From the IMG/VR virus record IMGVR_UViG_3300021426_000093, positions 2,572 to 66,571 of that record: a stretch of 64,000 nucleotides of DNA; one strand, 5' to 3'. Source of the stretch: a virus (lineage: Duplodnaviria > Caudoviricetes). Positions within the stretch are counted from its first letter, which is position 1; each line of letters opens with the position of its first letter. The position numbers and the translations under genes were made by a program. This document shows, in pieces, positions 1 to 64,000 of this stretch. The notes beneath the pieces are model-generated. The model ran no database searches. It saw nothing but the letters and a program-made list of their open reading frames with translations, and was not told where the DNA came from.

Positions 1-2192
1 ACACTCATAGCACATAAAACAATATTGTTTGTTTTAATTTTTTGTCCTTTTCCACCACGGCCTTGAGATTGAAAAACTTTATTAGCGATTATTTTTCCAC
101 AACCGCCTTCTTCAAAAATAAAAATTGGATCTTCTTCATTACAAAGAATTGCACTAGCTACATAATCAGAGTCATTTAAAGTAATACCTTTAACACCACC
201 AGCTATCTTACCTTGTGCATTAATATCATCTGCTGCAAATCTAATACTATAACCATTCTCAGTGACAAGAATAATATTATCTGTATCATATCCAAGAGAA
301 ACAGATCGTAGCTCATCATCATCTTTAATACTCACAGCTTTGATGCCACGAAGATTTTGAGTATTACTAATATACTCTTTTACTTTAGTCTTTTTAATAA
401 TACCATTTTTAGTTGTGAATAGAATAAAATCGTGCGGCGTAGTATTAGGAACAATATTTAAAACGTATTCATTTGGTTCAAGTTGAACAATAGAACCTAC
501 AGCAGTTCCCTTATCGCTTGTGCCGCAAGTCTTAATGGTATTTAGTTTAATGCGGAACATACGCCCAGCATTAGTAAACAACATAACAATGTCAGCGGTT
601 GTAGTTTTAAATAGATTTATGACTGGTTCTTTATTGCGGCGATATGATTTAACTGGAATAGATTTAATATATCCATCTTTATTCATATAAACAACTACAT
701 CTTCAGGTATAGCTGCAATTTTTTCTTTTGCTGTTTTAGTAGTTTTTGCTGCAGCTCGTTCCGCGATAATTGTCCTACGTTCATCACCAAATTTTTTACT
801 TACCTCTTGGAATCGTTTAATCATTTGTTCTTTAAGTAATTCTTCTGATTTAAGAATTGCTTTAATAACAGAAATACGTTCCAGCAATTTAATTTTTTCT
901 TCAACAAATTTATCAACTTCAAGCTTGGCTAATCGAGATAGTTTCATATCAAGAATAGCTTTAGCCTGCTCTTCATCTATAATAAGTAACTTTTGTAAAT
1001 TAATATTAGCTTCTTTGGTGCTAGGAGATTGTTTAATAATTTTAATAACTTCATCAATCTGTGCAATTGCTTTAATAATTCCTTCAACAATTTTTAAACG
1101 ATGCTCTAATTTATTAAGTTCTTGTTGATATAGATTAATATAAACTATTTTTTCATGGTCAAGATGAGCTTGTAAAGCTTGCCGCCACCCATAAATTTTC
1201 GGGAAACGACCATTTTCAAGCATCGTCATATTAATGCTATATGATTTTTGAAGTGATGTATTAGCATATAATATTTGTTTAATTTTTTCTTGGTCTACAG
1301 TTTTATCAAGATAAATTTTAATACAAACATCTTCACCAGTTAAATCATTAATACCCGTAATTCCAATATCAGGATTTTCAGACACTAATTTAGCTACCTC
1401 GCCGCAAATAGTATTAGTATATACACCATATGGTAAATCAGTGACAATTAGAGTTCTTTCTTTATCATCATAATTAATTGTTGCTTGTAATATACAAGCT
1501 TTACCTTTACCTTGTTTAAGACTTGTAGCAACTTCTGCTTTATTAATTAAAGTTGCGCCAGTTGCAAAATCAGGATAACAAAGAATGTCGTCATCAGATA
1601 TATTTTCATCTTGAAGAAGTTTAATTAAAGCATTATTTACTTCACCAAGATTAAATTGTGGAATACTTGATGCAAGACCAACTGCAATGCCAGTTGATCC
1701 ATTCACAATATTATAATATCCAAGAGAAGAAAGAACTCGTGGATATTGTTCTGTATCATCATAATTATCTATCCATTCATCAATAGTATATTTATTAGTA
1801 TCTTGCAATAAATAATTTGATATTGGAGACAGCCTTGATGATGTGTAACGACTTGCGGCCCAGTTACCTGTTTCAGTAAGCGTACCATACGAACCTTCGA
1901 CTTCAATTAGAGGATAACGCATGGCAAATGGCTGGCCTGAACGCATAATAATACCTTCACAAGATGCATCACCGTGAATATAAAAACGCATTGCAGAACC
2001 AATTGCTTTAAGAGTTTTCTTGAAAGGCTTATCAGACGTGAATTTATCTGTAAAAAGACTATAATATACTTGTCTTGCAGATGGCTTAATACAATCTCGC
2101 ACATCTACGAGCGCACGAGACTGAATAACTGCGCCTGCGTACTGAGTAAAAGATTCTTTAATTACATCTTCTAATTCTAATACTTCATTCAT
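1..2192 (-). CDS. gyrA: DNA gyrase / type II topoisomerase subunit A (3' end runs off the window)
   Basis: Read manually from ATG 2192 (SD GGAGA): MNEVLELEDVIKESFTQYAGAVIQSRALVDVRDCIKPSARQ...YIHGDASC...MRYPLIEVEGSYG...AASRYT (catalytic Tyr context). C-terminal beta-pinwheel-like repeats (QGKIAGGVKGI, QGRGGKG). About 730 codons, no in-frame stop seen, Trp as TGG. Confidence 0.93.
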   Translation of the reverse strand, partial: MNEVLELEDVIKESFTQYAGAVIQSRALVDVRDCIKPSARQVYYSLFTDKFTSDKPFKKTLKAIGSAMRFYIHGDASCEGIIMRSGQPFAMRYPLIEVEGSYGTLTETGNWAASRYTSSRLSPISNYLLQDTNKYTIDEWIDNYDDTEQYPRVLSSLGYYNIVNGSTGIAVGLASSIPQFNLGEVNNALIKLLQDENISDDDILCYPDFATGATLINKAEVATSLKQGKGKACILQATINYDDKERTLIVTDLPYGVYTNTICGEVAKLVSENPDIGITGINDLTGEDVCIKIYLDKTVDQEKIKQILYANTSLQKSYSINMTMLENGRFPKIYGWRQALQAHLDHEKIVYINLYQQELNKLEHRLKIVEGIIKAIAQIDEVIKIIKQSPSTKEANINLQKLLIIDEEQAKAILDMKLSRLAKLEVDKFVEEKIKLLERISVIKAILKSEELLKEQMIKRFQEVSKKFGDERRTIIAERAAAKTTKTAKEKIAAIPEDVVVYMNKDGYIKSIPVKSYRRNKEPVINLFKTTTADIVMLFTNAGRMFRIKLNTIKTCGTSDKGTAVGSIVQLEPNEYVLNIVPNTTPHDFILFTTKNGIIKKTKVKEYISNTQNLRGIKAVSIKDDDELRSVSLGYDTDNIILVTENGYSIRFAADDINAQGKIAGGVKGITLNDSDYVASAILCNEEDPIFIFEEGGCGKIIANKVFQSQGRGGKGQKIKTNNIVLCAMS

Positions 2193-2200
2193 TTTTTCTC

Positions 2201-4060
2201 CTACTCACGCACAGTTGAAAAATCAATTTCATTAAATACAAACTCTTTGCGGGCAATACCCGAGCTTCCCATTAATGCTTTAAGTAAATTAATTGCATCT
2301 TCTGTTGGGTTAAGAATATCCATTTTTTGATTTTTACCGAACATAGAAGCTTTAGCTTGATCCGCGGAAAGGCTCCCTAGACCTTTATTGCGCTGTACTT
2401 CACCGGTTATTTTACCACGAACAGCATCCATTTCTTCATCTGTAAAAAAGTATTGTTCACCTTGTTTAGTTTTAACAATGTATAATGGTGAACGTAACCA
2501 ACATAGACGTTGTTCTTCAATAAATTCTGGGCAAAAATGCTGTAGAGCAGTTGCAATTAAAAGACCAATATGATAACCATCACTATCAGAGTCTGTACAA
2601 ATTGCGACGCGTCCATACCGCAAATCAGATGGATCATATGCACCAGGTGTAATATTTAATGCTTTAAGAAGCAATTGAATTTCTTCATTCTTCTCTAATT
2701 TCTCTTTACTGTTGGAAAAAGCATTGATTAATTTACCACGTAACATTAGAATACCATATTTTTGTCTATCACGAGCAACAGCCATTGATGCGCCTGCGGA
2801 TAATCCTTCTACAAGAAGAAGTGTACTATCTTCACCAAGATATTCTGCATCTTTTAGTTTATCTGGATGAAGAATCTTAACTTTATTAGATGATTTTTTA
2901 GTTTTATTGGCTTTAACTGCAGCATGCGCTTTTTTAGCAGCTTCTGCAGCTTTACGTGCAATTAATGCTTTTTCAATAATATTTTTTCCATCACTAACAT
3001 TGTTATCGAGCCAAATTTCCAACTGTTCACTAAGAATTGAAGATATAAAAGCAGTATCAATCTTAGTAATATTGCTTTTAACCTGTGCGTCATAGGCAAC
3101 ATTTTCAGCGGTAATATTACAAACGAGAACAAGTCCTTCTTGCAATGCTGCGCCTTCAAGATTCTTATCCTTTTCTTTCAATATACCTTGTTCTTTTGCC
3201 CATTTATTTAAAGTACGAGTAATACATGATTTAATGCTTGTAATATGCGGTCCGGCAGTAGTTAAACCGCAATTAACATAAGGAACAATCGTTGAAGATG
3301 ATTTATCGCAATAAGTTAAAGCTAAGTCTAATTTTTGTTTATCTCTTTGCTCTTGGATTATAAAAATATTATTTAATATTGAGATACTTTTTCCAAGAGA
3401 ACGAGATAATAAATCTTGGATTCCATTATGATTAATTTCATCACCATTAAAAATAATGGTTAGTCCTGGACAAAGACAAGTAATATCTTCACAGAAATTG
3501 CGGAGTTTTGTCTCATTTACTCTTGGATTAGTAAAAAACTCTTCGCTAGGGGTAAAGACTACTGTAGTTCCACTATCATGAGCATCTACTTTGCCAGTAT
3601 TACGACCAACAAGTATTCCTTCTTCAAAAACAATTTCTTCGTATTCTCCTTTATTATTAAAAGAAGTTACTTGAAGTTTATGACTAAGAAAATTTGTTAG
3701 TTTTGCACCTATACCATTAAGTCCGATAGCCGTACCTTCGTACACACCATCATCTCTATATTTTCCTGATGTATTAATAACATCAAAAGATGCTTGGAGA
3801 ACTGTTTCTCCATCTTCTCGCATTATATTAATAGGAAAACCTTGTCCTGCATCTGTAATAGCTACAGCGCCATCATCCATTAATGTTACAATAATTAGAT
3901 TACCATGACCAATATTATATTCATCAATGGCATTACCAAGAATTTCTATTGCTAATTGCGTCGCATCACTTGTATCTCCGCAATACATACCAGGACGTAA
4001 ACGCACATGCTCTAAAGGAGATAATGATTCAATACTATCTTCTTTATATAAATTATTCAA
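2201..4060 (-). CDS. gyrB: DNA gyrase / type II topoisomerase subunit B
   Basis: GHKL ATPase motifs (EILGNAIDE, DAGQGFP, GLNGIGAK) and TOPRIM motifs (LVEGLSAG, LRGKLIN, DSDSDG); adjacent to subunit A. Confidence 0.95.
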   Translation of the reverse strand: MNNLYKEDSIESLSPLEHVRLRPGMYCGDTSDATQLAIEILGNAIDEYNIGHGNLIIVTLMDDGAVAITDAGQGFPINIMREDGETVLQASFDVINTSGKYRDDGVYEGTAIGLNGIGAKLTNFLSHKLQVTSFNNKGEYEEIVFEEGILVGRNTGKVDAHDSGTTVVFTPSEEFFTNPRVNETKLRNFCEDITCLCPGLTIIFNGDEINHNGIQDLLSRSLGKSISILNNIFIIQEQRDKQKLDLALTYCDKSSSTIVPYVNCGLTTAGPHITSIKSCITRTLNKWAKEQGILKEKDKNLEGAALQEGLVLVCNITAENVAYDAQVKSNITKIDTAFISSILSEQLEIWLDNNVSDGKNIIEKALIARKAAEAAKKAHAAVKANKTKKSSNKVKILHPDKLKDAEYLGEDSTLLLVEGLSAGASMAVARDRQKYGILMLRGKLINAFSNSKEKLEKNEEIQLLLKALNITPGAYDPSDLRYGRVAICTDSDSDGYHIGLLIATALQHFCPEFIEEQRLCWLRSPLYIVKTKQGEQYFFTDEEMDAVRGKITGEVQRNKGLGSLSADQAKASMFGKNQKMDILNPTEDAINLLKALMGSSGIARKEFVFNEIDFSTVRE

Positions 4061-4062
4061 CC

Positions 4063-4266
4063 TTACCTCCCATCATCTTCATATCTAAATTCATAGTTAT
4101 TAAGTATATCAGCATATTGTTTAACCAATGCGGCTATATCAAGTATATTCATTTTAATTGCGCACCAAGCTTCTTCTTCAGTATTATCATCTTGAGCGCT
4201 ATAAATCATAGATTGTATATCGTCTAAAGTATAATATTTATATTTACCAATTTGTCCACTAGGCAT
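4063..4266 (-). CDS. hypothetical protein (67 aa)
   Basis: ORF with SD GAAAGGA, directly downstream of a consensus promoter. Confidence 0.7.
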   Translation of the reverse strand: MPSGQIGKYKYYTLDDIQSMIYSAQDDNTEEEAWCAIKMNILDIAALVKQYADILNNYEFRYEDDGR

Positions 4267-4288
4267 AATTATCCTTTCTATTTATATA

Positions 4289-4337
4289 ATTATACCATAT
4301 AAAAATAGCAGATGTCAAGAAAATCTCAACATCTGCT
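4289..4337 (-). promoter_or_regulatory. sigma70/sigmaA-type promoter with its -35 inside an inverted repeat
   Basis: Minus strand TTGACA-18 nt-TATAAT with extended TG. AGCAGATGT...ACATCTGCT inverted repeat overlaps the -35. Confidence 0.75.
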
Positions 4338-4344
4338 TAAACAC

Positions 4345-4830
4345 TTAATCCTGCAGTTCGGCCGCACGTTTCTCTTCAAGTTTCTTATTTAGTTGTTTAC
4401 GACGTTCGATCATGCGGGATGTGTAATCTTGGAATGAGTCTTTCATATATTTATATTGAGCATAAGCTTTCTCATACTCTTTTTGAGCTAATTCATATTG
4501 ATAATAAATATCACCTAATACAATGCCAAGTTCATATTGTTTGGTTGCTTTATATTTACTATGAAGCGTTTTATGAACATTGAGAATACCACGGGCACGT
4601 TCTTTTAATACTTTAGCTTTAGTATGAGCAATTTCAATATCGCATTTACGTTCAGCAAAACGATAACCATCCCAATCATTAATATTAGAATAATCTTGTG
4701 GACATGGTTTAACAGAACAAGTAAAAACTCCATATTTACTTGACTTTGTTACATAATAGACAGGAATTCTAATTCCATTTATAATAATTTTATCTTTTCA
4801 AGAGTCTAGGATTTTACTATGTTTACTCAT
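4345..4830 (-). CDS. hypothetical protein (161 aa) with in-frame TGA at codon 11
   Basis: ATG at 4830 overlaps the end of the upstream gene: MSKHSKILDS(TGA)KDKIIINGIRIPVYYV...ELQD-TAA. Missing from the ORF track; there is no alternative start after the TGA. Confidence 0.75.
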
Positions 4831-5020
4831 AATATTTCACTTTCTCCGCTTCATGACCATATTCTTTAATTATGAAAGGTATCTTGCGGTTATATTGAGG
4901 GTATATTTTTTTAGCTATATCACAAGCTAAAGTTATTGCTTCTTTTGGATTATTTGCATTAAAATCACCATAGGTAATTGTTTTTCCATTTTCAGATTGA
5001 GATACATGATATTTAGTCAT
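4823..5020 (-). CDS. hypothetical protein (65 aa)
   Basis: ORF with SD GGAAGGA, downstream of a divergent promoter. Confidence 0.65.
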   Translation of the reverse strand: MTKYHVSQSENGKTITYGDFNANNPKEAITLACDIAKKIYPQYNRKIPFIIKEYGHEAEKVKYYE

Positions 5021-5052
5021 ATAATTCCTTCCATATCAACTATTCTTTAAAA

Positions 5053-5145
5053 TAAGTATAACATTTAATTTAACAATTGTCAAATAATTTTTTTTACTTG
5101 TTTTTAAATTTTATTTGACAATTATATATAATTAATGTTATATTA
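5053..5145. promoter_or_regulatory. divergent sigmaA-type promoter pair
   Basis: Inverted repeat AATTGTCAAATAA...TTATTTGACAATT gives TTGACA on both strands, each followed by a TATACT/TATATT-like -10. Transcription direction switches here. Confidence 0.7.
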
Positions 5146-5170
5146 TAATAAATAAAAGAAAGGGATTATT

Positions 5171-5428
5171 ATGTCTGCATGGTTAATATATGGAAAAGTT
5201 ATTAAAGAGATGCCTTTTCCAGATGGAAATGGTGGAAAGAAAATTGTAGAACCGCAAACAACTTTTCGTGCTCTTAATTATCGAGGACAAAGAGTATCTA
5301 GATTAGCTGATGCGGGAGAGTATTATGAAAAAGAAATGGCTCAAAAAATTATAGATAAAGCTCAAACATATTGGGATAAACTAGGTTATGGTGATTGTAT
5401 TGCTTATGAAATTAGAAAGAGTAAATAA
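5171..5428 (+). CDS. hypothetical protein
   Basis: ORF with SD, downstream of a promoter. Confidence 0.7.
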   Translation: MSAWLIYGKVIKEMPFPDGNGGKKIVEPQTTFRALNYRGQRVSRLADAGEYYEKEMAQKIIDKAQTYWDKLGYGDCIAYEIRKSK

Positions 5429-5691
5429 TGTCGTATAGATTAGAATACATAGGGCCAACACAAACTTTTAAAGCTGCAGCACTAGACCCCAGAGATTTAA
5501 ATTTAATTGATATTTCTGTTGAGAACGGTAAACAATATATTGTTGAAATGCAACAAGATGGTCCAGTAACAATTTTTAATGGAGATGTAATGATTGATCC
5601 TAATACAACAATGTGGATTATTTTTCCTTCACTTGGTGGTCGAATTCCTTATTCACCAGAAGCTATATTAAAACAATGGAGAATAGTCTAA
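5428..5691 (+). CDS. hypothetical protein
   Basis: TAATG translational coupling to the previous gene. Confidence 0.7.
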   Translation: MSYRLEYIGPTQTFKAAALDPRDLNLIDISVENGKQYIVEMQQDGPVTIFNGDVMIDPNTTMWIIFPSLGGRIPYSPEAILKQWRIV

Positions 5692-5993
5692 TAAAAGACA
5701 ATAATTATTTTTATATTACTTTAAATTGTTGGAATTGTGATCACCCGACATGTCGTTTAGGGCATATCGTTCATGAAAATGATAAAGACGGTTGTGTGCG
5801 GCAAGTTGATGAAGATTTATTTATTGAACATTATCATCAATTGAAAGAAGTTTGGCCTTTTGTTTTAAAATCAAAAAATAAAGAAAAAATTGATGAAGAA
5901 TATGAAAAAACAATGCAGATATTAGATAAAGTATATAGTAGTCCATGTATTAAACAATATGGTAAAGGATTTAAAGCTATAGTTGGAGTATAA
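5676..5993 (+). CDS. hypothetical protein with CxxC-like motif
   Basis: Likely start MENSLIK; contains CWNCDHPTC. Confidence 0.55.
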   Translation: MENSLIKDNNYFYITLNCWNCDHPTCRLGHIVHENDKDGCVRQVDEDLFIEHYHQLKEVWPFVLKSKNKEKIDEEYEKTMQILDKVYSSPCIKQYGKGFKAIVGV

Positions 5994-5994
5994 A

Positions 5995-6807
5995 ATGATT
6001 GTCTGTACAGGTGATGTTCATGGAAAAGTTATTGAACGTTTTTCTTTTAAGCGTAATCCTAAGTTGCGACAATTGCAATCAGGGGATATTGTTTTTCAAT
6101 TAGGTGATTTTGGTCAACCCTTTGGACCTACTACCTATAAAGAAGCTGAATACGTTTTTAATTTTCTCAATGAAAAACCTTGGACAACTATTGTTATTGG
6201 TGGAAATCATGATGACTATGATTATTGGCAGTCATGTCCTCAAGTAGAATTATTTGGTGGAAAAGCTCGTCAAGCTACTTTTCATGGAAAGAATTTTTCT
6301 GTATTCTTTGTTGATGAAATAACAATTTTAAATATTAATAATTATAATATTCTTTGTATCCCATGTGCAGAATCTCATGATGTAAATATTTTATTAAATC
6401 CTAATGAAATTGGGTTTAAGCGTAAACAGGCTATTTTACGAAAACAGCATCAGTGGTTTAGAGTTGTTGGTCGTTCATGGTGGCCGCAAGAAAAAATGGA
6501 TGTTCAAAAGAATGCAGAGTTTATGGAACATCATATGAACGGACATTTTGATTTTATTCTAACGCATGATGCTCCCGCATTAATAAACTCATGGTTTAAA
6601 AGACCAGAAAACCCTGCAAGAATAGTTTCTACTGCAGGACAGCTATTTTTAGAAGAGTTGCGGAAAAATCTTGATTTTGATGTGTGGTTTCATGGTCATT
6701 TTCATTTTACAGGCTCTTGGAATAAAATATACGATGAAAGACTTTGCGGAGTATATTTTGAAATTATTCAACTTATTGATGAGAATTCCTTGACAATTGT
6801 ACGATAA
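5995..6807 (+). CDS. calcineurin-like metallophosphoesterase
   Basis: Motifs GDVHG, LGDFG, GNHD, THDAP, HGHFH. Confidence 0.88.
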   Translation: MIVCTGDVHGKVIERFSFKRNPKLRQLQSGDIVFQLGDFGQPFGPTTYKEAEYVFNFLNEKPWTTIVIGGNHDDYDYWQSCPQVELFGGKARQATFHGKNFSVFFVDEITILNINNYNILCIPCAESHDVNILLNPNEIGFKRKQAILRKQHQWFRVVGRSWWPQEKMDVQKNAEFMEHHMNGHFDFILTHDAPALINSWFKRPENPARIVSTAGQLFLEELRKNLDFDVWFHGHFHFTGSWNKIYDERLCGVYFEIIQLIDENSLTIVR

Positions 6808-6845
6808 ATATAGTATAATATAATTAAAGAGGAAGGAGAGTTGAT

Positions 6846-7043
6846 ATGTTGGATGGCGTCTTTAGTTATTGCTCTTGGCTTGAGAATGATATAGCAAGTA
6901 ATATTATTGATTTTGTTGATAGGCATAAATATACTTATATTCCGCGATGGAAAGTTGATAATTTCCTTGATGAATATAATATTAATTATAATGAACTTCC
7001 ACAATATTTAAAAGATAAACTTGATGAAATTGATGTGTACTGA
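6846..7043 (+). CDS. hypothetical protein (65 aa), ends in TGA
   Basis: SD GGAAGGAG. The TGA overlaps the SD (GAGGAG) of the next gene, which suggests a genuine TGA stop. Confidence 0.65.
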   Translation: MLDGVFSYCSWLENDIASNIIDFVDRHKYTYIPRWKVDNFLDEYNINYNELPQYLKDKLDEIDVY

Positions 7044-7054
7044 GGAGCCATTGC

Positions 7055-8515
7055 ATGCAACCTTTTGATTGTTTGACAGAGAACGATAAAGAAATTGTGC
7101 GGCAATGGTGCATTAATTATGCGAATGTAGAACCGCAAAGTATAGAAAAAGTTTTAGCGACTTGGAATAAAAATAAACGAACTTTATTTAGAGCTTTTGG
7201 AAAGAAGCTTCAAATTAGTTTTCCTGTTCATCAAAAAGTAAATTCAAGTTATCGTCATAATAAATGGAGAAATTTATATTCTCCATTTATTATTTATGAT
7301 AAAAATGATTTACAACATTTTAAATATGACCCACGCAATCATATTTTTATAAATAATTTAGTTCAGTGGTTACGAGATACTTGGATAGATGATTTACCAA
7401 TTTCAATATTACAAGCAATTCTTGAATATACAAAATATTGTTATATTGAAAATGGCAAGACGTCTAATGATAAACTTTTTGCTGGTGGTCTTAATGGAAA
7501 AATTTTAAAAATTCCTGCGGGAACTAAAATTATGCGTGCTATTCGTAAAGTCCTTGAGTATTATTCTTTTCCTTATATGGACTCATTTAATAAATGGCGT
7601 GATGATATTAGTGTAATTAATACTGATAAAGAAATTGATGCAGAATTAGTATTAAGTATTAATCCTGTAGATTTTATTACAATGAGTGACAATAAGAGCG
7701 GTTGGACTTCTTGTATGTCATGGATTGATGATGGTGGTTATTCAACTGGTACTATTGAAATGTTAAATAGTAATGTTGCTGTAGTAGCTTATTTACGGAA
7801 TCCGCAGTCTTTTAATTACAATGATCTTGATATTCCAAATAAATCATGGCGTACTTTAGTGTTTATTCATAAAGATATACTTTTAGTTGGAAAACATTAT
7901 CCTTATCAGAGTGAGGTTTTAGCAAAGATAGTTCTTGATAAAATCCAAGAGATTGTAAAAACAAATCTTGGATGGAAGTATTCTTATCAAAATCAACTTT
8001 ATCGTGATATGGAAAGAAGTTATAATAATAATTTTATTCGAGATCCTAGCTGTTTTCATCGAATGAATGATGGTCATAAAATATATGTTTATACTAATGT
8101 AATGTATCACGATATTATTGAAGATCATGGTACTGAATATTGGTGTTGTCGAAATAGGGTAGAAAAAAATTTATATTTAAATTTATCTGGACCAGCTACG
8201 TGTATGTGTTGTGGGATGCCTATAGATTTAAATAAAACAAATAATATTTCAACATCTAAAAAGTATTGTAGTAATTGTGAAGAAAAATATCAATGTGCGG
8301 GATGTAAATTTGTAAGTGTCTCACATATTAAAACAAAAATTCCTTTTATAGAAAAAACATATTGGGGTAAAGTTCAACATTATGGTAATCCTGATTGTAT
8401 TATTTCTAATTATCTTTGGGATGCTGAAAATACATGCTGTATATCTAGAGATAAGGTATATGAAATAGATAAAAATAGGTATAAGCCATTAACAAGAGAA
8501 AGGTTATGTTGTTAA
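7055..8515 (+). CDS. hypothetical phage protein (486 aa) with Cys-rich C-terminus
   Basis: Long ORF, all Trp as TGG, several CxxC pairs near the C-terminus. Confidence 0.8.
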   Translation: MQPFDCLTENDKEIVRQWCINYANVEPQSIEKVLATWNKNKRTLFRAFGKKLQISFPVHQKVNSSYRHNKWRNLYSPFIIYDKNDLQHFKYDPRNHIFINNLVQWLRDTWIDDLPISILQAILEYTKYCYIENGKTSNDKLFAGGLNGKILKIPAGTKIMRAIRKVLEYYSFPYMDSFNKWRDDISVINTDKEIDAELVLSINPVDFITMSDNKSGWTSCMSWIDDGGYSTGTIEMLNSNVAVVAYLRNPQSFNYNDLDIPNKSWRTLVFIHKDILLVGKHYPYQSEVLAKIVLDKIQEIVKTNLGWKYSYQNQLYRDMERSYNNNFIRDPSCFHRMNDGHKIYVYTNVMYHDIIEDHGTEYWCCRNRVEKNLYLNLSGPATCMCCGMPIDLNKTNNISTSKKYCSNCEEKYQCAGCKFVSVSHIKTKIPFIEKTYWGKVQHYGNPDCIISNYLWDAENTCCISRDKVYEIDKNRYKPLTRERLCC

Positions 8516-9402
8516 TGAAATTTGCTGCTCCTTATCAGTTAGAATTTGATTGTCCTATTAATTATGAAGATATAGACGAATTTAATATTTATTTTACAAA
8601 ATATAGCTCTTTTGAAGAATTAAAGAAATTTGTAGAAAAATATCCTTCACATCAAATTAACGTCTCTTTTACAGACGATGATTATGATATTGAAAAAATT
8701 GCTGAATTGTGTGATGAATTTAAGAATATTTTTATTCGTCTTTCTTTGCGTGATTTTAAATATTTATATTTTTTTGATGATAATAATATTAATTATATTT
8801 TTGATTATACCATTCCGATATATAATTATTCTTTATTAGAATGGGCATTGAGCCATAAGGTTAAAGGGATTTATATTAGTGATGATTTAACTTACAATCT
8901 TCAGGAAGTATATAATCAATGTTTTAAAAATGGAATAAAACTAAGAGTACTTTTAAATAGAGTTCCGGTAACAAATTTCCTTTCATTAACTTGTCCAACA
9001 GTACAGGTATATCAGCCACAAAATTATAATTTTTTGAGTCAATATTATGATGTAGGTGAGTTTTTTTATGAGGATAATTATGATTGGGGTAAAGTTAAAA
9101 TTTTATATCAGAAATGGTTTATAGAGCATGATTGGGATGATGATTTAGAGCTTATAAATTCTAATTTAGTGTTACCATATCCTACAAAGTCTATCCCTCC
9201 AGAATTAACAAGATTACGTTCAGTCTGTCAGCATCGTTGTACAATGCGGTCTGAAAATACTTGTTCTAAATGTAAAAGGCTTCTTTTAAAGGGATATCAG
9301 AATGCAGATAATAATATAGCATATAAAGATATTGAATATGGACTTCCATCATTAAAGGAAATGGTTGATTCAATTATTATATCAAGAGATAATAAAAATT
9401 AA
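8506..9402 (+). CDS. hypothetical protein (298 aa)
   Basis: Long ORF overlapping the previous stop; C-terminal Cys cluster (CQHRC...CSKC). Confidence 0.75.
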   Translation: MLLMKFAAPYQLEFDCPINYEDIDEFNIYFTKYSSFEELKKFVEKYPSHQINVSFTDDDYDIEKIAELCDEFKNIFIRLSLRDFKYLYFFDDNNINYIFDYTIPIYNYSLLEWALSHKVKGIYISDDLTYNLQEVYNQCFKNGIKLRVLLNRVPVTNFLSLTCPTVQVYQPQNYNFLSQYYDVGEFFYEDNYDWGKVKILYQKWFIEHDWDDDLELINSNLVLPYPTKSIPPELTRLRSVCQHRCTMRSENTCSKCKRLLLKGYQNADNNIAYKDIEYGLPSLKEMVDSIIISRDNKN

Positions 9403-9470
9403 TAATTAAAAATTAAATATATTGTAAATTGTTTTAATTTTATAATTTTAAGAGTAAAGGAGATATATTT

Positions 9471-9902
9471 ATGGTTAAAGATTCTTATAGTACTTATTGT
9501 TATATCGAAAACAAAGATGGACAATATCATATTGAGTGCGATATGAATTATGGAGATAAAAAAATTTATTCAGATTATAATGGAGATAACTTCATTGATG
9601 GTTTAAATAGCATTATAGATGATATAACAGCTCAAGTAAGTGAGCCAGAAGAATCTCCTGAAGATAAAATTGCTCGTCTTGAAAATTCAATAGCTAAATT
9701 GCAAGCAGAGAATAATTATCTTAATGAATATATAAAAAATTTGAAGGATAATAAACACGAAGAAAATTGTGAAAAAGATGCTTCACATGAGCATAAAAAA
9801 GATAATCAAGATTATAAAATTGATGAAACAATAGAACATCTTGTTAATGAAATTGTTAATAAGAAAAGTTATAAATCATGGATTGATTCTATGATGTTAT
9901 AG
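9471..9902 (+). CDS. hypothetical protein with coiled coil
   Basis: SD AAGGAG; heptad-like segment KIARLENSIAKLQAENNYL. Confidence 0.75.
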   Translation: MVKDSYSTYCYIENKDGQYHIECDMNYGDKKIYSDYNGDNFIDGLNSIIDDITAQVSEPEESPEDKIARLENSIAKLQAENNYLNEYIKNLKDNKHEENCEKDASHEHKKDNQDYKIDETIEHLVNEIVNKKSYKSWIDSMML

Positions 9903-9923
9903 TTTGTTTTTTAAGGAATAAAT

Positions 9924-10142
9924 ATGGATTTTGTATATTATGTTGTTCGTAAAAAGGACATGGTTATTCTTGATGGTGCTAGAGATATGGTTAATGCAGT
10001 TAACATAGGGCAGCAACAAAATTGTGCTTGTTTAATTCTGCAAGCATGTGTAATTACTGAGGTAGGCCAGGATCTTCCTTTAGAAGAACCGCAAGAATCC
10101 ATTGATCCTGAAATTGAAGTTATTGAAACTGAAAATGAATAA
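9924..10142 (+). CDS. hypothetical protein (72 aa)
   Basis: SD AAGGA; acidic tail. Confidence 0.65.
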   Translation: MDFVYYVVRKKDMVILDGARDMVNAVNIGQQQNCACLILQACVITEVGQDLPLEEPQESIDPEIEVIETENE

Positions 10143-10165
10143 TTAAGAGTAAGGAGATAATTTTA

Positions 10166-10474
10166 ATGCAGACGCTTTCAAGTAAATTAGGTTCACGAAA
10201 ATTTTGAATGGCAATAGCTGCGTTTTTAGCTTCTATTGGAACTTCTATTGGAGCTTTTGCCACAGATAATCCAACTGTAGCTATAGCAGGGGCTGCATGT
10301 GCGGCATTAAGTGCAGCAATCTATGCGGCAGCAGAAGCTTACGTAGATGGCAAACGTTATGAGAGTAATGCAACATCAACAGTAACGACAACAACGAAAA
10401 CAATTGGTGCTGCTAGTTCAAATGCTAAAGAAACAGTTGAAAAATTATTAGTTGATACTCCTTCTGATATTTAA
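10166..10474 (+). CDS. putative holin (102 aa; TGA=Trp at codon 14)
   Basis: SD AAGGAG precedes ATG 10166: MQTLSSKLGSRKF(TGA)MAIAAFLASIG...AIAGAACAALSAAIYAAAEAYVD. The SRKFW motif plus two hydrophobic helices is typical of phage holins. Confidence 0.75.
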
Positions 10475-10495
10475 AATTACCTTAAAATAGTTTGT

Positions 10496-10533
10496 AAAGC
10501 TCGCATATTTTATTAGATATGCGAGCTTTTTTT
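10496..10533 (+). terminator. intrinsic terminator
   Basis: AAAGCTCGCATAT...ATATGCGAGCTTT followed by a T run. Confidence 0.85.
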
Positions 10534-10613
10534 ATCAAAACAAGATAATTTTTATGCTGTCATTTTTACATAAAATAGAAATATTAAAATAAAAGAGGAA
10601 AAGGAGTATTATA

Positions 10614-13600
10614 ATGATAGATTTAACTCAATCATTGCTACAAGCTATTTCTATCATCGCAGATAGATCTGTCGAAGAAATATCCTCTGATAAAACAATT
10701 AAGGCTATAATTAAAAAAAATATAAATACTTCTGAAGGTAAATATCTTATTACTTACAATGATGGAGATTTTTACGCGTATACTCAATCAGGTTCTACTG
10801 ATATATATCAAGCTGGTGAAGAGGTGTATATATTAGTACCAGAAGATGATATGAGCCAGAAAAAATTTATCATTGGAAGGGTTGAAGATAATAAAGATTA
10901 TAGTCTTTCTGAAGTTTTAAACAGTTCTTTGTTAAATGATTATATTATGATTGGTGATAATGCTATCATTGAGAAAGAATATCCTGCCGCAGAGCTTGAT
11001 GAGGATGAAGACTTTCCTGAAAATAGGCTTGATGTTGTAAGGATGCAACCGTTAAAACTTGATTCACATTCTATTCAAAAGTTTCATTATTGCTATTTAC
11101 ATGATCCAAGTATTGTTAATTCAACTGATTATGATACTATTCAAAATAGAGTTGTTGATATTGATGAAGAAGTTTTTAGTAATTCTGCAAAACAAGCAAA
11201 GGCTTTATTAATAAGAAGTAAATTTAAAGCAAATCTTGATACAGATAATATTGGAAATTATGGAATTATTGTAAACATTGCATTCGCAGATGAAACAAAT
11301 CCGCAAGTAGATGATAGTGGAAATGTTACTTATTTACCTAAGTTAGTTGCGTATATTCTTGATACTAGCAAAATGACTGGTAATCCAATGCGTTTTTATG
11401 ATTATGTTTCACAATATACGATTGTACCTTTTGATGGTGAAAAATATCTATATATAGATTCTATTATTGCATTCAGTGAAGGCTTTGTTAATGAAGAGAC
11501 AGACCCTCATGATGAATACGATGATGTTTATATTTATATGGATAATCTTGAAATCATTGCTCTTGATGAGATTTCTGCCGTTAGTGGAGATTATAAATTA
11601 AGACTTATTACTCCAAAAGGAAATACTATCAAGGTTGGCCGCAAAGATGAACTAAAAATTAATGCAATAATGAGTTATTCTAATCAAGATATTACTCAAA
11701 ATACCGTTTTTTATTGAGGAGTAAAAGATTTTTCAGTAACTAGTCTTCATGATGATTATAACTCAAAATTAGGTACTGGGTATAGATGACTTAAAACAGA
11801 GAATAGTAGTGAAATAACATTAACTCCTTCTGATTTAACAGCTCCAGAAAATATTTATGCCTGTGTTGCTGTTTATGAATCAAATATTATTTTAAAAACC
11901 TTTGTTTCATTGTATAACAATAACAATAAAGTTGATATTGAAATTAGTAGTGACCAAGGAACAAGCTTTCAGTTTAATGAAGGAAGACCTACACTAACCT
12001 GTTTAATTAATAAAAAGACAGAAGGATACCAAGAGAATTATCCCGATGATGCTTTTTCTTTTATTTGAAGTAAAGAAGATCCTGATTATGGTATAATATT
12101 ATTAGATAAGAACGAAGAGCTGTTAATAGCAGAGAGAGAAGCTGAAATAGCTCAATGCGACATTAATGAGAATGGTTTAAGTGATGCCGGTCGTTCAAAA
12201 ACAGAAATATTGTCATATTATTCGACACAAATAAATCAAGCTCAAGGCATTCTTTATCCAAGTGGCATTTATGGCCCTAAAATTACTTGTAAATTAAAAA
12301 ATACTAATACATATGTTACTTATTCATGTTCTGTTTATCGAGCGGGTGTATATATAGGATATGGATCTATTACTCTGCAGAACCATAAAGATATTGTTAA
12401 TAATAATTATTATATTGATATTATAAATGGAAATCAAGTATTTCAATATGATGAAGCTGGTATTTCACCGAATAGTCAAAAACAACAGAATCCAATAGAC
12501 GTTCTTGATTTGACGGCAGTATTCCGTAGCCCGCAAGGTGCAGAAGTTACTCCTAGAAGAGTTAGATGGATAATGCCGCAAGGGCAGTCATTAATTAATA
12601 TTCCTTCTCTTGGATTAGAAACAGATATTGAAACAGGAGATAGATATTTTGAGGGAAGTATTTTCCCTTTAAGTATTAAAGATATTTATGATAGTAATTG
12701 TAATGATAATCAAGTAATTGCTGTTGTTACTCATGCCGATGGAACAGAATATCGTCAGAGTAGTAATTTATTGTTTACAAAAGTTGGTGAAATTGGTACA
12801 AATGGTACTGATATAGTCTTAAAAATTAATGAGAAAATTACACCTCCAATTGATGAATGTTTAACAATAATAAAATCTGATGGAAATTATTTCTATAATG
12901 AATACGATAATTCTACAAATACATACACTAATATTAATAGAGAAGTTTTAGAAGCTGATTTATATACAAATAATTTTAAAACTTTGGGTTATACTACTCA
13001 ATGGACAATTGCAGATAAATCTGGAGTAGGATGTAATTACGTTGTAGAAAGTAATTTAAATAATAATACTTGTAAAATTTCTTATAATAATCCATCTTTA
13101 TCTAATTTATTAGATACTCGTATTATTAAAGCTCAAACAAGTTTAAATGGTAAATATCTCTATAATTTTTATGGAATGCCTGCGATTGAATATAATTCTG
13201 GATATACTTATAATGAATATCCTATAAAGATTATACGACAAGATACTTTAAAAAATATTCTTTATGATTCTAATGGAACTAATCCTTCATATAATGAAAA
13301 TCAAGGCATCCATGTAGAATTTCCTAATTGAAATGTTACTGGGTACTTAGAATGAGCGGTTGAAAGTGGTATAAAAACAGACGGCGAATATGAAAATCCT
13401 AATTTGCTACTTTCTAGAAGTCCTAAATCTAAGACAGGATCTAAAGAATTAAATGCATCTTCTGATATTTCAGATATTGAAGCTTTTATTTTAGAAATTC
13501 AAGATATGAACCAAACATGCTTAGAAAATTCTAGTGGTAATATTAAAAATTATATTAATCAATTTTTAATAGATGTTGAAGAGATTGCTTTAGATAATTT

Positions 13601-16600
13601 ACTGCCAACTTTAATTAAGATAGATAATTTAGAAAAACGGATTAATGTTTTTAAAAATAAAACTCCTGATAAAAAGAATATTTATATTCAAACAATATAT
13701 GAAGGATATACAGATTTACTTGAACAGATTAAAACTGAATGTCAATCTTGTAAAAATTTAAATGAAAAATATACTAAAATTTATGATAAAATTCAAAAAA
13801 TATGGAATAGTGAATGGCCTAGTGTTATTACAAGTACAAGATTAAATATAAATAGTGTTAATCCGTATAATATAAAAAATATACAAGAATTAATCCAAGT
13901 ATATCAAAAAGCATATGATGATCGTTCTAATAATAGCAATAATGCGGTTCAAGTTCCTATTAGATCAGTTCTTTTTAAAGATAATTTTAATACATTAATT
14001 GGAAATGAATTAAATAAAAATGATGAAGATACGGCAACAGGCTTTGATAAATGCTATATAAGATATTGTAATTCTCATGGTATAGTTGATACATTTGATC
14101 CAGTTTTAGTTGAATATGCTAAAATTTTAATAACATATCTTTTTATATTAATAGATGAAACTCAAAAAAGTTTTGGCGAAGATGATGATGTTATTAAAAA
14201 TAAGTATAGTTTTATTTATGACGATTGAAATATTTTAAGTCCGGAAGGATTTGAAGCTATAGGTAAAAATATTTATGATATTATTCTTAATGCTGATAGT
14301 GCTGCAGCAGGGGTCTATGATAATATCCGAAGTTTATATCAATATTATCAATCTTTGTATATAAATATTAAAAAATATCAAATAGCAGAAGATTCTGAAA
14401 CTTTTAATGTTTGAATTTCAATTTTGAATGGAGAAGCACCTAACCTATTAAAACAAATTTATATTGTTCCAAATGATACTTTTAATGGTTTATATATGAA
14501 CAATAATGTTGTTGGTACAGTATTTATTGAAGAAGATAGTTCTAAAGTTCAAATTGCTAAAATATATATTCCAATTATAATGACACTTAATACCTATGAA
14601 TTACCAGCTTTAAATGGATGAGATGGTACTTCCGTGGATATTGGTGAAGATCATATTATGACTCCACAAATTGGTGCTGGTATAAAAGATTCTACAACGA
14701 ATACTTTTACTGGTATGGTTATGGGTGTAGTTGGTAATGAAAGTACAGATACGAATAATTTAAAAGGTAAAATTGATAAAACAAAAAAAGTTGGTTTAAT
14801 TGGATACTCAGATGGAAAACAATCTTTGTTTATTGATTCTAAAACTGGAAAAGCTTGTTTTGGATTACCTGAAAGTGATGATGGAACAAATGAAGGCCGG
14901 ATCGAATTAGTTCCTGGTGGTATTAGTAAAATAGGAAATTGAAAAATAGGGAGTCACTTTTTATATAATATCGTTGATGGCAGTTATGAACAACGAGTAG
15001 ATACTATATCTCGAAATAATGATAAAAAATTAATGATTCCGCATGATAAACATGGTATTATTCTTAGTTCTGAAAAACCTTATATTCATATAAAAGGTGA
15101 AGTTTATGAAAATAATAACTTAAAAGATATTGATTATGCTGATGAATATAATAATATTAATGTTGGAGATAGTCTTGAATTAAGATTAGATCCAGGTAAT
15201 GATTCATTATTCTCTATTGTTCAACATACTATTGGTTTTGGAGATGAAGATAATAGTAGTTTATTGTTTGGATATAAATCAAATGGTTCAGATAGTAATC
15301 CAAGTAATAATACTACAATAAAAGATTATATTGTTAATAAAAACTTTGGTTCACAAGGAACACCACAAATTGGTGAAGGCGTAGAATATCATATTTATAA
15401 ATTAGATACTGACAATGTCGGAAAATATAAAGCTTATTATCAAAAAGATAGTGGGTCGGCGATAACTAAAAATTCATTTTCTGAGAGTTTTACGATATTA
15501 AATACTATTAAATATTTATCCAGCAGTATTACAGAAACTAATTTTAAAAGAACAATTGATCCTAACCCTGTTTTTAAAATTGATACAATAAATGGGATTA
15601 TTACATATAATCCAGATAATCTAGCTTGAAATAGTGATAATGAACAATGACAAAGTGTTACTCGTTATACTCCTTTCGTTTCTGATAGTTTTAATATTGG
15701 TTTAAACTATAGTCAAGAAAATAATAAAGGTGATTTTAATATAAAAATAGGAAATATTACTAATTCTACTGGTTATAAGATTAGGAAAATATCTTTTGGT
15801 TATTCTTTAAAGTGTGAATTGGAGAATATTGAATTTATAGATTCTGAAAATACCTATATTCAATTTTATGTTTGTGTTAATGATTCAGACAATATTAATA
15901 GTAATAATGTTAAATTAATATCAAATAAAATTAATATTTGAGATAATTATAAAAATATTTCTTCTTCTTCTGTTGAATTATTTTCTAATAATGAAGGATA
16001 TTTAGCTAATGGAAGTTCCTATAAATTAAAAGCAAGAATATATACTGAAAATTATGCTATTAATGCAAATTGTTCATATCAAGTAAATCGAACAGCAACA
16101 ACTGTTAAAGAATTGTCAATAACACCAGAGTATGGAAGCGTTAATGTTGTTGCATCTACAATAGAAAAAACTTTTAAGAAAAACAATATTGGTAGTGATT
16201 GAGGAAGTTATAAAGTTGATACTAGCGGGAGGCTTTGAGTAAAACTTATAGAATCTAATTCATCTAATCCAACAGAATATGACATTATTGTTTGAAAAAA
16301 ATCTCTTAATTCTCCTGTTTATGGTGGTAGAATACGTGAAGATGGTGCTTGAGTAAATTTTAAAGGTGAAGATGGTAGTAATTATGATAAGGGTTATGTA
16401 ACTTTAGATCCAAAACCGTCTTCTTCAGTTAATGACTGGTATGTAAGTTTTTATGCTCCAGGGACTTTTATGATACAAAATACTGAATATACTTCAGATA
16501 TTACGACACAAATAACGTATGATTTTATTTCTCCTTTATTTAAAAATTCTGTAACTTATGGTATTAAATTTGGTGATTATAGCTCTATTAATTTTTCTTA

Positions 16601-18368
16601 TGGATTAAAAATAACTAATCTTAGTATTCAAAACATATATGGTTTTTCTCCAATCAGTATTAATGAAGACGTACTTTGTGTAGAAAGCACTGTAAATAAT
16701 TATAATTTACAAGGTATTAGATATGCTTTAACTTATTGGAAAAATGATCAACAAAGAATTAGGTTTTATAGTTCTTATTATATTTATGTAAACAATAATA
16801 CTGATGTTAAAGCACAATATGGGTTTATTGATATTAATAATAATAATGGAACATATTATAAATATATAAAAACATTAAAAAAACAAAATGTTAATACTTG
16901 ATTTAATACTCTTTCTAATGTAAATATTTCAGGATTTATCCATAGTGAAAATTATAAAAAAATAAATAATATAGATATTTATGATTGAGTAGATGTTCCT
17001 GTAAAAAGTTGTAATAATATCCTTAACTGAAAAGAATTCATTCGAGTTGGATTAGATGAAAACGGTCGTTTTTATACTGCTGGTTTACAAGATAAAAAAA
17101 CTTATAGCCGTACTGGAAGAATTTTTAGTTTTGGCAAAGTTGCTGATTTATATGGTCAAGAAATTAGAACTTTAACTTCTAATAATAATTATACTCCTAT
17201 TATAAAAATATTTTCAAAAATAAAAAATAATTTAGAAGAAACTACCTATATTACAAAAGGTAAAAATGATAATGGTAGTATTAGTATTAGAACTGCTGGA
17301 AATGGAAATAATCATTTTGTTGAATTAGGAGCAAGTCAAAATTTTGAGAATGAAACAGGTTCTATTCCTGAAGTACAGAATTTTGTTAGAGTTAGTTATA
17401 ATAAAGGCGTACAAATTCAAACAATTAATACAAGTACAAATCCTGAAGGAATAAATAGTATTAATTTAACAAATACTGGTTTATCTATAGAAACACCTAC
17501 AATAAAAATTTCATCTAATAATATTCAACATCAGTTTTCAAAAAATTATACTTGAACTAGAACTCCTTATTTGATTATTTCTTCAGATACATCATATTCT
17601 TCTCCTGATGGAGCCTATAGTGGAAATACTAAAAGTGGACAATTTAGAATTAGCGCTTCAAAAGTTGTTGATAGTAGTCATCCAGCTAGAATAGATTTAC
17701 AAATAGGTGAAGAAGCTAAAATTAGAATTCTTTCCAATCAAATTCAATTAAAAACAAATGATAGCCGTTATATTTTAATTAATAATAATAATTCTGATGG
17801 GACGGGTTTAGGTAAATTTGCAATAGAAGATATGATGTTACAATTTAATAATAAAACTCTTACTTTAAAAAATAAAAATAGTTTTATTTCAATTCAGCCA
17901 AATTCTTCTGGTAGTTCTGATTATTCTATTTCAATATCTTCTAATTTAGGTGGAAAAATAAATTTAACAAATAAAGTAACAGTTTTAGGTTCTGGCGGTT
18001 TTACTGTTTCTGCTGGACCAACCGTTTTACAAAAAGAGTTAGAGGTAAAAAGCAACGCTTATATGTTACAAGATTTACATATAGGATATAAACCTGGTAA
18101 TAATAAATCAAGTAAACAAAAAATTTATTTATATAAAAATGAAAATAAAAATTATGTACGTTTTTCTGCAGATGATTTAGAAAAGATTTTTAGTTGATTC
18201 AACAATAATCGTTGGGCAATTGGATATTGTGAAGAGGATAATACTTTATATTTGAAAAATGTAATAAATGAGTCTAGTCTTGAAGGAGCATATGATACTA
18301 AGAGTAAAAAATATAATTTTTCTTCTTCAATTCAAATATCTAAAGATTATACAGGTACTAGCTATTAG
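10614..18368 (+). CDS. large virion structural (tail/baseplate) protein, 2584 aa in code 4
   Basis: Eight track ORFs from 10614 to 17571 share one frame. I read the gaps and found only TGA; the first TAA/TAG is the TAG at 18366, followed by SD AGGAGG and the next ATG. Confidence 0.8.
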
Positions 18369-18379
18369 GAGGCTTTTAA

Positions 18380-20221
18380 ATGACAACAACTTTAAATACT
18401 TTATATCCACCTCAACTAGAAACTTTTATGCCTTCTTTTCGTTATGACAAACCTGCTAAGATATGGTTTAAAATATCCTCTTATGATGAAACAAAAATAT
18501 CATTAATTCAGTATATTCATGTTTCTATGGTTGATCAGCGTACTAATCAAAATGTATTTGCGGGTATGAATAATGATAATGTTGCATACCCGCAATATTA
18601 TCCTGTAAAATTTTATCCAGATAATACTGATGGAGCTAATGGTGATATAAGAACAGGTTATGATAATGATAAAGAAATGTATTGAGTAAGTATTCCTCCC
18701 AGAGTATTAAAAACGAATGTTCCGCTTAAATCTGGAAAAACGGCGGTATATAATACTAAACAATATTATAAAGTACAGTTACGTTTTGATTTAACTGGAA
18801 GTGCTGGTTATTCGGCGAATGATGGATATATAGATCCTACTTCATATTTTTCTTGAAGTGGTTCTAAAGCAAATGCTTTAAAATTGGCTGGATATACTAA
18901 TGCAAATGAAAATAATTTTTCTGAATGATCTACAGGAACTTTAATTAAACCGATTCTTATTCCTGAATTAACTATTCAAGGATTTTCAGATAGTGATGTA
19001 AATAATATAAAGCCTAATACTGATACATTAATTTCTGGGTCTTTAAAATTTGTTAGAGTCTCTGATGATACAACTCATACGGATAATGAAAAATTATCTT
19101 GATATCAAATTAAAATAATGAAAAATTCAATAGTATATTATGATACTGATAAAATGTATTCTGACAATGGTAAAAAATATTATTGTAGAATTGATACTTC
19201 AATGTTATCAGAATCAAACAATAATTATAAAATGCAGTTTACTTATGAAACAGATCATGGTTATACTCAAACAGTTTCATATACTGTTGCGATAGAAGGA
19301 TATGGTAATAATCAAACAAATGAAACTTATAAAATTACTACAGACGAAGAAAATGGTAGCGTTATTCTTGATATTGTAAAAACGAATCATCCAAAAGGCT
19401 CTACTTTAACGATTAGACGATCTTCACATCGTTCTAATTTTACAAAATGAGATTTAATATATGCTTGTAAATTTCCAGTAGCAGAAAAATCTATTGTAAT
19501 TGAAGATACTACTATAGAAAGTATGACTGGTTATCGTTATCAAATTCAATATGTTAATGGAAATACAATATATGCGCCGCAACGAACAGAGATTATACGG
19601 TGTGATTTTTATGGAGGATTTTTTTCAGATAGTGAAAGGATGTTAAGAGTAAGTTTTGATCTTGAATTGTCAAACAGAGCGAATGCAGTAAATCGTACAA
19701 AAACAGATACTCTTGGTGGACGATATCCAATTTTTACTCAAAATTCTAAATTAAAATATCATACTTATAGTATAAGCGGTCGTATTTCAACTGAAGATAA
19801 TGGAGAACTATTTTTATCAAAACAAGAATTATTTGGGCTTTCATCTGACTCTAATTCATACTATAATTATATGTATAATGTTAATGAAGTTACTAGTACT
19901 GATACATCAATTTTTGGTGGAAAATCTGGTTCATCAACATCAGTTTCAACTAAGAGAATCCAACCTAATAATGATTGATTATATGAGCGCGAATATCGAG
20001 ATGCTGCTGAAGAATGATTAAACAATGGTAAACCAAAATTGTTTAGATCAATGACAGAAGGCAATATGATTGTTATGTTAGATGGCGTTAGTATGACTCC
20101 AGATACTGCACTTGGCCGCAGGTTATATAGTTTTAGTGCGACCATGTATGAAATAGGCGATGGAAAAAATTTAGACTCTATTGCTTCTTTTGGATTATTT
20201 AATATTATTGATCAACGCTAA
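18380..20221 (+). CDS. virion structural protein, 613 aa in code 4
   Basis: Four in-frame fragments joined by TGA (e.g. NFSE[TGA]STGTLIKPI); ends in TAA. Confidence 0.8.
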
Positions 20222-20239
20222 TTTTACTAAGGAGAAATA

Positions 20240-23200
20240 ATGAAAAAACAATATCCTTATTCTAATAATATAGAATTTCTTAGTAAATTAGATGTATTCC
20301 ATGTGCGAGAACAATGAGTAAAAATTACTTTACTTGAATATCGTGATGAAACTCCTATAAGAGATATTGAAGGAGAAATTATAGATGGAACTCTCACAAA
20401 AGATGGGAGTTCCATTATTCGTCGTACTTGTAGTTTAAGTTGTGCGGTTGATAGTTTTAAGTATAACCCAGACGATATAAAATCTGATTATTCTATCTCT
20501 AAAAAAATATATCTTGAATTAGGTATAACAAATAATACTACGGATTATCCTGATGAAAAGATCATTTGATTTCCTCAAGGAGTCTTTTTTATTACAAGCT
20601 TTTCAATTTCGTCCTCTGCTAATGGTGCAACAAATATCAGTTTAGAATTTAAAGATAAAATGGCAAAATTAGATGGTACTATTGGAGGTATTTTGCCGTA
20701 TGTTGTTAGATTTGATACCACTACGACAGTAGAAAATGATGTCGTCACCACTACTAAGGCTTTAGTATATGACATTATAATGGAAACAGTGAATCATTTC
20801 GGTGATGAAGATATTTCAAATATTATTATTGACGATGTTCCAAGAAAAGCTAAGAGAATTATTCGATGAATGGGTGCTGAATCATTATGAATTTATCCTA
20901 TATCGAATAAAGGAAAAATATCTTATGATGTTTGTTTTACTTCTGACCTTGATGAAAAACAAGGCGCACATCACCCTGTTTTAATTAATAATAAATATGT
21001 CGGAGCAAAAGAATATAGAACAAATGAAGATATAGGATATGTTTATGAAGATTTTGTCTATGATGAAGAATTAACCTTTAAAGCTGGGTCTAAGGTTACT
21101 GATGTATTAGATAAAATTAAAAATTGATTAGGAAATTATGAGTATTTTTATGATGAATATGGGCAATTTCATTTTCAAGAAATAAAAAATTATTTAAATA
21201 ATTCTCAATCTGCTCATATATGAGATAAAATTCAAGATACAGGAGATATTGATTATTTATTTGAATCCACGCATGGAAAATCTATTTATACTTTTGACGA
21301 TAATACTAATTTAATTAGTGTTACAAATACTCCTTCTTATGAAAATATAAAAAATGATTTTATTGTAGAAGGTACTGTTACAAGCAAGAATAATATAAAA
21401 CATACTTGTCTTTATCATTTGGTTATTGATGATAAACCAACAATGACAGGAGGACATAATAATGTTTTAATATATGTAGATCCTGATACGGGTAATACGA
21501 CTCTTGCAACACCTAAAATAATAAAGCCAACGCTTAAAAATAATAAATATGTTTGATCATTACCAGAGTTCGGAGAGAGCTCACGAATTTATGGGTTGCT
21601 TGAAGAACCTCAAACTCATACTTTTAAAAAGGTATTAAAAAATGTAAATGAATTTGAAACAGAATATAATAGCTTTGTTAATAAAGAAAATAAAGCTATT
21701 AATGAAGATAACAATTATTCATTATCAGCAGATACAAAAACTTGATTGCTTGCTCTTTTAGAAAAATATATGGGATATAATGATAATAGTACTTATAAAG
21801 AACAATATAAAGATGTTGTTTTTACTCTAGCAAGACAATTGCGGAGATATAATGTTTCAAAACAAGTTCCATTATTATCATCAACAAAAAGATATTATAC
21901 AACTTTATACAATAATTTTGTAGTAGGTATATCATCTAGAGGAACAAGTTTATCTTGATGCGGAGGACTATTAAAGCTATTATATGATTTATTTGCTGAA
22001 ATCGGTAATGACCCAAATGATTATAACAATTTTATAGATACAGAATATTGACCAGCAATTAATAAGAAAATTCCAAACTTGTGAAATGGAATTAATATTG
22101 CCGGTCATACTGATTCATATATAAAATTACAAAGACAAAGTCAGTGTAGACAATACATAAATGACGTTAAAATAAAACAAATACAATTAAAAGTTTTAAT
22201 TGAACAATATACTCAAATAATTAATAATTATAATGTTCGTATTTCATCACTGACAAAGAAAAAAGCAGATACAAGTGCAGCTATTGCTGCAAAAAAAGTT
22301 ATTCAGAATCAAATAAACAATTTTAAAGAAGAACTTGAGATTTGCGGCAAACGCTTAACCATATTGTATGCGACTCTTACAATGTTAGGAACACCAGATG
22401 CGACTGGTGGTGAAGTATATTATCGTATTAATGTCTCTATTCCTGTTTATACAAGTTCTTTTTGATATTATGACACAGATAAAAAATCAAATAAATATGG
22501 TTGGAATGAATTAATTTGATTTAAATATTATCATAATAAAACATCTCCTACATCCTATTATCCGAACGGACTCGGATCAATGACTTATATTAATTATTCA
22601 GATATTGATTGAGAAGAAATCGAGTTTGATGGAAATAATCGTCCTTCAATGAATCGATATTCCTCATGGTATGAAAATAATTATATTGATTATGCAAAAA
22701 CTCATGATTTAGAATATATTGATACAGATGTTGTCGATGATGAATATATTCCTAATAGTTGAAGAACACAATTATTATTAATGGGGTTAGAAGCTGAAGC
22801 CAATGGAACCGATCCTGGACATTATTATAATGAATTAAAAGCTAATTTACCAGTAGTTTATAATTATAAAACAGGAACACTTATAGCTAGTAGAGTTGAC
22901 TTTATTAATTATTTTAATAATGCAAATGCGGTTATTACTTCAAACAACTTTTCTTTTTCAGACAGTAAAGCACAAGCTGCAGCAGATAAAGCAGAATTTA
23001 CAATAAAAGCGGTGGCTAAAATACAAGACGAAATGGCTAAATATGAAAACGATCATTATTATTATTTCTTTGATATGATTGATAGCTCTTCACCGATATG
23101 AGGAGAATATAGTGTAAAAAACATAGGACGTCGCACAAACATTACTTCTAAAGATAGTATCAATTGTATCTTCGCCCCAGAGATTCCTCCTTTTGCTTTT

Positions 23201-23557
23201 TTAAATGTTAGTGGAAAAACAATACAAAAAAGAAGAGCAGAATATGCTGAATTAGCTGATGTTGCAGAAGATATTATTCAAGTAACAGACCTTTATTACA
23301 GTAATTTTGCTACAGGAGGATTTAAACAATCTGCTTATGAACAAATTAAATATGATTTACAACAGCATACTTCTTATCAAAATAATATTAGCATAACCGC
23401 AATTCCTTGTTTTTATCTTGAACCAAATACGAGAGTTACTTTAAATGACCATGCAACAAATACTTTCGGTGATTATGTTATTAAATCAATTTCTATTCCT
23501 CTTGGAATAGGAAATAATATGTCTGTAAATTTATCCAAAGCGATGGAACGAATTTAA
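20240..23557 (+). CDS. baseplate hub/tail protein (DUF5048-like by recollection), 1105 aa in code 4
   Basis: SD AAGGAG. Frame continuous through TGA: VREQ[W]VKITLLE[W], KII[W]FPQGVFFIT, KIKN[W]LGNYEYFYDEYGQFHFQEIKNYLN. The C-terminus LEPNTRVTL...DYVIKSISIPL is typical of phage hub proteins. Confidence 0.75.
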
Positions 23558-23566
23558 GGGGGTACT

Positions 23567-23848
23567 ATGGACATAGCTACTATTAGTATTCTTACCGTTA
23601 TAATTGGATGTATCCTAGGATTAGCTGAATGAATACGAGTTACTAAAAATGATGCTGGTATATTATCTGCTAAGATACATACTTTAGAGACACAATTTAA
23701 TCGTTTACAAGAAAATTTTTATGAATTAAAGCATGATGAAAAAAATGTTGAAGCTATTGTCCAAAAGGCTCTTGAAGAAAAAATTGTAAATGAAAAAATA
23801 TTAGCTTTATTACAAGAATATTATAATGATGTTTCAAATATAAATTAA
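23567..23848 (+). CDS. small membrane protein, XhlA/holin-like (93 aa; TGA=Trp22)
   Basis: One N-terminal TM helix followed by a coiled coil; paralogue of 23962..24255. Confidence 0.6.
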
Positions 23849-23961
23849 TTAATTATTGAGAAATATTTTAATAAAATAACAAAAAATAATAATTAAATAA
23901 TAATAGAAATTATATATATTGGAGAAAAATATAAAATAATAGCTTAAGGAGTTAATAGTAA

Positions 23962-24255
23962 ATGGATGTAGGTACAATTTCTATTATTATAGCTATTATT
24001 GGTTGTTTAGTTGGTGCAGCTGGATGATTACGAAATGCTCGTACAGATGCAAGTCAACAAAAAGGTGTTGAATCAGAAATTAAAACTAAACTTGATTTTA
24101 TGTCGAATGACATTAAAGAAGTTAAGGTTGATATAAGATCTTTTAGTCGTGATTTACAGGATGTGCGAACAATAGCTATTTCCGCGGAAGCTGAAGCTAA
24201 ACGAGCCAATACTAGAATAGATAATTTAATTGAAAAAAGAGATAAAGGGGAGTAA
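23962..24255 (+). CDS. small membrane protein, XhlA/holin-like (97 aa; TGA=Trp22)
   Basis: MDVGTISIIIAIIGCLVGAAG[TGA]LRNARTD...KLDFMSNDIKEVKVDI; SD AAGGAG. Confidence 0.65.
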
Positions 24256-24257
24256 AG

Positions 24258-24422
24258 ATGGATACAGAATTGAACCCCGTTTCATATCTTACTATAAATG
24301 ATGAAACTCGTGAAATAGTAGACCAAAATGGTCGTGATCAAATTAATTTATTACAAGCTCAAATTAATTATATTGCTACAGAATTAAATATTGACCTTTC
24401 AGCCGTGTCTTTAGAAAATTAA
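24258..24422 (+). CDS. small protein (54 aa) resembling the N-terminus of the tail fibre at 33625
   Basis: PVSYLTINDETREI versus TVSYLTINDETKEI. Confidence 0.6.
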   Translation: MDTELNPVSYLTINDETREIVDQNGRDQINLLQAQINYIATELNIDLSAVSLEN

Positions 24423-24431
24423 ATTTTATTT

Positions 24432-24465
24432 AAGAGAGTTCTTTATTAGAACTCTCTTTTTTTTT
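24432..24465 (+). terminator. intrinsic terminator
   Basis: AAGAGAGTTCT...AGAACTCTCTT followed by a T run. Confidence 0.85.
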
Positions 24466-24644
24466 ATTTATTCAAAAGATAATAATATGTATAGTCTAAT
24501 TTTTAAATATTATAGGTGTATTTCACCTGGAATTCCTATTTTATTTGTTATACGTATAAGAGATAAAGGAGTGGATGTTCTTGAAAAAGATACAATATAA
24601 TCATGGAGAACACCAATATCAGTTGTGAGGAGGTGTAAGAATCT

Positions 24645-27600
24645 ATGGCGAAATATAGTAATCAAGTAATATATGATATTAAAACTACTCTTGACGCAAG
24701 CGGCATCACTAAATTACAATCAGAATTGAGTAAAGTTCAAAGTACTCTTAATTCATTAAAAGGGAAAAAACTTGGTCTTAACGTTGATGAATTAGAAGGA
24801 TATAGAGCAGAAGTTGAACAATTATCGAGAGTTTTAAGCACAACTTTTAATACTCGAACAGGTATGCTCGATTTAAATAAGTTCAATGCTGCTTTAAATA
24901 ATGGTACTATTAATGCTGAAAGATTAGGCGCAGCTTTTAATGCAGCAGGTAACAAAGGTAAAGTAGCTTTTAATTCACTAGTAACTTCAATTACTACATT
25001 AAATAAAAATGCTATAACTGCGAACTCTACTCTTACTAAGATTGCCAATACTTTTGGAAACACTGTCCGTTGGGGCATTACCGCAAGCATCTTCCAAGAG
25101 ATGATGGGTAGTGTTCAAGGCGCAGTTTCATATATGAAAGATTTAGATGAATCTTTGACAAATATTCAGATGGTTACAAATTCATCTAAAGAAGATATGC
25201 GAGAATTAGCTCAATATGCGAATAATGCTGCGCAAGCTTTAGGTTCAACTACAACTGATTATACAAATGCTGTTAAAGTGTTCGTGCAAGAAGGTTTCTC
25301 CGAATCAGAGTCTAAACAATATGCTAATTTATCAACAAAATTAGCAAATGTCTCAGAACAAAATACTCAGACTACTTCTGATCAAATTACAGCTTATCGT
25401 AATGCTTTCCAACTAGATTATCAACAAACTGTTGAAGCAATGGATAAAGTTGCTAATGTTGCTAATAATACAGCATCAAATGTTAATGAATTAATGACAG
25501 CTTCACAGCGTTCTGCTTCAGTAGCAAATGCAGTTAATGCAAGTCAAGATTCATTCTTAGCTTCAATTGCGACAATTGAATCTGTTACACGTCAAAGTGC
25601 TGAAGAAATTGGTAATGGTTTAAAAACAATTTATCAGCGTATGGCAGATATTAAAGTAAGTGGTAAAACTGATGACGGAGTTGATTATGGTCAATATGCT
25701 ACTACTTTAAAAGAAGTTGGTGTTGATATTCTTGATGCTAATAGAGAAATCAAAAGTTTTGATCAAATACTAACAGAACTTCAAGCTGTTTGAGGTGATT
25801 TGTCTGATACCATGAAGCAAGCTGTTGGTCAAAAAGTTGCAGGTAAATTCCAGTACAACCGTTTTGTTGCATTAATGGATAATCCAGAATATTATCAAAA
25901 AGCATATAATGCTACCCAGGGTGCTTCTGGTATGATGGACCAGATGAATGAATATTATATTGAAGGTATTGAAGGTAGACTTAATACTTTACAAACTGCG
26001 GGCGAACAAATAATATCTACACTATTTGATCAAGATAATATTGAACCAGCTATTGAAGCTGCTACAGATTTTTTGAATATTATAAATACTATTATTGATA
26101 CTGTTGGTGGCGGAGTACCTGTATTTACAGCATTAAGTTCTGTTATATTAAGAATGTTTAGTGCTCAAATTGGTGAACAAGCAGCACGAATAGCAACTAA
26201 TATTAGTACTATGGCACAAGGTAGTCAAAATGTTAAACAAATGCAGACAACTTTGACTGGATTGCAGGCTAGTGGTATAGCAACAGACACTGATACTTAT
26301 AAATATGCTAAAAATAGTGTTGGTTCGATGGTCGGATTAAGTAGTAATACCCAACAAGAATGAAGTAATACTATTGCTAAAAGTGCTGAAATAGAAGAGC
26401 AAATGCTCCAAGCTGAAGATAAATATAATGAAGCCGTTGGTCTTGCTAATTCTAAATTAGAAGCTAGATATAAAATAAGCTCTCATATTAAGGATATGGA
26501 AGCTTCAAAAAGTAGTATAACTAAATCAGAGATTACTGCTTATGAACAAATTAAAGAAATTTTAAGTCAAACAATAGTTCTTGATGAAGAAAATTTCAGT
26601 ATTGATCAAAATCTTCTTAAACAAAAAGTTGCTATTGCTAAGTTGCTTGCAGAAGGTAAAGATTTAACTTATCAAGAAGTAATGGCTGAATCTGAAAAAA
26701 TTGATTTGTTAGGTGCTGATCTAAGTATTACAGAGTCAATTCTTCAGGCAGAGCGTGAAAGACAAGCAGCACAACAACAGCATAATGCTCAACAAGAAGT
26801 TCAGAAACAACTTGATGAACGTATGCTAATGGAGCAGCAAGGTAAAAGTATTACAAATTTAGTTTCTGGATTAACTTCTATAGTATTTTTAGCACAGTCT
26901 GCGGCATCTATATGGCAAACTTGAACGGATGAGAATACTTCTTTTGAAGATAAAATCGTTGGTAGTTTAATGAGTTTGACAATGATTCTGCCAATGGTTA
27001 TAACAGCCTATCAAGCTTTAACTGCGGTAAAATGAGCTGATATTACGGCCAGTATGACGAGTATTGCCACAGCAGGAAAAGATATTATTGTAAAAGGATT
27101 ACAGGCTATAGCTAATAATGCATTAGCAGAAGCAACTGGTGCAGCAGCTGCGGCACAGTGATTATTAAATGTTGCGATGAGTGCAAATCCAATAGGAGCT
27201 GTGATTGTGGCTATTACTGCATTAATAGCTGTTATAGGTGGAGCAATTGCTCTTTATACGAGTTGACAAGAATCAATTCATGCATCAAACAAAGAATTTG
27301 AAGCACAAAAAGAATTATTAAGTAAAACTAAGAAAAATTATACCGACGCCAGGGATGAAGTTGATGCACTAAAGGAATCTATAGATTCTCTTGGAGAAAC
27401 AAAAAAATCTTTAGAAGATTTAACAGAAGGTACAGATAAGTGAAAAGAAGCTGTCCGAAAACTTAACGATCAGGTTTTGACATTACTTCAAACCTATCCT
27501 GAATTAGCTCAATATGTTGAAAATGAAGATGGTGTTTTAAATATAAATGATGTTGGTATGGATCAATTCTATCAACAGCAATTAAATGAAGCCGATCATC

Positions 27601-30600
27601 TCGCGAGTATTAATTCTGTACAACAAATTAATACCTTACAAGCTCAAAATAAAAAAGAAGTAGAAGATTTTTATAATCAATGAGGAATGGGTAAAGGCCT
27701 TTCAAAAGAAGAAATTGAAATGGCTATTTCTAATGGAGCTGTAGAATTAAAATCCGGTGCAGATGAATTAAATGCAGCTTTCGCCGAACTGATAAATAAA
27801 ATACAAATAAATTCAACTTCTATTGATAACTTATCAGATAATATTGGTACATTAAATACAACTTATTCTGATTATAGCTCAAAAGAAGATATTAATTTTG
27901 ATGAAGTAAAAGAAAGTATACAAAGTCAATATAGTAACGTTTTTGGTCCTTTAACTTTTGACAGTGCAGCAAACAGTTCTGAATTCAAGCAACTGGTAGC
28001 AGATGCTACAGGGATAAAATCAGAATCTATTAAAGGTATTCATCAAAAAGATTTATTTTCATCGGACTGAACTGTTGAAAAAAATGACGGTTCTTCTGAA
28101 AAATACTCTCAAGAAGATCTTCTTAATTTATTAACAGATAGTCAAATTGCAATTGATGAAACTAATAGAAAATTAGAAGAAAACAAAATTATCTTTGAAG
28201 CTTTTGGTGCTAGATATGACGAAAGTAGCAAAAAATTTGTTGATTCTTCTGGTGAAACAGTTTCATCATTAGAAGATTTAAATGGAGTGACTAGTGATGA
28301 GATTGCCGCGATCAAAGCTTTCCAAGATGGAATTTATAATGATATTGCCGTAAAAGATTTTTATGGTTCTCTTGAAGAATTTGTGGCCGAGCTTAAAGAT
28401 AGCACTTTAAGTGTAGATGGTTTTTCTGAAGCTTTATTAGCCGCACAAGTCCAACGGAAAGAAGAAGGCGTCTTTGGTGATGAGGGTAGACTTACAAGTT
28501 TATCTCAAACTCAAGGTATGATGGTAGACGCCAATGCCGATGGATTAACAGAAAACTGAAAGCTAAGTCCTGAACAGGCTAAAGCTGTTATGACAGACAT
28601 GATGAAAAAATTAAACGAATCAAGTTTGTCAGATGATGAAAAACTTCAATTAATGGATAAAATTGATTGGAATATGCCAGTTCAAGATATTCTTGCGAAT
28701 ATTCAGCATGCTATTGATACTGGTAATATTAATTCAGCTTTTGTAGATACTGCAGGATTAGAAGATGACTCTGAAAGAAAATCAAAGGTTTTAGAAGATT
28801 ATGATATAAGTGAATCTACTTTAGACGCTTATACAGAACAGTTACAAACAACAGGAGAATTAGCAGAGCAGCATGAAAAATTAGCGGATTCTTTAGAATA
28901 TGCTAAAAAACAATTTGGAGATGAATCTGACGAAGTTAAGAATGCTCGTAAAGCACTCACGGCATTTAACGGTGAGTCTGAAGATATGGCTGTTGATTTA
29001 GCGCAAACTCAAAAAGGTCTTGAGTCATTATCTAATAATATGGCTGAATATGGAGATATTTTAAAGAATGGCGATAAGACAACTTTAGAATATGCTGAAG
29101 CTCTTGGAAAAGTAAAAAAATCTTTAGCAGATACTTTAAATGTGTCAGAAGAAAGTATTTCTAATTCAACAGTTGAAGAACACCTGGGTGATATTGAAGC
29201 ACTAGCAGCAGGAGATGAAGAAGCCCTTAATAATTTACGAATAGCCGCAAGTCAAGATATTGTAGCTGGTTTTTATATGGCAGAAGACAGTACTCTTACA
29301 GAAGAACATATGGAGTACTTAAAGCAAAAAGCTATTGAAGTTAATTCATTAAATATTGAAGTCGGCGCTGATATCAATGATGAAGAATTTACTAATGCTT
29401 TAAATGATATGCTGTATAATGGAGAATTGACCAAAGAACAGGTTAATGAATATCTTCATGGAATTGGCGTTGAACCGCACTTTGAAACAGTTAAAAAGGA
29501 AACAACATTATTTTCAACGGCAGGAATGCATGTAAAAGGGGATATTTTTGGAATTCCATATGATGTTACGCTACCTTCTTTTGAAGTCTTAGGACAGGTC
29601 GATGTTCCTCAAATTGTTCCTGAAGGAGAAAGTGCTCAAAGTAGTGGACCGAGTCAAGGTAGTACAGGTCTTAGACGTACAGCTAGTCCAACAGCTCCAA
29701 GTGGTCAAACAGGTATTAGTCCAAGTTATGTAAATAATGCTTATAAACCTGATAGTAATGATAGTAATAAGAATAAAGAAAAACAACCTAAAAATAATAA
29801 ACCTAAAGATTATCAAAATAGTGAATGAGATTATTTAACAGATATTACTAATGACCTTGATAGAGCTGAAGCCGTAATGGAAAGGCTTTCTAAATTAGAA
29901 GATCGACTTTATGGGGCTAACCGTGTTTCTCAGTTAAAGAAAATTTCTAATGAGTATAAAAAGTATATCGCTTTATTAGATAAAGAAGTTAAATTAGCTC
30001 AAAAACATGCTAAGACTTTAAGAGAAAAAGCTACTGATGAAAATGGTAATTTAACTATTAATGGTTATGCTAATCAGGCAGGCTTTGATAGAGTTGAATT
30101 TGATGCTAAAGGGAATATTCAAAACGGAAAAGCTATTGAAGAAGCATTATTAAAACAATTAAATCAGGCTACTACGAATTACAATGATCACCGCAATGAT
30201 GAAGATACAAGCAAATACGAAGAAGCACTTAAATTAGCTCAAAAAAATTATGACGGATTTATGAAAGCTCTGTCTGAATATGAAGCCACTCTTGGAACAA
30301 TAGAAGATGGTCAAAATGCTATTCAAGACTATAAAGAGAAGATTCAAGATGCGGCGGATGCTATTGTAGACTCTATTCAAGAAGGTATTGATAATGTTGT
30401 TGAAGCGATTGATAGTCAACGAGAATTTATGAAAACATATCGTGATTGACAACAAGGTGGTAATGATTATAGTCATTTTGATAATGATCGTCAATATTAT
30501 AGTGAAGGTTTAGAAGGAATATTCTCACCAACCGAAGGTTCCAATGGAGCTTCCGTTTTTGATGAGCAACTTATGAATCTTAAAAATAGATATAAGGATG

Positions 30601-33503
30601 CTAAAAAAGTTTTTGATGGTAATTCTAATAATGCAGACGATGAAGCATTAAGTGAAGCTGATGCTCAAAATAATTTACGAGAAGCTACAGACAACCTTAC
30701 TAAAACTTTAAATTCTGCAATTGGTTATTACGATTCACTTATGGATACAATTGATAAAGCTTCTAAGAAAATGGATGATTTAATAGATAGCCGTCTTGAA
30801 GAATTTGATGATATTAATTCATATCTTGATAGTAAATTAGAGCAATCTCAATTATTATTTGGTGATAGACCAGAAAATAATTCTCAGTTTTATCAACAAA
30901 AAATTGCTACAAATATGGAAAAAATGGTTTCAATTAATACAGCGATTGAAGCTAAACAAGCAACGGTAGAGACTCTTGAACATCTTGAAGCTAGTGGCAA
31001 AGAACTTTCTACAGAAGAGCGTCAAACATTAACGGATGCTCGTAAAGAACTTGCGAAACTTCAAAAAGAACAAACCGATACTGAAACAGATTTATTAACA
31101 GATATCCGAAATAAATTAAATGAAGATATTAAAAAAGAATTAAAAGAAGCTGTTAAAAAAATGTTCAGTGATGGCGACCCAGAATGAATATCACAACAAT
31201 GGGAGATAGCCGCGCGAGACGATTCTCGATTTTTAGATGATTACAATCGTGCTTTTGAAATTGAAAAATTAGAGTTAAAGTATCAAGAAGCTTTAAACGA
31301 TGCACGAAAATTTTCTCTTTCTATTCAAGAAGAAATTTCAGAAAGAATGGAAGAAGAGCTTAATTGACTTAGAACAAAATTAAATGTTTCTAAATATGAT
31401 GTTGAATATGCAGAAAAAAATCTAGAAATACTCCAAAAGAGAATAGCCTTAGAAGAAGCAAGAGAAAATAAAACTCAAATGAGATTACAGCGAAATGTCG
31501 CAGGTAATTATGATTTTGTTTATACTGCAGATGAAGATGCTATTAATGAAGCCAAAGAAAATTTATTAAGAGCTCAGCAAGAAGCTTATAATCTTTCTAA
31601 TCAAATGTGACGAGATACTTATGAAAGTGCTATTAAAGCTGCAAAAGATGCTGAAAGTGTTATTCTTGAAGTTGCTACTGATGCAACTATTGGTCTTGAA
31701 GAAAGACAAGAACGTGTTAGATGGTTATTAGATAATCTCGGAGAATATATAAATAATTCTAGAGTTGAATTAAACGAAGTAAGTGTTAATTTATACAATG
31801 ACGTTGTAGGCGCAGAACAATTAATTGCAGAAGAAAATCTTGGCAACCTTGCAAATCTTTTTGAACAAATGAGGAATGATTCAATTCAAACAAAAATATC
31901 AACTCAAAAAGACGCCGAAGAAATGAAAGAATCTGTAAAAAATTCTATTTCTGGTGAAGGTGGAGTAACATCAACCTTAGCTACCGCATGAGAGAATGTT
32001 CGAAATAGTGGAGATGAAGCTTGAGGTGGATTAGCTGAGGATGTAGGCGGAGAAGAAGGATACTTGAAAAAGATCCGGGATGCATCTAATAATACTTGAA
32101 AAGGTATCGGCGCCACTGGAAAAACAACTTGACATAATTTAAAAGACGCGGTAACTGGTAAAGATGGTATTTTAACTGGAATAACAACTGGTTCTGTTGA
32201 TAGTTGAGAAAAAGTAGGAAAAGCTGGTGTAAATAGCGTTAAAACAGTAGAAAAAGGAACTAAAGAGCCTTTAAAAAGAATTAAACTTGGTTCTGAAAAC
32301 ACAGTAGAGGGTATCAATAAAGATGTACAATGACTGGTTGGTGAACTTGGAACTCAATTCCAATTAGGTACAAACTATGCAATAGGTAGTACAACTGAAG
32401 TTGAAGCTGCAGTAAATGGGGCTTATAGTGGTATTACTAAATCTATGTTTGAATATGAAGAAGCTAATAGAAGTGCAGTAGCAGCATCTGGAGAATCTCT
32501 TGATACTTTTGTTGCTGATAGTGTAAATACTGCAGCAGAACGTGTAGAAAATTTAAATGGTACAGAAGAACAATTTAGAGAAGATTTACAATTATTAAAT
32601 ACTACTATTAATGAATCTGCGAATGAGATGAAGAATTGAAAAGCTATAATTGACGCAGCCATAGGATCTTCTAAGAAACTTATAACTAAATCTAATAAAT
32701 TGAACACTAGTATTGGAAATGACGGTGTTCAGTTAGCAATAGCCGCTGGAACAGCAGAAGCTTTTACTGGAGCATCAGATGGATTAAAAAGTTCATTGGA
32801 CGATTTAGCAGATGCAGCCGATGATGTTTCAAGTTCAATAAAAACAATGGCCACAGATATTTCTAACGCATATGTAAATTTAGCACGAGCTGCAAAAACA
32901 GCAGAAAGCGCTTATAAGAATATGAAAACAGCTGCGAATTATGCTAGATCTGCCGCAGACTCAGCTGACAGAGCGGCACAAAGAGCGAATAATTCTATTG
33001 ATACTTTAAATAGAAATTCAAGTGGTGATCAAATTGATCTTAGTTGAGTTTCTAAGCTTAAAGAAAATGTTCAAAGTGGTGTTTCAAGTTTATTTGATAA
33101 ATTTAAATTTAATACTCCTATGTATACTAATATTTGACAAGTTGGAGATACTTTTACTCCCGGTTGATATGATACTGGTGGTTACACGGGAAAATGATCT
33201 GATGGAGATACTGATACTAAAAATGGAAAATGAGCAATTCTTCATCAAAAAGAACTTGTTCTTAATGCGACAGATACAGAGAATATTCTTTCAGCTGTTG
33301 ATATTGTACGTGATATTATGTCAGGAATAAATAATATATCCTCTTATAAAAAGAATATTTTTGAGCAACAGAATAGTTCTAATGATATAAAACAAAAAGT
33401 TGAGATTAGCGCGACCTTCCCTGGTGTAACAGAAGCTATTGAAATTAAACAAGCACTAGAACAACTTGCAAATAACGCTTATCAAGCTGCTAATAGAAGA
33501 TAA
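24645..33503 (+). CDS. tail tape measure protein, 2952 aa in code 4
   Basis: All + fragments share one frame. TP901-type TMP core (LTNIQMVT...ELAQYANNAAQALGSTT), AQ[TGA]LLNVAMSANPIG motif, 11-residue Trp repeats encoded by TGA at ~31.98-32.2 kb, C-terminal YDTGGYTGK[W]...[W]AILHQKELVLN. Confidence 0.92.
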
Positions 33504-33507
33504 AATT

Positions 33508-33540
33508 AAAGACCCTATTTTACATAGGGTCTTTTTTTTT
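33508..33540 (+). terminator. intrinsic terminator
   Basis: AAAGACCCTAT...ATAGGGTCTTT followed by a T run. Confidence 0.85.
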
Positions 33541-33624
33541 AACTTAAATAACAAAAGGTAATAAAATAATATTTTTAAAAATTAAATAAAATAGAAATAA
33601 ATCACGGCTATAAAAGGAGAATAA

Positions 33625-38703
<5,079 letters not shown>

Positions 38704-38717
38704 GATAAGGAGATAAA

Positions 38718-41700
38718 ATGAGCACACAAACTGGTTCAATTAGTTTTGAAGCAACTGGCGGTTTTAACAGTTATGCTAAACAAAACTATGCGACTTTGTC
38801 ACAGATAAAAGGACAATTTGCTACGTGTGGGACTGGTGCAAGCACAGCCGCAAAAGTAGCTACAATTGTTCCTGCTGATTCTGGTTGGACTCTTTATGAC
38901 GGTGCAACTATAACAGTAAAATTTACAAGTAAAAATACAACAACAGCGCCCACACTAAATGTTAATAGTACGGGCGCTAAACCTATTAAAGATTTTAATG
39001 GTAATGATTTAATTAAAGCCGCGTATGAATGGCCTGAAGGTGCGGCTATGTCATTTACATATGATGGTTCCTCTTGGAGATTACAAGATAGTAATTTAAT
39101 GGAGCGTGTTCATACAGCGGAAACTGCTATTGAACAAAATGCAAATGAAATTAATTTAAGAGCTACTAAAGAAGAAGTAGATAATGCTATAGATGATGTT
39201 AAAATTACTAAGTTTGGAGAAGGAGCATCTGTTGTTGTAGAAGACTCAGCAGGACTTCCTCCAATAGAGGTGATTGGAGAAGGCTGGGCGGAGCAAGACG
39301 GCACGCCCACGCCTGACAACCCGCAGGAAGTGAGGGTGGCGAGGGGGAGGAACCTGCTGCCGAACACGGCTACCTCGAAGACCGTCAACGGCGTAACGTT
39401 CACTGTGAATGCGGACGGCAGCGTGACGGCGAACGGGACGGCAAATGCTGAGGCTGCTTTAGCTGTCTATATAAGCAATGAAACAGGTGGAAAATTTCAG
39501 GATGCGTTTTTAAGCGGCTGCCCAGCAGGGGGGAGCACATCGACATACATGCTTCGATTCTCGAATGTCACGCAGACTTCTGCGCCAGACATCGGAAATG
39601 GAGTGAAAATCAATATAGACACCACTGGTAGATGCGTCGTTGCCATAATTATCGCGTCAGGCTACACAGTCAACAATCTCACCTTCTACCCCCAGCTCGA
39701 ACTCGGCTCCACACCCACGCCTTACGTACCCTACGGGCATGTGGGTTTGGAGGTGCGTGATTCTAGCGATGAATTGGTTAGCGTCACGCTTATACCGCTA
39801 CCCTCCAAGGGCTTCGCGGCGGCTTTGCCAGACGGCACGGCGGATTCGCTGACGATTGACTCGGCGGGGCGGTGCGAGTGGTGGAACAGCGCGAAAATGG
39901 GAAGGGTTACAGGCAGCAACATCGCGGCTGTATATGACGCAAACTCCTGTTTGCATTGCACGACAAACATTATCACGGCAAAAACATCAGGCCAGGTTAA
40001 ATCCAATATGTTCCAGACCTATAGCGGCGATGCGAGCTCGTCAAATATGCAATTTGAGAGCGTCGGCGTCAATTCGGGTGGTAGCGCTCTTAGGTTTTCG
40101 GTTGATAAAAACAGGCTTGAAACAGTCGATTTGAACGGTATCAAAGCGTGGTTTAACGACAATCAGCCCGTTGTGCTTTACAAGATTGCCACCCCCACAA
40201 CCGAGCACGGCTACATCGACCTCCCGACAATCCCCGAGGGCGCGACAATCGCCATCCCAGAGCTTGAGAAGTCTAGTATTAAAGTAAGTTGGTGGACAAA
40301 ATCTGGTCAAGAAGCAGGTAATGCACATCAATCTTCAGTTAAAGAAAATGCTGAATTACGTATTACTGCTGATGGAATTACTTCTGAAGTTTCTAAAATT
40401 TCAAGTGCAAAATATGTTACTACTGGATATAATTATACTTTAGCACAAATTAAAACTTATGCGGCAGAAGGGCATTCCGATAATTGAACCATAGTGAGTG
40501 ATGATAGTATTAGAGTTGGAGATACTGTATATGTTAAAGTTCAAGATACTACTCGTACTTGCCCAGTATATATCAAAGTTAAAGTTACAACGATTTCATC
40601 TCCTACCCGTATAACTGGTATATCACATGGTTATGAAGATGTATTACCAGTTGATACTATTAAGTCTACTATTAATCAATCTTCTGACAGTGTTAAAATT
40701 CAAGCTAAACATATTGAGATTGATGGGACCGCAACCTTTAAGAATAATGATAATACTACAACTACTCTTAGTAATTATTTAACTAATAATTATGATGCTA
40801 AAGGTGCAGCTCAAGAAGCTATAAATAATTTAGAAATTGGTACAAGAAATTTTCTATTAGGAACCGCAGAAGAAAAAACAAATGCCGATCTTGTTACTTT
40901 TGATTTATCACCAGCTTTTTATGAATTATCTACTGATGATATATTAACTATTTCTTTTGATGTGAATGTTGCTTCTACAGGATGAATTGATTGTTATTGA
41001 AGAAGTGCGGCTAGTGGGGGAACTACTTATGCAAATGAAGCTAGTTTTTATCCCGCATGAGAAATAACTAGTGCAGGAGAATGATTACATTTTTCAGCGT
41101 CAGATATAATAGGTCCAAATTTAACAGATGCAAAAGTTTTAGCTTTTAGATATAATACAACTAAACATAGTAGTGCAACAAGTAAATCTAAAACCTTTAA
41201 AAACGTAATGCTTGAAAAATCAACAATACCTTCTTCTTGACAAGAAGCACCAGAGGATATTCAAGCAAATATAGATATAGCTCAAAACACAGCTAATAAC
41301 GCTGCTCCTAAGACTTCAGCAGTTTCCCGCACCCAACGCATATATTATCAATCTGCTAGTACAACTAAACCTTCTACTCCTGGTACAGTTTCTAGTGATT
41401 GAGTTTCAGATGAAAGTGGTGCACCTGATAAATGAACTCTTAAACGCATGAGTTATTCTTCTACTAAACCCTATATTTATACTTGCGAACAGAAGCAAGT
41501 TGTAAGTGGTACAGTCTCTTATACTCCTGTTCTCTTGGATGATACTACTACTGTTATAGATGGCGGTAAAATTATTACTGGTAGTGTTACAGCTAATGCT
41601 TTAAATGCTTCAAATATTAATGCTAGTAACATGTTAACTATTGGTGCTTTTAATTCTAATACTCAAAATTCAATTTTAAATTCTGAAGTAATGGATGAGT

Positions 41701-43334
41701 TAGTTTCTCGTGGTGAACAACTCGTTATTAATGGTAATGCTTTTATGGGTGATAATACTAATTTTTCAATGTGAGTTTATGACGGAGTGAAAGCGAATGT
41801 GTCAGGAGGATCGTTTACTCATTCTATTCAATATAGTACAACACTTTGAACTGATGAGTTTATTCCAATTGATGGTAATAGCATTTATGAATTTTCATTT
41901 GACGCTATATCAGAGAGTGGTGATGCAAGGCTATATGGTGTATTTTATTGTTATGATATAGATAACAATGCTATAACAGCGTCAGATATTCTTTATATTA
42001 ATGGTTCAACTACAACATTGGCGCAAGATCTTAAATCTGGCGATACTTATGTCTATCTTACAGATGTGTCTGGATTCGACCCAAACGGCGTAGATGTTAA
42101 TGGAGCATATTCTAGATCACTTATTTTTTGGGATTATACAAATTCAAAGGGATATAGATACCCAATCGAAACATATTCACGGCATCGTCTTTCATATGAC
42201 AAATGAGCTGCGCATTCAAATATCGACTATACAAATAATCGAATACAACTCAAAACAGCATACTCTGGTACGACTATACCTGCTGGTACTCCAGTTTCTC
42301 AAGGAAATAGCGGTTCTACGTATGAATATCCCGCAGCAGTTAATGCGCTTATCCCATCTGATTGGCAGCATTATACTGGTTACGTGCATCCAAAAGGTGT
42401 GACTGTTCCAACTGGGGCGAATGCTACTCTTCGGCCAGGAACCGCAAAGGCGAAAGTAGGTTTTTTGTGGAATTATGGTGGTTCATCTTCTAAACCACAA
42501 TCACAAATATGGGTAACAAATGTATCTTTAATGAAATGGCGTATTACAAGTTCAGAAACAATTGAGCAAACTCAACAAATTTATTATAGAAGTAGTAGTT
42601 CTTCTGTACCAAGTGGTACTGGACTTCCAACAACATGAGTTACAGCTACAACTGATTTATTTGCAACAACAAATATTGATGCATCTAAATGAAGTCTTAA
42701 AGCTTCACGATTAACTGCAAATGCAGATGGTACTGGGATTAAATATCCTTATTTATGGACTTGTACTCAAAAGAAAACCTTAGATGGTACAGTTTCATAT
42801 GGAACTATAACTCTTGATGATACTACAACGGTAATTGATGGTGGAAATATTATCACAGGAAGTGTTTCTGCAAATAGTATTAATGCTAATAGTGGTAAAT
42901 TTGATACTGCGAATATTCCTGATTTAAGTGCAGCAAAGATAACTTCTGGGGATATCACAGCAGATAGAATTAAAACTAATGTTGTAAATGCTATTAATGC
43001 AACTGTAAATCAAATAGATGCAAAAAATATTAAAGCGTCTGAACTCCAAATTGGACAATCACAAGTTACTAATTTAACAAATGATATTGCCGATGCTAAA
43101 AAACACACTCAAGTTATTGTTTCAGCGAGTAATGTTAATTATGCTGCAAATACGTGTACATTGACTGCTCGATTATATATTGATGGTGAATTACAAACTG
43201 GCACATCATTAAAATGGCAATGATATAGGGATGGTGCCGCACAAGGAAGTCAAATGACAGGCGCTACAGGAATGTTGAATGTTACATCTACTCTTGGAAT
43301 AGGGCATCGCTATTCCTGTAAATGTACATTCTAG
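38718..43334 (+). CDS. tail fibre / receptor-binding protein, 1538 aa in code 4
   Basis: SD AAGGAG. Frame continuous via TGA to TAG. Carbohydrate-binding-like segments and duplicated TTTVIDGG.IITGSV.AN modules. Confidence 0.8.
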
Positions 43335-43346
43335 AAAGGAGATAAT

Positions 43347-43994
43347 ATGGCAGAAGAGATTGGTGAGCTTGATCTTACCGCTCAAGCTGATGCAGCTAAA
43401 ACCGCAAGTAATTTTATTACAGAAGTTACAAATAGTGGAATTATGGTTGCTGATCAAGGTAAAGGCACAACGGATGGCGTTATTACACCAAATACAACGG
43501 GTTGGCATCTTTCTGATACACTTGAACTTATTAAGGATGGTATTACAACATTTAAAGTATGATTAAATGAAGATACTACAAAAATGCGTATTGGTAATGA
43601 AGATAGCAATCATATTACGCTTGATGATACAGGTATGAAAATATTTGATTATAATGATAATACAGCAACATTTAATAAAGATGGTATAGAAATTGGTACA
43701 CAATATCATGTACAAATTTTATCAGATGGTATGCATATAATTGATCCTGCTGATGTTGTAGTTGCATCTTATGGTAAAAATTCAATAATTGGACCGTCAT
43801 CTGATTTTCATTTGTCTACTACTGGTAATCGTATGGAATTTTGGCAAGGCAATACGCTCGTTAGCTATATTAACAATAACCAAATGAAGATACCTAGTAT
43901 TGTAGTTGATGAACGTATGGAGGTTGGTAATTGAACATGGATCCATCGTGCTAATGGGCATTTGTCATTAGTTTGGATTGGAGGCGATGAATAA
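43347..43994 (+). CDS. minor tail protein, 215 aa in code 4
   Basis: SD AAAGGAG. The C-terminus VGN[W]TWIHRANGHLSLVWIG resembles common phage tail-tip termini. TAATG coupling to the next gene. Confidence 0.7.
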
Positions 43995-46900
43995 TGGCTG
44001 TTGATGATATTTTCGTTCTTGGAGATTATACGTACAATATCCGCCTAGAAGCTACCTCGACGAATGCAGGTGAGGTCAGTGTAAAGGCAACAGATAAAAC
44101 CAAGACATCATATGGAGCAATCCCAGCAACGGTAACCTATGGTGGGCAGAATTACAATGTGGAGAGTGCGAGTGAATGTTTCTTGGATTGCAAGAATTTA
44201 GTTAGTGCACCTAATATGGATTTTTCTAAATTTAGCTTTGTAAGTAGAATGTTTAAAGGTTGTACGTCGCTTATCAATCCACCAAATATGAACGTCACCA
44301 CTGATTATTTATATGCACTTGAAATGTTTAGCGGTTGTACGTCGTTAGTTAACCCACCCGTTTTGCCACTTCCCGTGTCCGGGTCTTTTAATAATATGTA
44401 TAACTACAAGAAAATGTTCTATGGTTGCACGTCGCTAAAAACTGGGCCTGATATGCATAGATACGATGCTGAATGTAATGTGATTGTTGAACAGATGTTC
44501 TTTGGTTGCAGTGCGCTTAAAAGTGCAACGCTTCCCGCACTTATCAACCAAAGCGTTAATTACCAGAGAACTCAAAACTTGCACGGTGTATTTCTAGGTT
44601 GTAGTTCGTTATTGACCGCGCCAGCACTTCCATCTGATGCGGTTGGGAGCATGGAATCTTGTTTTGCTAATTGTGAACAAATGACTAATGCGCCGATAAT
44701 TCCAAGTGGAATAACCGATGTTACATATTGTTTTAAAAATTGTAAAAATATAGAGACGGCACCCGCGTTACCGAACGGCATCACATCGCTGGATAGTACT
44801 TTTATGAACTGTGAAAACATAACTGTTGCACCAGTAATTCCAAGCGGTGTTACTAATTTACACTGTAGTTTTTGAGGTACTAGTATAACGGAAATGCCAG
44901 TTCTTCCCTCTGGGGTAACAACCTTGGTTGGCGCATTCGGTAGGTGCCAGTATTTAACGAGAACAAAAACAATTCCTGCGAGCGTGTCGGATATGGAGGA
45001 GTGTTTTTATAGAACATCAATCTCATCAGTTCCGGCCATTCCTCAATCTGTTACGAATTTGAATTCTTGTTTTAGTTATTGCGAACACCTGACAAATGGG
45101 CCTGATTTAAGCGCGTTGACACAGCTCACTTCGCTTTTTAATGCGTTTTTAGGTTGCACATCGATGATTACTCCGCCAGTGTTGCCTGAATCCATGCAAG
45201 ATGATGATGATTTATTCGGAGGTATGATTCAGACGTTCTCTGGTTGCTCGGCGCTAAAGACAGCTCCCAGAATACCAAATGGAGTCAAAAGTCTAAGTAG
45301 TTGTTTTTCTGGATGCACGAATATGGAATCAGCGCCGCAAGAGATACCGTCAAGTGTCATTAATATGAACAGTTGTTTTCGCCAATGCTCGTCAATGGAG
45401 AATACTCCGAACATGAGAAATGCGTCATCTGTTGTCAGTATGAGAGGAACTTTTTATGGATGCAGTAAAATAAAATCTGCTCCGATAATTAACGCAAGCG
45501 TGACGGATATGAACTATTGCTTCTACAATTGCTCGTCATTGACTGGGATCATCGTTGTTAATTGCACGCCGACAGAGCGCGAGAGTGTGTTTAGTAGTAC
45601 GAGGGAGCCTATTTTCATTATCCTTGACGGGACAGCTGATGCCGAAACTTGGCGTGCGATAGCCGACGAGTACGAGAACGTATACTTCTTTGCCGACTCT
45701 AACTCCAAGCCCGCTTTATCATTTTCTGTTACCCGTGTTTCGGCAAATGGACAAACGACCGAAAATACCGAGGGTGTTTGGGTTTATATCATCGCGATTG
45801 CAACGGTTTATTCTGACCATCTGCCACCAGGATATAGTAATGAAGTCGGTGCAATTACGTTAACTGATAATAGTGCATCCACTTCACCTACGTGAGTTAG
45901 CGATTCAATCGTTGAAGGTGAACATAAAGTTACCGAGACGCGGCATACATGATTGCAGATTTCGACTATCAGACATGTTTTCGCAATGTCAGTGGTTGAT
46001 AGCTATGATGTTAGTTCACCAACTATCACGGTTAAGTTACCCAGCACAAATACGCTGTTAGACTTCTCGCCAGGCGGTAACGGCATGGCAGTTGGAAAGA
46101 TTGCAACTAGAGATGCGTTTGATTGTGCAATACCCGCATATTTTAATAATGTTAACATTGATGGCGATATTCAAATATCAGGTGATGTAAGAAATACGAG
46201 TGGTAATGCAAAGTACCTCCCATTATCGGGCGGTAGTATGACTGGGACACTCGTCCAGAACGGTGGTAACATAAACATCAAGGCAGCGACGCTCGACCGT
46301 GATGGTACTGACCCGCAATCAGACGAGACGATCTGGGAAGATAATCACGCGCTTAATCTCATGGACAAGGACGGCGATGTAGTCGGTAGGCTACGCATCG
46401 GACGCAGTACTGGCGGGGTAGATTACACACAGCTGCTTGTGTGGAACGAGGATAGCAGCGGCAATCCCGTATATAACACATTTGCCATCGCGGTCGCCAA
46501 GGGCGGTACGAAGTATTACAGCGTATCAGATGCACCTAAGTTCCGCAGCGACCTAGGCATAGTCTCAAAGTCCGGTGATACCTTAACAGGGACATTATCT
46601 AGTCAACCTGGAACTGGTGTCTCATATATTGCAGGTACTGCAGGTACACACGCTGGTCTATTCGTCAGAAAATCGGCGCTTAACCAGGATGTATGGATAC
46701 CCGCCGTTACCGTGCAGACTAAAGGCGGCGGCGGCTGGGCAATCGGCAACTACAATGACGAGACGCTAAAGTTTGTATACGGCTCTAAGGCGAACATCGA
46801 TGCGAACAAGAACCAGACGGAACAGCTCTACTTCACTAACGAAGGGGGTATCGTCACGCCTTATTACCTCATCGCCACTAACTCTGATTATAGCGCATCA

Positions 46901-48043
46901 ACCACCCCTGGCTCTAATATCTGGGCGACTATAGCAGCGGGACGCGATTCCGCGGGTCTTGACCGTGCGTATATTAGGCAGACGGCCATAAATGATGGGT
47001 ACCAGGGCGTGCAAGTGGAGACAAAGCGTGGCAGCGTGTATAATGGCGTGCGCATGGAAATAAATAGCAGCGGCGATAGGCGTGTGATTGTATCGGATAA
47101 GACAGCGTGGCTCAGCGGAATCGGCGCGCTTCCCCTGACGGGTGGCACGATAACAGGCACGACAAACTTCGGCACCGACAACTACGATCGCGACGCGGCG
47201 GCTAATACGTCCGGCCAGTCTGGTATAAACGTTCAATGGACGGATAAGAACAACGAGCGCACTGGCGTCATTCGCGTCGACCGCGACACGGGCGGCATCA
47301 TGCGCATGAAGATAGGCGCATTCACTGAGAATGCCTCCAATCAAGAAGTTTACAACTGATTGCAGTTCGGAGTAGACCGTGCCGGAACGAGGTACTATTC
47401 TGTTTCGGACAAGGACAAGTTCCGTTCTGATATGGAAATTATGGGTGCGGTGACTAAGAACGGCTACGGCGGCCTGATGCATCCGGGTGGCAGTGACACG
47501 GCTTACATGCGTACGACCCAGAACGGCCTCATCCCGTATCAGTCAGGCGGTGCATCAGCTGTAGGTACGAGTACCTGGCCATTCAACAGTGGCTACTTTA
47601 ACACCCTATATGAAAATGGTACGGCGCTAAGTACAAAGTACGCGGCGAAGAGCCACGGCAACCATGTTCCCGCAACTCAAACTGCGTCGAATAAAGTGTT
47701 CCTCAGAAACGACAACACTTGGCAGACGATCACGCCAGCGAACATTGGTGCCGCGCCTTCAGGTCATACCCATTCTGCAGGAAGAACAACTTTTTCAGCT
47801 ACCTCTGATGCGACTTCAATAAATGAAGCTTTAACAACACCTGTATCAATAACAGTAAATTATACTGGTAAAGTTCCTAGTGGGAAAGTAATGACTGGAC
47901 TCTATGGAGCTCAGACAAATAGTGGTGCAAATTTTTGAATTATGAGTTTTGACCATAATTCGGCTCGTGTATTAAATGCTGGTGCAACATCAACGAAATG
48001 TACTGTTACTTTAAAATTTGTAGCAATAGAAAGTACATTTTAA
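43994..48043 (+). CDS. BspA/DUF285-type leucine-rich-repeat tail fibre, 1349 aa in code 4
   Basis: About 22-aa repeats of the type P.LP.GVT.L...F.GC..L at 44.2-45.6 kb, then fibre segments (KYLPLSGGSMTG, ALPLTGGTITG). Five in-frame TGA; ends in TAA. Confidence 0.82.
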
Positions 48044-48064
48044 GTAAAGAAAGGATAAAATAAA

Positions 48065-48439
48065 ATGGAACAAATGGAATACATTTTAATAGATGAAAAT
48101 AATCGAGTTGCAAGTATAGTACACGTACCAGTAGGAGATAATCATTATATGGACTTTAATTCAGATGAATATGAACTTATAGTAACAGACTCATCTGGAA
48201 TAGATATTAATACTAATTGAGTTGACTGAATATATAATAAAGAATCTAATACTTTTGAATATGATCCAATAATAGAAAAGTATGAATATACAGATTTGTC
48301 AACTGGGAAAAAAGTATCTATAACAGAAGATGAATTTAATAATTTAGTAGATGAAAAAGTTCGTAATAATGTTATGGCAATTTTACAAGAATTAGCGGAT
48401 AAAGATGCTGCATCAATTCAAAAAATTTTAAATATTTAA
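48065..48439 (+). CDS. probable tail fibre assembly/accessory protein (124 aa, 2 TGA)
   Basis: SD AAAGGA; follows the fibre gene; N[W]VD[W]IYN. Confidence 0.6.
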
Positions 48440-48519
48440 TTTTATTTTAAATAAATAAAATAAAAAGAAAGTATTTAAATTTTTTATAATTGTATAAATT
48501 TTAAAAGGAAGGATTAAAA

Positions 48520-48900
48520 ATGGCAGTAAGTATAATTGATCAATTTATTGATGGTTTATCTGAGGATTGGATGCGTTCGGTTTTTGTTGATCGACTAGAA
48601 AATGCTAGACTTCTAGTTGATGACGAAACTTTTGGAGACAAAGAGGGAGCAAACAATGCCGTAGCAAGTTTCTTACAATTATCCACAGAACAACGTCTTG
48701 CAGAAATTGAACGTTTACGTGTCCGTAATATTGCAACACAGTGAGCAAAAACAGCTACTAAAGATGCAATTAATTCTTTAGTAACCGTTCTTCGTACTAT
48801 CCGTGATGCTGTTCCAGAAGAAGGAACCACAGGCGAAACTGGAGAAACTGGTGAAGAAGGTAATACTGACGAAACTGGTGAAAGCGGCGAAAATCTTTAA
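48520..48900 (+). CDS. hypothetical protein (126 aa, 1 TGA)
   Basis: SD AAGGAAGGA. Reads through the TGA at 48742 to a TAA just before a terminator. Confidence 0.7.
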
Positions 48901-48906
48901 TTTTTA

Positions 48907-48935
48907 AAGAGCACCTATACAGGTGCTCTTTTTTT
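48907..48935 (+). terminator. intrinsic terminator
   Basis: AAGAGCACCT...AGGTGCTCTT followed by a T run. Confidence 0.85.
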
Positions 48936-49041
48936 ATGCATTCGTGAAAAATTTTTTAGACAAAAAATATCAAAGGATAATAAATAATACCAGTTAAAAA
49001 TTAAATATAATAGAGGGTAAGAAAAAGAAAAAAAATAAGGA

Positions 49042-49350
49042 GTGGCTGATATGAAAATTATGCGAAAGCTCTATGATCAATGTATGGAAGAGCTAGATGG
49101 TGTAATAGAATATTCTAATTGTGCTACTTCATGCCGAGATAATCCAGATTTATCTAAAATGTATATCAATATGGCTAAGCAAGAATTAGAACATGCACAA
49201 ACATTACATAATATGTCTAAAAGATTAGCCGAAAGTAAGATAGGTGAAAGTGTTGATCCTATGCTTATGGAACTCTGAGAAGAGATGGAACAGGCTAAAA
49301 TAAATAAAATGGCTTTAGCAAGAGCCTATGTTACTAATGCAGAAGGATAA
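49042..49350 (+). CDS. ferritin-like small protein (1 TGA)
   Basis: Helical, with E..D and ELEH metal-ligand-like motifs; readthrough MEL[W]EEME...AEG-TAA. Confidence 0.6.
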
Positions 49351-49360
49351 GGTGGTTCCA

Positions 49361-49777
49361 ATGCCTGCTGGACAGTATAATAATTGAATGCCAAATAATT
49401 GGTCTGGAACATGACAGTGGAATCAACCTTATCAGCCGCAAATGTCTTATAATAATAATAACAATAATAATATGCAGCAACCTGTTAGTAATATTCTACG
49501 TGTGACAGGCCCAGAAAGTGCTAAAGCTTATCCAGTATCTCCAAATTCTAATGTAATATTATTTGATGGAGAAAGTCCTGTTTTCTATTGAAAATCTACT
49601 GATGATAGTGGATTTGCTAGTATAAGAACTTTTACTTTTGAAGAACAAAAACAAGAAAAAGTTCAACCAACGGTTGAACAAATTGATACTTCAAAATTTA
49701 TTACTAAAAATGATCTAGAAGCATTAGAAAAAGATGTTTCTGAACTTAAAGAAATGTTAGAAGGATTGGTGAATTAA
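49361..49777 (+). CDS. Asn/Gln-rich hypothetical protein (138 aa, 3 TGA)
   Basis: Not in the track. MPAGQYNN[W]MPNNWSGT[W]QWNQP...GPESAKAYPVSPNSNVILFDGESPVFY[W]KSTD. Confidence 0.75.
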
Positions 49778-49778
49778 T

Positions 49779-50003
49779 ATGACTAATCCATTATTTGATA
49801 AACAACCTCAACCTGGGAATCAAGGAATTTTTGGTCTTATGAAACAATTAAAAGGCGGTGGAGCACAACAGATGTTTGATCAAATGTATCAAACAAATCC
49901 GCAATTCAGAGATTTTGCTAATTCTATGAAAGGCAAAACCCCAGAACAAGCCTTCCAGGAGAGAGGGTTTGATTTTAATTCCTTTAGAAGTATGATAAAT
50001 TAG
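49779..50003 (+). CDS. hypothetical protein (74 aa)
   Basis: Coupled to the previous gene; QMYQTNPQFRDFANSMKGKTPEQ. Confidence 0.75.
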   Translation: MTNPLFDKQPQPGNQGIFGLMKQLKGGGAQQMFDQMYQTNPQFRDFANSMKGKTPEQAFQERGFDFNSFRSMIN

Positions 50004-50067
50004 GTAACTACTAACGACAGTTAGTGGAAGATATATACAAATTATCAAACGAAAGGATGATAACATT

Positions 50068-50742
50068 ATGGCTGATATGACTTTAAGTGATATTGCTGCT
50101 CTAAATCATGATAATGACGGTTGGGGAGGCGGTTGCTGGTGAGTAATTGTTCTCTTCGCTCTAATTTTTGGTTGGGGCAATAATGGATTTGGCAACAATG
50201 GTTTTGCTAATGCCATTGGTTATGAAAATCTTGCAACCTCTAATGAAGTACAGCGTGGTTTTGATAACCAAAATAGTATGGCAAATCAGCGTGAAATCCT
50301 CGCTGCGGTTAATGCTGGTACCGCACAATCTGTTGCAACTACAAATCAAACATTCCATGATATGCTAAATGCTCTTAGTGATAAATATATGGAATTACAG
50401 CGTGATATTGCTGGTATTGCAGTTGGCCAAGCTAATGCTCTTGCTAATCAGAATCAGTGTTGCTGCGAAACTAAGATGCTAATTCAAGAAAATGCAGCGC
50501 AGCAACGTTATGAATCTGCTATGCAAAACAATGCAGTTATTCAAGCAATTCAGGCTGAAGGTGCTGCTACTCGTGAAATGTATCAGCAAGACAAGATTGA
50601 AGCACTACAGAATCGTGTTAATCAGTTACAGCTAGATCAAGCTATGCAAGGTGTTGTACGTTATCCTAACGTATTTGCATATAATGCTGGCGCCAATCCA
50701 TTCTGCGGTTGTGGCAATGGTGGTTGCTGCGGCAACATTTAA
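50068..50742 (+). CDS. Gly/Cys-rich hypothetical protein (224 aa, 1 TGA)
   Basis: SD GAAAGGA. GWGGGCW[W]VIVLFALIFGWG...EVQRGFD...CCCETK...CGCGNGGCC. Confidence 0.8.
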
Positions 50743-50820
50743 TCAAAAAATAGCTAGGGGTAATGTATAACATTACCCCTTATTATTATGTCATTCTCGA
50801 CAAGGAAGGAAATTACAAAA

Positions 50821-51231
50821 ATGACTTGTAAATCCGCAATTTATACTACAAATGATACTGGTACTAGTGTTACAGTTACTAATGATATTCCTGTTCAAGT
50901 ACCTTATGGTGCAATAATTCGTCGCTTTGGTCAAAGCGTTCAATCACAAGGCGGCTCAATCCAGTGTTGTGGTGCTGGATATTTTGATGTAGATCAAATT
51001 TTAACTGTCACACCAACTGCGGCAGGTCCGATTACAGCTAGACTTTATCAAGATGGTCAAGCTGTCCGTGGAGCTTTTATGACTCTTACAGGAGAAGCTG
51101 ATACTCCAATAGCTCTTCCAATTAAAGCTCTTGTCCGCAACTGTGGATGTGATTGTAATAGTGTTTTAACAACAACAATTGATGGTAGTTGTGTTATTAA
51201 TAATTTCCCAGCAGTTGTAAAGAAACTTTAA
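50821..51231 (+). CDS. Cys-rich beta protein, possibly BclA C-terminal/C1q-like fold
   Basis: SD AAGGAAGGA precedes MTCKSAIYT; beta-rich pattern. The fold is an inference. Confidence 0.6.
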   Translation: MTCKSAIYTTNDTGTSVTVTNDIPVQVPYGAIIRRFGQSVQSQGGSIQCCGAGYFDVDQILTVTPTAAGPITARLYQDGQAVRGAFMTLTGEADTPIALPIKALVRNCGCDCNSVLTTTIDGSCVINNFPAVVKKL

Positions 51232-51239
51232 AACAACAA

Positions 51240-51289
51240 GGCGATTGTTAGAATTTTTCTTGACAATCGCCTATATTTCATTTTATAAT
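51240..51289 (+). promoter_or_regulatory. promoter with its -35 inside a hairpin arm
   Basis: AGGCGATTGT...TTGACAATCGCCT, then TATAAT; no ORF follows. Confidence 0.7.
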
Positions 51290-51330
51290 ATTTATAGAAA
51301 ATAAAGATACTTTATTTTTATTACTCATCT

Positions 51331-51752
51331 TCCAAGAGAAGAAAGAGTTGCGAGAACGTGCGGCAATGCGTTCTCAGAAATGGTCGCTTCGTGCGGCAAC
51401 ACCGTGATAAGGAGAAAGCCCACGGTGGGACGAAAGTCTTGGACTCCGGACATATACTATAGTTGGTGGTAAGAAACCCAACACGAGGGTTGGAATCCCT
51501 CCCCGATGAACATCATCATGCGTGACTGAGCTGCTTTAAGGTTGATGTATATGCCTATGGTCCTCCCGCACAACAAATAAACAAAATGTGAACATATGGG
51601 AAGTAGCCCCGAACCAGAATAAACTGGGAAGAATTAAATTATTCAAGCTGCTAAAGATGTAGCCGAGTCCTGCTATGAGGGCTAAGTTAGTAGAAATATC
51701 ATATGCCGTGTTTTGATAAGTACACGATATAACACTTATCACTTCTCTTGGA
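51331..51752 (+). ncRNA. candidate large structured RNA, family unassigned
   Basis: GC-elevated, ORF-free, downstream of a promoter. 11-bp closing helix TCCAAGAGAAG/CTTCTCTTGGA and many internal hairpins. Confidence 0.65.
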
Positions 51753-51798
51753 GCGAAATAGATATACTATTCGTTGTAAAAGAAGTTAGGAGTTAAAA

Positions 51799-52317
51799 AT
51801 GACGAAAGAACAAAAAAAGAGAGAGCATAAATTAACAGCTCAGTGTTTAGGAATAGTTCTTATTGTATTCGCTTTTGGATTATTTGCAGGTTATGCTGCA
51901 AACCATCAAGATATTATCGCTAATTTATTTGCAAGTAAGGCTGATAGTATTCATATTATTCATAATTCAAGTGAAGCAATAGAACATGGTGCTAGGATGA
52001 GTTTTTATACTCTAGGAACAACTGAAAATACAGATTATATAATTGAATTTAATGAAGAGCCAAAACAAGAAATCAATCGTTTTTATACTGTTGAAGGAGA
52101 GTTTACTAATAATACTGATAAGCATTTTACTACGGTAGAATTAAATTTTTCTTTATTAGATAAAAATGGTAATAAAGTTGGTGACATTCATGGATATTGT
52201 GATGGATTAAATCCTGGCCAAACTTGGAAGTTTGTTGCTAGTAATTCTAAAGTATTTGAAACTAATATTCATGCTACTTCGGCAATACTTGATGATGTAA
52301 TTTATACAATATTATAG
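51799..52317 (+). CDS. membrane-anchored FxLYD-domain-like protein
   Basis: N-terminal TM helix; VEGEFTN...VELNFSLLDKNGNKVG...GLNPGQTWKF. Confidence 0.75.
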   Translation: MTKEQKKREHKLTAQCLGIVLIVFAFGLFAGYAANHQDIIANLFASKADSIHIIHNSSEAIEHGARMSFYTLGTTENTDYIIEFNEEPKQEINRFYTVEGEFTNNTDKHFTTVELNFSLLDKNGNKVGDIHGYCDGLNPGQTWKFVASNSKVFETNIHATSAILDDVIYTIL

Positions 52318-52347
52318 GGTTTATACCATATAAGCCCTATTTTTTTT
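52314..52347 (+). terminator. intrinsic terminator
   Basis: ATAGGGTTTATA...TATAAGCCCTAT followed by a T run. Confidence 0.75.
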
Positions 52348-52418
52348 ATGCCTTAAAAAAGTTATAGACAGTCGCAATTAATCTATGATATAATATATTT
52401 ATAAAGAGAAAGGAAGTT

Positions 52419-52853
52419 ATGAATAAACGTGATTATAGATTCTTTGAACTGGCTCGTCAACAAGCTTTGCAAAGTCAATTTGATAGATTCCATCTTGGGT
52501 GTGTTATTACTTATAAAGGTCGAGTAATTGGACGCGGTTCTAATTCAGATAAGACAGATCCCTTGCAAAAACGATATAATAAAGAACGTAAATTTAATAG
52601 AAATGGAAATCAACCTATAAAACACAGCGTTCATGCAGAAATTGCTGCGCTTAAATCAATCCCTTATCCAATCCAAGAATCAATAGATTGGAGTAAAGTA
52701 AAAGTTTATATTTATAGAACTGCTATTGGGAAAAAATTGCATATGGGACTTGCTCGTCCATGTGCAGGATGTATGAAGGCTTTGCGAGATAGGGGTATCC
52801 AAAGAATATATTATACTACTAGTGATGGGTTCGCCGAAGAAAGGATTTTTTAA
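52419..52853 (+). CDS. cytidine/deoxycytidylate deaminase-family protein
   Basis: Zinc motifs HAE and PCAGC; preceded by its own promoter. Confidence 0.85.
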   Translation: MNKRDYRFFELARQQALQSQFDRFHLGCVITYKGRVIGRGSNSDKTDPLQKRYNKERKFNRNGNQPIKHSVHAEIAALKSIPYPIQESIDWSKVKVYIYRTAIGKKLHMGLARPCAGCMKALRDRGIQRIYYTTSDGFAEERIF

Positions 52854-52909
52854 GCAATAATTAAATTTTAATAGACAAAAACATTATTATGTTTTATAAT
52901 AATTTTATA

Positions 52910-53240
52910 AAGAAAGACCTAAACCGTATTGCTTATTTTAAGCTAAGAAGCCAAAAGGTGATGGTTTTGCCCTGGTCAGGCTGCAAATATAGGTAATGCC
53001 ACTTATATTCTAAGATAATTACTATTAGGAGAGCGCAGTACGGAACTTAGTCGAAGAGTGATCGGCACATGGCATTGTGTGGAAAAACGAGGGCGCTTTA
53101 CCGCATGCTTCGGACTAAGGAAGTTAGAATGAGAGAGGTTCTTCAGAATCAAAACCTTATTACTCCGCAGAGTAGACCAGCAGCTTATTGGTCGTTAATA
53201 ATAAAAGCCCTCTTCACTACTGCGGCTCTGGTGATGTTAA
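52910..53240 (+). ncRNA. candidate structured RNA, family unassigned
   Basis: Promoter TAGACA(52872)-17-TATAAT(52895). GC-elevated, with long-range pairings CCGTATTGC/GCAGTACGG, CTTAGTC/GACTAAG and CCGCAG/CTGCGG. Confidence 0.6.
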
Positions 53241-53322
53241 GTGCGATTGTCCTAAGGTTTTACTGGACAGTCGCACTATTTTTATGATATAATATATCTA
53301 CAAAGGAGAGAAAGGATATATT

Positions 53323-53583
53323 ATGTTGAAGTCTATTCTTGTTGAAGGATGGGAATGCTGGGATGGTTCTGAGGGGAACCACCAATATAAGCATATTCTT
53401 GTGGCATCTCATGAAGAAGCACACGCCGCAGGTCTTGAATTTGCTTTTACTCTTCTTGACCCTTATATGAATGAAATTAAGCATTACGCCGAGTACATGG
53501 CCGCAAATGGTTATGATTATGATGAAGTTATTCATAATACTATGCTTGAATGTGCTCATTATGAATTGTGGGAGAAATGCTAA
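53323..53583 (+). CDS. hypothetical protein
   Basis: Promoter and SD upstream. Confidence 0.75.
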   Translation: MLKSILVEGWECWDGSEGNHQYKHILVASHEEAHAAGLEFAFTLLDPYMNEIKHYAEYMAANGYDYDEVIHNTMLECAHYELWEKC

Positions 53584-54014
53584 TGAGACAGCGTAATATA
53601 TACCTTGAAAAAATTAATCCTGATATTCACAGTTATGGTATTAATTGGAAACATATGGGTTTTCATCCTATACGGTGGGTGCAGGATTTTATACAACGCC
53701 GCGAATGCGGATATGATTATAGAGTAACTTATAATCTTGACTCTTGGATGATTGAACAACTTTATAGTTGGCTTAATATGTATCTTGAAGCTAGTTATAA
53801 TACTATTGATCTTGAGTATCATAAATTTAATATTGATGGTATGGAATTAACAGAATTAGAAGTTATTGTTTATATTATAGATAGTTTTGAACAGTGGCTT
53901 GTTTGTATCGATGATATTGATAAATATGCAACTGATGAAGAAATTGCGGCTCAAGAGCAAGTGAAGAAAGCGTTTGCGGCTTTAGGGCAAATAATTTTTT
54001 GTCTTTGGTGGTAA
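53583..54014 (+). CDS. hypothetical phage protein
   Basis: TAATG coupling; Trp-rich, all TGG. Confidence 0.75.
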   Translation: MRQRNIYLEKINPDIHSYGINWKHMGFHPIRWVQDFIQRRECGYDYRVTYNLDSWMIEQLYSWLNMYLEASYNTIDLEYHKFNIDGMELTELEVIVYIIDSFEQWLVCIDDIDKYATDEEIAAQEQVKKAFAALGQIIFCLWW

Positions 54015-54064
54015 AAATTTATCAAAGAATAATAAATTTTTTAAGAAGAAAGGAGTATTTAATT

Positions 54065-54812
54065 ATGGAGATAATTAATGATATTACAAATAATTGGTTT
54101 GTATCAGATCTCCATCTTTGAATAACTTAATCACTACCACATCAATAAACAAGGTGAACCAAGAGGTGTCACTTTATTTGAACGTACTCAATTTGGTAAT
54201 GATATTGCCGCACACGATAAGTATATTATACAACAAATACGACAATGGGCAGAGCGTCATCAAGGACATACATTGTGGTGCCTAGGAGATTTTGGGAACA
54301 TTTCATATTTATGGTTAATTAAAGAGCTAAGATATAGTTATAATATTAAAACTTGTTTTGTGTATGGTAATCATGACAAAGTCTCAGATTTACCTTTGTT
54401 TCAAGAAGCATTTGATAAAGTTTATACAATGCCTGTTTATATTCATCCTAGAATTATAGTTTCTCATGAACCTGTTTGGCCTTGTCCTAGTGGAACTTTA
54501 AATGTTCACGGTCATCTTCATTGTGAACGTCTTGATAGTAAGCAACATTTTAATGTAAATATTCATATGCTTAATTATCAACTTGCTTCTTCCAAGAGAG
54601 TAATGAATTTACTTGGTAAACTTGAAAAGCCAAGTTTTAAATTTCTTGAAGAGCCTTATGTGCGGCACATGCTTATTACTCAAAAGAAGGAAGATGCAGT
54701 ATATGATCGCAAAACTGGTAAGATAGATTATGAAGCAAGTGTGCGGCTTTATAATAAAAATCATCCAGACCATCCTAAACAACCAATTCCTAAATATACT
54801 CTCTCTTGGTAA
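54065..54812 (+). CDS. metallophosphoesterase interrupted by a 10-nt insertion (bypass candidate or pseudogene)
   Basis: The 5' part MEIINDITNNWFVSDLHL is in one frame; NHYHIN...LGDFG...GNHD...SHEP...HGHLH is in the +1 frame. Removing 10 nt restores the DLHLNH motif. Confidence 0.75.
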
Positions 54813-54944
54813 TATTACTTATTCGTAATAAAATTTATAATATTACATATATGTAAAATAATATTCTATGCGGCTGTGGTAAGATTTTTCTTGCCGGCCG
54901 CATTTTATTTATGTTATAATATATTTATAAGAGAAAGGAGAAGT

Positions 54945-55283
54945 ATGGAAAAGAATAATTATGTAATTTGTGGTTATTGTGGAGTTGATGTTGTTCCAGA
55001 TTATGAATATGAAATTATTTATGATGTTACTCATAATGAAGCTGTAGATAAAGCTAAAAAGCTCTCTTTACGGCAAAGTATCGACAGATATGCAGATTTA
55101 ATTGTTCAAGAGACTGAGAAAGAATTGCCACTTGATCCTGCAGATGTTTATGAAGCAGTCATTGATGATTTTATTCGATTTGAAGTATGGAAGATTGATT
55201 CTGATATTTCAAAAGAAGCATGGGATGAATTTGATTTTGGCCCTGATACTTTTTGTAATCGTTATTGTAAACGAGTAGCATAA
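54945..55283 (+). CDS. hypothetical protein
   Basis: Promoter and SD AAGGAG precede MEKNNY. Confidence 0.7.
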   Translation: MEKNNYVICGYCGVDVVPDYEYEIIYDVTHNEAVDKAKKLSLRQSIDRYADLIVQETEKELPLDPADVYEAVIDDFIRFEVWKIDSDISKEAWDEFDFGPDTFCNRYCKRVA

Positions 55284-55293
55284 GGAGAATGTA

Positions 55294-55470
55294 ATGGATT
55301 ATGAAGATTACGTATGTGGTGATGATCACATTTATGATTTTGAATCTGATTTGTTCTCAAATATGGCCACCGCAGAACCCTGGGACGTAGAAGAAGACGA
55401 ATGGGATCCTTATGGTGATTGGGTTTATGAGGGCGAGTTCACTGATACTTATGATGATTACTACAATTAG
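55294..55470 (+). CDS. small acidic protein (58 aa)
   Basis: SD AAGGAG; Asp/Glu/Tyr-rich; below the track cut-off. Confidence 0.55.
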   Translation: MDYEDYVCGDDHIYDFESDLFSNMATAEPWDVEEDEWDPYGDWVYEGEFTDTYDDYYN

Positions 55471-55485
55471 TTTTAAGGAGCAATA

Positions 55486-56412
55486 ATGGTTAACTGTTTT
55501 AAGCCTTATCTCCACGTTGAGAGATTGGGAAAAACAGAAGTTGATAATATCCTTTGCGGCACTGTAAGACTTACAGCAAAACTTGATGGTACTAATGCAT
55601 CTGTATGGGCAGACGAAAATGGTCATATGCACTATGGTAGTCGTAAGCGTGAAATTTCTGTTGAAGATGATAATGCTGGCTTTGCTGCTTGGATGAAGTC
55701 TGACAATGAGGAAGCTGTTCTCCTTATTCGTTTTTGCCAAGCTAATCCTAGTATGATTGTTTATGGTGAATGGGGCGTGTCTAAAGTAGGTGCAATTAAG
55801 AAATACATCAAAGAAGCTGCGAATAAACTTTGGATTTTTGATATTTATTCCCGTGAAGAAGAACGTTATCTTACTTGGAATGAGCTTGAAGCCGCACTTA
55901 TTATGTATAATTTAATTGATTATCGTGTTAAGCTTTTGGCTACTCTTACTAATCCAACACTTGACGATATTATTAAGGTTGCGGATGAAAATACTTTTCT
56001 TCTTGAAGGAACTAACACGCTTGGAGAAGGCGTTGTAATTCGTAGAGATAACTATACTAATTGCTATGGACGTTATGCTGTGGCAAAATATGTACGAGAA
56101 GATTTTAGACCAAATACTCCAAAAGTAAAGAGAATTGCTCAAGCTGGTGAGGTTGAACAAGATTTTATTAATCGTTATCTAACTCAGTCTGAACTTGAAA
56201 AGGCTAAGGCTAAAACTGCCTTAGCTTGCGGCGAAGAGTATGTTCCTGGTAATGGCAAGTTTATTGGTATGTTTCTTAATTTACTTTGGAAGGATGCTCT
56301 TGAAGAGAATATTGTAGATTTTTGTAAGCGTGCCAAGAATCCTCAAATTGATTTTGCTGCACTTAATGGTCTAATTAAAGCAGAAGGCCGCAAATTCCTA
56401 GGATTGGTATAA
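55486..56412 (+). CDS. RNA ligase (Rnl2-like nucleotidyltransferase)
   Basis: Motif I KLDGTN, YGEW, FDI, EGVVIR, K.V.E.F. Confidence 0.85.
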   Translation: MVNCFKPYLHVERLGKTEVDNILCGTVRLTAKLDGTNASVWADENGHMHYGSRKREISVEDDNAGFAAWMKSDNEEAVLLIRFCQANPSMIVYGEWGVSKVGAIKKYIKEAANKLWIFDIYSREEERYLTWNELEAALIMYNLIDYRVKLLATLTNPTLDDIIKVADENTFLLEGTNTLGEGVVIRRDNYTNCYGRYAVAKYVREDFRPNTPKVKRIAQAGEVEQDFINRYLTQSELEKAKAKTALACGEEYVPGNGKFIGMFLNLLWKDALEENIVDFCKRAKNPQIDFAALNGLIKAEGRKFLGLV

Positions 56413-56413
56413 T

Positions 56414-56692
56414 ATGAAGAAAATTTTACTTTCTCTTTTGGGAATTATATTGTGTTTTAGTATATGTGGTTGTACTAGTTCAAAGTTAGAAGCACACACA
56501 TCCAACGGAGAATCTTTGGAGCATGAAAGATTTCGTATAGTAGAAGGAGATTATAGTTCTCAAGCAATTTTAGTTAATACTGAAACTGGCGTTGAGTATT
56601 TATGGATTAGTGAGTATTCTAGAGCAGGATTAACTGTCATTGTTGATCATGATGGTAAACCATTAATCGCTCCCAATTTTAAGGATTACTAA
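56414..56692 (+). CDS. small lipoprotein (DUF6440-like by recollection)
   Basis: Signal peptide with lipobox-like ICGC; ILVNTETGVEYLW...GLTVIVDHDGKP. Confidence 0.65.
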   Translation: MKKILLSLLGIILCFSICGCTSSKLEAHTSNGESLEHERFRIVEGDYSSQAILVNTETGVEYLWISEYSRAGLTVIVDHDGKPLIAPNFKDY

Positions 56693-56880
56693 TGGGAATA
56701 TATAAAGTAGTATATGATGATGATCTTTGTTATCATTATGTATCATGGTTTTTTGATTTAGAAACAGCCAAGAATTGGTGTGAACTAAATAAGCATAAGT
56801 GGATGCGATGGCATATATATGATAAGAAAGGACATGAAAAACATGGTGGATGTAATGGACCGTCCTACTTTGGAGCATAA
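56692..56880 (+). CDS. hypothetical protein
   Basis: Translationally coupled ORF. Confidence 0.55.
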   Translation: MGIYKVVYDDDLCYHYVSWFFDLETAKNWCELNKHKWMRWHIYDKKGHEKHGGCNGPSYFGA

Positions 56881-57151
56881 AAATATTCCTGTGTATGCAG
56901 AAAATCTTTATAAATGGACACCAGAACCTACTGTATTAAAACAAGATATTTGTTGGGATATTCCAATTTTAGAAGAATTAGATTGTCCTTACTGTAAAGG
57001 TGAAACTGGTGATTGTATCATAGATGATTCATCTATCATCGCTTATGTATCAGGGAATCATTTGTGGGTTGAATTATTTGAACCGCATAATCTAGATATT
57101 GCTTTTTCAAATATAAATTATTGCCCTATGTGTGGCAAACAGTTAAAATAA
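56819..57151 (+). CDS. zinc-ribbon protein (start uncertain)
   Basis: CPYC and CPMC pairs. Confidence 0.6.
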   Translation: MIRKDMKNMVDVMDRPTLEHKNIPVYAENLYKWTPEPTVLKQDICWDIPILEELDCPYCKGETGDCIIDDSSIIAYVSGNHLWVELFEPHNLDIAFSNINYCPMCGKQLK

Positions 57152-57233
57152 TTATTGCTCTTATAATAAGGTAGCTCTTGTCAGCTACCTTATTTTTATG
57201 TTATAATATTTTTATAAGGAAAGGGGAGATAGT

Positions 57234-57404
57234 ATGTCCAAGAAGAAAAATCATAGGTCTATTACTATTGACCCTAAAATTATTTGGAATGCACACAAGC
57301 CGCGCTATAATGCTTATCAAATTGGGTATGGCGCTCATAGCAAAAATAAGTATAGTCGTAAAAAAAAATATAAAACTGATTGGAGAAATTATGACCGAGA
57401 TTAA
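57234..57404 (+). CDS. small basic protein (56 aa)
   Basis: Promoter and SD GGGGAG; MSKKKNHRS...GYGAHSKNKYSRKKKYKTDW. Confidence 0.7.
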   Translation: MSKKKNHRSITIDPKIIWNAHKPRYNAYQIGYGAHSKNKYSRKKKYKTDWRNYDRD

Positions 57405-57747
57405 TCTTCTTGAAGAGACTGAGCGCGCTTTGGCTTGTCATAATAAGACTTGGGATGACATTTCTTGGATTGGCGGACGCGATTTTTATATCAGTATTGA
57501 GCAATTTAAGGAAGCCGCAAAAGACACTAATTATGACTGTGGTTATGGTAGTGAAGAAGTTGCAGTAGATTTAGTTGTTTGTTTTAATGATGGATCATGG
57601 TTATCTCGTGCTGAGTATGATGGTTCAGAATGGTGGAGATATAATTCTTATCCACAGAAACCACAGTATTATCGTCTAGGGAAAATTAAATTAGCTGACC
57701 CTGGTGGTTATGATGCTTGGAGTGGTTTAAAGAAACTTAATAAATAA
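57391..57747 (+). CDS. conserved phage hypothetical protein
   Basis: MTEINLLEET...YDCGYGSEEV...WLSRAEYDGSEWW. Confidence 0.75.
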   Translation: MTEINLLEETERALACHNKTWDDISWIGGRDFYISIEQFKEAAKDTNYDCGYGSEEVAVDLVVCFNDGSWLSRAEYDGSEWWRYNSYPQKPQYYRLGKIKLADPGGYDAWSGLKKLNK

Positions 57748-57756
57748 GGAGTAATT

Positions 57757-59040
57757 ATGTCTTGGAATCCTGTACTTAATATGTTTATTGAAGTGAAAAA
57801 TGAATTTATTAAGGAGTGCGGTAAGGATGCTTTGTGGCAGTATGGCCGCAAGGATTCTTTTACGAATTGTCTTTCCTATTGGGTATGGACTCTTGGAAAT
57901 CATGGTCATCCTAAGCGCCATATTTATAGTAAAATGATTGAACCTTTACTTCTTAATGAAAGTATGGGTATGTTGCTTATTAAGTATAATGATCTTGGTA
58001 TTGATTGGGATGCTTATGATGGTTTTTATCGTGAATGTAGATCCGTTGTGATCGATGTACTTAATGATTGTTTGGTTCTTGCTCCTTTCCGTAAATTTTT
58101 TAATATTAATGAACTTGAGGAGACTCAGCTTCATGTTATTCAAGAGAAGATAGATAATGGTAATTCTGTAGAAATTACCGATAAGATTGATGGAAGTATG
58201 TGCGATGCTCGTTGGTATCGCAAGGATCTTGTTATGTCTGGTTCTCAGGCTCTTGATATTAATAAATCTTATCGTCTAGAAAATTATTATCATTGGATGC
58301 ATCAGCATGAAAATGCAGTACAGATGCTCAAAGATTATGATAATTTTACTTTCATTTTTGAAGGAGTATTCCCTGATGATGTTCATATAGTACAATATAA
58401 TGAACAAATGTTCGGTCTACATCTCCTTGGAATGCGGCGAGTAGAAGATGGTGCGGAACTGCCTTATAAGGATGTTGTAGAAATTGCAGAAAAATATGGT
58501 GTGCCGCATGTTAAAATTTTTGATATGACTTTTGAAGAAGCTTATCAGGACGCTCTTAATGATGGCCGCAAGGCTAATGAGGGTGAGGGATATGTTATTG
58601 ATATAGGTGGTCAGAAGTATAAGCTAAAGTATAATGATTATGTTATGCTTCATCATGCTCTTTGTAAGATGGTTTCTCCCAATGCTATAATTGCGGCTAT
58701 TCGTGAAGGCCATTGGGATGATTTCTATTCAAAGATTCCTGTCGCATACCAGCCGCAAGCTAAGGCTATCGCAGATGATGTATTTACTTATCTTCATCTT
58801 TTGGACGAACGAGTGTGCTATTGGTGGGATAAAGTTAGTGAATATTGTGATTATAATCCTAATCCTGACCGTAAATTTTTTATGATTGGCGTGAATGAAA
58901 TTGTACCTAAGCGCTATCAGGGAGCAGTTCGTTCTAAATATCTAATGGAGAATATAGATTATCTTCGTGGTGTTAAGTATGGAGATATTCAAGACTATAT
59001 TGAGTTGATGCAGGCTTTAACTTTAAATGTTAAAGCTTGA
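57757..59040 (+). CDS. RNA ligase (T4 Rnl1-like); ends in TGA
   Basis: RECRSVV, PFRKFFNINE, KIDGS, FIFE, EGYV, KLK. Confidence 0.88.
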   Translation: MSWNPVLNMFIEVKNEFIKECGKDALWQYGRKDSFTNCLSYWVWTLGNHGHPKRHIYSKMIEPLLLNESMGMLLIKYNDLGIDWDAYDGFYRECRSVVIDVLNDCLVLAPFRKFFNINELEETQLHVIQEKIDNGNSVEITDKIDGSMCDARWYRKDLVMSGSQALDINKSYRLENYYHWMHQHENAVQMLKDYDNFTFIFEGVFPDDVHIVQYNEQMFGLHLLGMRRVEDGAELPYKDVVEIAEKYGVPHVKIFDMTFEEAYQDALNDGRKANEGEGYVIDIGGQKYKLKYNDYVMLHHALCKMVSPNAIIAAIREGHWDDFYSKIPVAYQPQAKAIADDVFTYLHLLDERVCYWWDKVSEYCDYNPNPDRKFFMIGVNEIVPKRYQGAVRSKYLMENIDYLRGVKYGDIQDYIELMQALTLNVKA

Positions 59041-59109
59041 GAATGAAATTCTTTATTGACACCTGCTTGTTAAATATGTTATAATATTTTTATAAGAAAG
59101 GAGAGATAT

Positions 59110-59604
59110 ATGACTCAGTGTGATGAAACTATTCGTCGTCAGTTGCGTAAACCTACTGTATATATAATGTGCGGCGTGCCTGGTTCAGGAAAAACATATT
59201 TTTGTAAGAACGTGCTGATGGATCACCCTTGGCGTAGTCGGGTCTATATCTCTTCTGACGATATTCGTGAAGAGCTTTGTGGTGATGCCAGTAATCAATC
59301 TCTTAATGGTGTCGTTTTTGATATTTTTTATGCCCGTGCTCGTGAAGCTATTGAAAATGGAAATGATGTAATTCTTGACGCAACGCATTTGACTAAGAAG
59401 TCTCGCCGCAAATGTCGTAATCATTTTAAGGATTTGGATTGTAAGTTTATTGCAGTTCAGATGAATACGCCAGTATTAGATGCTATTTATCGTAATAAGA
59501 AACGTGATAGAGTTGTACCTGCTGATGCAATGAGCCGCATGATTAAGGTATATCAGCCTGTTGAGGATAGTGAAGGTTTTGATTATGTCTGGAGAGTAGA
59601 TTAA
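59110..59604 (+). CDS. polynucleotide kinase-like P-loop kinase (AAA_33)
   Basis: CGVPGSGKT, SSDDIREE, VILDATH, RNKKRDRVVP. Confidence 0.85.
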   Translation: MTQCDETIRRQLRKPTVYIMCGVPGSGKTYFCKNVLMDHPWRSRVYISSDDIREELCGDASNQSLNGVVFDIFYARAREAIENGNDVILDATHLTKKSRRKCRNHFKDLDCKFIAVQMNTPVLDAIYRNKKRDRVVPADAMSRMIKVYQPVEDSEGFDYVWRVD

Positions 59605-60182
59605 TGATTTATTTAAGTTCAGATTTACATTTTGGACATGATAGAGGCTTCATTTATGAGCCGCGAGGGTTTTCTAGTGTCCAAGAGAATGATGAAATAA
59701 TTATTGAGAGATTTAATAGTATCGTGCGGTCTAATGATGATCTTTATCTCTTGGGCGATCAAATGCTTAGTGATAATGAACATGGTTTAGATTGTTTGCG
59801 GCAACTTAATGGTAATCTTCATATTTTATGGGGAAACCATGATACAAATGTGCGCAAAAAACTTTATAAAACTCTTCCTAATGTTGTAGAGATTCTTGGA
59901 TATGCAGGAATGCTTAAATATGGTAAATGGCATTTCCTTTTGTCGCATTATTCAACTTTAACCGCGAATTATGATGATTATGATAAACCTTTAAAAGAAC
60001 GGATATGGAATCTTCATGGCCATACACACTCCAATAATCGTTTTGAATTTATGGATAAAGGATGGCAATCTTATAATGTAGCTGTTGATGCTCATTATTG
60101 CTATCCTGTCAAAATTGATAATGTTATAGAAGATATTAAATGGTATTATATTCAACGTAAATATGAAGAGTATGAGTTTTAA
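59604..60182 (+). CDS. metallophosphoesterase
   Basis: SDLHFGH, LGD, GNHD, SHY, HGHTH; coupled to the kinase gene. Confidence 0.88.
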   Translation: MIYLSSDLHFGHDRGFIYEPRGFSSVQENDEIIIERFNSIVRSNDDLYLLGDQMLSDNEHGLDCLRQLNGNLHILWGNHDTNVRKKLYKTLPNVVEILGYAGMLKYGKWHFLLSHYSTLTANYDDYDKPLKERIWNLHGHTHSNNRFEFMDKGWQSYNVAVDAHYCYPVKIDNVIEDIKWYYIQRKYEEYEF

Positions 60183-60190
60183 AATTTTTA

Positions 60191-60353
60191 TTGACGACAG
60201 TTTAAAAAATATGATATAATATATTTATCAAAAGGGGATAAAAAAGGTTTTTTGATTTTTATATAAAATGTAAGTTTTATTTATCCCCTTTAAAAAAAAT
60301 CTTGTAGCTGTTAAAAATTTTTATTGACAGCTGAAAAGAAAATATGATATAAT
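60191..60353 (+). promoter_or_regulatory. tandem promoters driving the ncRNA/tRNA region
   Basis: TTGACG...TATGATATAAT and TTGACA...TATGATATAAT. Confidence 0.7.
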
Positions 60354-60435
60354 AAATATATAAGGTTGAGAGAGTTAATAAGGTGTTTCTAAAAAAAGAA
60401 ATACAATATTAGGTTTCTTAACCTAAGAACCTTGA

Positions 60436-61025
60436 AAACAGAATAGTTGAAGATTTAGGTGCAACTCAGTGCAGAGCGGTGTCAACGTGCTGAGAATTCT
60501 TCTCAATGAGTTGATGCGGCAAGGGATACTTTGCGGCTAGGCTTTAAAATGAATCGTGAGATTTATTTTAGAAGGTAGAAACTACCAACGAAATGAAGAA
60601 TGTGCTAAGTCTGTTTGCTTAGAAAACGTACTTGTAGATTGTCGTCTCCGTAATAGACGCCCCAGTGGGGAAGAATCCAGAACACTTATTAACAGGTGGT
60701 GCTGAATAAGAGAAAGCTGGAAATACCAATAAGGAGATTGAGCTGTTGACTCTCTGGTGACAGGGGGAATAAGACAAGGGCGAGGTTCGAGTAGCGCAAA
60801 GCAGCTCCTTTTATCATTATAATGAAATTAGGAGAATATAATATGCTGAATGATGCGTGAAAGTTGCGGGTAAGCAATCCTGCTACGGAAATGGCCTTTA
60901 CGGCTGGGGCAAGAAGCATTAGGGTCGCTCCCTTTTGTTCAGCCTTGTCTCCCGTGTGACAGAAGATTCAGCAAATAGAGGTGGTACGGCGAAGGTCGGC
61001 ATGTATATCTTCAACTATTCTGTTT
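60436..61025 (+). ncRNA. ROOL-like giant ornate RNA (~590 nt)
   Basis: Perfect 19-bp terminal helix AAACAGAATAGTTGAAGAT/ATCTTCAACTATTCTGTTT. The size matches ROOL (~580 nt). Segments GAGTAGCGCAAAG, GTGAAAGTTGCGGGTAAGCAATCC and GGGTCGCTCCCT resemble ROOL as I recall it. Next to phage tRNAs. Confidence 0.65.
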
Positions 61026-61029
61026 GAAG

Positions 61030-61870
61030 GAATTGACGTAATAGTCCGTTCGCGTCATTAAATAAAACGGCATCTCTGGTTAGGTAGGGTTTATAAAAGA
61101 GGGTAGCCTAACATGCTCTCTAATATATTTAGTGTATACACAGTAAGGCTTTTTATTGCTGATTGGTCCGTTACGTACTGCTATAAAGTAAAACCGTAGA
61201 AAAGAATTCAGTAACCCGGAAGATTGGTCTTGCCTGTGCTGGGTCAAAGCTAAAAAGACTAGTTACGTAGCCGGTATGCGGACACCGCTCGGTAGAGGAA
61301 GTCCGCAAGTATTAAAAGGGCTGAAATAACTAATAAATAGTTTATGCCTTAGAGAACATTTATAAAAATGTTTTCTAAGGCGTATCTGATGCCAGTGTAG
61401 TGAGAATCGACTGCACTATAAAATAAAATTCAAGGATTTAAATTCCTGATGTGCCAAGATCAGCTGCAGGGAGTCTAGTGTAAACCGATTAGACTATAAA
61501 ATAAAAATCGTGGTTTTTTGGTTTTGAAATCACCTAAACCAAAAAGATTTCCGTTTTATGTGTTTGAACGAAATCAAGTACATTCCATGCAGGATAGGGT
61601 AATGATCTTGCCGCAAGTCTATGCGTAAAATAAAGATCGCTTGTAGATTAAGAGCGTTAGAATCTTCTGTAGTTTATACTTTCTCTACGATGAGGGTAAT
61701 TCCTATGAAAGTATCTTCTCTTGGAGGATATATCCACTTACCTAAAGTCATATCAGCCATAACGGGTATATCTTCCAAAAGGAGTAATCCTACTGTCTTT
61801 GCGAGCATGTCGATTAGACGTAAAATAATTTCACATGCGGTGGTCGTGTTACACCTTACCCAACACTTTT
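61030..61870 (+). ncRNA. large structured RNA (~840 nt), possibly GOLLD-like
   Basis: No credible ORF, GC-elevated, many hairpins (e.g. 61346-61381); ends at the first tRNA. Size and position fit GOLLD, but sequence resemblance is weak. Confidence 0.45.
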
Positions 61871-61875
61871 ATTTT

Positions 61876-61951
61876 GCTGGTGTGGCGCAATAGGTAGCGC
61901 ACTTCACTTGTAATGAAGATGTTGCGGGTTCGATTCCTGTCACCAGCTCCA
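61876..61951 (+). tRNA. tRNA-Thr(TGT)
   Basis: Cloverleaf, anticodon arm CTTCA-CTTGTAA-TGAAG, encoded CCA. Confidence 0.92.
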
Positions 61952-61953
61952 GT

Positions 61954-62028
61954 CGGGCGTTAGTGAAGCGGTTATCACAATGGTCTGTCTAACCATTATC
62001 ACGGGTTCGATTCCCGTACGCCTGGCCA
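61954..62028 (+). tRNA. tRNA-Asp(GTC)
   Basis: ATGGT-CTGTCTA-ACCAT, G73, CCA. Confidence 0.9.
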
Positions 62029-62033
62029 CAAAA

Positions 62034-62123
62034 TGCGGGGTAGTTATATGGATTAAAACATTAACTGAAACTGGTGCATAAAGACAGTTAAAGAATCGGG
62101 TTTGAGTCCCGACCCTGTAACCA
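62034..62123 (+). tRNA. atypical tRNA with expanded anticodon loop (possibly Phe-GAA plus insertion)
   Basis: Acceptor TGCGGGG/CCCTGTA+ACCA, D arm and T arm TCGGG-TTTGAGT-CCCGA intact. The anticodon arm has a 7-bp stem and a 17-nt loop. Confidence 0.6.
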
Positions 62124-62126
62124 TAT

Positions 62127-62203
62127 GCGATCATGGTGTTTAACGGCTAGCATGTCAGCCTTCCAAGCTGCGGGTGAGGGTTCGAATCCCTCTGGTCGCT
62201 CCA
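62127..62203 (+). tRNA. tRNA-Gly(TCC)
   Basis: CAGC-CTTCCAA-GCTG, GGTTCGAATCC, CCA. Confidence 0.9.
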
Positions 62204-62209
62204 TAATAT

Positions 62210-62287
62210 CGGATAGTGGGCCAGTTTGGTTAAGCCACATGATTTGGGATCATGTTATCGGGAGTTCAAATCTCTCCTATCCGACCA
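62210..62287 (+). tRNA. tRNA-Pro(TGG)
   Basis: CATGA-TTTGGGA-TCATG, CCA. Confidence 0.9.
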
Positions 62288-62385
62288 TGTTTATAATAGT
62301 ATATGCTATTTAATTAAAATTTAAAATAGCCTTTAATAGCCTAAGAGAAGGCGCTTGAATTTTTTCAAGAGAATGAAGGCTGTTT

Positions 62386-62460
62386 GCGGGAGAAGCTCAA
62401 CGGTAGAGCACTCGACTCATAATCGATTGGAAGCAGGTTCGATTCCTGTCTCCCGCACCA
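62386..62460 (+). tRNA. tRNA with CAT anticodon (Met or Ile2)
   Basis: TCGA-CTCATAA-TCGA, CCA. Confidence 0.88.
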
Positions 62461-62484
62461 GTAAAATTGAAGAAACATTAATTT

Positions 62485-62560
62485 GGCGCATTAGATTAAC
62501 GGATAGATCACTACGCTTTCACCGTAGAGATGAGGAGTTCAACTCTCCCATGCGCTACCA
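62485..62560 (+). tRNA. tRNA-Glu(TTC)
   Basis: CTACG-CTTTCAC-CGTAG, CCA. Confidence 0.9.
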
Positions 62561-62563
62561 AAT

Positions 62564-62648
62564 GCGGGTGTGGCGAAATTGGCAAACGCGACGGACTCAA
62601 AATCCGTTGCCGCAAGGCTTGTGGGTTCGAGTCCCACCACCCGTACCA
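62564..62648 (+). tRNA. tRNA-Leu(CAA)
   Basis: ACGGA-CTCAAAA-TCCGT, long variable arm, CCA. Confidence 0.92.
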
Positions 62649-62757
62649 TTAAAAATTTTTTTATAAAGTAAATAAAAATTTAAATTATTTTTAATTAATT
62701 TTTATTTGCTTTATATACAGCATCGTCTTGTTCGTGTCTTAGGAGGAATTAAACCGA

Positions 62758-63717
62758 GTGAGTAAAAACAAGACTCTTATAGGATATATTGTTGCATTAT
62801 CTTTAGTCTGTGGTCTTATGATGATTCCAGGCGTAGCTTATAGTGATAGTTTAACAGCAGCGTCTTCTATATCTCAAAGTGAAAAAATACATCAGATTAA
62901 AATAGAAAAACAATTAAAAATTATAAAAGAGAAGAATAAAATTTCAAAGGATACTTGAAAGTATTTAAAAGTTTGGAAAACTTATCTTTCTAAAAAACAA
63001 AAGCAACAATTAAAAAATAATAAAAATAAAGCAATGAATAGTTTTAGTTTAACTAAAATTAAAAATTATCAAAAAAAGAATTTAACTATTATAGAAAAAG
63101 CCAAAAAGGTAAAAAAGAATAGGGACAATGTTAAAAAGTATATAAAAAAAATATTGTCTAAAGGTTTCTTAAATGATAAAGAAAAAAACACTTTACAAAA
63201 ATATTTAAAGAAAATAAAAAAGAGTTATAGTGTTAAAAAAATTAAAAAATATAAACAAAAAGCGAAAAAAATACTTATAGAAGCAAAAGAAAGAGCTATA
63301 GAAGAAGAAAGATATATCCCAGGAATGGATACTTCTTGGTGGAGTGATGCCGCCATTAAATATGTAAAAGAATGGGGTAGAAAAAACAATGCCTTTTTAA
63401 GTGGTACTCCAATGGAAGGACTTGGTTATTGGATTGCTGCTGGTGCTTGGGATTATAATGTAGATCCCGCAGTATTATCTTCTATTGCTTATATTGAATC
63501 TGGATGCGGAGTAATTCCATATGGTTCACCCTATAACGCTTATGGTTGAATCTGGAATCCACCTTATATGAGTAGTTGGGAAGATGGAATTTATAAATGG
63601 TATGGATTCTTTGGTCAATATTTTGGTGGAGATATTCCTGTTTCTTCAATGCATGGTTATGGTGGATATGGAGTAGAAACTCTTTATCCATATCTTGAAC
63701 AAATTAGAAATGCCTAA
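62758..63717 (+). CDS. secreted lysozyme-like/glucosaminidase cell-wall hydrolase, 319 aa in code 4
   Basis: SD AGGAGG, GTG start, signal peptide, Lys-rich linker, then FLSGTPMEGLG...AAGAWDYNVDP...IAYIESGCG...NAYG[TGA]; two in-frame TGA. Confidence 0.72.
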
Positions 63718-63889
63718 TAATAAAATAAAAATATATACACTGTAAATGAAAGTTTGAATACTTTATTAAAAGTATTTTAAGATCAGATGATGCTGTTATA
63801 CTCTTAATTTTTATTATTAGGAATAATTTTATGATAAAATTTTAGTATATTATGAAAACTAGAAACTTCTATATAATTCATAATGATAT

Positions 63890-63964
63890 TTCCTCTTGGT
63901 GTAATTGGTAGCACAAGGGTTTTTGGTGCCCTTAGTTTAGGTTCGAGTCCTGAAGAGGAAGCCA
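63890..63964 (+). tRNA. tRNA-Gln(TTG)
   Basis: AGGGT-TTTTGGT-GCCCT, GGTTCGAGTCC, CCA. Confidence 0.9.
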
Positions 63965-63965
63965 A

Positions 63966-64000
63966 CGCTATGTAGCTCAAAAGTAGAGCAGGGTGCTGAT
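63966..64000 (+). tRNA. tRNA-Ile(GAT), truncated by the window end
   Basis: CGCTATG TA GCTC...GAGC A GGGTG CT GAT. Confidence 0.65.

Follow-up and report, generated by a model that had tools for sequence, protein, structure and literature searches.

The window analysed here, a stretch of 64,000 nucleotides, comes from a family of gut and rumen phages of ~140 kb in which the hexamer TGCGGC (complement GCCGCA; hereafter W1) is some ten-fold more frequent across long-resident DNA than chance would give. Features of the window, together with a second over-represented word, W2, are listed in Table 1. In the late virion module the coding fraction rises from 0.78 to 0.94 when TGA is read as tryptophan. 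The RNA-repair genes of the densest W1 stretch comprise two RNA ligases, a kinase and phosphoesterases.

Table 1. Location of W1, W2 and the main genomic features in the window.
Feature	Position	Strand	Basis
W1 field (TGCGGC / GCCGCA), 73 scattered copies	433..62614	both, 38 + / 35 -	exact count against shuffles
W2 field (TCCAAGAG / CTCTTGGA), 24 scattered copies	291..61725	both	shuffles
Early/replication block, standard code, W1-rich: topoisomerase II subunits, SbcD-like phosphoesterase	1..9400		gene matches, 2-kb windows
Late virion module, TGA read as Trp	10000..39142	+	coding fraction
Variable tail-fibre/LRR block, W1 not enriched	39143..48503	+	tail-fibre PHROG, BspA-type LRR, DUF285
GC-rich (46%) patch within the variable block	43994..47938	+	1 W1 (45334) against 2.2 expected locally
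Densest W1 stretch, 34 copies	49400..62650		RNA-repair genes, non-coding RNAs, tRNAs
ROOL RNA with two W1 (60515, 60532)	60441..61017	+	Rfam RF03087, 346 bits

The 73 exact copies of W1 in the window compare with a mean of 8.34 (sd 2.70, maximum 15) in 100 dinucleotide-preserving shuffles. An earlier note on this DNA had counted about 65 copies by hand against roughly 4 expected; the excess holds. The sites it quoted were exact or one base off (433, 5797, 7098, 51359, 54661, 58503, 60515). Over the 66,571-base contig 78 copies were found, as against 9.2 expected from an order-1 Markov model and 5.7 from base composition, and W1 ranks top among the hexamers (z 22.7). Under a maximal-order Markov model the exceptional core is the pentamer TGCGG (169 observed, 111.8 expected; top 5-mer). 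C is present as sixth base in 46%, a preference and not a requirement, and information is limited to positions 1–6, the flanks being without conservation.

Whether such an excess could come from pairs of amino acids or codons, from islands of high GC or from a family of repeats was addressed with shuffles. Synonymous shuffling gave 19.3 ± 4.0 copies as compared to 74 observed. Well-mixed shuffles preserving protein, codon usage and junction dinucleotides gave 18–30 (about 24), so that the control for amino-acid and dicodon usage, named by the earlier note as the way to refute its claim, left the excess in place. The protein level does account for some of the raw excess, since shuffles keeping the protein yield 19–24 copies where the order-1 Markov model yields only 9. 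However, given protein sequence and codon usage, W1 is enriched 2- to 33-fold in all six strand-by-phase classes, in line with the earlier remark on different codon phases. The unconserved flanks, the lack of excess in the GC-richest DNA and its absence from bacterial DNA of equal GC content also argue against an artefact, which is hardly credible and is effectively refuted already by the shuffles, the phase classes and the GC-rich patches. The core of the earlier inference, a genome-wide signal, is borne out: it acts at the DNA level, is maintained and does not simply follow from the usage of amino acids or dicodons.

The excess is not uniform along the window. DNA common to relatives is 12.6-fold enriched, as against 3.2-fold in non-shared DNA. 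In the early/replication block W1 in 2-kb windows is far above local expectation, in the late virion module enrichment is ~7-fold even at 25–34% GC, and in the densest stretch 2-kb windows hold 8–9 copies where 0.2–0.35 are expected. The 9.4-kb variable block, for which no nucleotide match was found in the relatives G1 and G2, holds 4 copies against 3.4 expected (1.2-fold). The contrast drawn earlier between a native backbone and imported segments is therefore upheld, shared DNA being W1-enriched and the variable block and GC-rich patches not. The claim that the GC-rich patches lack W1 altogether is correct at 39.3–40.3 kb (none, 1.0 expected locally) but not at 44.0–47.7 kb, where one copy lies; enrichment as elsewhere would give ~25 copies there, and one or fewer has P = 4e-10. 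W1 is also found outside protein genes, as noted before, in non-coding stretches, in a tRNA-Leu (copy at 62609) and in the ROOL RNA, where relative G1 has no W1 at the aligned positions of either copy.

No strand polarity was seen in any 10-kb bin of G0, G1 and G2, forward and reverse counts being equal, and the tallies for five whole relatives are 118/125, 94/82, 57/53, 59/74 and 67/91. Polar architecture words of the KOPS/SRS type were rejected, as no skew switching at an origin or terminus was seen. Gaps between copies follow a Poisson-like distribution (CV about 1), averaging 1.1–1.8 kb per strand and reaching 7–12 kb; nothing in them points to selection for regular intervals.

Individual W1 sites are gained and lost fast. 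Of 206 copies, 50.5% were intact in a relative, the corresponding figure for 2015 GC-matched hexamers being 39.5% (Fisher P = 0.003), and per-base divergence was 0.15–0.26 within W1 copies and 0.16–0.29 in controls. Selection per copy thus looks weak. A non-adaptive drive, in which biased mutation, repair or gene conversion writes W1, to no functional end, into resident DNA, would be in keeping with a loss nearly as fast as that of controls, with some alleles that change at 3–5 of the six bases inside otherwise 85–90% identical DNA, and with the absence of W1 from imported DNA. Still, intact W1 is somewhat better conserved than controls, and neither the transition share (P = 0.06) nor the all-transition multi-changes (P = 0.11) differ from them. 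Transition neighbours of W1, at 1.2–4.0 times expectation, are not depleted, contrary to very-short-patch type repair, and a footprint of such repair at deamination products was ruled out on this ground. We know of no process that writes two unrelated asymmetric words, which also counts against a drive, and its probability appears small.

The second word behaves like W1. W2 (24 copies in the window, 1.52 in shuffles) is present in all phases and on both strands, is co-conserved with W1 in the clade and is confined to phage contigs, its density being ~0.3–0.4 per kb there as against 0.02–0.04 per kb for the remaining bin sequence. Both words are missing from imported genes and are retained although they cost rare codons.

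W1 enrichment was seen in every one of 27 related phage contigs or loci, the most distant having 43% topoisomerase identity; these include 19 IMG/VR loci and 8 phage contigs in GTDB bins, one of them at 46% GC. The five whole relatives carry 110–243 copies each, as against 7–21 of the reversed control. Across relatives the TGCGG core is constant and the sixth base drifts. Avoided palindromes differ among relatives, which suggests different restriction exposure, yet the two words are retained unchanged. No W1 excess was found in three more distant phages with topoisomerase II ~30% identical. Most bins with such phages bear the label Bacilli or Bacillota. In their bacterial contigs (~390 kb, three phage-holding bins) W1 is not enriched, with 13 copies against 15.7 expected (0.8-fold), and TGCGG stands at 0.6–1.3 times expectation, these bacteria being candidate hosts only. 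W1 density is 1.2–1.7 per kb in the phages and ~0.03 per kb in the bacterial contigs of their bins, the phages exceeding this bacterial DNA 10–50 times in density of W1 and W2, and none of 301 Bacilli-class genomes reaches a phage-like W1 density. The W1 excess is restricted to the phage clade and is missing from binned bacterial DNA and recently imported genes. W1 is probably a phage-intrinsic selected word, read on DNA by a protein carried in the lineage.

Chi sites, the regulatory words of RecBCD/AddAB, are a known bacterial parallel. Chi is an octamer in E. coli, GAAGCGG in Staphylococcus and, for the Bacillus AddAB enzyme, AGCGG, from which TGCGG differs by one base. Like W1 it is a G-rich word of 5–8 bases, independent of reading frame and kept by density over position. 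It is also sometimes over-represented in phages as W1 is, and phages without RecBCD inhibitors can exceed their hosts, reaching an observed/expected ratio of 3–5 where the host has ~2.3 (PMC3784561). TGCGG might then attenuate a host AddAB/RecBCD nuclease, its stacking in both orientations protecting the linear, probably permuted phage DNA. The mainly Bacilli or Bacillota labels of the phage-holding bins, the quick turnover and the weak selection per copy agree with such mimicry, but it is quite unlikely and is weakened by several results. Chi belongs to the host, whose chromosome carries it in excess and with a strand skew, whereas W1 is unskewed and not in excess in candidate host DNA or in any of the Bacilli-class genomes; these points argue against Chi proper, offered earlier as an analogue. 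Polarity towards contig ends is absent, W1 persists in the 46%-GC relative and in relatives differing in restriction avoidance, and W2 is left unexplained. Chi in lambdoid phages clusters from origin to cos, in contrast to the even spread and much larger excess of W1. A UvrD/RecB-type helicase and a PD-(D/E)XK nuclease were sought in the phage and not found.

Two further analogues in the earlier note, uptake sequences and modification sites, fare no better. The USS of Pasteurellaceae and the DUS of Neisseria resemble W1 in being about ten times over-represented, in occurring equally in either orientation and in every frame, and in having some convergent pairs in hairpins. They however have 9–12 informative bases and lie in the chromosomes of competent bacteria, while W1 has only 5–6, is found in phage DNA only and is not enriched in bacterial DNA. 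Methylation motifs of Type IIG, Type III and BREX-type systems are short asymmetric words, which the 5–8-base asymmetric words on both strands resemble. A phage methylase or other modifier could act at W1 and W2, with modified sites kept for protection or packaging, and G1 has two family-2 glycosyltransferases (target unassigned). But no methyltransferase or DpdA-type (TGT) transglycosylase gene is conserved clade-wide: profile searches of the five whole relatives returned PF00145, PF02384 and PF01702 (TGT/DpdA) in 0/5 each, PF01555 above cut-off only in G002 and PF02086 only in G005. Modification alone also gives no reason for enrichment of its target, and we consider it very unlikely.

The reading placed first, a tentative one, is that a DnaG-type primase of the phage uses W1 as its start site. 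A 357-aa primase (PHROG 47, E 1e-32; Aquifex DnaG 2au3, E 9e-5) with a Cys/His zinc motif near the N-terminus adjoins a DnaB-like helicase; its gene is located outside the window, the contig being partial. The zinc-finger DnaG-type primase is single-copy in all five whole relatives (54–100% identity). Known phage primase sites, such as 5'-GTC-3' with preferred pentamers for T7 gp4 and 5'-GCA-3' for SP6, are like W1 short asymmetric words spread over both strands of the whole genome at kilobase-scale spacing, and are read by zinc-finger primases; the link to the primase of the W1 clade is putative. Read as CCGCA, the word has four fixed core bases, a terminal A in 55–78% and a C/G-preferring 5' base that drifts between relatives. 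This strict-3', loose-5' profile fits a primase site, T7 sites sharing this pattern; any asymmetric reader could yield the same.

In the proposed mechanism, the strand bearing 5'-(G)CCGCA-3' would be the template, its 3' A being recognised but uncopied, and the primer would start as pppGCGG(C). The GC-rich start would give short primers a stable duplex. As a W1-type word is expected by chance only ~1 per 14 kb per strand at ~33% GC, selection would raise its density, to ~1 per 1.1–1.8 kb per strand (pentamer, 1 per 0.45–0.8 kb), and the resulting spacing would be on the usual scale of Okazaki fragments. Weak selection per copy would hold density high across long-resident DNA while copies come and go quickly. 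SbcD-like, RecJ-like and topoisomerase II genes are found in the lineage, a set that would be compatible with T4-style recombination-dependent bidirectional forks. Against a primase start site stand the lack of W1 polarity anywhere, the long Poisson-like gaps on each strand, the imported 9.4-kb block that replicates without W1 excess, and W2, which it leaves unexplained. Known DnaG-type primases recognise trinucleotides and known sites span 3–5 bases, as against 5–6 GC-rich bases in an AT-rich genome for W1; the two strongest sites in the T7 genome are only mildly over-represented (1.4–1.7-fold), far below the 8- to 13-fold of W1.

A close rival to this lead reading is a self-marking word. W1 and W2 may constitute a sequence barcode, legible to a phage protein on the duplex whichever way the words face, separating phage from host DNA without base modification; this is doubtful. 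Such a protein might bind, protect, condense or package the DNA, or work together with a nuclease directed at host DNA. The large contrast in density of both words between phage and bin-mate bacterial DNA, the like behaviour of two unrelated words, and the lack of a conserved methylase or DpdA-type (TGT) transglycosylase for chemical marking favour self-marking. A protein that reads the duplex irrespective of orientation would be expected to leave the strands symmetric and the spacing random, as is seen. On the other hand, a candidate reader protein was not found, the even coverage expected of such a barcode is not observed, and no phage is known to us to encode a protein that reads self words of 5–8 bases. 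The specific form in which a phage protein sorts self from host by two words at ~1.2–1.7 (W1) and ~0.4 per kb (W2) is unlikely, and would be a phage-owned counterpart of bacterial Chi logic. Stoperators of Cluster A mycobacteriophages are comparable in being dispersed (~0.5 per kb), also within genes, and in having a phage-encoded reader; they differ in their length of 13–14 bases, in following the direction of transcription and in being the target of a temperate phage's immunity repressor, W1 and W2 being 5–8 bases and orientation-free.

Few genome-wide signals tell how a genome's DNA is processed, and short dense words, among them Chi, uptake sequences and primase sites, belong to these few. 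Chi, the known phage word, is borrowed from the host, whereas W1 and W2 are particular to one phage clade and do not depend on the bacterial DNA in the bins. If the primase does read W1, this would be the first case known to us of priming specificity visibly shaping a whole-genome sequence; self-marking, if true, would be a new route by which a virus recognises its own DNA. The two words could serve in dating imported cassettes and are usable as a simple signature of clade membership. They can also flag phage contigs in bacterial bins, and eight GTDB bins carry such contigs.

The window contains 73 copies of the hexamer TGCGGC (complement GCCGCA), of which 38 lie on the plus and 35 on the minus strand, against 8.3 +/- 2.7 and at most 15 in dinucleotide shuffles, which bears out the earlier note's claim, from a hand count of about 65, that the word is strongly over-represented. 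It is the most exceptional hexamer of the 66,571-base, 33% GC contig of which the window is bases 2572-66571 (78 vs 9.2 expected; z 22.7). Its core, the pentamer TGCGG, is the top 5-mer under a maximal-order model (169 vs 111.8). T precedes GCGG in 61-69% of cases and C follows TGCGG in 46%, with no signal further out. A longer hidden motif or repeat family is ruled out, as information beyond the six bases is zero. A palindrome-like 7-mer was also rejected as the source, the excess of TGCCGC being accounted for by the hexamer followed by A. Convergent pairs outnumber divergent ones by about 1.5 to 1 (268 vs 183 within 120 bases); they explain a minority of copies, and the word is not confined to hairpin stems.

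Codon controls were carried out on gene calls with TGA read as Trp, because under this reading the coding fraction is 0.94 instead of 0.78, with the virion module at 10-50 kb joined up into long frames, and the early genes have no in-frame TGA. In-frame TGA is present too in the methylase matches of two relatives (G002 and G005). All six strand-by-phase classes hold the hexamer, each 2- to 33-fold above what the encoded peptides and their codon usage predict, in keeping with the different codon phases claimed previously. Synonymous shuffles gave 19.3 +/- 4.0 copies and a well-mixed pooled chain, which preserves protein, codon usage and every dinucleotide, gave 18-30, against 74 observed; codon-order shuffles on the table-11 gene set gave 10.9 against 65. 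The earlier note had named amino-acid and dicodon usage as what might dissolve its signal; since enrichment remains in all three shuffle controls, a codon or dicodon artefact is ruled out. That the excess is an artefact is scarcely credible.

Features of the phage contig, of its relative G1 and of clade contigs in bins
Feature	Location	Remark
T4-type topoisomerase II, both subunits	window	
SbcD-like phosphoesterase	window	
Tape-measure protein	window	
Tail-fibre genes and BspA-type LRR genes	window	
Two RNA ligases with kinase and phosphoesterases (see RNA-repair gene set below)	window	
ROOL RNA and eight tRNAs	window	
Late virion module	window 10000-50000	open only with TGA = Trp
CTTAAG, single copy	window 23943	
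ORF	38,718-40,487	
Variable 9.4-kb fibre block	39,143-48,503	
GC-rich patch	43,994-47,938	
TCCAAGAG/CTCTTGGA copies	window 291-61725	
TCCAAGAG/CTCTTGGA plus/minus pair	window 51331-51338 and 51745-51752	closing helix
RNA-repair gene set	window 55486-60182	adjoins ROOL RNA and tRNA cluster
First RNA ligase	window 55486-56412	RNA-repair set
Second RNA ligase	window 57757-59040	RNA-repair set
AAA_33 kinase	window 59110-59604	RNA-repair set
Phosphoesterase	window 59604-60182	RNA-repair set
DnaB-like helicase; DnaG-type primase with zinc motif		G1 replication module
RecJ-like exonuclease; DNA polymerase III alpha		G1 replication module
Ligase; NrdD		G1 replication module
9-130-kb contigs of the phage clade (L035-L042)	GTDB bins G006-G010, G336-G338	species representatives

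The hexamer is a DNA-level, clade-specific, maintained word whose excess is missing from imported DNA. DNA aligning to the relatives G1 and G2 holds 62 copies vs 4.9 expected (12.6-fold), and non-shared DNA 16 vs 5.0. The variable fibre block has 4 copies vs 3.4 expected and the ORF at 38,718-40,487 has 3 vs 1.2. Outside the GC-rich patch the contig is enriched 11.2-fold (contrast P = 4e-10). The GC-rich patches had been reported free of the word; the lack of excess stands for this patch (1 copy vs 2.2 expected locally), strict absence does not.

All 19 IMG/VR loci with the shared topoisomerase (51-90% identity) are enriched, the hexamer ranking first in 12, and five whole genomes of 125-144 kb carry 110-243 copies vs 7-21 for a reversed control. 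Eight GTDB bins, with the labels Bacillales, Bacilli, Clostridium, Bacillota or Prevotella, hold clade contigs that are enriched in every case, one at 46% GC. The T-GCGG core is unchanged among relatives and the sixth base drifts (G/A in locus L011, A in L018 and L007). The excess was not seen in more distant phages, at about 30% topoisomerase identity.

As far as can be tested on candidate-host DNA, the excess is not a host property. About 390 kb of bacterial contigs (25-31% GC) from three phage-holding bins held 13 copies vs 15.7 expected, with TGCGG at 0.6-1.3 times expectation, and phage-like density was found in none of 301 Bacilli-class genomes. Where a bin combines a high ratio of the hexamer with a low density, it probably carries such phage contigs. 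Mimicry of a host Chi site, for which there is precedent (PMC3784561), is an unlikely reading. As to host identification, the GC-rich fibre ORF had no relative among GTDB contigs, the LRR protein matched at 42% identity or less, and the family of one bin yielded no convincing spacer-like match. Two bins from rabbit gut have the phage contig as one of their largest, which either hints at the host or reflects contamination during binning. Avoided palindromes differ between relatives while the enriched words are identical: CTTAAG (1 copy in the window vs 20.7 expected) and TTCGAA (4 in the contig vs 40) in the study contig and G1, and the TTAA-type words TTTAAA, TTAATTAA and ATTAAT in G2. This suggests exposure to different restriction systems.

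The density of the hexamer is held up despite turnover of its copies, and retention of single copies is weak. This follows from three observations: 24 of 62 aligned copies are retained in place between the study contig and G1; over five pooled comparisons 50.5% of copies (n=206) are intact vs 39.5% of GC-matched hexamers (n=2015; P = 0.003); and per-base divergence within copies equals that of controls. A non-adaptive drive, which would generate the word by biased mutation or repair, is decidedly unlikely. A very-short-patch repair footprint was rejected, as the word's transition neighbours show no depletion; there is nothing unusual in the substitution spectrum; and tests for transition runs, and for the word as a -10 box altered by transitions, gave no difference from controls. 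At promoter-like sites, namely contig 62768 (window ~60197) and positions in two related loci (L004:12436, L003:15362), the six bases after a TTGAC(A/G)/TAGACA box are GCCGCA or ATTGTA-like across relatives, a swap of 4-5 changes within otherwise conserved DNA.

The word is presumably read by a phage-encoded protein. No C5 or N6 methylase family and no DpdA-type (TGT) transglycosylase was found clade-wide, and a modification target is about as improbable as the non-adaptive drive. UvrD/RecB-type helicase, PD-(D/E)XK nuclease and Prim-Pol were likewise not found clade-wide. A DnaG-type primase is present in one copy in all five whole relatives. That the hexamer is its start site is tentatively ranked first, because, of the conserved enzymes found, only the primase has to read short words everywhere and on either strand, and because the information profile fits a primase site and the per-strand spacing the Okazaki scale. 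The over-representation of the two strongest primase pentamers of T7 is only 1.4-1.7-fold. Literature searches on the hexamer, on over-representation of primase sites and on recoded rumen phages turned up no account of this signal.

A second word, TCCAAGAG/CTCTTGGA, is enriched in the window, with 24 copies where 1.5 are expected; every phase and either strand carries it. Across the clade it is conserved together with the hexamer, at 60 copies each in G1 and G2 vs 3-4 expected, and in two bins its copies cluster on the phage contig (31 of 54, and 40 of 94). The hexamer was tested for regular spacing and for polarity between strands, and showed neither: its spacing is Poisson-like, and no genome has polarity along its length. 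A barcode by which the phage marks its own DNA is possible and ranks close behind the primase, because it explains the second word, strand symmetry and random spacing more naturally. A non-coding element of about 420 nt is closed by a helix made up of a plus/minus pair of this second word.

Follow-up and report, generated by a model that had tools for sequence, protein, structure and literature searches.

How does a tailed phage translate 40 kb of tail genes that are interrupted throughout by in-frame TGA, when the genes on either side are almost free of it? The window analysed here, a 64,000-nt stretch of DNA, comes from a fragment rated 50% complete in IMG/VR; it is collinear with a relative of 140.7 kb and with the recoded sister phage G001, and amounts to about half of the genome of a tailed gut or rumen phage, some 140 kb in full. 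Taking the evidence as a whole, we consider the following explanation very probable: TGA in the tail module is read as tryptophan; the decoder would be a tRNA with anticodon UCA encoded on the half of the genome lacking from the fragment; the host would use the standard code; and production of the recoded proteins would thereby be coupled to the late phase of infection.

TGA codons in the tail module

When genes are called with translation table 11, 40 kb of the window phage breaks into fragments, no open reading frame (ORF) between 10 and 50 kb being longer than 589 aa. Once TGA is no longer counted as a stop, leaving TAA and TAG, this region yields adjoining ORFs of 2584, 613, 1105, 2952, 1692, 1538 and 1356 aa; reading TGA as Trp restores seven giant tail proteins in place of fragments (Table 1). 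For scale, a TAA/TAG-free frame of 2584 codons has a probability of ~1e-85 in random sequence of this base composition. Across the block at 10166–50742 (17 ORFs, 13,146 codons) we see 128 in-frame TGA against 58 TGG codons, ~70% of TGG having been replaced by TGA, and all 17 ORFs terminate in TAA or TAG, none in TGA; the initial annotation, which had structural genes split by TGA and ending in TAA or TAG, is borne out. The 27 ORFs to either side hold 100 TGG and just 6 in-frame TGA (Fisher p = 1.4e-28 for the difference in TGA bias), with a single TGA stop codon among them: that of the RNA ligase at 57757–59040, located within a few residues of the end of its G001 orthologue. TGA terminates 20 of 96 ORFs in the standard-code relative G004; in the window phage it has been purged as a stop codon.

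Comparison with G004 indicates which residue is encoded. Window TGA codons align with TGG at 18 of 38 positions, against a TGG background of 1.1% of aligned codons; at 31 of the 36 positions aligned to a codon the counterpart is an aromatic or hydrophobic residue, with Tyr or Phe at 7 of the 38, Ser at 2, and Gly—the reading of TGA in code 25 of Absconditabacteria and Gracilibacteria—at none. Against recoded G001 the tally is 54 TGA to TGA, 15 TGA to TGG and 11 TGG to TGA, the two codons exchanging freely between recoded sister phages. Three TGA codons of the 1105-aa virion protein, at residues 110, 210 and 841, face TGG in 15–18 of the 25 IMG/VR loci compared, and 118 of 119 homologous proteins have W there. 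Together with HMM and homologue alignments that run across TGA positions, these correspondences favour Trp, as had been proposed from the first reading of this DNA; at the level of codon alignment, the assignment of TGA to Trp in the tail block is strongly supported. Proteomic validation of phage recoding has been published for TAG-to-Gln only, not for TGA-to-Trp.

Working along the block from its left-hand end, the small membrane protein matches no Pfam or PHROG family above threshold. The longer ORF that contains it (10022–10474) is conserved in G001 from 10166 onward only; seven of the eight TGA first counted there lie upstream of the conserved start, leaving one. Its gene is followed by a terminator-like hairpin at 10496–10529. 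The giant 2584-aa virion protein likewise has no Pfam or PHROG match; residues 1–1965 are 50% identical to a 2622-aa ORF of G001, and its homologue in G004 is an unbroken table-11 ORF of 1760 aa. The 1105-aa virion protein has 2962 homologues. Each of the two small paralogues beyond it carries one TGA, positioned right behind the membrane segment, the second (97 aa) also matching an Lpp-type leucine zipper (2e-10). A single match to phrog_4211 spans residues 48–1178 of the tape measure protein, crossing 9 TGA; this protein has 11,608 homologues, the majority of 2700–3000 aa, that of G004 being a table-11 ORF of 2785 aa. The regular Trp spacing first noticed in it is real, with one set of TGA at residues 2449, 2460, 2485 and 2496 and a second at 2831, 2841, 2851 and 2863. 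At the end of the tail fibre gene the sequence reads TGA TAA, followed by a Shine-Dalgarno motif and then ATG, and a further hairpin (50756–50780) lies just past the end of the block. The block had been described as a virion/lysis module; the tail module stands, but no endolysin was found within the window, the lysis cassette being located elsewhere in relatives.

Table 1. Features of the window, with in-frame TGA and TGG codon counts
Feature	Position	Strand	Remarks
GyrA-like and GyrB-like topoisomerase II subunits	1..4060	-	no in-frame TGA; stops TAA, TAG
TGA-free genes including metallophosphoesterase	5171..9902	+	every Trp codon TGG
Small membrane protein, 102 aa	10166..10474	+	putative holin-like; 1 TGA, codon 14
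Giant virion protein, 2584 aa	10614..18368	+	21 TGA, 7 TGG
Virion protein, 613 aa	18380..20221	+	phrog_30026, 1e-15; 7 TGA, 1 TGG
Virion protein, 1105 aa	20240..23557	+	phrog_32343, 2e-33; 16 TGA, 2 TGG
Two small paralogues, 93 and 97 aa	23567..24255	+	membrane anchor plus coiled coil
Tape measure protein, 2952 aa	24645..33503	+	phrog_4211, 2e-61; 27 TGA, 5 TGG
Collagen-like tail fibre, 1692 aa	33625..38703	+	24 TGA, 5 TGG
Tail protein, 1538 aa	38718..43334	+	14 TGA, 16 TGG
215-aa protein and 1356-aa BspA-type LRR/DUF285 protein	43347..48043	+	6 TGA, 12 TGG
Six small ORFs	48065..50742	+	8 TGA in total; end of recoded block
Mostly TGA-free genes: dCMP deaminase, two RNA ligases, phosphoesterases	50788..60182	+	
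tRNA array, 8 genes: Thr, Asp, Gly, Pro, Met, Glu, Leu, Gln	61876..63964	+	cut by contig end

Flanking genes and the code of the host

Outside the block, 24 of the 27 genes are free of TGA, in a set that contains 100 TGG. The exceptions are an ORF on the minus strand at 4345–4860 (2 TGA) and those at 53069–53596 (3 TGA) and 53550–54014 (1 TGA); the suggestion that early genes follow the standard code therefore holds for the set as a whole, but not for these three. The GyrA- and GyrB-like subunits, which had been put forward as encoding Trp by TGG, do so throughout, although the two genes have only 6 Trp codons between them; the subunits are 90–93% identical to those of G001 and just ~30% identical to those of any deposited phage. 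Near-consensus sigma-70-type promoters are found at 4757, 4997, 5115 and 6790, with eight more on the plus strand between 51260 and 60324, the final two beyond 60182. Counting sense-strand matches to at least 11 of 12 consensus positions, there are 17 in the ~26 kb of TGA-free DNA and 3 in the 40.5-kb block, with all five perfect matches outside the tail block; a distribution that fits, and lends support to, an early/late split between the TGA-free genes and the tail block.

The tRNA array at the right-hand end is interrupted by the end of the contig; in G001 the matching array runs on with Met, Asn, Lys, Trp(CCA), Arg and Ser. Two further elements in this region were set aside: a tRNA-like element at 62034–62123, with a 17-nt loop, was rejected as a decoder as it has no UCA, and an ORF at 62758–63717 (2 TGA), considered as a homing endonuclease, was dropped on finding no Pfam match.

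Were the host itself to use code 4, in which TGA is Trp, the phage would simply match its host and no code switch would be involved. The low G+C content (26–34% over most of the window) would suit such a host, as would the occurrence in the putative receptor-binding protein of DUF285, a domain named after Mycoplasma, and two bacterial genome scans gave no host (one of them, using the G+C-rich LRR module as query, turned up no relative). A code-4 host would, however, leave the avoidance of TGA in the flanking genes without a reason, and phages matched to recoded hosts are reported to have in-frame TGA in ~90% of their genes (bioRxiv 10.1101/2021.08.26.457843). One early gene stops at TGA, close to the stop of its G001 orthologue; sister lineages are standard-code or TAG-recoded; cultured relatives infect Enterococcus and Enterocloster; and recoded relatives bring their own UCA tRNA. 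Mycoplasma and Spiroplasma, together with their phages, do read TGA as Trp, but genome-wide and with a host tRNA-Trp(UCA), whereas here its use is confined to one module. We judge a code-4 host to be very unlikely. A host of standard code is suggested, indirectly, by the avoidance of TGA in early genes, the one early TGA stop, the hosts of cultured relatives and the GH25 endolysin that relatives encode; the best explanation is a Gram-positive bacterium of the gut or rumen.

A candidate decoder in sister phages

An early suggestion for this DNA was that a phage-encoded UCA tRNA switches the code. No tRNA with this anticodon is present on the 66.5-kb fragment, the 8-gene array included; recoded relatives do have one, a 97-nt selenocysteine-like tRNA(UCA) found ~535 bp upstream of a GH25 endolysin gene. 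It is encoded in a short unit that follows the standard code and immediately precedes the holin-like and endolysin genes. It is carried by G001, G010, L106, L107, L108 and L110, whose endolysin genes hold 8–15 TGA: this makes 6 of 6 among loci whose endolysin is TGA-recoded, as against 0 of 17 among those with a standard-code one. Both of the closest relatives of the window phage have it, and synteny with phages of 85–93% nucleotide identity to the window would place the corresponding gene ~20 kb to the left of the contig. An exact 22-mer of tRNA(UCA) had no bacterial match, occurring in two viral contigs only. The companion suggestion, antagonism of RF2, gained no support: neither the fragment nor two relatives of 95–96% completeness yielded a release factor or TrpRS gene, searches of G000–G004 for RF1, RF2 and TrpRS genes (PF00472 release factor, PF00579 class Ib synthetase) returning nothing meaningful.

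UGA could in principle be read by wobble, with a host or phage tRNA-Trp(CCA) decoding it whilst RF2 is inhibited, no dedicated tRNA being needed. UGA is naturally leaky in Bacillus, the fragment has no UCA tRNA, and the array of relatives includes a tRNA-Trp(CCA). Saying this, 27 TGA in one gene would demand near-complete readthrough at each, standard-code G004 possesses the same tRNA-Trp(CCA), no RF-like gene was found, and it is the UCA tRNA that tracks recoding perfectly; decoding by wobble is, we believe, highly improbable. Two related ideas were also discarded. The tRNA-Trp(CCA) has the U11-A24 pair of a Hirsh-type suppressor, but this pair is identical in G004 and so fails to explain recoding; and C-to-U editing of the tRNA-Trp anticodon by the dCMP deaminase at 52419–52853 is left unsupported, since G004, with its standard code, encodes a homologue of 54% identity.

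The tRNA(UCA) of relatives scores 42–45 bits against Rfam tRNA-Sec. Its acceptor stem has 8 bp and its T stem 4 or 5, the extra arm is long, and it carries G73 and, mostly, A1-U72. Compensatory changes occur in 17 of its 22 predicted pairs, whilst the anticodon loop, CUUCAAA, is invariant; the G001 and L086 sequences differ at four anticodon-stem pairs only, each with both sides changed and pairing kept. UCCA is present in the extra-arm loop of all four sequence types, this loop (GUCCAAA or CUCCACA) copying the anticodon loop of tRNA-Trp (CUCCAAA).

A long extra arm combined with G73 favours charging of a tRNA with serine, and this Sec/Ser-like shape raises the question of whether TGA specifies some other residue (Ser, Sec, Cys or Gly). 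Allo-tRNAs and selC* tRNAs, which share the 8-bp acceptor stem, 4-/5-bp T stem and long extra arm with tRNA(UCA), insert Ser, Ala or Cys in E. coli (PMC5389517). The codons argue otherwise: Trp, Tyr and Phe together far outnumber the two Ser in the G004 alignment, exchange of TGA with Ser, Gly or Cys codons is not prominent between sisters, and, were TGA read otherwise, late proteins would be down to about 0.2–0.3% Trp. Nor do the 128 in-frame UGA codons suit Sec, TGA in the alignments falling opposite Trp, Tyr or Phe where selenoprotein genes have UGA at Cys/Sec positions together with a SECIS element. We give almost no credence to a residue other than Trp. That tRNA(UCA) is charged with Trp we infer from the codon positions only; these demand Trp where the allo-tRNAs insert other residues, and the extra-arm loop copies the Trp anticodon loop. 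Our tentative proposal, in which we have limited confidence, is that UGA is read by a selenocysteine-tRNA scaffold repurposed for Trp, its extra-arm hairpin serving as a surrogate handle for host TrpRS, with the window phage presumed to carry its own copy. We found no paper describing a selenocysteine-scaffold tRNA(UCA) with a Trp-like extra-arm loop; with this tRNA, the sister phages offer a concrete and testable idea of how Trp identity might be retained alongside a UCA anticodon.

Possible late-phase coupling, and related phages

In our model, TGA serves as a sense codon for Trp in the tail module, whilst TGG is kept in the metabolic genes (DNA, nucleotides, RNA), which lie behind host-type promoters. 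The decoder would be a phage-encoded 97-nt tRNA(UCA) on a selenocysteine-tRNA-like scaffold, as in sister phages, its gene lying directly upstream of the holin-like and GH25 endolysin genes on the half of the genome beyond the contig; the extra-arm loop, in mimicking the anticodon loop of tRNA-Trp, may be how TrpRS charges it. Given a host that probably uses the standard code, full-length tail and lysis proteins would need tRNA(UCA) to be present, and their production would thereby be tied to the late phase, recoding acting as a putative timer. In G001, a perfect host-type promoter precedes tRNA(UCA), which may therefore be made early; this weakens the case for a strict timer.

The pattern might instead be a by-product, A+T mutation pressure having converted TGG to TGA after gain of the UCA tRNA wherever this was tolerated—in genes translated while tRNA(UCA) is abundant—and no regulatory selection being involved. 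The TGA share of Trp codons does track local composition, at 75–89% in genes of 27–39% G+C and lower, 47% and 33%, where an ORF contains one of the G+C-richest stretches (39% and 46% G+C overall): the 1538-aa tail protein gene, where G+C is raised over the TGA-free residues 1–589, and the LRR/DUF285 region, where it peaks locally at 50% and recoding is the lowest in the block. TGA and TGG exchange both ways between sisters, like neutral synonymous codons; G003 has tRNA(UCA) yet is lightly recoded, with its endolysin not recoded; and the host-type promoter of the G001 tRNA is in keeping with the same reading. Set against it, the endolysin gene of relatives is among the most recoded (12–15 TGA against 3–5 TGG), in agreement with the bias towards lysis genes that Borges et al. 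(bioRxiv 10.1101/2021.08.26.457843) report. A by-product devoid of any timer is, on balance, rather unlikely; the two readings are compatible with each other.

The TGA-recoded tail block is a fresh example of a published phenomenon, and our overall reading is the one that Borges et al. (bioRxiv 10.1101/2021.08.26.457843) put forward: the window shows in-frame TGA, correspondence to Trp and concentration in structural genes (three exceptions aside), and lysis genes are recoded in relatives. Their Agate phages, TGA-recoded and from animal and human guts (later Nat Microbiol 2022), have genomes of ~127–154 kb, comparable to that of the window phage, and form one clade with standard-code, TGA- and TAG-recoded members, as in the family described here; they carry suppressor tRNAs, as do relatives of the window phage, and their hosts are predicted to be standard-code. 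The resemblance is one of size, habitat and code mix only, the clade being defined by placement in a terminase large-subunit tree (≥95% support) and the terminase lying off our fragment. The shape of the suppressor tRNAs is not described in that study. As in its Jade ‘code-change module’, relatives of the window phage have a UGA-reading tRNA in a standard-code unit before a recoded lysis cassette; unlike that module, theirs has no RF1 or TrpRS, the unusual tRNA being the only recognisable component.

The family is related to phAss-1, on sequence similarity: for the 1105-aa virion protein, identity is 35% with its counterpart there and 30% with that of Enterococcus phages of ~140 kb. Genome size is similar in phAss-1 and virion genes are recoded in both, but phAss-1 recodes TAG, with CUA tRNAs, where the window phage recodes TGA. 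Relatives of the window phage range from standard-code through lightly recoded (G003) to heavily TGA-recoded, with TAG-recoded members besides; on a shared genome architecture the family thus offers successive grades, from standard code to light recoding with the tRNA to heavy TGA recoding, plus a separate TAG branch, and should help in tracing the spread of a code change across a genome.

The contig and its recoded block

The window covers positions 2572–66571 of a 66,571-bp IMG/VR virus record, which is 50% complete by CheckV estimate and has no terminal repeat. Window positions −2500 to 62666 run collinear with, and reversed relative to, 136.5 to 72.5 kb of G001 (140,682 bp), a TGA-recoded relative, with identities of 93% for GyrA, 90% for GyrB and 50–60% for the tail proteins; a sister genome, G010 (46,865 bp), shares 85–93% nucleotide identity with the contig where the two overlap, over the contig's first 2.6 kb, and the window's gyrase-like genes reach at best only ~30% identity in deposited phages. 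Taken together, these comparisons identify the contig as phage DNA and not a prophage-bearing bacterial chromosome. The relatives are phages of ~140 kb, found in gut and rumen metagenomes.

With translation table 11, ORFs between 10 and 50 kb do not exceed 589 aa. When only TAA and TAG are taken as stops, the region instead resolves into closely packed ORFs of 2584, 613, 1105, 2952, 1692, 1538 and 1356 aa, accompanied by small ones; a frame of 2584 codons lacking TAA and TAG is expected from base composition alone with p ~1e-85. As the initial annotation had it, TGA splits the structural genes, which end in TAA or TAG: the 17 ORFs of the block at 10166–50742 (13,146 codons) contain 128 in-frame TGA versus 58 TGG, and all 17 terminate in one of the other two stops. 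Outside the block, 27 ORFs (6,189 codons) hold 6 TGA versus 100 TGG (Fisher p = 1.4e-28); these six fall in three conserved genes, so that the standard code proposed for the early genes describes 24 of the 27 and fails for the remaining three. The giant ORFs are not readthrough artefacts, since their homologues in G004, a complete standard-code relative, are uninterrupted table-11 ORFs of 2785, 1760, 940 and 978 aa.

TGA serves as the stop in 20 of 96 ORFs of G004, versus none of the 17 late genes and one of the 27 others in the window; the lineage has thus been purged of TGA stops, the survivor sitting in the TGA-free class of genes. This sole exception, the Rnl1-like RNA ligase, ends within a few residues of the stop of its G001 orthologue. 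Its TGA is followed by one Glu codon, another TGA and eight further codons up to a TAA (57757–59073 in all), so a code switch would extend the protein by 11 residues. The fibre gene ends in TGA TAA.

Coordinates of features in the window
Feature	Position	Strand	Remark
Conserved gene with TGA, outside block	4345–4860	−	
Putative small membrane protein	10166–10474		Initially annotated as holin
1105-aa ORF	20240–23557		16 TGA
Small paralogous protein	23567–23848	+	One TGA
Small paralogous protein	23962–24255	+	One TGA
Tape-measure ORF	24645–33503		
G+C-rich stretch in tail genes	38718–40487	+	
G+C-rich stretch in tail genes	44000–48000	+	
Conserved gene with TGA, outside block	53069–53596		
Conserved gene with TGA, outside block	53550–54014		
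Rnl2/DNA-ligase-like gene	55486–56412	+	
T4 Rnl1-like RNA ligase	57757–59040	+	TGA stop
ROOL RNA, full length	60441–61017	+	Rfam RF03087, 346 bits, model positions 1–574
tRNA-like element	62034–62123	+	Between tRNA-Asp and tRNA-Gly

The meaning of in-frame TGA

Five lines of evidence make the reading of TGA as Trp, proposed from the sequence at the outset, very well supported once genes are re-called in code 4 and aligned to homologues. A tape-measure profile matches residues 48–1178 of its ORF in a single stretch, spanning nine TGA. The 1105-aa ORF has thousands of homologues, which show W, Y, F or L at its TGA columns and, at three of these columns, W in 118 of 119 proteins; these same three codons are TGG in 15–18 of 25 IMG/VR loci, loci that are TGA-free in this gene. 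Across four genes aligned with G004, 18 of 38 window TGA correspond to TGG, against a background of 1.1% TGG and no TGA among the aligned G004 codons; the remainder face mostly Tyr, Phe, Leu, Ile or Met, with Ser at only two. Finally, comparison with G001 yields 54 TGA–TGA pairs and 26 swaps between TGA and TGG, and since the swaps run in both directions, the two behave as synonymous codons. If TGA is not counted as Trp, the Trp content of the late proteins is only ~0.2–0.3%.

A candidate decoder in related phages

The initial annotation had foreseen a phage UCA tRNA. On the contig itself none of the eight tRNA genes reads UGA, and a permissive Rfam scan combined with a stem-loop scan returned no further tRNA or UGA reader there; it is the relatives that bring the proposal back. 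In G001, a 97-nt gene of 65% G+C, called tRNA-SeC(tca) by ARAGORN, reaches 42 bits with the Rfam tRNA-Sec model, short of the 47-bit gathering threshold, and is absent from the matches of the general tRNA model. A GH25 endolysin with 13 TGA and 3 TGG follows ~535 bp downstream, the order being perfect sigma-70-type promoter, TGA-free 166-aa ORF, tRNA, hairpin with T run, Shine-Dalgarno, 167-aa membrane protein and endolysin. In an endolysin-based search of viral and metagenome contigs, the tRNA occupies this spot in 6 of 6 loci with a recoded endolysin (8–15 TGA, upstream DNA present) versus 0 of 17 with a standard-code one; the tRNA, hairpin, Shine-Dalgarno and downstream genes are kept in all six, the check for promoter and 166-aa ORF covering the three loci with enough upstream DNA. 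Synteny predicts the same cassette in the window's phage, ~20 kb to the left of where the contig begins. Support for a phage UCA tRNA as the putative decoder therefore comes through the relatives only. Neither a release-factor nor a TrpRS gene was found in the contig or in G001–G004, leaving the suggested RF2 antagonism unsupported.

The six tRNA copies, together with that of relative G003 (elsewhere in its genome), represent four sequence types, with compensatory changes in 17 of 22 predicted base pairs and an invariant anticodon loop (CUUCAAA), G73 and encoded CCA end. Between G001 and G010 only four anticodon-stem pairs differ, by two-sided changes that keep pairing. In the sister loci L085 and L086 (5369–5465 in each), four such swaps exchange nearly the entire stem (GCGGU/ACCGC versus AUAGA/UCUAU); one possible cause is selection acting on the stem, such as evasion of a nuclease that targets the anticodon arm.

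The identity of this tRNA presents a puzzle: its long extra arm and G73 classically mark a tRNA for SerRS, yet the codons it would read sit where Trp is required. The extra arm folds into a hairpin whose stems covary; the loop sequence is GUCCAAA (L108, G003), CGUCCAAAA (L110) or CCUCCACAA (G001, G010), to be compared with CUCCAAA in the anticodon loop of the tRNA-Trp(CCA) that the phages themselves encode. A1-U72, typical of bacterial tRNA-Trp, is present in three of the four types. An extra arm acting as surrogate anticodon for TrpRS would fit. We found no description of such a tRNA build in the literature.

Recoding varies across the family. The 1105-aa gene carries 13–16 TGA in loci L001–L004, resembling the window, is lightly recoded in G003 (3 TGA versus 11 TGG) and is TGA-free in eighteen loci (L006–L018, L021–L025). 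G003 (139.8 kb; L077–L083), with 140 TGA versus 397 TGG genome-wide, a TGA-free endolysin and its tRNA(UCA) at 51418–51514, appears to be caught early in the code change. Another relative, G009 (138 kb), is probably TAG-recoded, because it has two tandem tRNA(CUA) genes (L102, 1402–1570); one of these, at 91 nt, could accommodate an extra arm and is a possible TAG equivalent of the TGA decoder. Deposited relatives include Enterococcus phages of ~140 kb and phAss-1 (35% identity), which recodes TAG where the window recodes TGA. Among relatives that can be cultivated, phages of Enterococcus and Enterocloster come closest, and these use the standard code.

A probable early/late split, and the proposed role of recoding

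Scanning the sense strand for TTGACA-N16–18-TATAAT (at least 11 of 12 positions), we see 17 sigma-70-type sites in ~26 kb of TGA-free DNA; the 40.5-kb block has only 3, each within an ORF, and none of the five perfect matches. This placement is an independent hint that the TGA split is an early/late split, and gene functions agree: topoisomerase II, dCMP deaminase, two RNA ligases, phosphoesterases and tRNAs outside; tape measure, fibres and tail proteins inside. The ‘lysis’ part of the annotated module fell away, no endolysin being recognisable in the window, whilst the ‘holin’ stands as a plausible small membrane protein and lacks a family match. The two tandem paralogues combine a membrane anchor with a coiled coil, and in both the single TGA comes immediately behind the membrane segment; the Lpp leucine zipper gives a match to one of the pair (2e-10).

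TGA recoding is already published, the window being a further example, and the hypothesis under which it holds back tail and lysis proteins for want of the tRNA is that of Borges et al. (bioRxiv 10.1101/2021.08.26.457843). For this phage both a standard-code host and a timer role are conjectural. A+T-driven drift after acquisition of the tRNA would yield the same pattern: the share taken by TGA tracks the local A+T level, with its lowest values, 47% and 33%, in the pair of ORFs that contain the G+C-richest stretches. Because of this, and because the G001 tRNA sits behind a host-type promoter, we treat the delay reading with caution. The two G+C-rich stretches (44–50% G+C), with few or no TGA, have the look of receptor-binding modules acquired not long ago, for which a bacterial genome scan returned no source.

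The ROOL RNA lies directly 5′ of the tRNA array, with no Rfam family match in the 850 nt between it and tRNA-Thr. Within the array, the tRNA-like element, undetected by ARAGORN or Rfam, has acceptor, D and T arms and a 17-nt anticodon loop without UCA. The two RNA ligase genes adjoin the phosphoesterases and the array, which together look like a tRNA repair set.

Follow-up and report, generated by a model that had tools for sequence, protein, structure and literature searches.

A candidate CUU-to-CUU ribosome hop over a UGA codon in a phage metallophosphoesterase gene

A metallophosphoesterase gene carried by a phage that reads TGA as tryptophan in its late genes is broken, directly after its first catalytic motif, by exactly 10 extra nucleotides that begin with a TGA in the incoming frame. 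The best-supported reading of this gene, to which we assign a probability of about 60%, is that a translating ribosome would hop from the CUU codon preceding the stop to an identical CUU codon 10 nt downstream. This reading is favored because gaps of similar architecture recur at motif I of related phage phosphoesterases and because the gene itself lacks signs of decay. A short, stop-led, hairpin-backed gap in a phosphoesterase appears to be new to the literature as a candidate bypass site, the present case being one of 10 nt that starts with UGA and occurs in a phage with a reassigned codon; a full-text literature search returned no paper joining translational bypassing with phosphoesterases. 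The gene lies in the stretch of 64,000 nt that was analysed (hereafter the window), which makes up most of a 66.6-kb IMG/VR phage fragment with an estimated completeness of ∼50% and a GC content of 33%.

The open reading frame begins at ATG 54065 and runs on the plus strand for 18 codons (54065-54118; MEIINDITNNWFVSDLHL), which encode metal-binding motif I (D-L-H) and end GAT CTC CAT CTT, the last of these (54116-54118) being the putative take-off codon. TGA (54119-54121) follows immediately, after which the same frame continues ATA ACT TAA (stop at 54128-54130). The +1 frame contains TAA at 54123-54125 and is then open from CTT (54126-54128) AAT CAC to TAA 54810-54812, a span of 228 codons. 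The putative untranslated gap, TGAATAA (54119-54125, plus strand), and the landing codon CTT (54126-54128, plus strand) together account for the 10 bases that are extra relative to all homologues. Because the take-off and landing codons are identical, both can be read by one peptidyl-tRNA. The second coding piece (54129-54812, plus strand; NHYHINKQGEPRG... to TAA) carries the motifs GDFG, GNHD, SHEP, and HGHLH; its tryptophan codons are all TGG, and in-frame TGA is absent. Inspection of the reading frames at 54065-54128 bears out the CTT-TGA-ATAA-CTT layout of the original prediction, together with its TAA just before the landing codon in the downstream frame and its intact downstream catalytic motifs, all of which fall on conserved columns.

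Simpler decoding events do not restore the product. Reading TGA as tryptophan, which had been predicted not to rescue the gene, indeed adds only W-I-T before TAA is reached, and a simple +1 slip (CUU to UUU) runs into GAA TAA, so the tRNA would have to travel 10 nt. A 10-nt displacement alone yields ...SDLHL-NHYHINKQGEPRG..., which aligns without gaps to every homologue. Matched codons beside a stop are frequent by chance, with 387 loose matches on the plus strand in a sequence-only scan of the window, and what carries weight is that the gene, compared with its homologues, has exactly 10 nt inserted at a catalytic motif. Searched for further hop sites, the window gave hundreds of chance matches by sequence alone and none by homology. 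The inserted 10-mer, examined as a possible repeated element, is not repeated.

The joined product is a calcineurin-like metallophosphoesterase (PHROG 547, E 1e-19) in which the motifs D-x-H, GD, GNH(D/E), H, and GH-x-H follow one another in order. The match to Pfam Metallophos_2 (E 3e-4) is below the curated cut-off, and the nearest solved relative is Aq_1665 (PDB 1xm7, E 7.5e-8 with the family profile). When the closest DNA relatives were aligned, a clean 10-column gap was evident immediately 3′ of the histidine codon. Across 26 homologous proteins and ∼35 fetched DNA loci, the motif S-D-x-H-[FYL]-[NG]-H is uninterrupted, and the joined product fits these sequences gap-free. An intact paralogue is encoded at 59604-60182 on the plus strand, coupled to a polynucleotide kinase gene (59110-59604) whose stop overlaps its start. 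The original prediction had matched the hop junction to this copy, which does start MIYLSSDLHFGH; the kinship is distant only (BLASTP E 0.14, same PHROG 547). The paralogue could provide partial redundancy. Since the phosphoesterase is an accessory enzyme with a paralogue, the phage would tolerate its loss.

Within the subfamily to which the window gene belongs, the insertion was found in none of 26 proteins and ∼35 DNA loci. Being private, it lacks conservation, the usual proof, for the window instance; conservation of a gap in diverged relatives was observed only in a sister clade, for the pairs L124/L131 and L084/L168 described below. Exact and degenerate DNA patterns of the window gap, searched against IMG/VR, gave no match or chance matches only. 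Among phage isolates no DNA match was found, and the only protein match (25%) was in Pseudomonas phage Lu11; bacterial genomes yielded distant relatives only (31%) and no clue to the host. Among the proteins, the 224-aa start call P0010 equals the full-length protein P0043 except for the first 18 residues and is uninformative at the protein level.

Other features at the 5′ end are also private to the window genome. An untranslated spacer (54015-54064, plus strand) with its own Shine-Dalgarno sequence, AAAGGAG (54049-54055), precedes the gene; 47 nt of it are private, and in relatives the gene start abuts or overlaps the upstream stop (TGGTGGTAAGTATG). Two additional N-terminal codons (ATG GAG) are likewise private. 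Comparison of 54126-54440 with protein P0003 shows the gene to be a mosaic: residues ∼30-115 are nearly identical to P0003, and similarity to other lineages (P0008/L005 and P0005-P0007) is seen in the 30 residues before them and in the C-terminal half. This pattern suggests that a recombination patch of ∼150 nt may have brought in the gap together with the spacer and the new start.

The private spacer and the private extra codons supply hairpin pairing to the site. The predicted mRNA hairpin (54053-54128, plus strand) has a 5′ arm at 54053-54072, a 3′ arm at 54108-54128, and a small inner hairpin at 54085-54103. Its 5′ arm comprises the end of the Shine-Dalgarno sequence and AUGGAGAU, and its 3′ arm consists of AUCUCCAU directly before the take-off codon, followed by the gap and landing codon. 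In the predicted fold, AUGGAGAU (54065-54072) pairs with AUCUCCAU (54108-54115), abutting the take-off codon, and the gap and landing codon have GAGUAUUUAA (54053-54062) as their pairing partner. Folded over 84 nt, the region has a free energy of -19.7 kcal/mol (z -3.34), a value equalled by 2 of 200 shuffles. The inserted 10 bases add little to it, given that 3.5-7% of random inserts match it, and the helix ending at the take-off codon is thus the core feature. For the last 60 nt before take-off, the window gene gave -12.2 kcal/mol (z -2.7 to -2.9) compared with -6.1 ± 2.6 kcal/mol (z 0.07 ± 1.06) for the same 60 nt of 17 intact subfamily relatives. An origin of the insert by template switching (quasi-palindrome) was considered and rejected: the insert is complementary to the 5′ arm or to 54015-54028 only when G-U pairs, a bulge, or an indel is allowed, and it is therefore not an exact DNA copy.

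A degenerate pattern search of IMG/VR for D-x-H-L-stop-L-G-H, for which ∼1.5 chance matches are expected, yielded one genuine case, L061, which reads M-K-Y-F-F-T-S-D-Y-H-L-TAA-L-G-H... and then continues as an intact phosphoesterase. Its clade is homologous to the window family (hhalign 98.3%) at 18% identity. Relatives of L061 were fetched in two rounds, 32 loci and then the best 80 of 493. Among these best 80 of 493, 59 have D-x-H in frame directly upstream and 8 are broken at motif I, so that with L061 there are gap genes at motif I in 9 of the 81 screened. All 80 genes of this wide scan are open downstream of the motif, no break being found elsewhere in the gene, and every break is therefore in one spot.

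The designs of these gaps differ. A 6-nt gap is present in L061 (CTT TAA CTT) and in L119 (CTT TAA CTA), and a 7-nt gap in L135 (TTC TGA A TTT), L084 (CAT TAG TTAT), and L168 (CAT TAG GTAC). L075 (CAT CTT TAA C) has the form of a +1, RF2-type shift, L124 and L131 (CAC TTT C GGN) that of a +1 shift before rare CGG, and L132 a 31-nt gap whose stem-loop carries UAG. The triggers are accordingly UAA, UAG, UGA, or rare CGG. In L124 and L131 (both at 400-406, CAC TTT C GGN CAT), tRNA-Phe can slip from UUU to UUC before the rare CGG. In L132 (373-406; IMGVR_UViG_3300033149_001657), the 31-nt displacement lies between two CAT codons just past the G-H of motif I and contains TAG and a perfect stem-loop of ∼10 bp, like a miniature of the gene 60 take-off hairpin. 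Gaps of 6, 7, or 1 nt, each preceded by a strong hairpin (-20 to -29 kcal/mol over 60 nt) around the Shine-Dalgarno sequence and start codon, map to L063:1495-1503, L119:395-403, L135:394-403, L120:385-397, L168:391-403, and L104:397-406. No homing endonuclease was found within 1.5 kb of L063, L075, and L084.

On average, the 60 nt ending at the take-off codon fold strongly in the gap genes. For the 8 that were folded, the mean was -21.6 kcal/mol (z -5.3), compared with -6.1 kcal/mol (z +0.3) for 51 intact genes (Mann-Whitney p ∼5e-6). A strong hairpin of -20 to -29 kcal/mol (z -5 to -8.5) is predicted in six of the eight; it encloses the Shine-Dalgarno sequence and the start codon, and 0-2 nt separate its end from that of the take-off codon. 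Weaker folds were obtained for the two +1-shift genes, L124 (-11.8 kcal/mol, z ∼0) and L131 (-13.6 kcal/mol, z ∼-0.9). These two genes have a common shift site at 76% amino acid identity, with pN of 0.14 against a pS of 0.79 at which synonymous sites are saturated, and by these rates the gap in this diverged pair is kept under purifying selection. L084 and L168 have a common 7-nt design at 48% identity. Random pseudogenization cannot produce the pattern observed in the sister clade. Nor is a mutation hot spot driven by the hairpin a likely cause, given that intact genes have no strong hairpin and that the opposite arm does not provide a template for the inserts.

The window gene resembles this class in several respects. 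Both belong to the PHROG 547/Aq_1665-like family, and both have a stop-led gap, a re-pairing codon, and a predicted hairpin around the start region that extends as far as the take-off codon. The window gap occupies the same column, that of the residue after the D-x-H histidine, as those of L061, L119, L135, L075, L124, and L131. They differ in that the window gap is 10 nt long and lies in a different clade, whereas gaps of the class measure 1, 6, 7, and 31 nt and mostly have stronger hairpins (mean -21.6 kcal/mol, as against -12.2 kcal/mol in the window). The motif-I gap class in phage phosphoesterases is unpublished, and its role in recoding is suggested by sequence and predicted folds. The interpretation of the window site as a hop, as first proposed, is consistent with the exact insertion, the architecture of the gap class, and the absence of decay; it is weakened by the restriction of the insertion to the window.

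Selection on the gene was assessed by codon comparisons. Over alignment columns 160-240, the C-terminal third, pairwise dN/dS was 0.03-0.15. On the window branch, private codon changes number 23 synonymous to 15 non-synonymous, the same count in intact relatives being 11:12 for L005 and 23:46 for L008. No relaxed selection was seen on the branch, nor any other stop or shift in the 228 codons of this 33% GC gene. Two-way tblastn against a collinear relative, G001 (140,682 bp, 65-92% nt identity), identified the phosphoesterase gene as the only true frame break among ∼98 shared ORFs. With its motifs intact, the 23:15 ratio, and this sole frame break, the window gene does not look like a decaying gene to judge from these sequence comparisons. 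The original prediction had asked whether relatives keep the insertion under purifying selection, and had held that an insertion private to the genome with decay downstream would tell against it. Relatives do not keep the insertion, which is private among those fetched; the gene nevertheless shows neither relaxed selection nor downstream decay.

The strongest competing explanation, less likely than the hop but a serious rival, is that a recent private 10-nt insertion inactivated an accessory gene, leaving an 18-residue peptide as its only product and a merely coincidental likeness to a hop site. That the insertion is common to no relative fits such a knockout, as does the presence of an intact paralogue of the same PHROG 5 kb away, beside a kinase. 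An in-frame stop following an insertion is likely enough in AT-rich DNA (roughly 7%), microhomology-flanked insertions are common, and the window hairpin is only moderately unusual. A chance lesion would nonetheless have had to fall on the exact column of nine sister-clade gaps of recoding type, in a family in which 0 of 80 wide-scan genes are broken elsewhere. It would also have had to leave the window branch without relaxed selection and without a second lesion in 228 codons of 33% GC DNA, and to coincide with a hairpin-building 5′ untranslated region and N-terminal extension that are likewise private to the window genome.

An assembly or sequencing artefact, with the real gene uninterrupted, is very improbable. 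An insertion of 10 nt outside any homopolymer is an atypical error, and two other contigs, with Logan and ENA as sources, gave the same truncated 179-aa ORF call. As no other gene is frame-broken relative to G001, the assembly is evidently not error-prone.

Two further possibilities carry still less weight. A shifty stop under the late code, in which UGA is read as tryptophan and a +1 shift at ACU UAA (54125-54130) leads onto CUU to give ...DLHLWIT-NHYH... with three extra residues, is hardly credible: late genes of the phage do read TGA as tryptophan and a relative encodes a tRNA with anticodon UCA, yet CUU cannot be re-paired by tRNA-Thr, an insertion at that position is tolerated nowhere in the family, and the other tryptophan codons of the gene are all TGG. 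Equally hard to credit is independent synthesis of a truncated protein from TTG 54273, an ORF that gene callers do report (P0004) and that has a weak AAGGA 6 nt upstream, since the product would be without motif I, with its Asp and His metal ligands, and without 49 conserved residues on which purifying selection still acts.

Under the favored CUU-to-CUU reading, the ribosome would have to hop for any full-length metallophosphoesterase to be made. Once 18 codons had been read, peptidyl-tRNA-Leu would be positioned on CUU (54116) with UGA in the A site. During slow reading of UGA, the tRNA would detach, the mRNA would slide by 10 nt, and the tRNA would re-pair with CUU (54126), whereupon decoding would restart at AAU CAC. 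The translating ribosome would open the hairpin, which has the end of the Shine-Dalgarno sequence and the AUG in its 5′ arm and a 3′ arm that stops at the take-off codon. Refolding behind the ribosome would favor forward sliding; this is the function attributed to the 5′ stem-loop in gene 60 of phage T4. We infer the occurrence of hopping, its efficiency, and the role of the hairpin. Termination by RF2 and +1 slippage onto UUU compete with the hop and may leave little product. With a UGA suppressor active, UGA would be read as tryptophan and translation would end at the UAA three codons on.

The closest precedent is the large terminase gene of the Streptomyces phage Hau3, for which a +10 bypass has been proposed (Smith et al. 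2013; Antonov et al. 2023, PMC10732093) and which substantiates the earlier remark that short hops had been proposed in Streptomyces phages. That gene contains two 10-nt inserts, each with a slow first codon, flanks that are adjacent in relatives, and structure nearby, and its junction peptide was detected by mass spectrometry in E. coli (PMC10732093). Like the Hau3 gene, the window gene has an exact 10-nt frame-disrupting insert led by a slow codon, with flanks that are adjacent in insert-free relatives; in both there is a stop under standard decoding and a nearby RNA structure as the proposed stimulator, and in both the gap occurs in few genomes. The trigger in Hau3 is the rare sense codon UUA, read by the bldA tRNA, whereas that in the window is the stop codon UGA. 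Moreover, the Hau3 terminase is essential, which forces the conclusion, and a junction peptide was detected for it; the window gene is accessory and known from its sequence.

The 50-nt bypass of T4 gene 60 lies within a cassette of the homing endonuclease MobA (Huang 1988; Bonocora 2011; Manning & Atkins, bioRxiv 10.1101/2022.08.31.505936). Work on gene 60 also supplied the idea that refolding of a 5′ stem-loop behind the ribosome drives forward movement. The survey of gene 60 covers topoisomerase genes only. As in gene 60, the take-off codon of the window gene matches its landing codon and is followed at once by a stop, and a 5′ stem-loop, in the window a predicted one, lies upstream. Gene 60 also has a new start and a diverged copy of N-terminal codons before its gap, which the private 5′ segment of the window gene resembles. 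The two differ in the length displaced (10 nt as against 50 nt), in the nascent chain, which is of 18 residues in the window, and in the lack of an adjacent homing endonuclease. The untranslated gap of 7 nt (10-nt displacement) leaves no room for a take-off stem-loop, and with so short a nascent chain a peptide signal of the gene 60 type is unlikely. No homing endonuclease or remnant was found beside the window gene, the neighboring genes at 53550-54014 and 54876-55283 being without a nuclease domain. Both neighbors are conserved in the gap-free relative G001, and the private spacer alone is present at the site.

The P-site and A-site codons also recall a different class of event. Synthesis of RF2 from prfB reportedly depends on a +1 frameshift programmed at CUU UGA C, and hops of tRNA-Leu over a stop between matched leucine codons of the CUU type are reported to have been first seen in synthetic E. 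coli constructs (Weiss et al. 1987; O'Connor et al. 1989). Common to these cases and the window are CUU in the P site, UGA in the A site, and a tRNA-Leu that re-pairs while the stop is slow. Unlike in prfB, a +1 slip is unproductive in the window gene, and there is no internal Shine-Dalgarno sequence 3 nt upstream.

The codon at the gap is one that the phage itself reassigns. TGA is read as tryptophan in a 40-kb late block, where ORFs of 2584, 2952, and 1692 aa appear under code 4 only. Genes at 50.8-60.2 kb use TGG for tryptophan, and gene stops are TAA or TAG with one doubtful TGA exception (1 of 18 genes). The relative G001 encodes, on the complement strand at C1:18170-18266 (locus L043), a 97-nt tRNA with anticodon UCA, labelled SeC by ARAGORN, which is likely the UGA suppressor of the phage group; the half-genome to which the window belongs has no tRNA with this anticodon. 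An ORF at 53069-53596, ∼470 nt upstream of the hop gene, has three in-frame TGA and four TGG codons and is conserved over 174 aa in G001. As it lies among TGA-avoiding genes, TGA-dependent and TGA-free genes are interleaved.

It is a tentative and rather doubtful suggestion that UGA at the take-off site makes the hop a sensor of the genetic-code switch, confining the enzyme to a time window set by recoding. While suppressor tRNA was scarce, above all with RF2 disabled, UGA would be slow, the ribosome would hop, and phosphoesterase would be made; once UGA was read fast as tryptophan, the UAA three codons later would end synthesis. Such a sensor would parallel the proposed gating of the Hau3 terminase by rare UUA and the bldA tRNA. 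The tie between hopping at UGA and the code switch that the original prediction put forward is logically possible, but the gaps of the sister clade are led by any of the three stops or by a rare codon.

To our knowledge, good evidence for natural bypassing exists in very few places, namely T4 gene 60 and related genes, the mitochondrion of one yeast, and the Hau3 proposal. If the CUU-to-CUU hop is real, short hairpin-assisted stop hops would be a recurrent, selectable means by which phages interrupt genes and yet express them, and genes of this type would systematically be annotated by gene callers as truncated or broken. As the gap stop in the window is a codon that the phage reassigns, the interplay of suppressor tRNA, RF2, and ribosome hopping would be directly testable.

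The gene block around the phosphoesterase gene has further features. A dCMP deaminase homologue (PHROG 174) is encoded upstream in the same block, at 52419-52853. Downstream, a module resembling RNA repair extends over 55486-60182 and includes an RNA ligase (55486-56412), a DUF6440 protein (56414-56692), and a T4 RnlA-like ligase (57757-59040). The polynucleotide kinase and second phosphoesterase belong to the same neighborhood, as do a full-length ROOL RNA (60441-61017; Rfam RF03087, 346 bits) and, directly downstream of it, a tRNA cluster (61876-63964).
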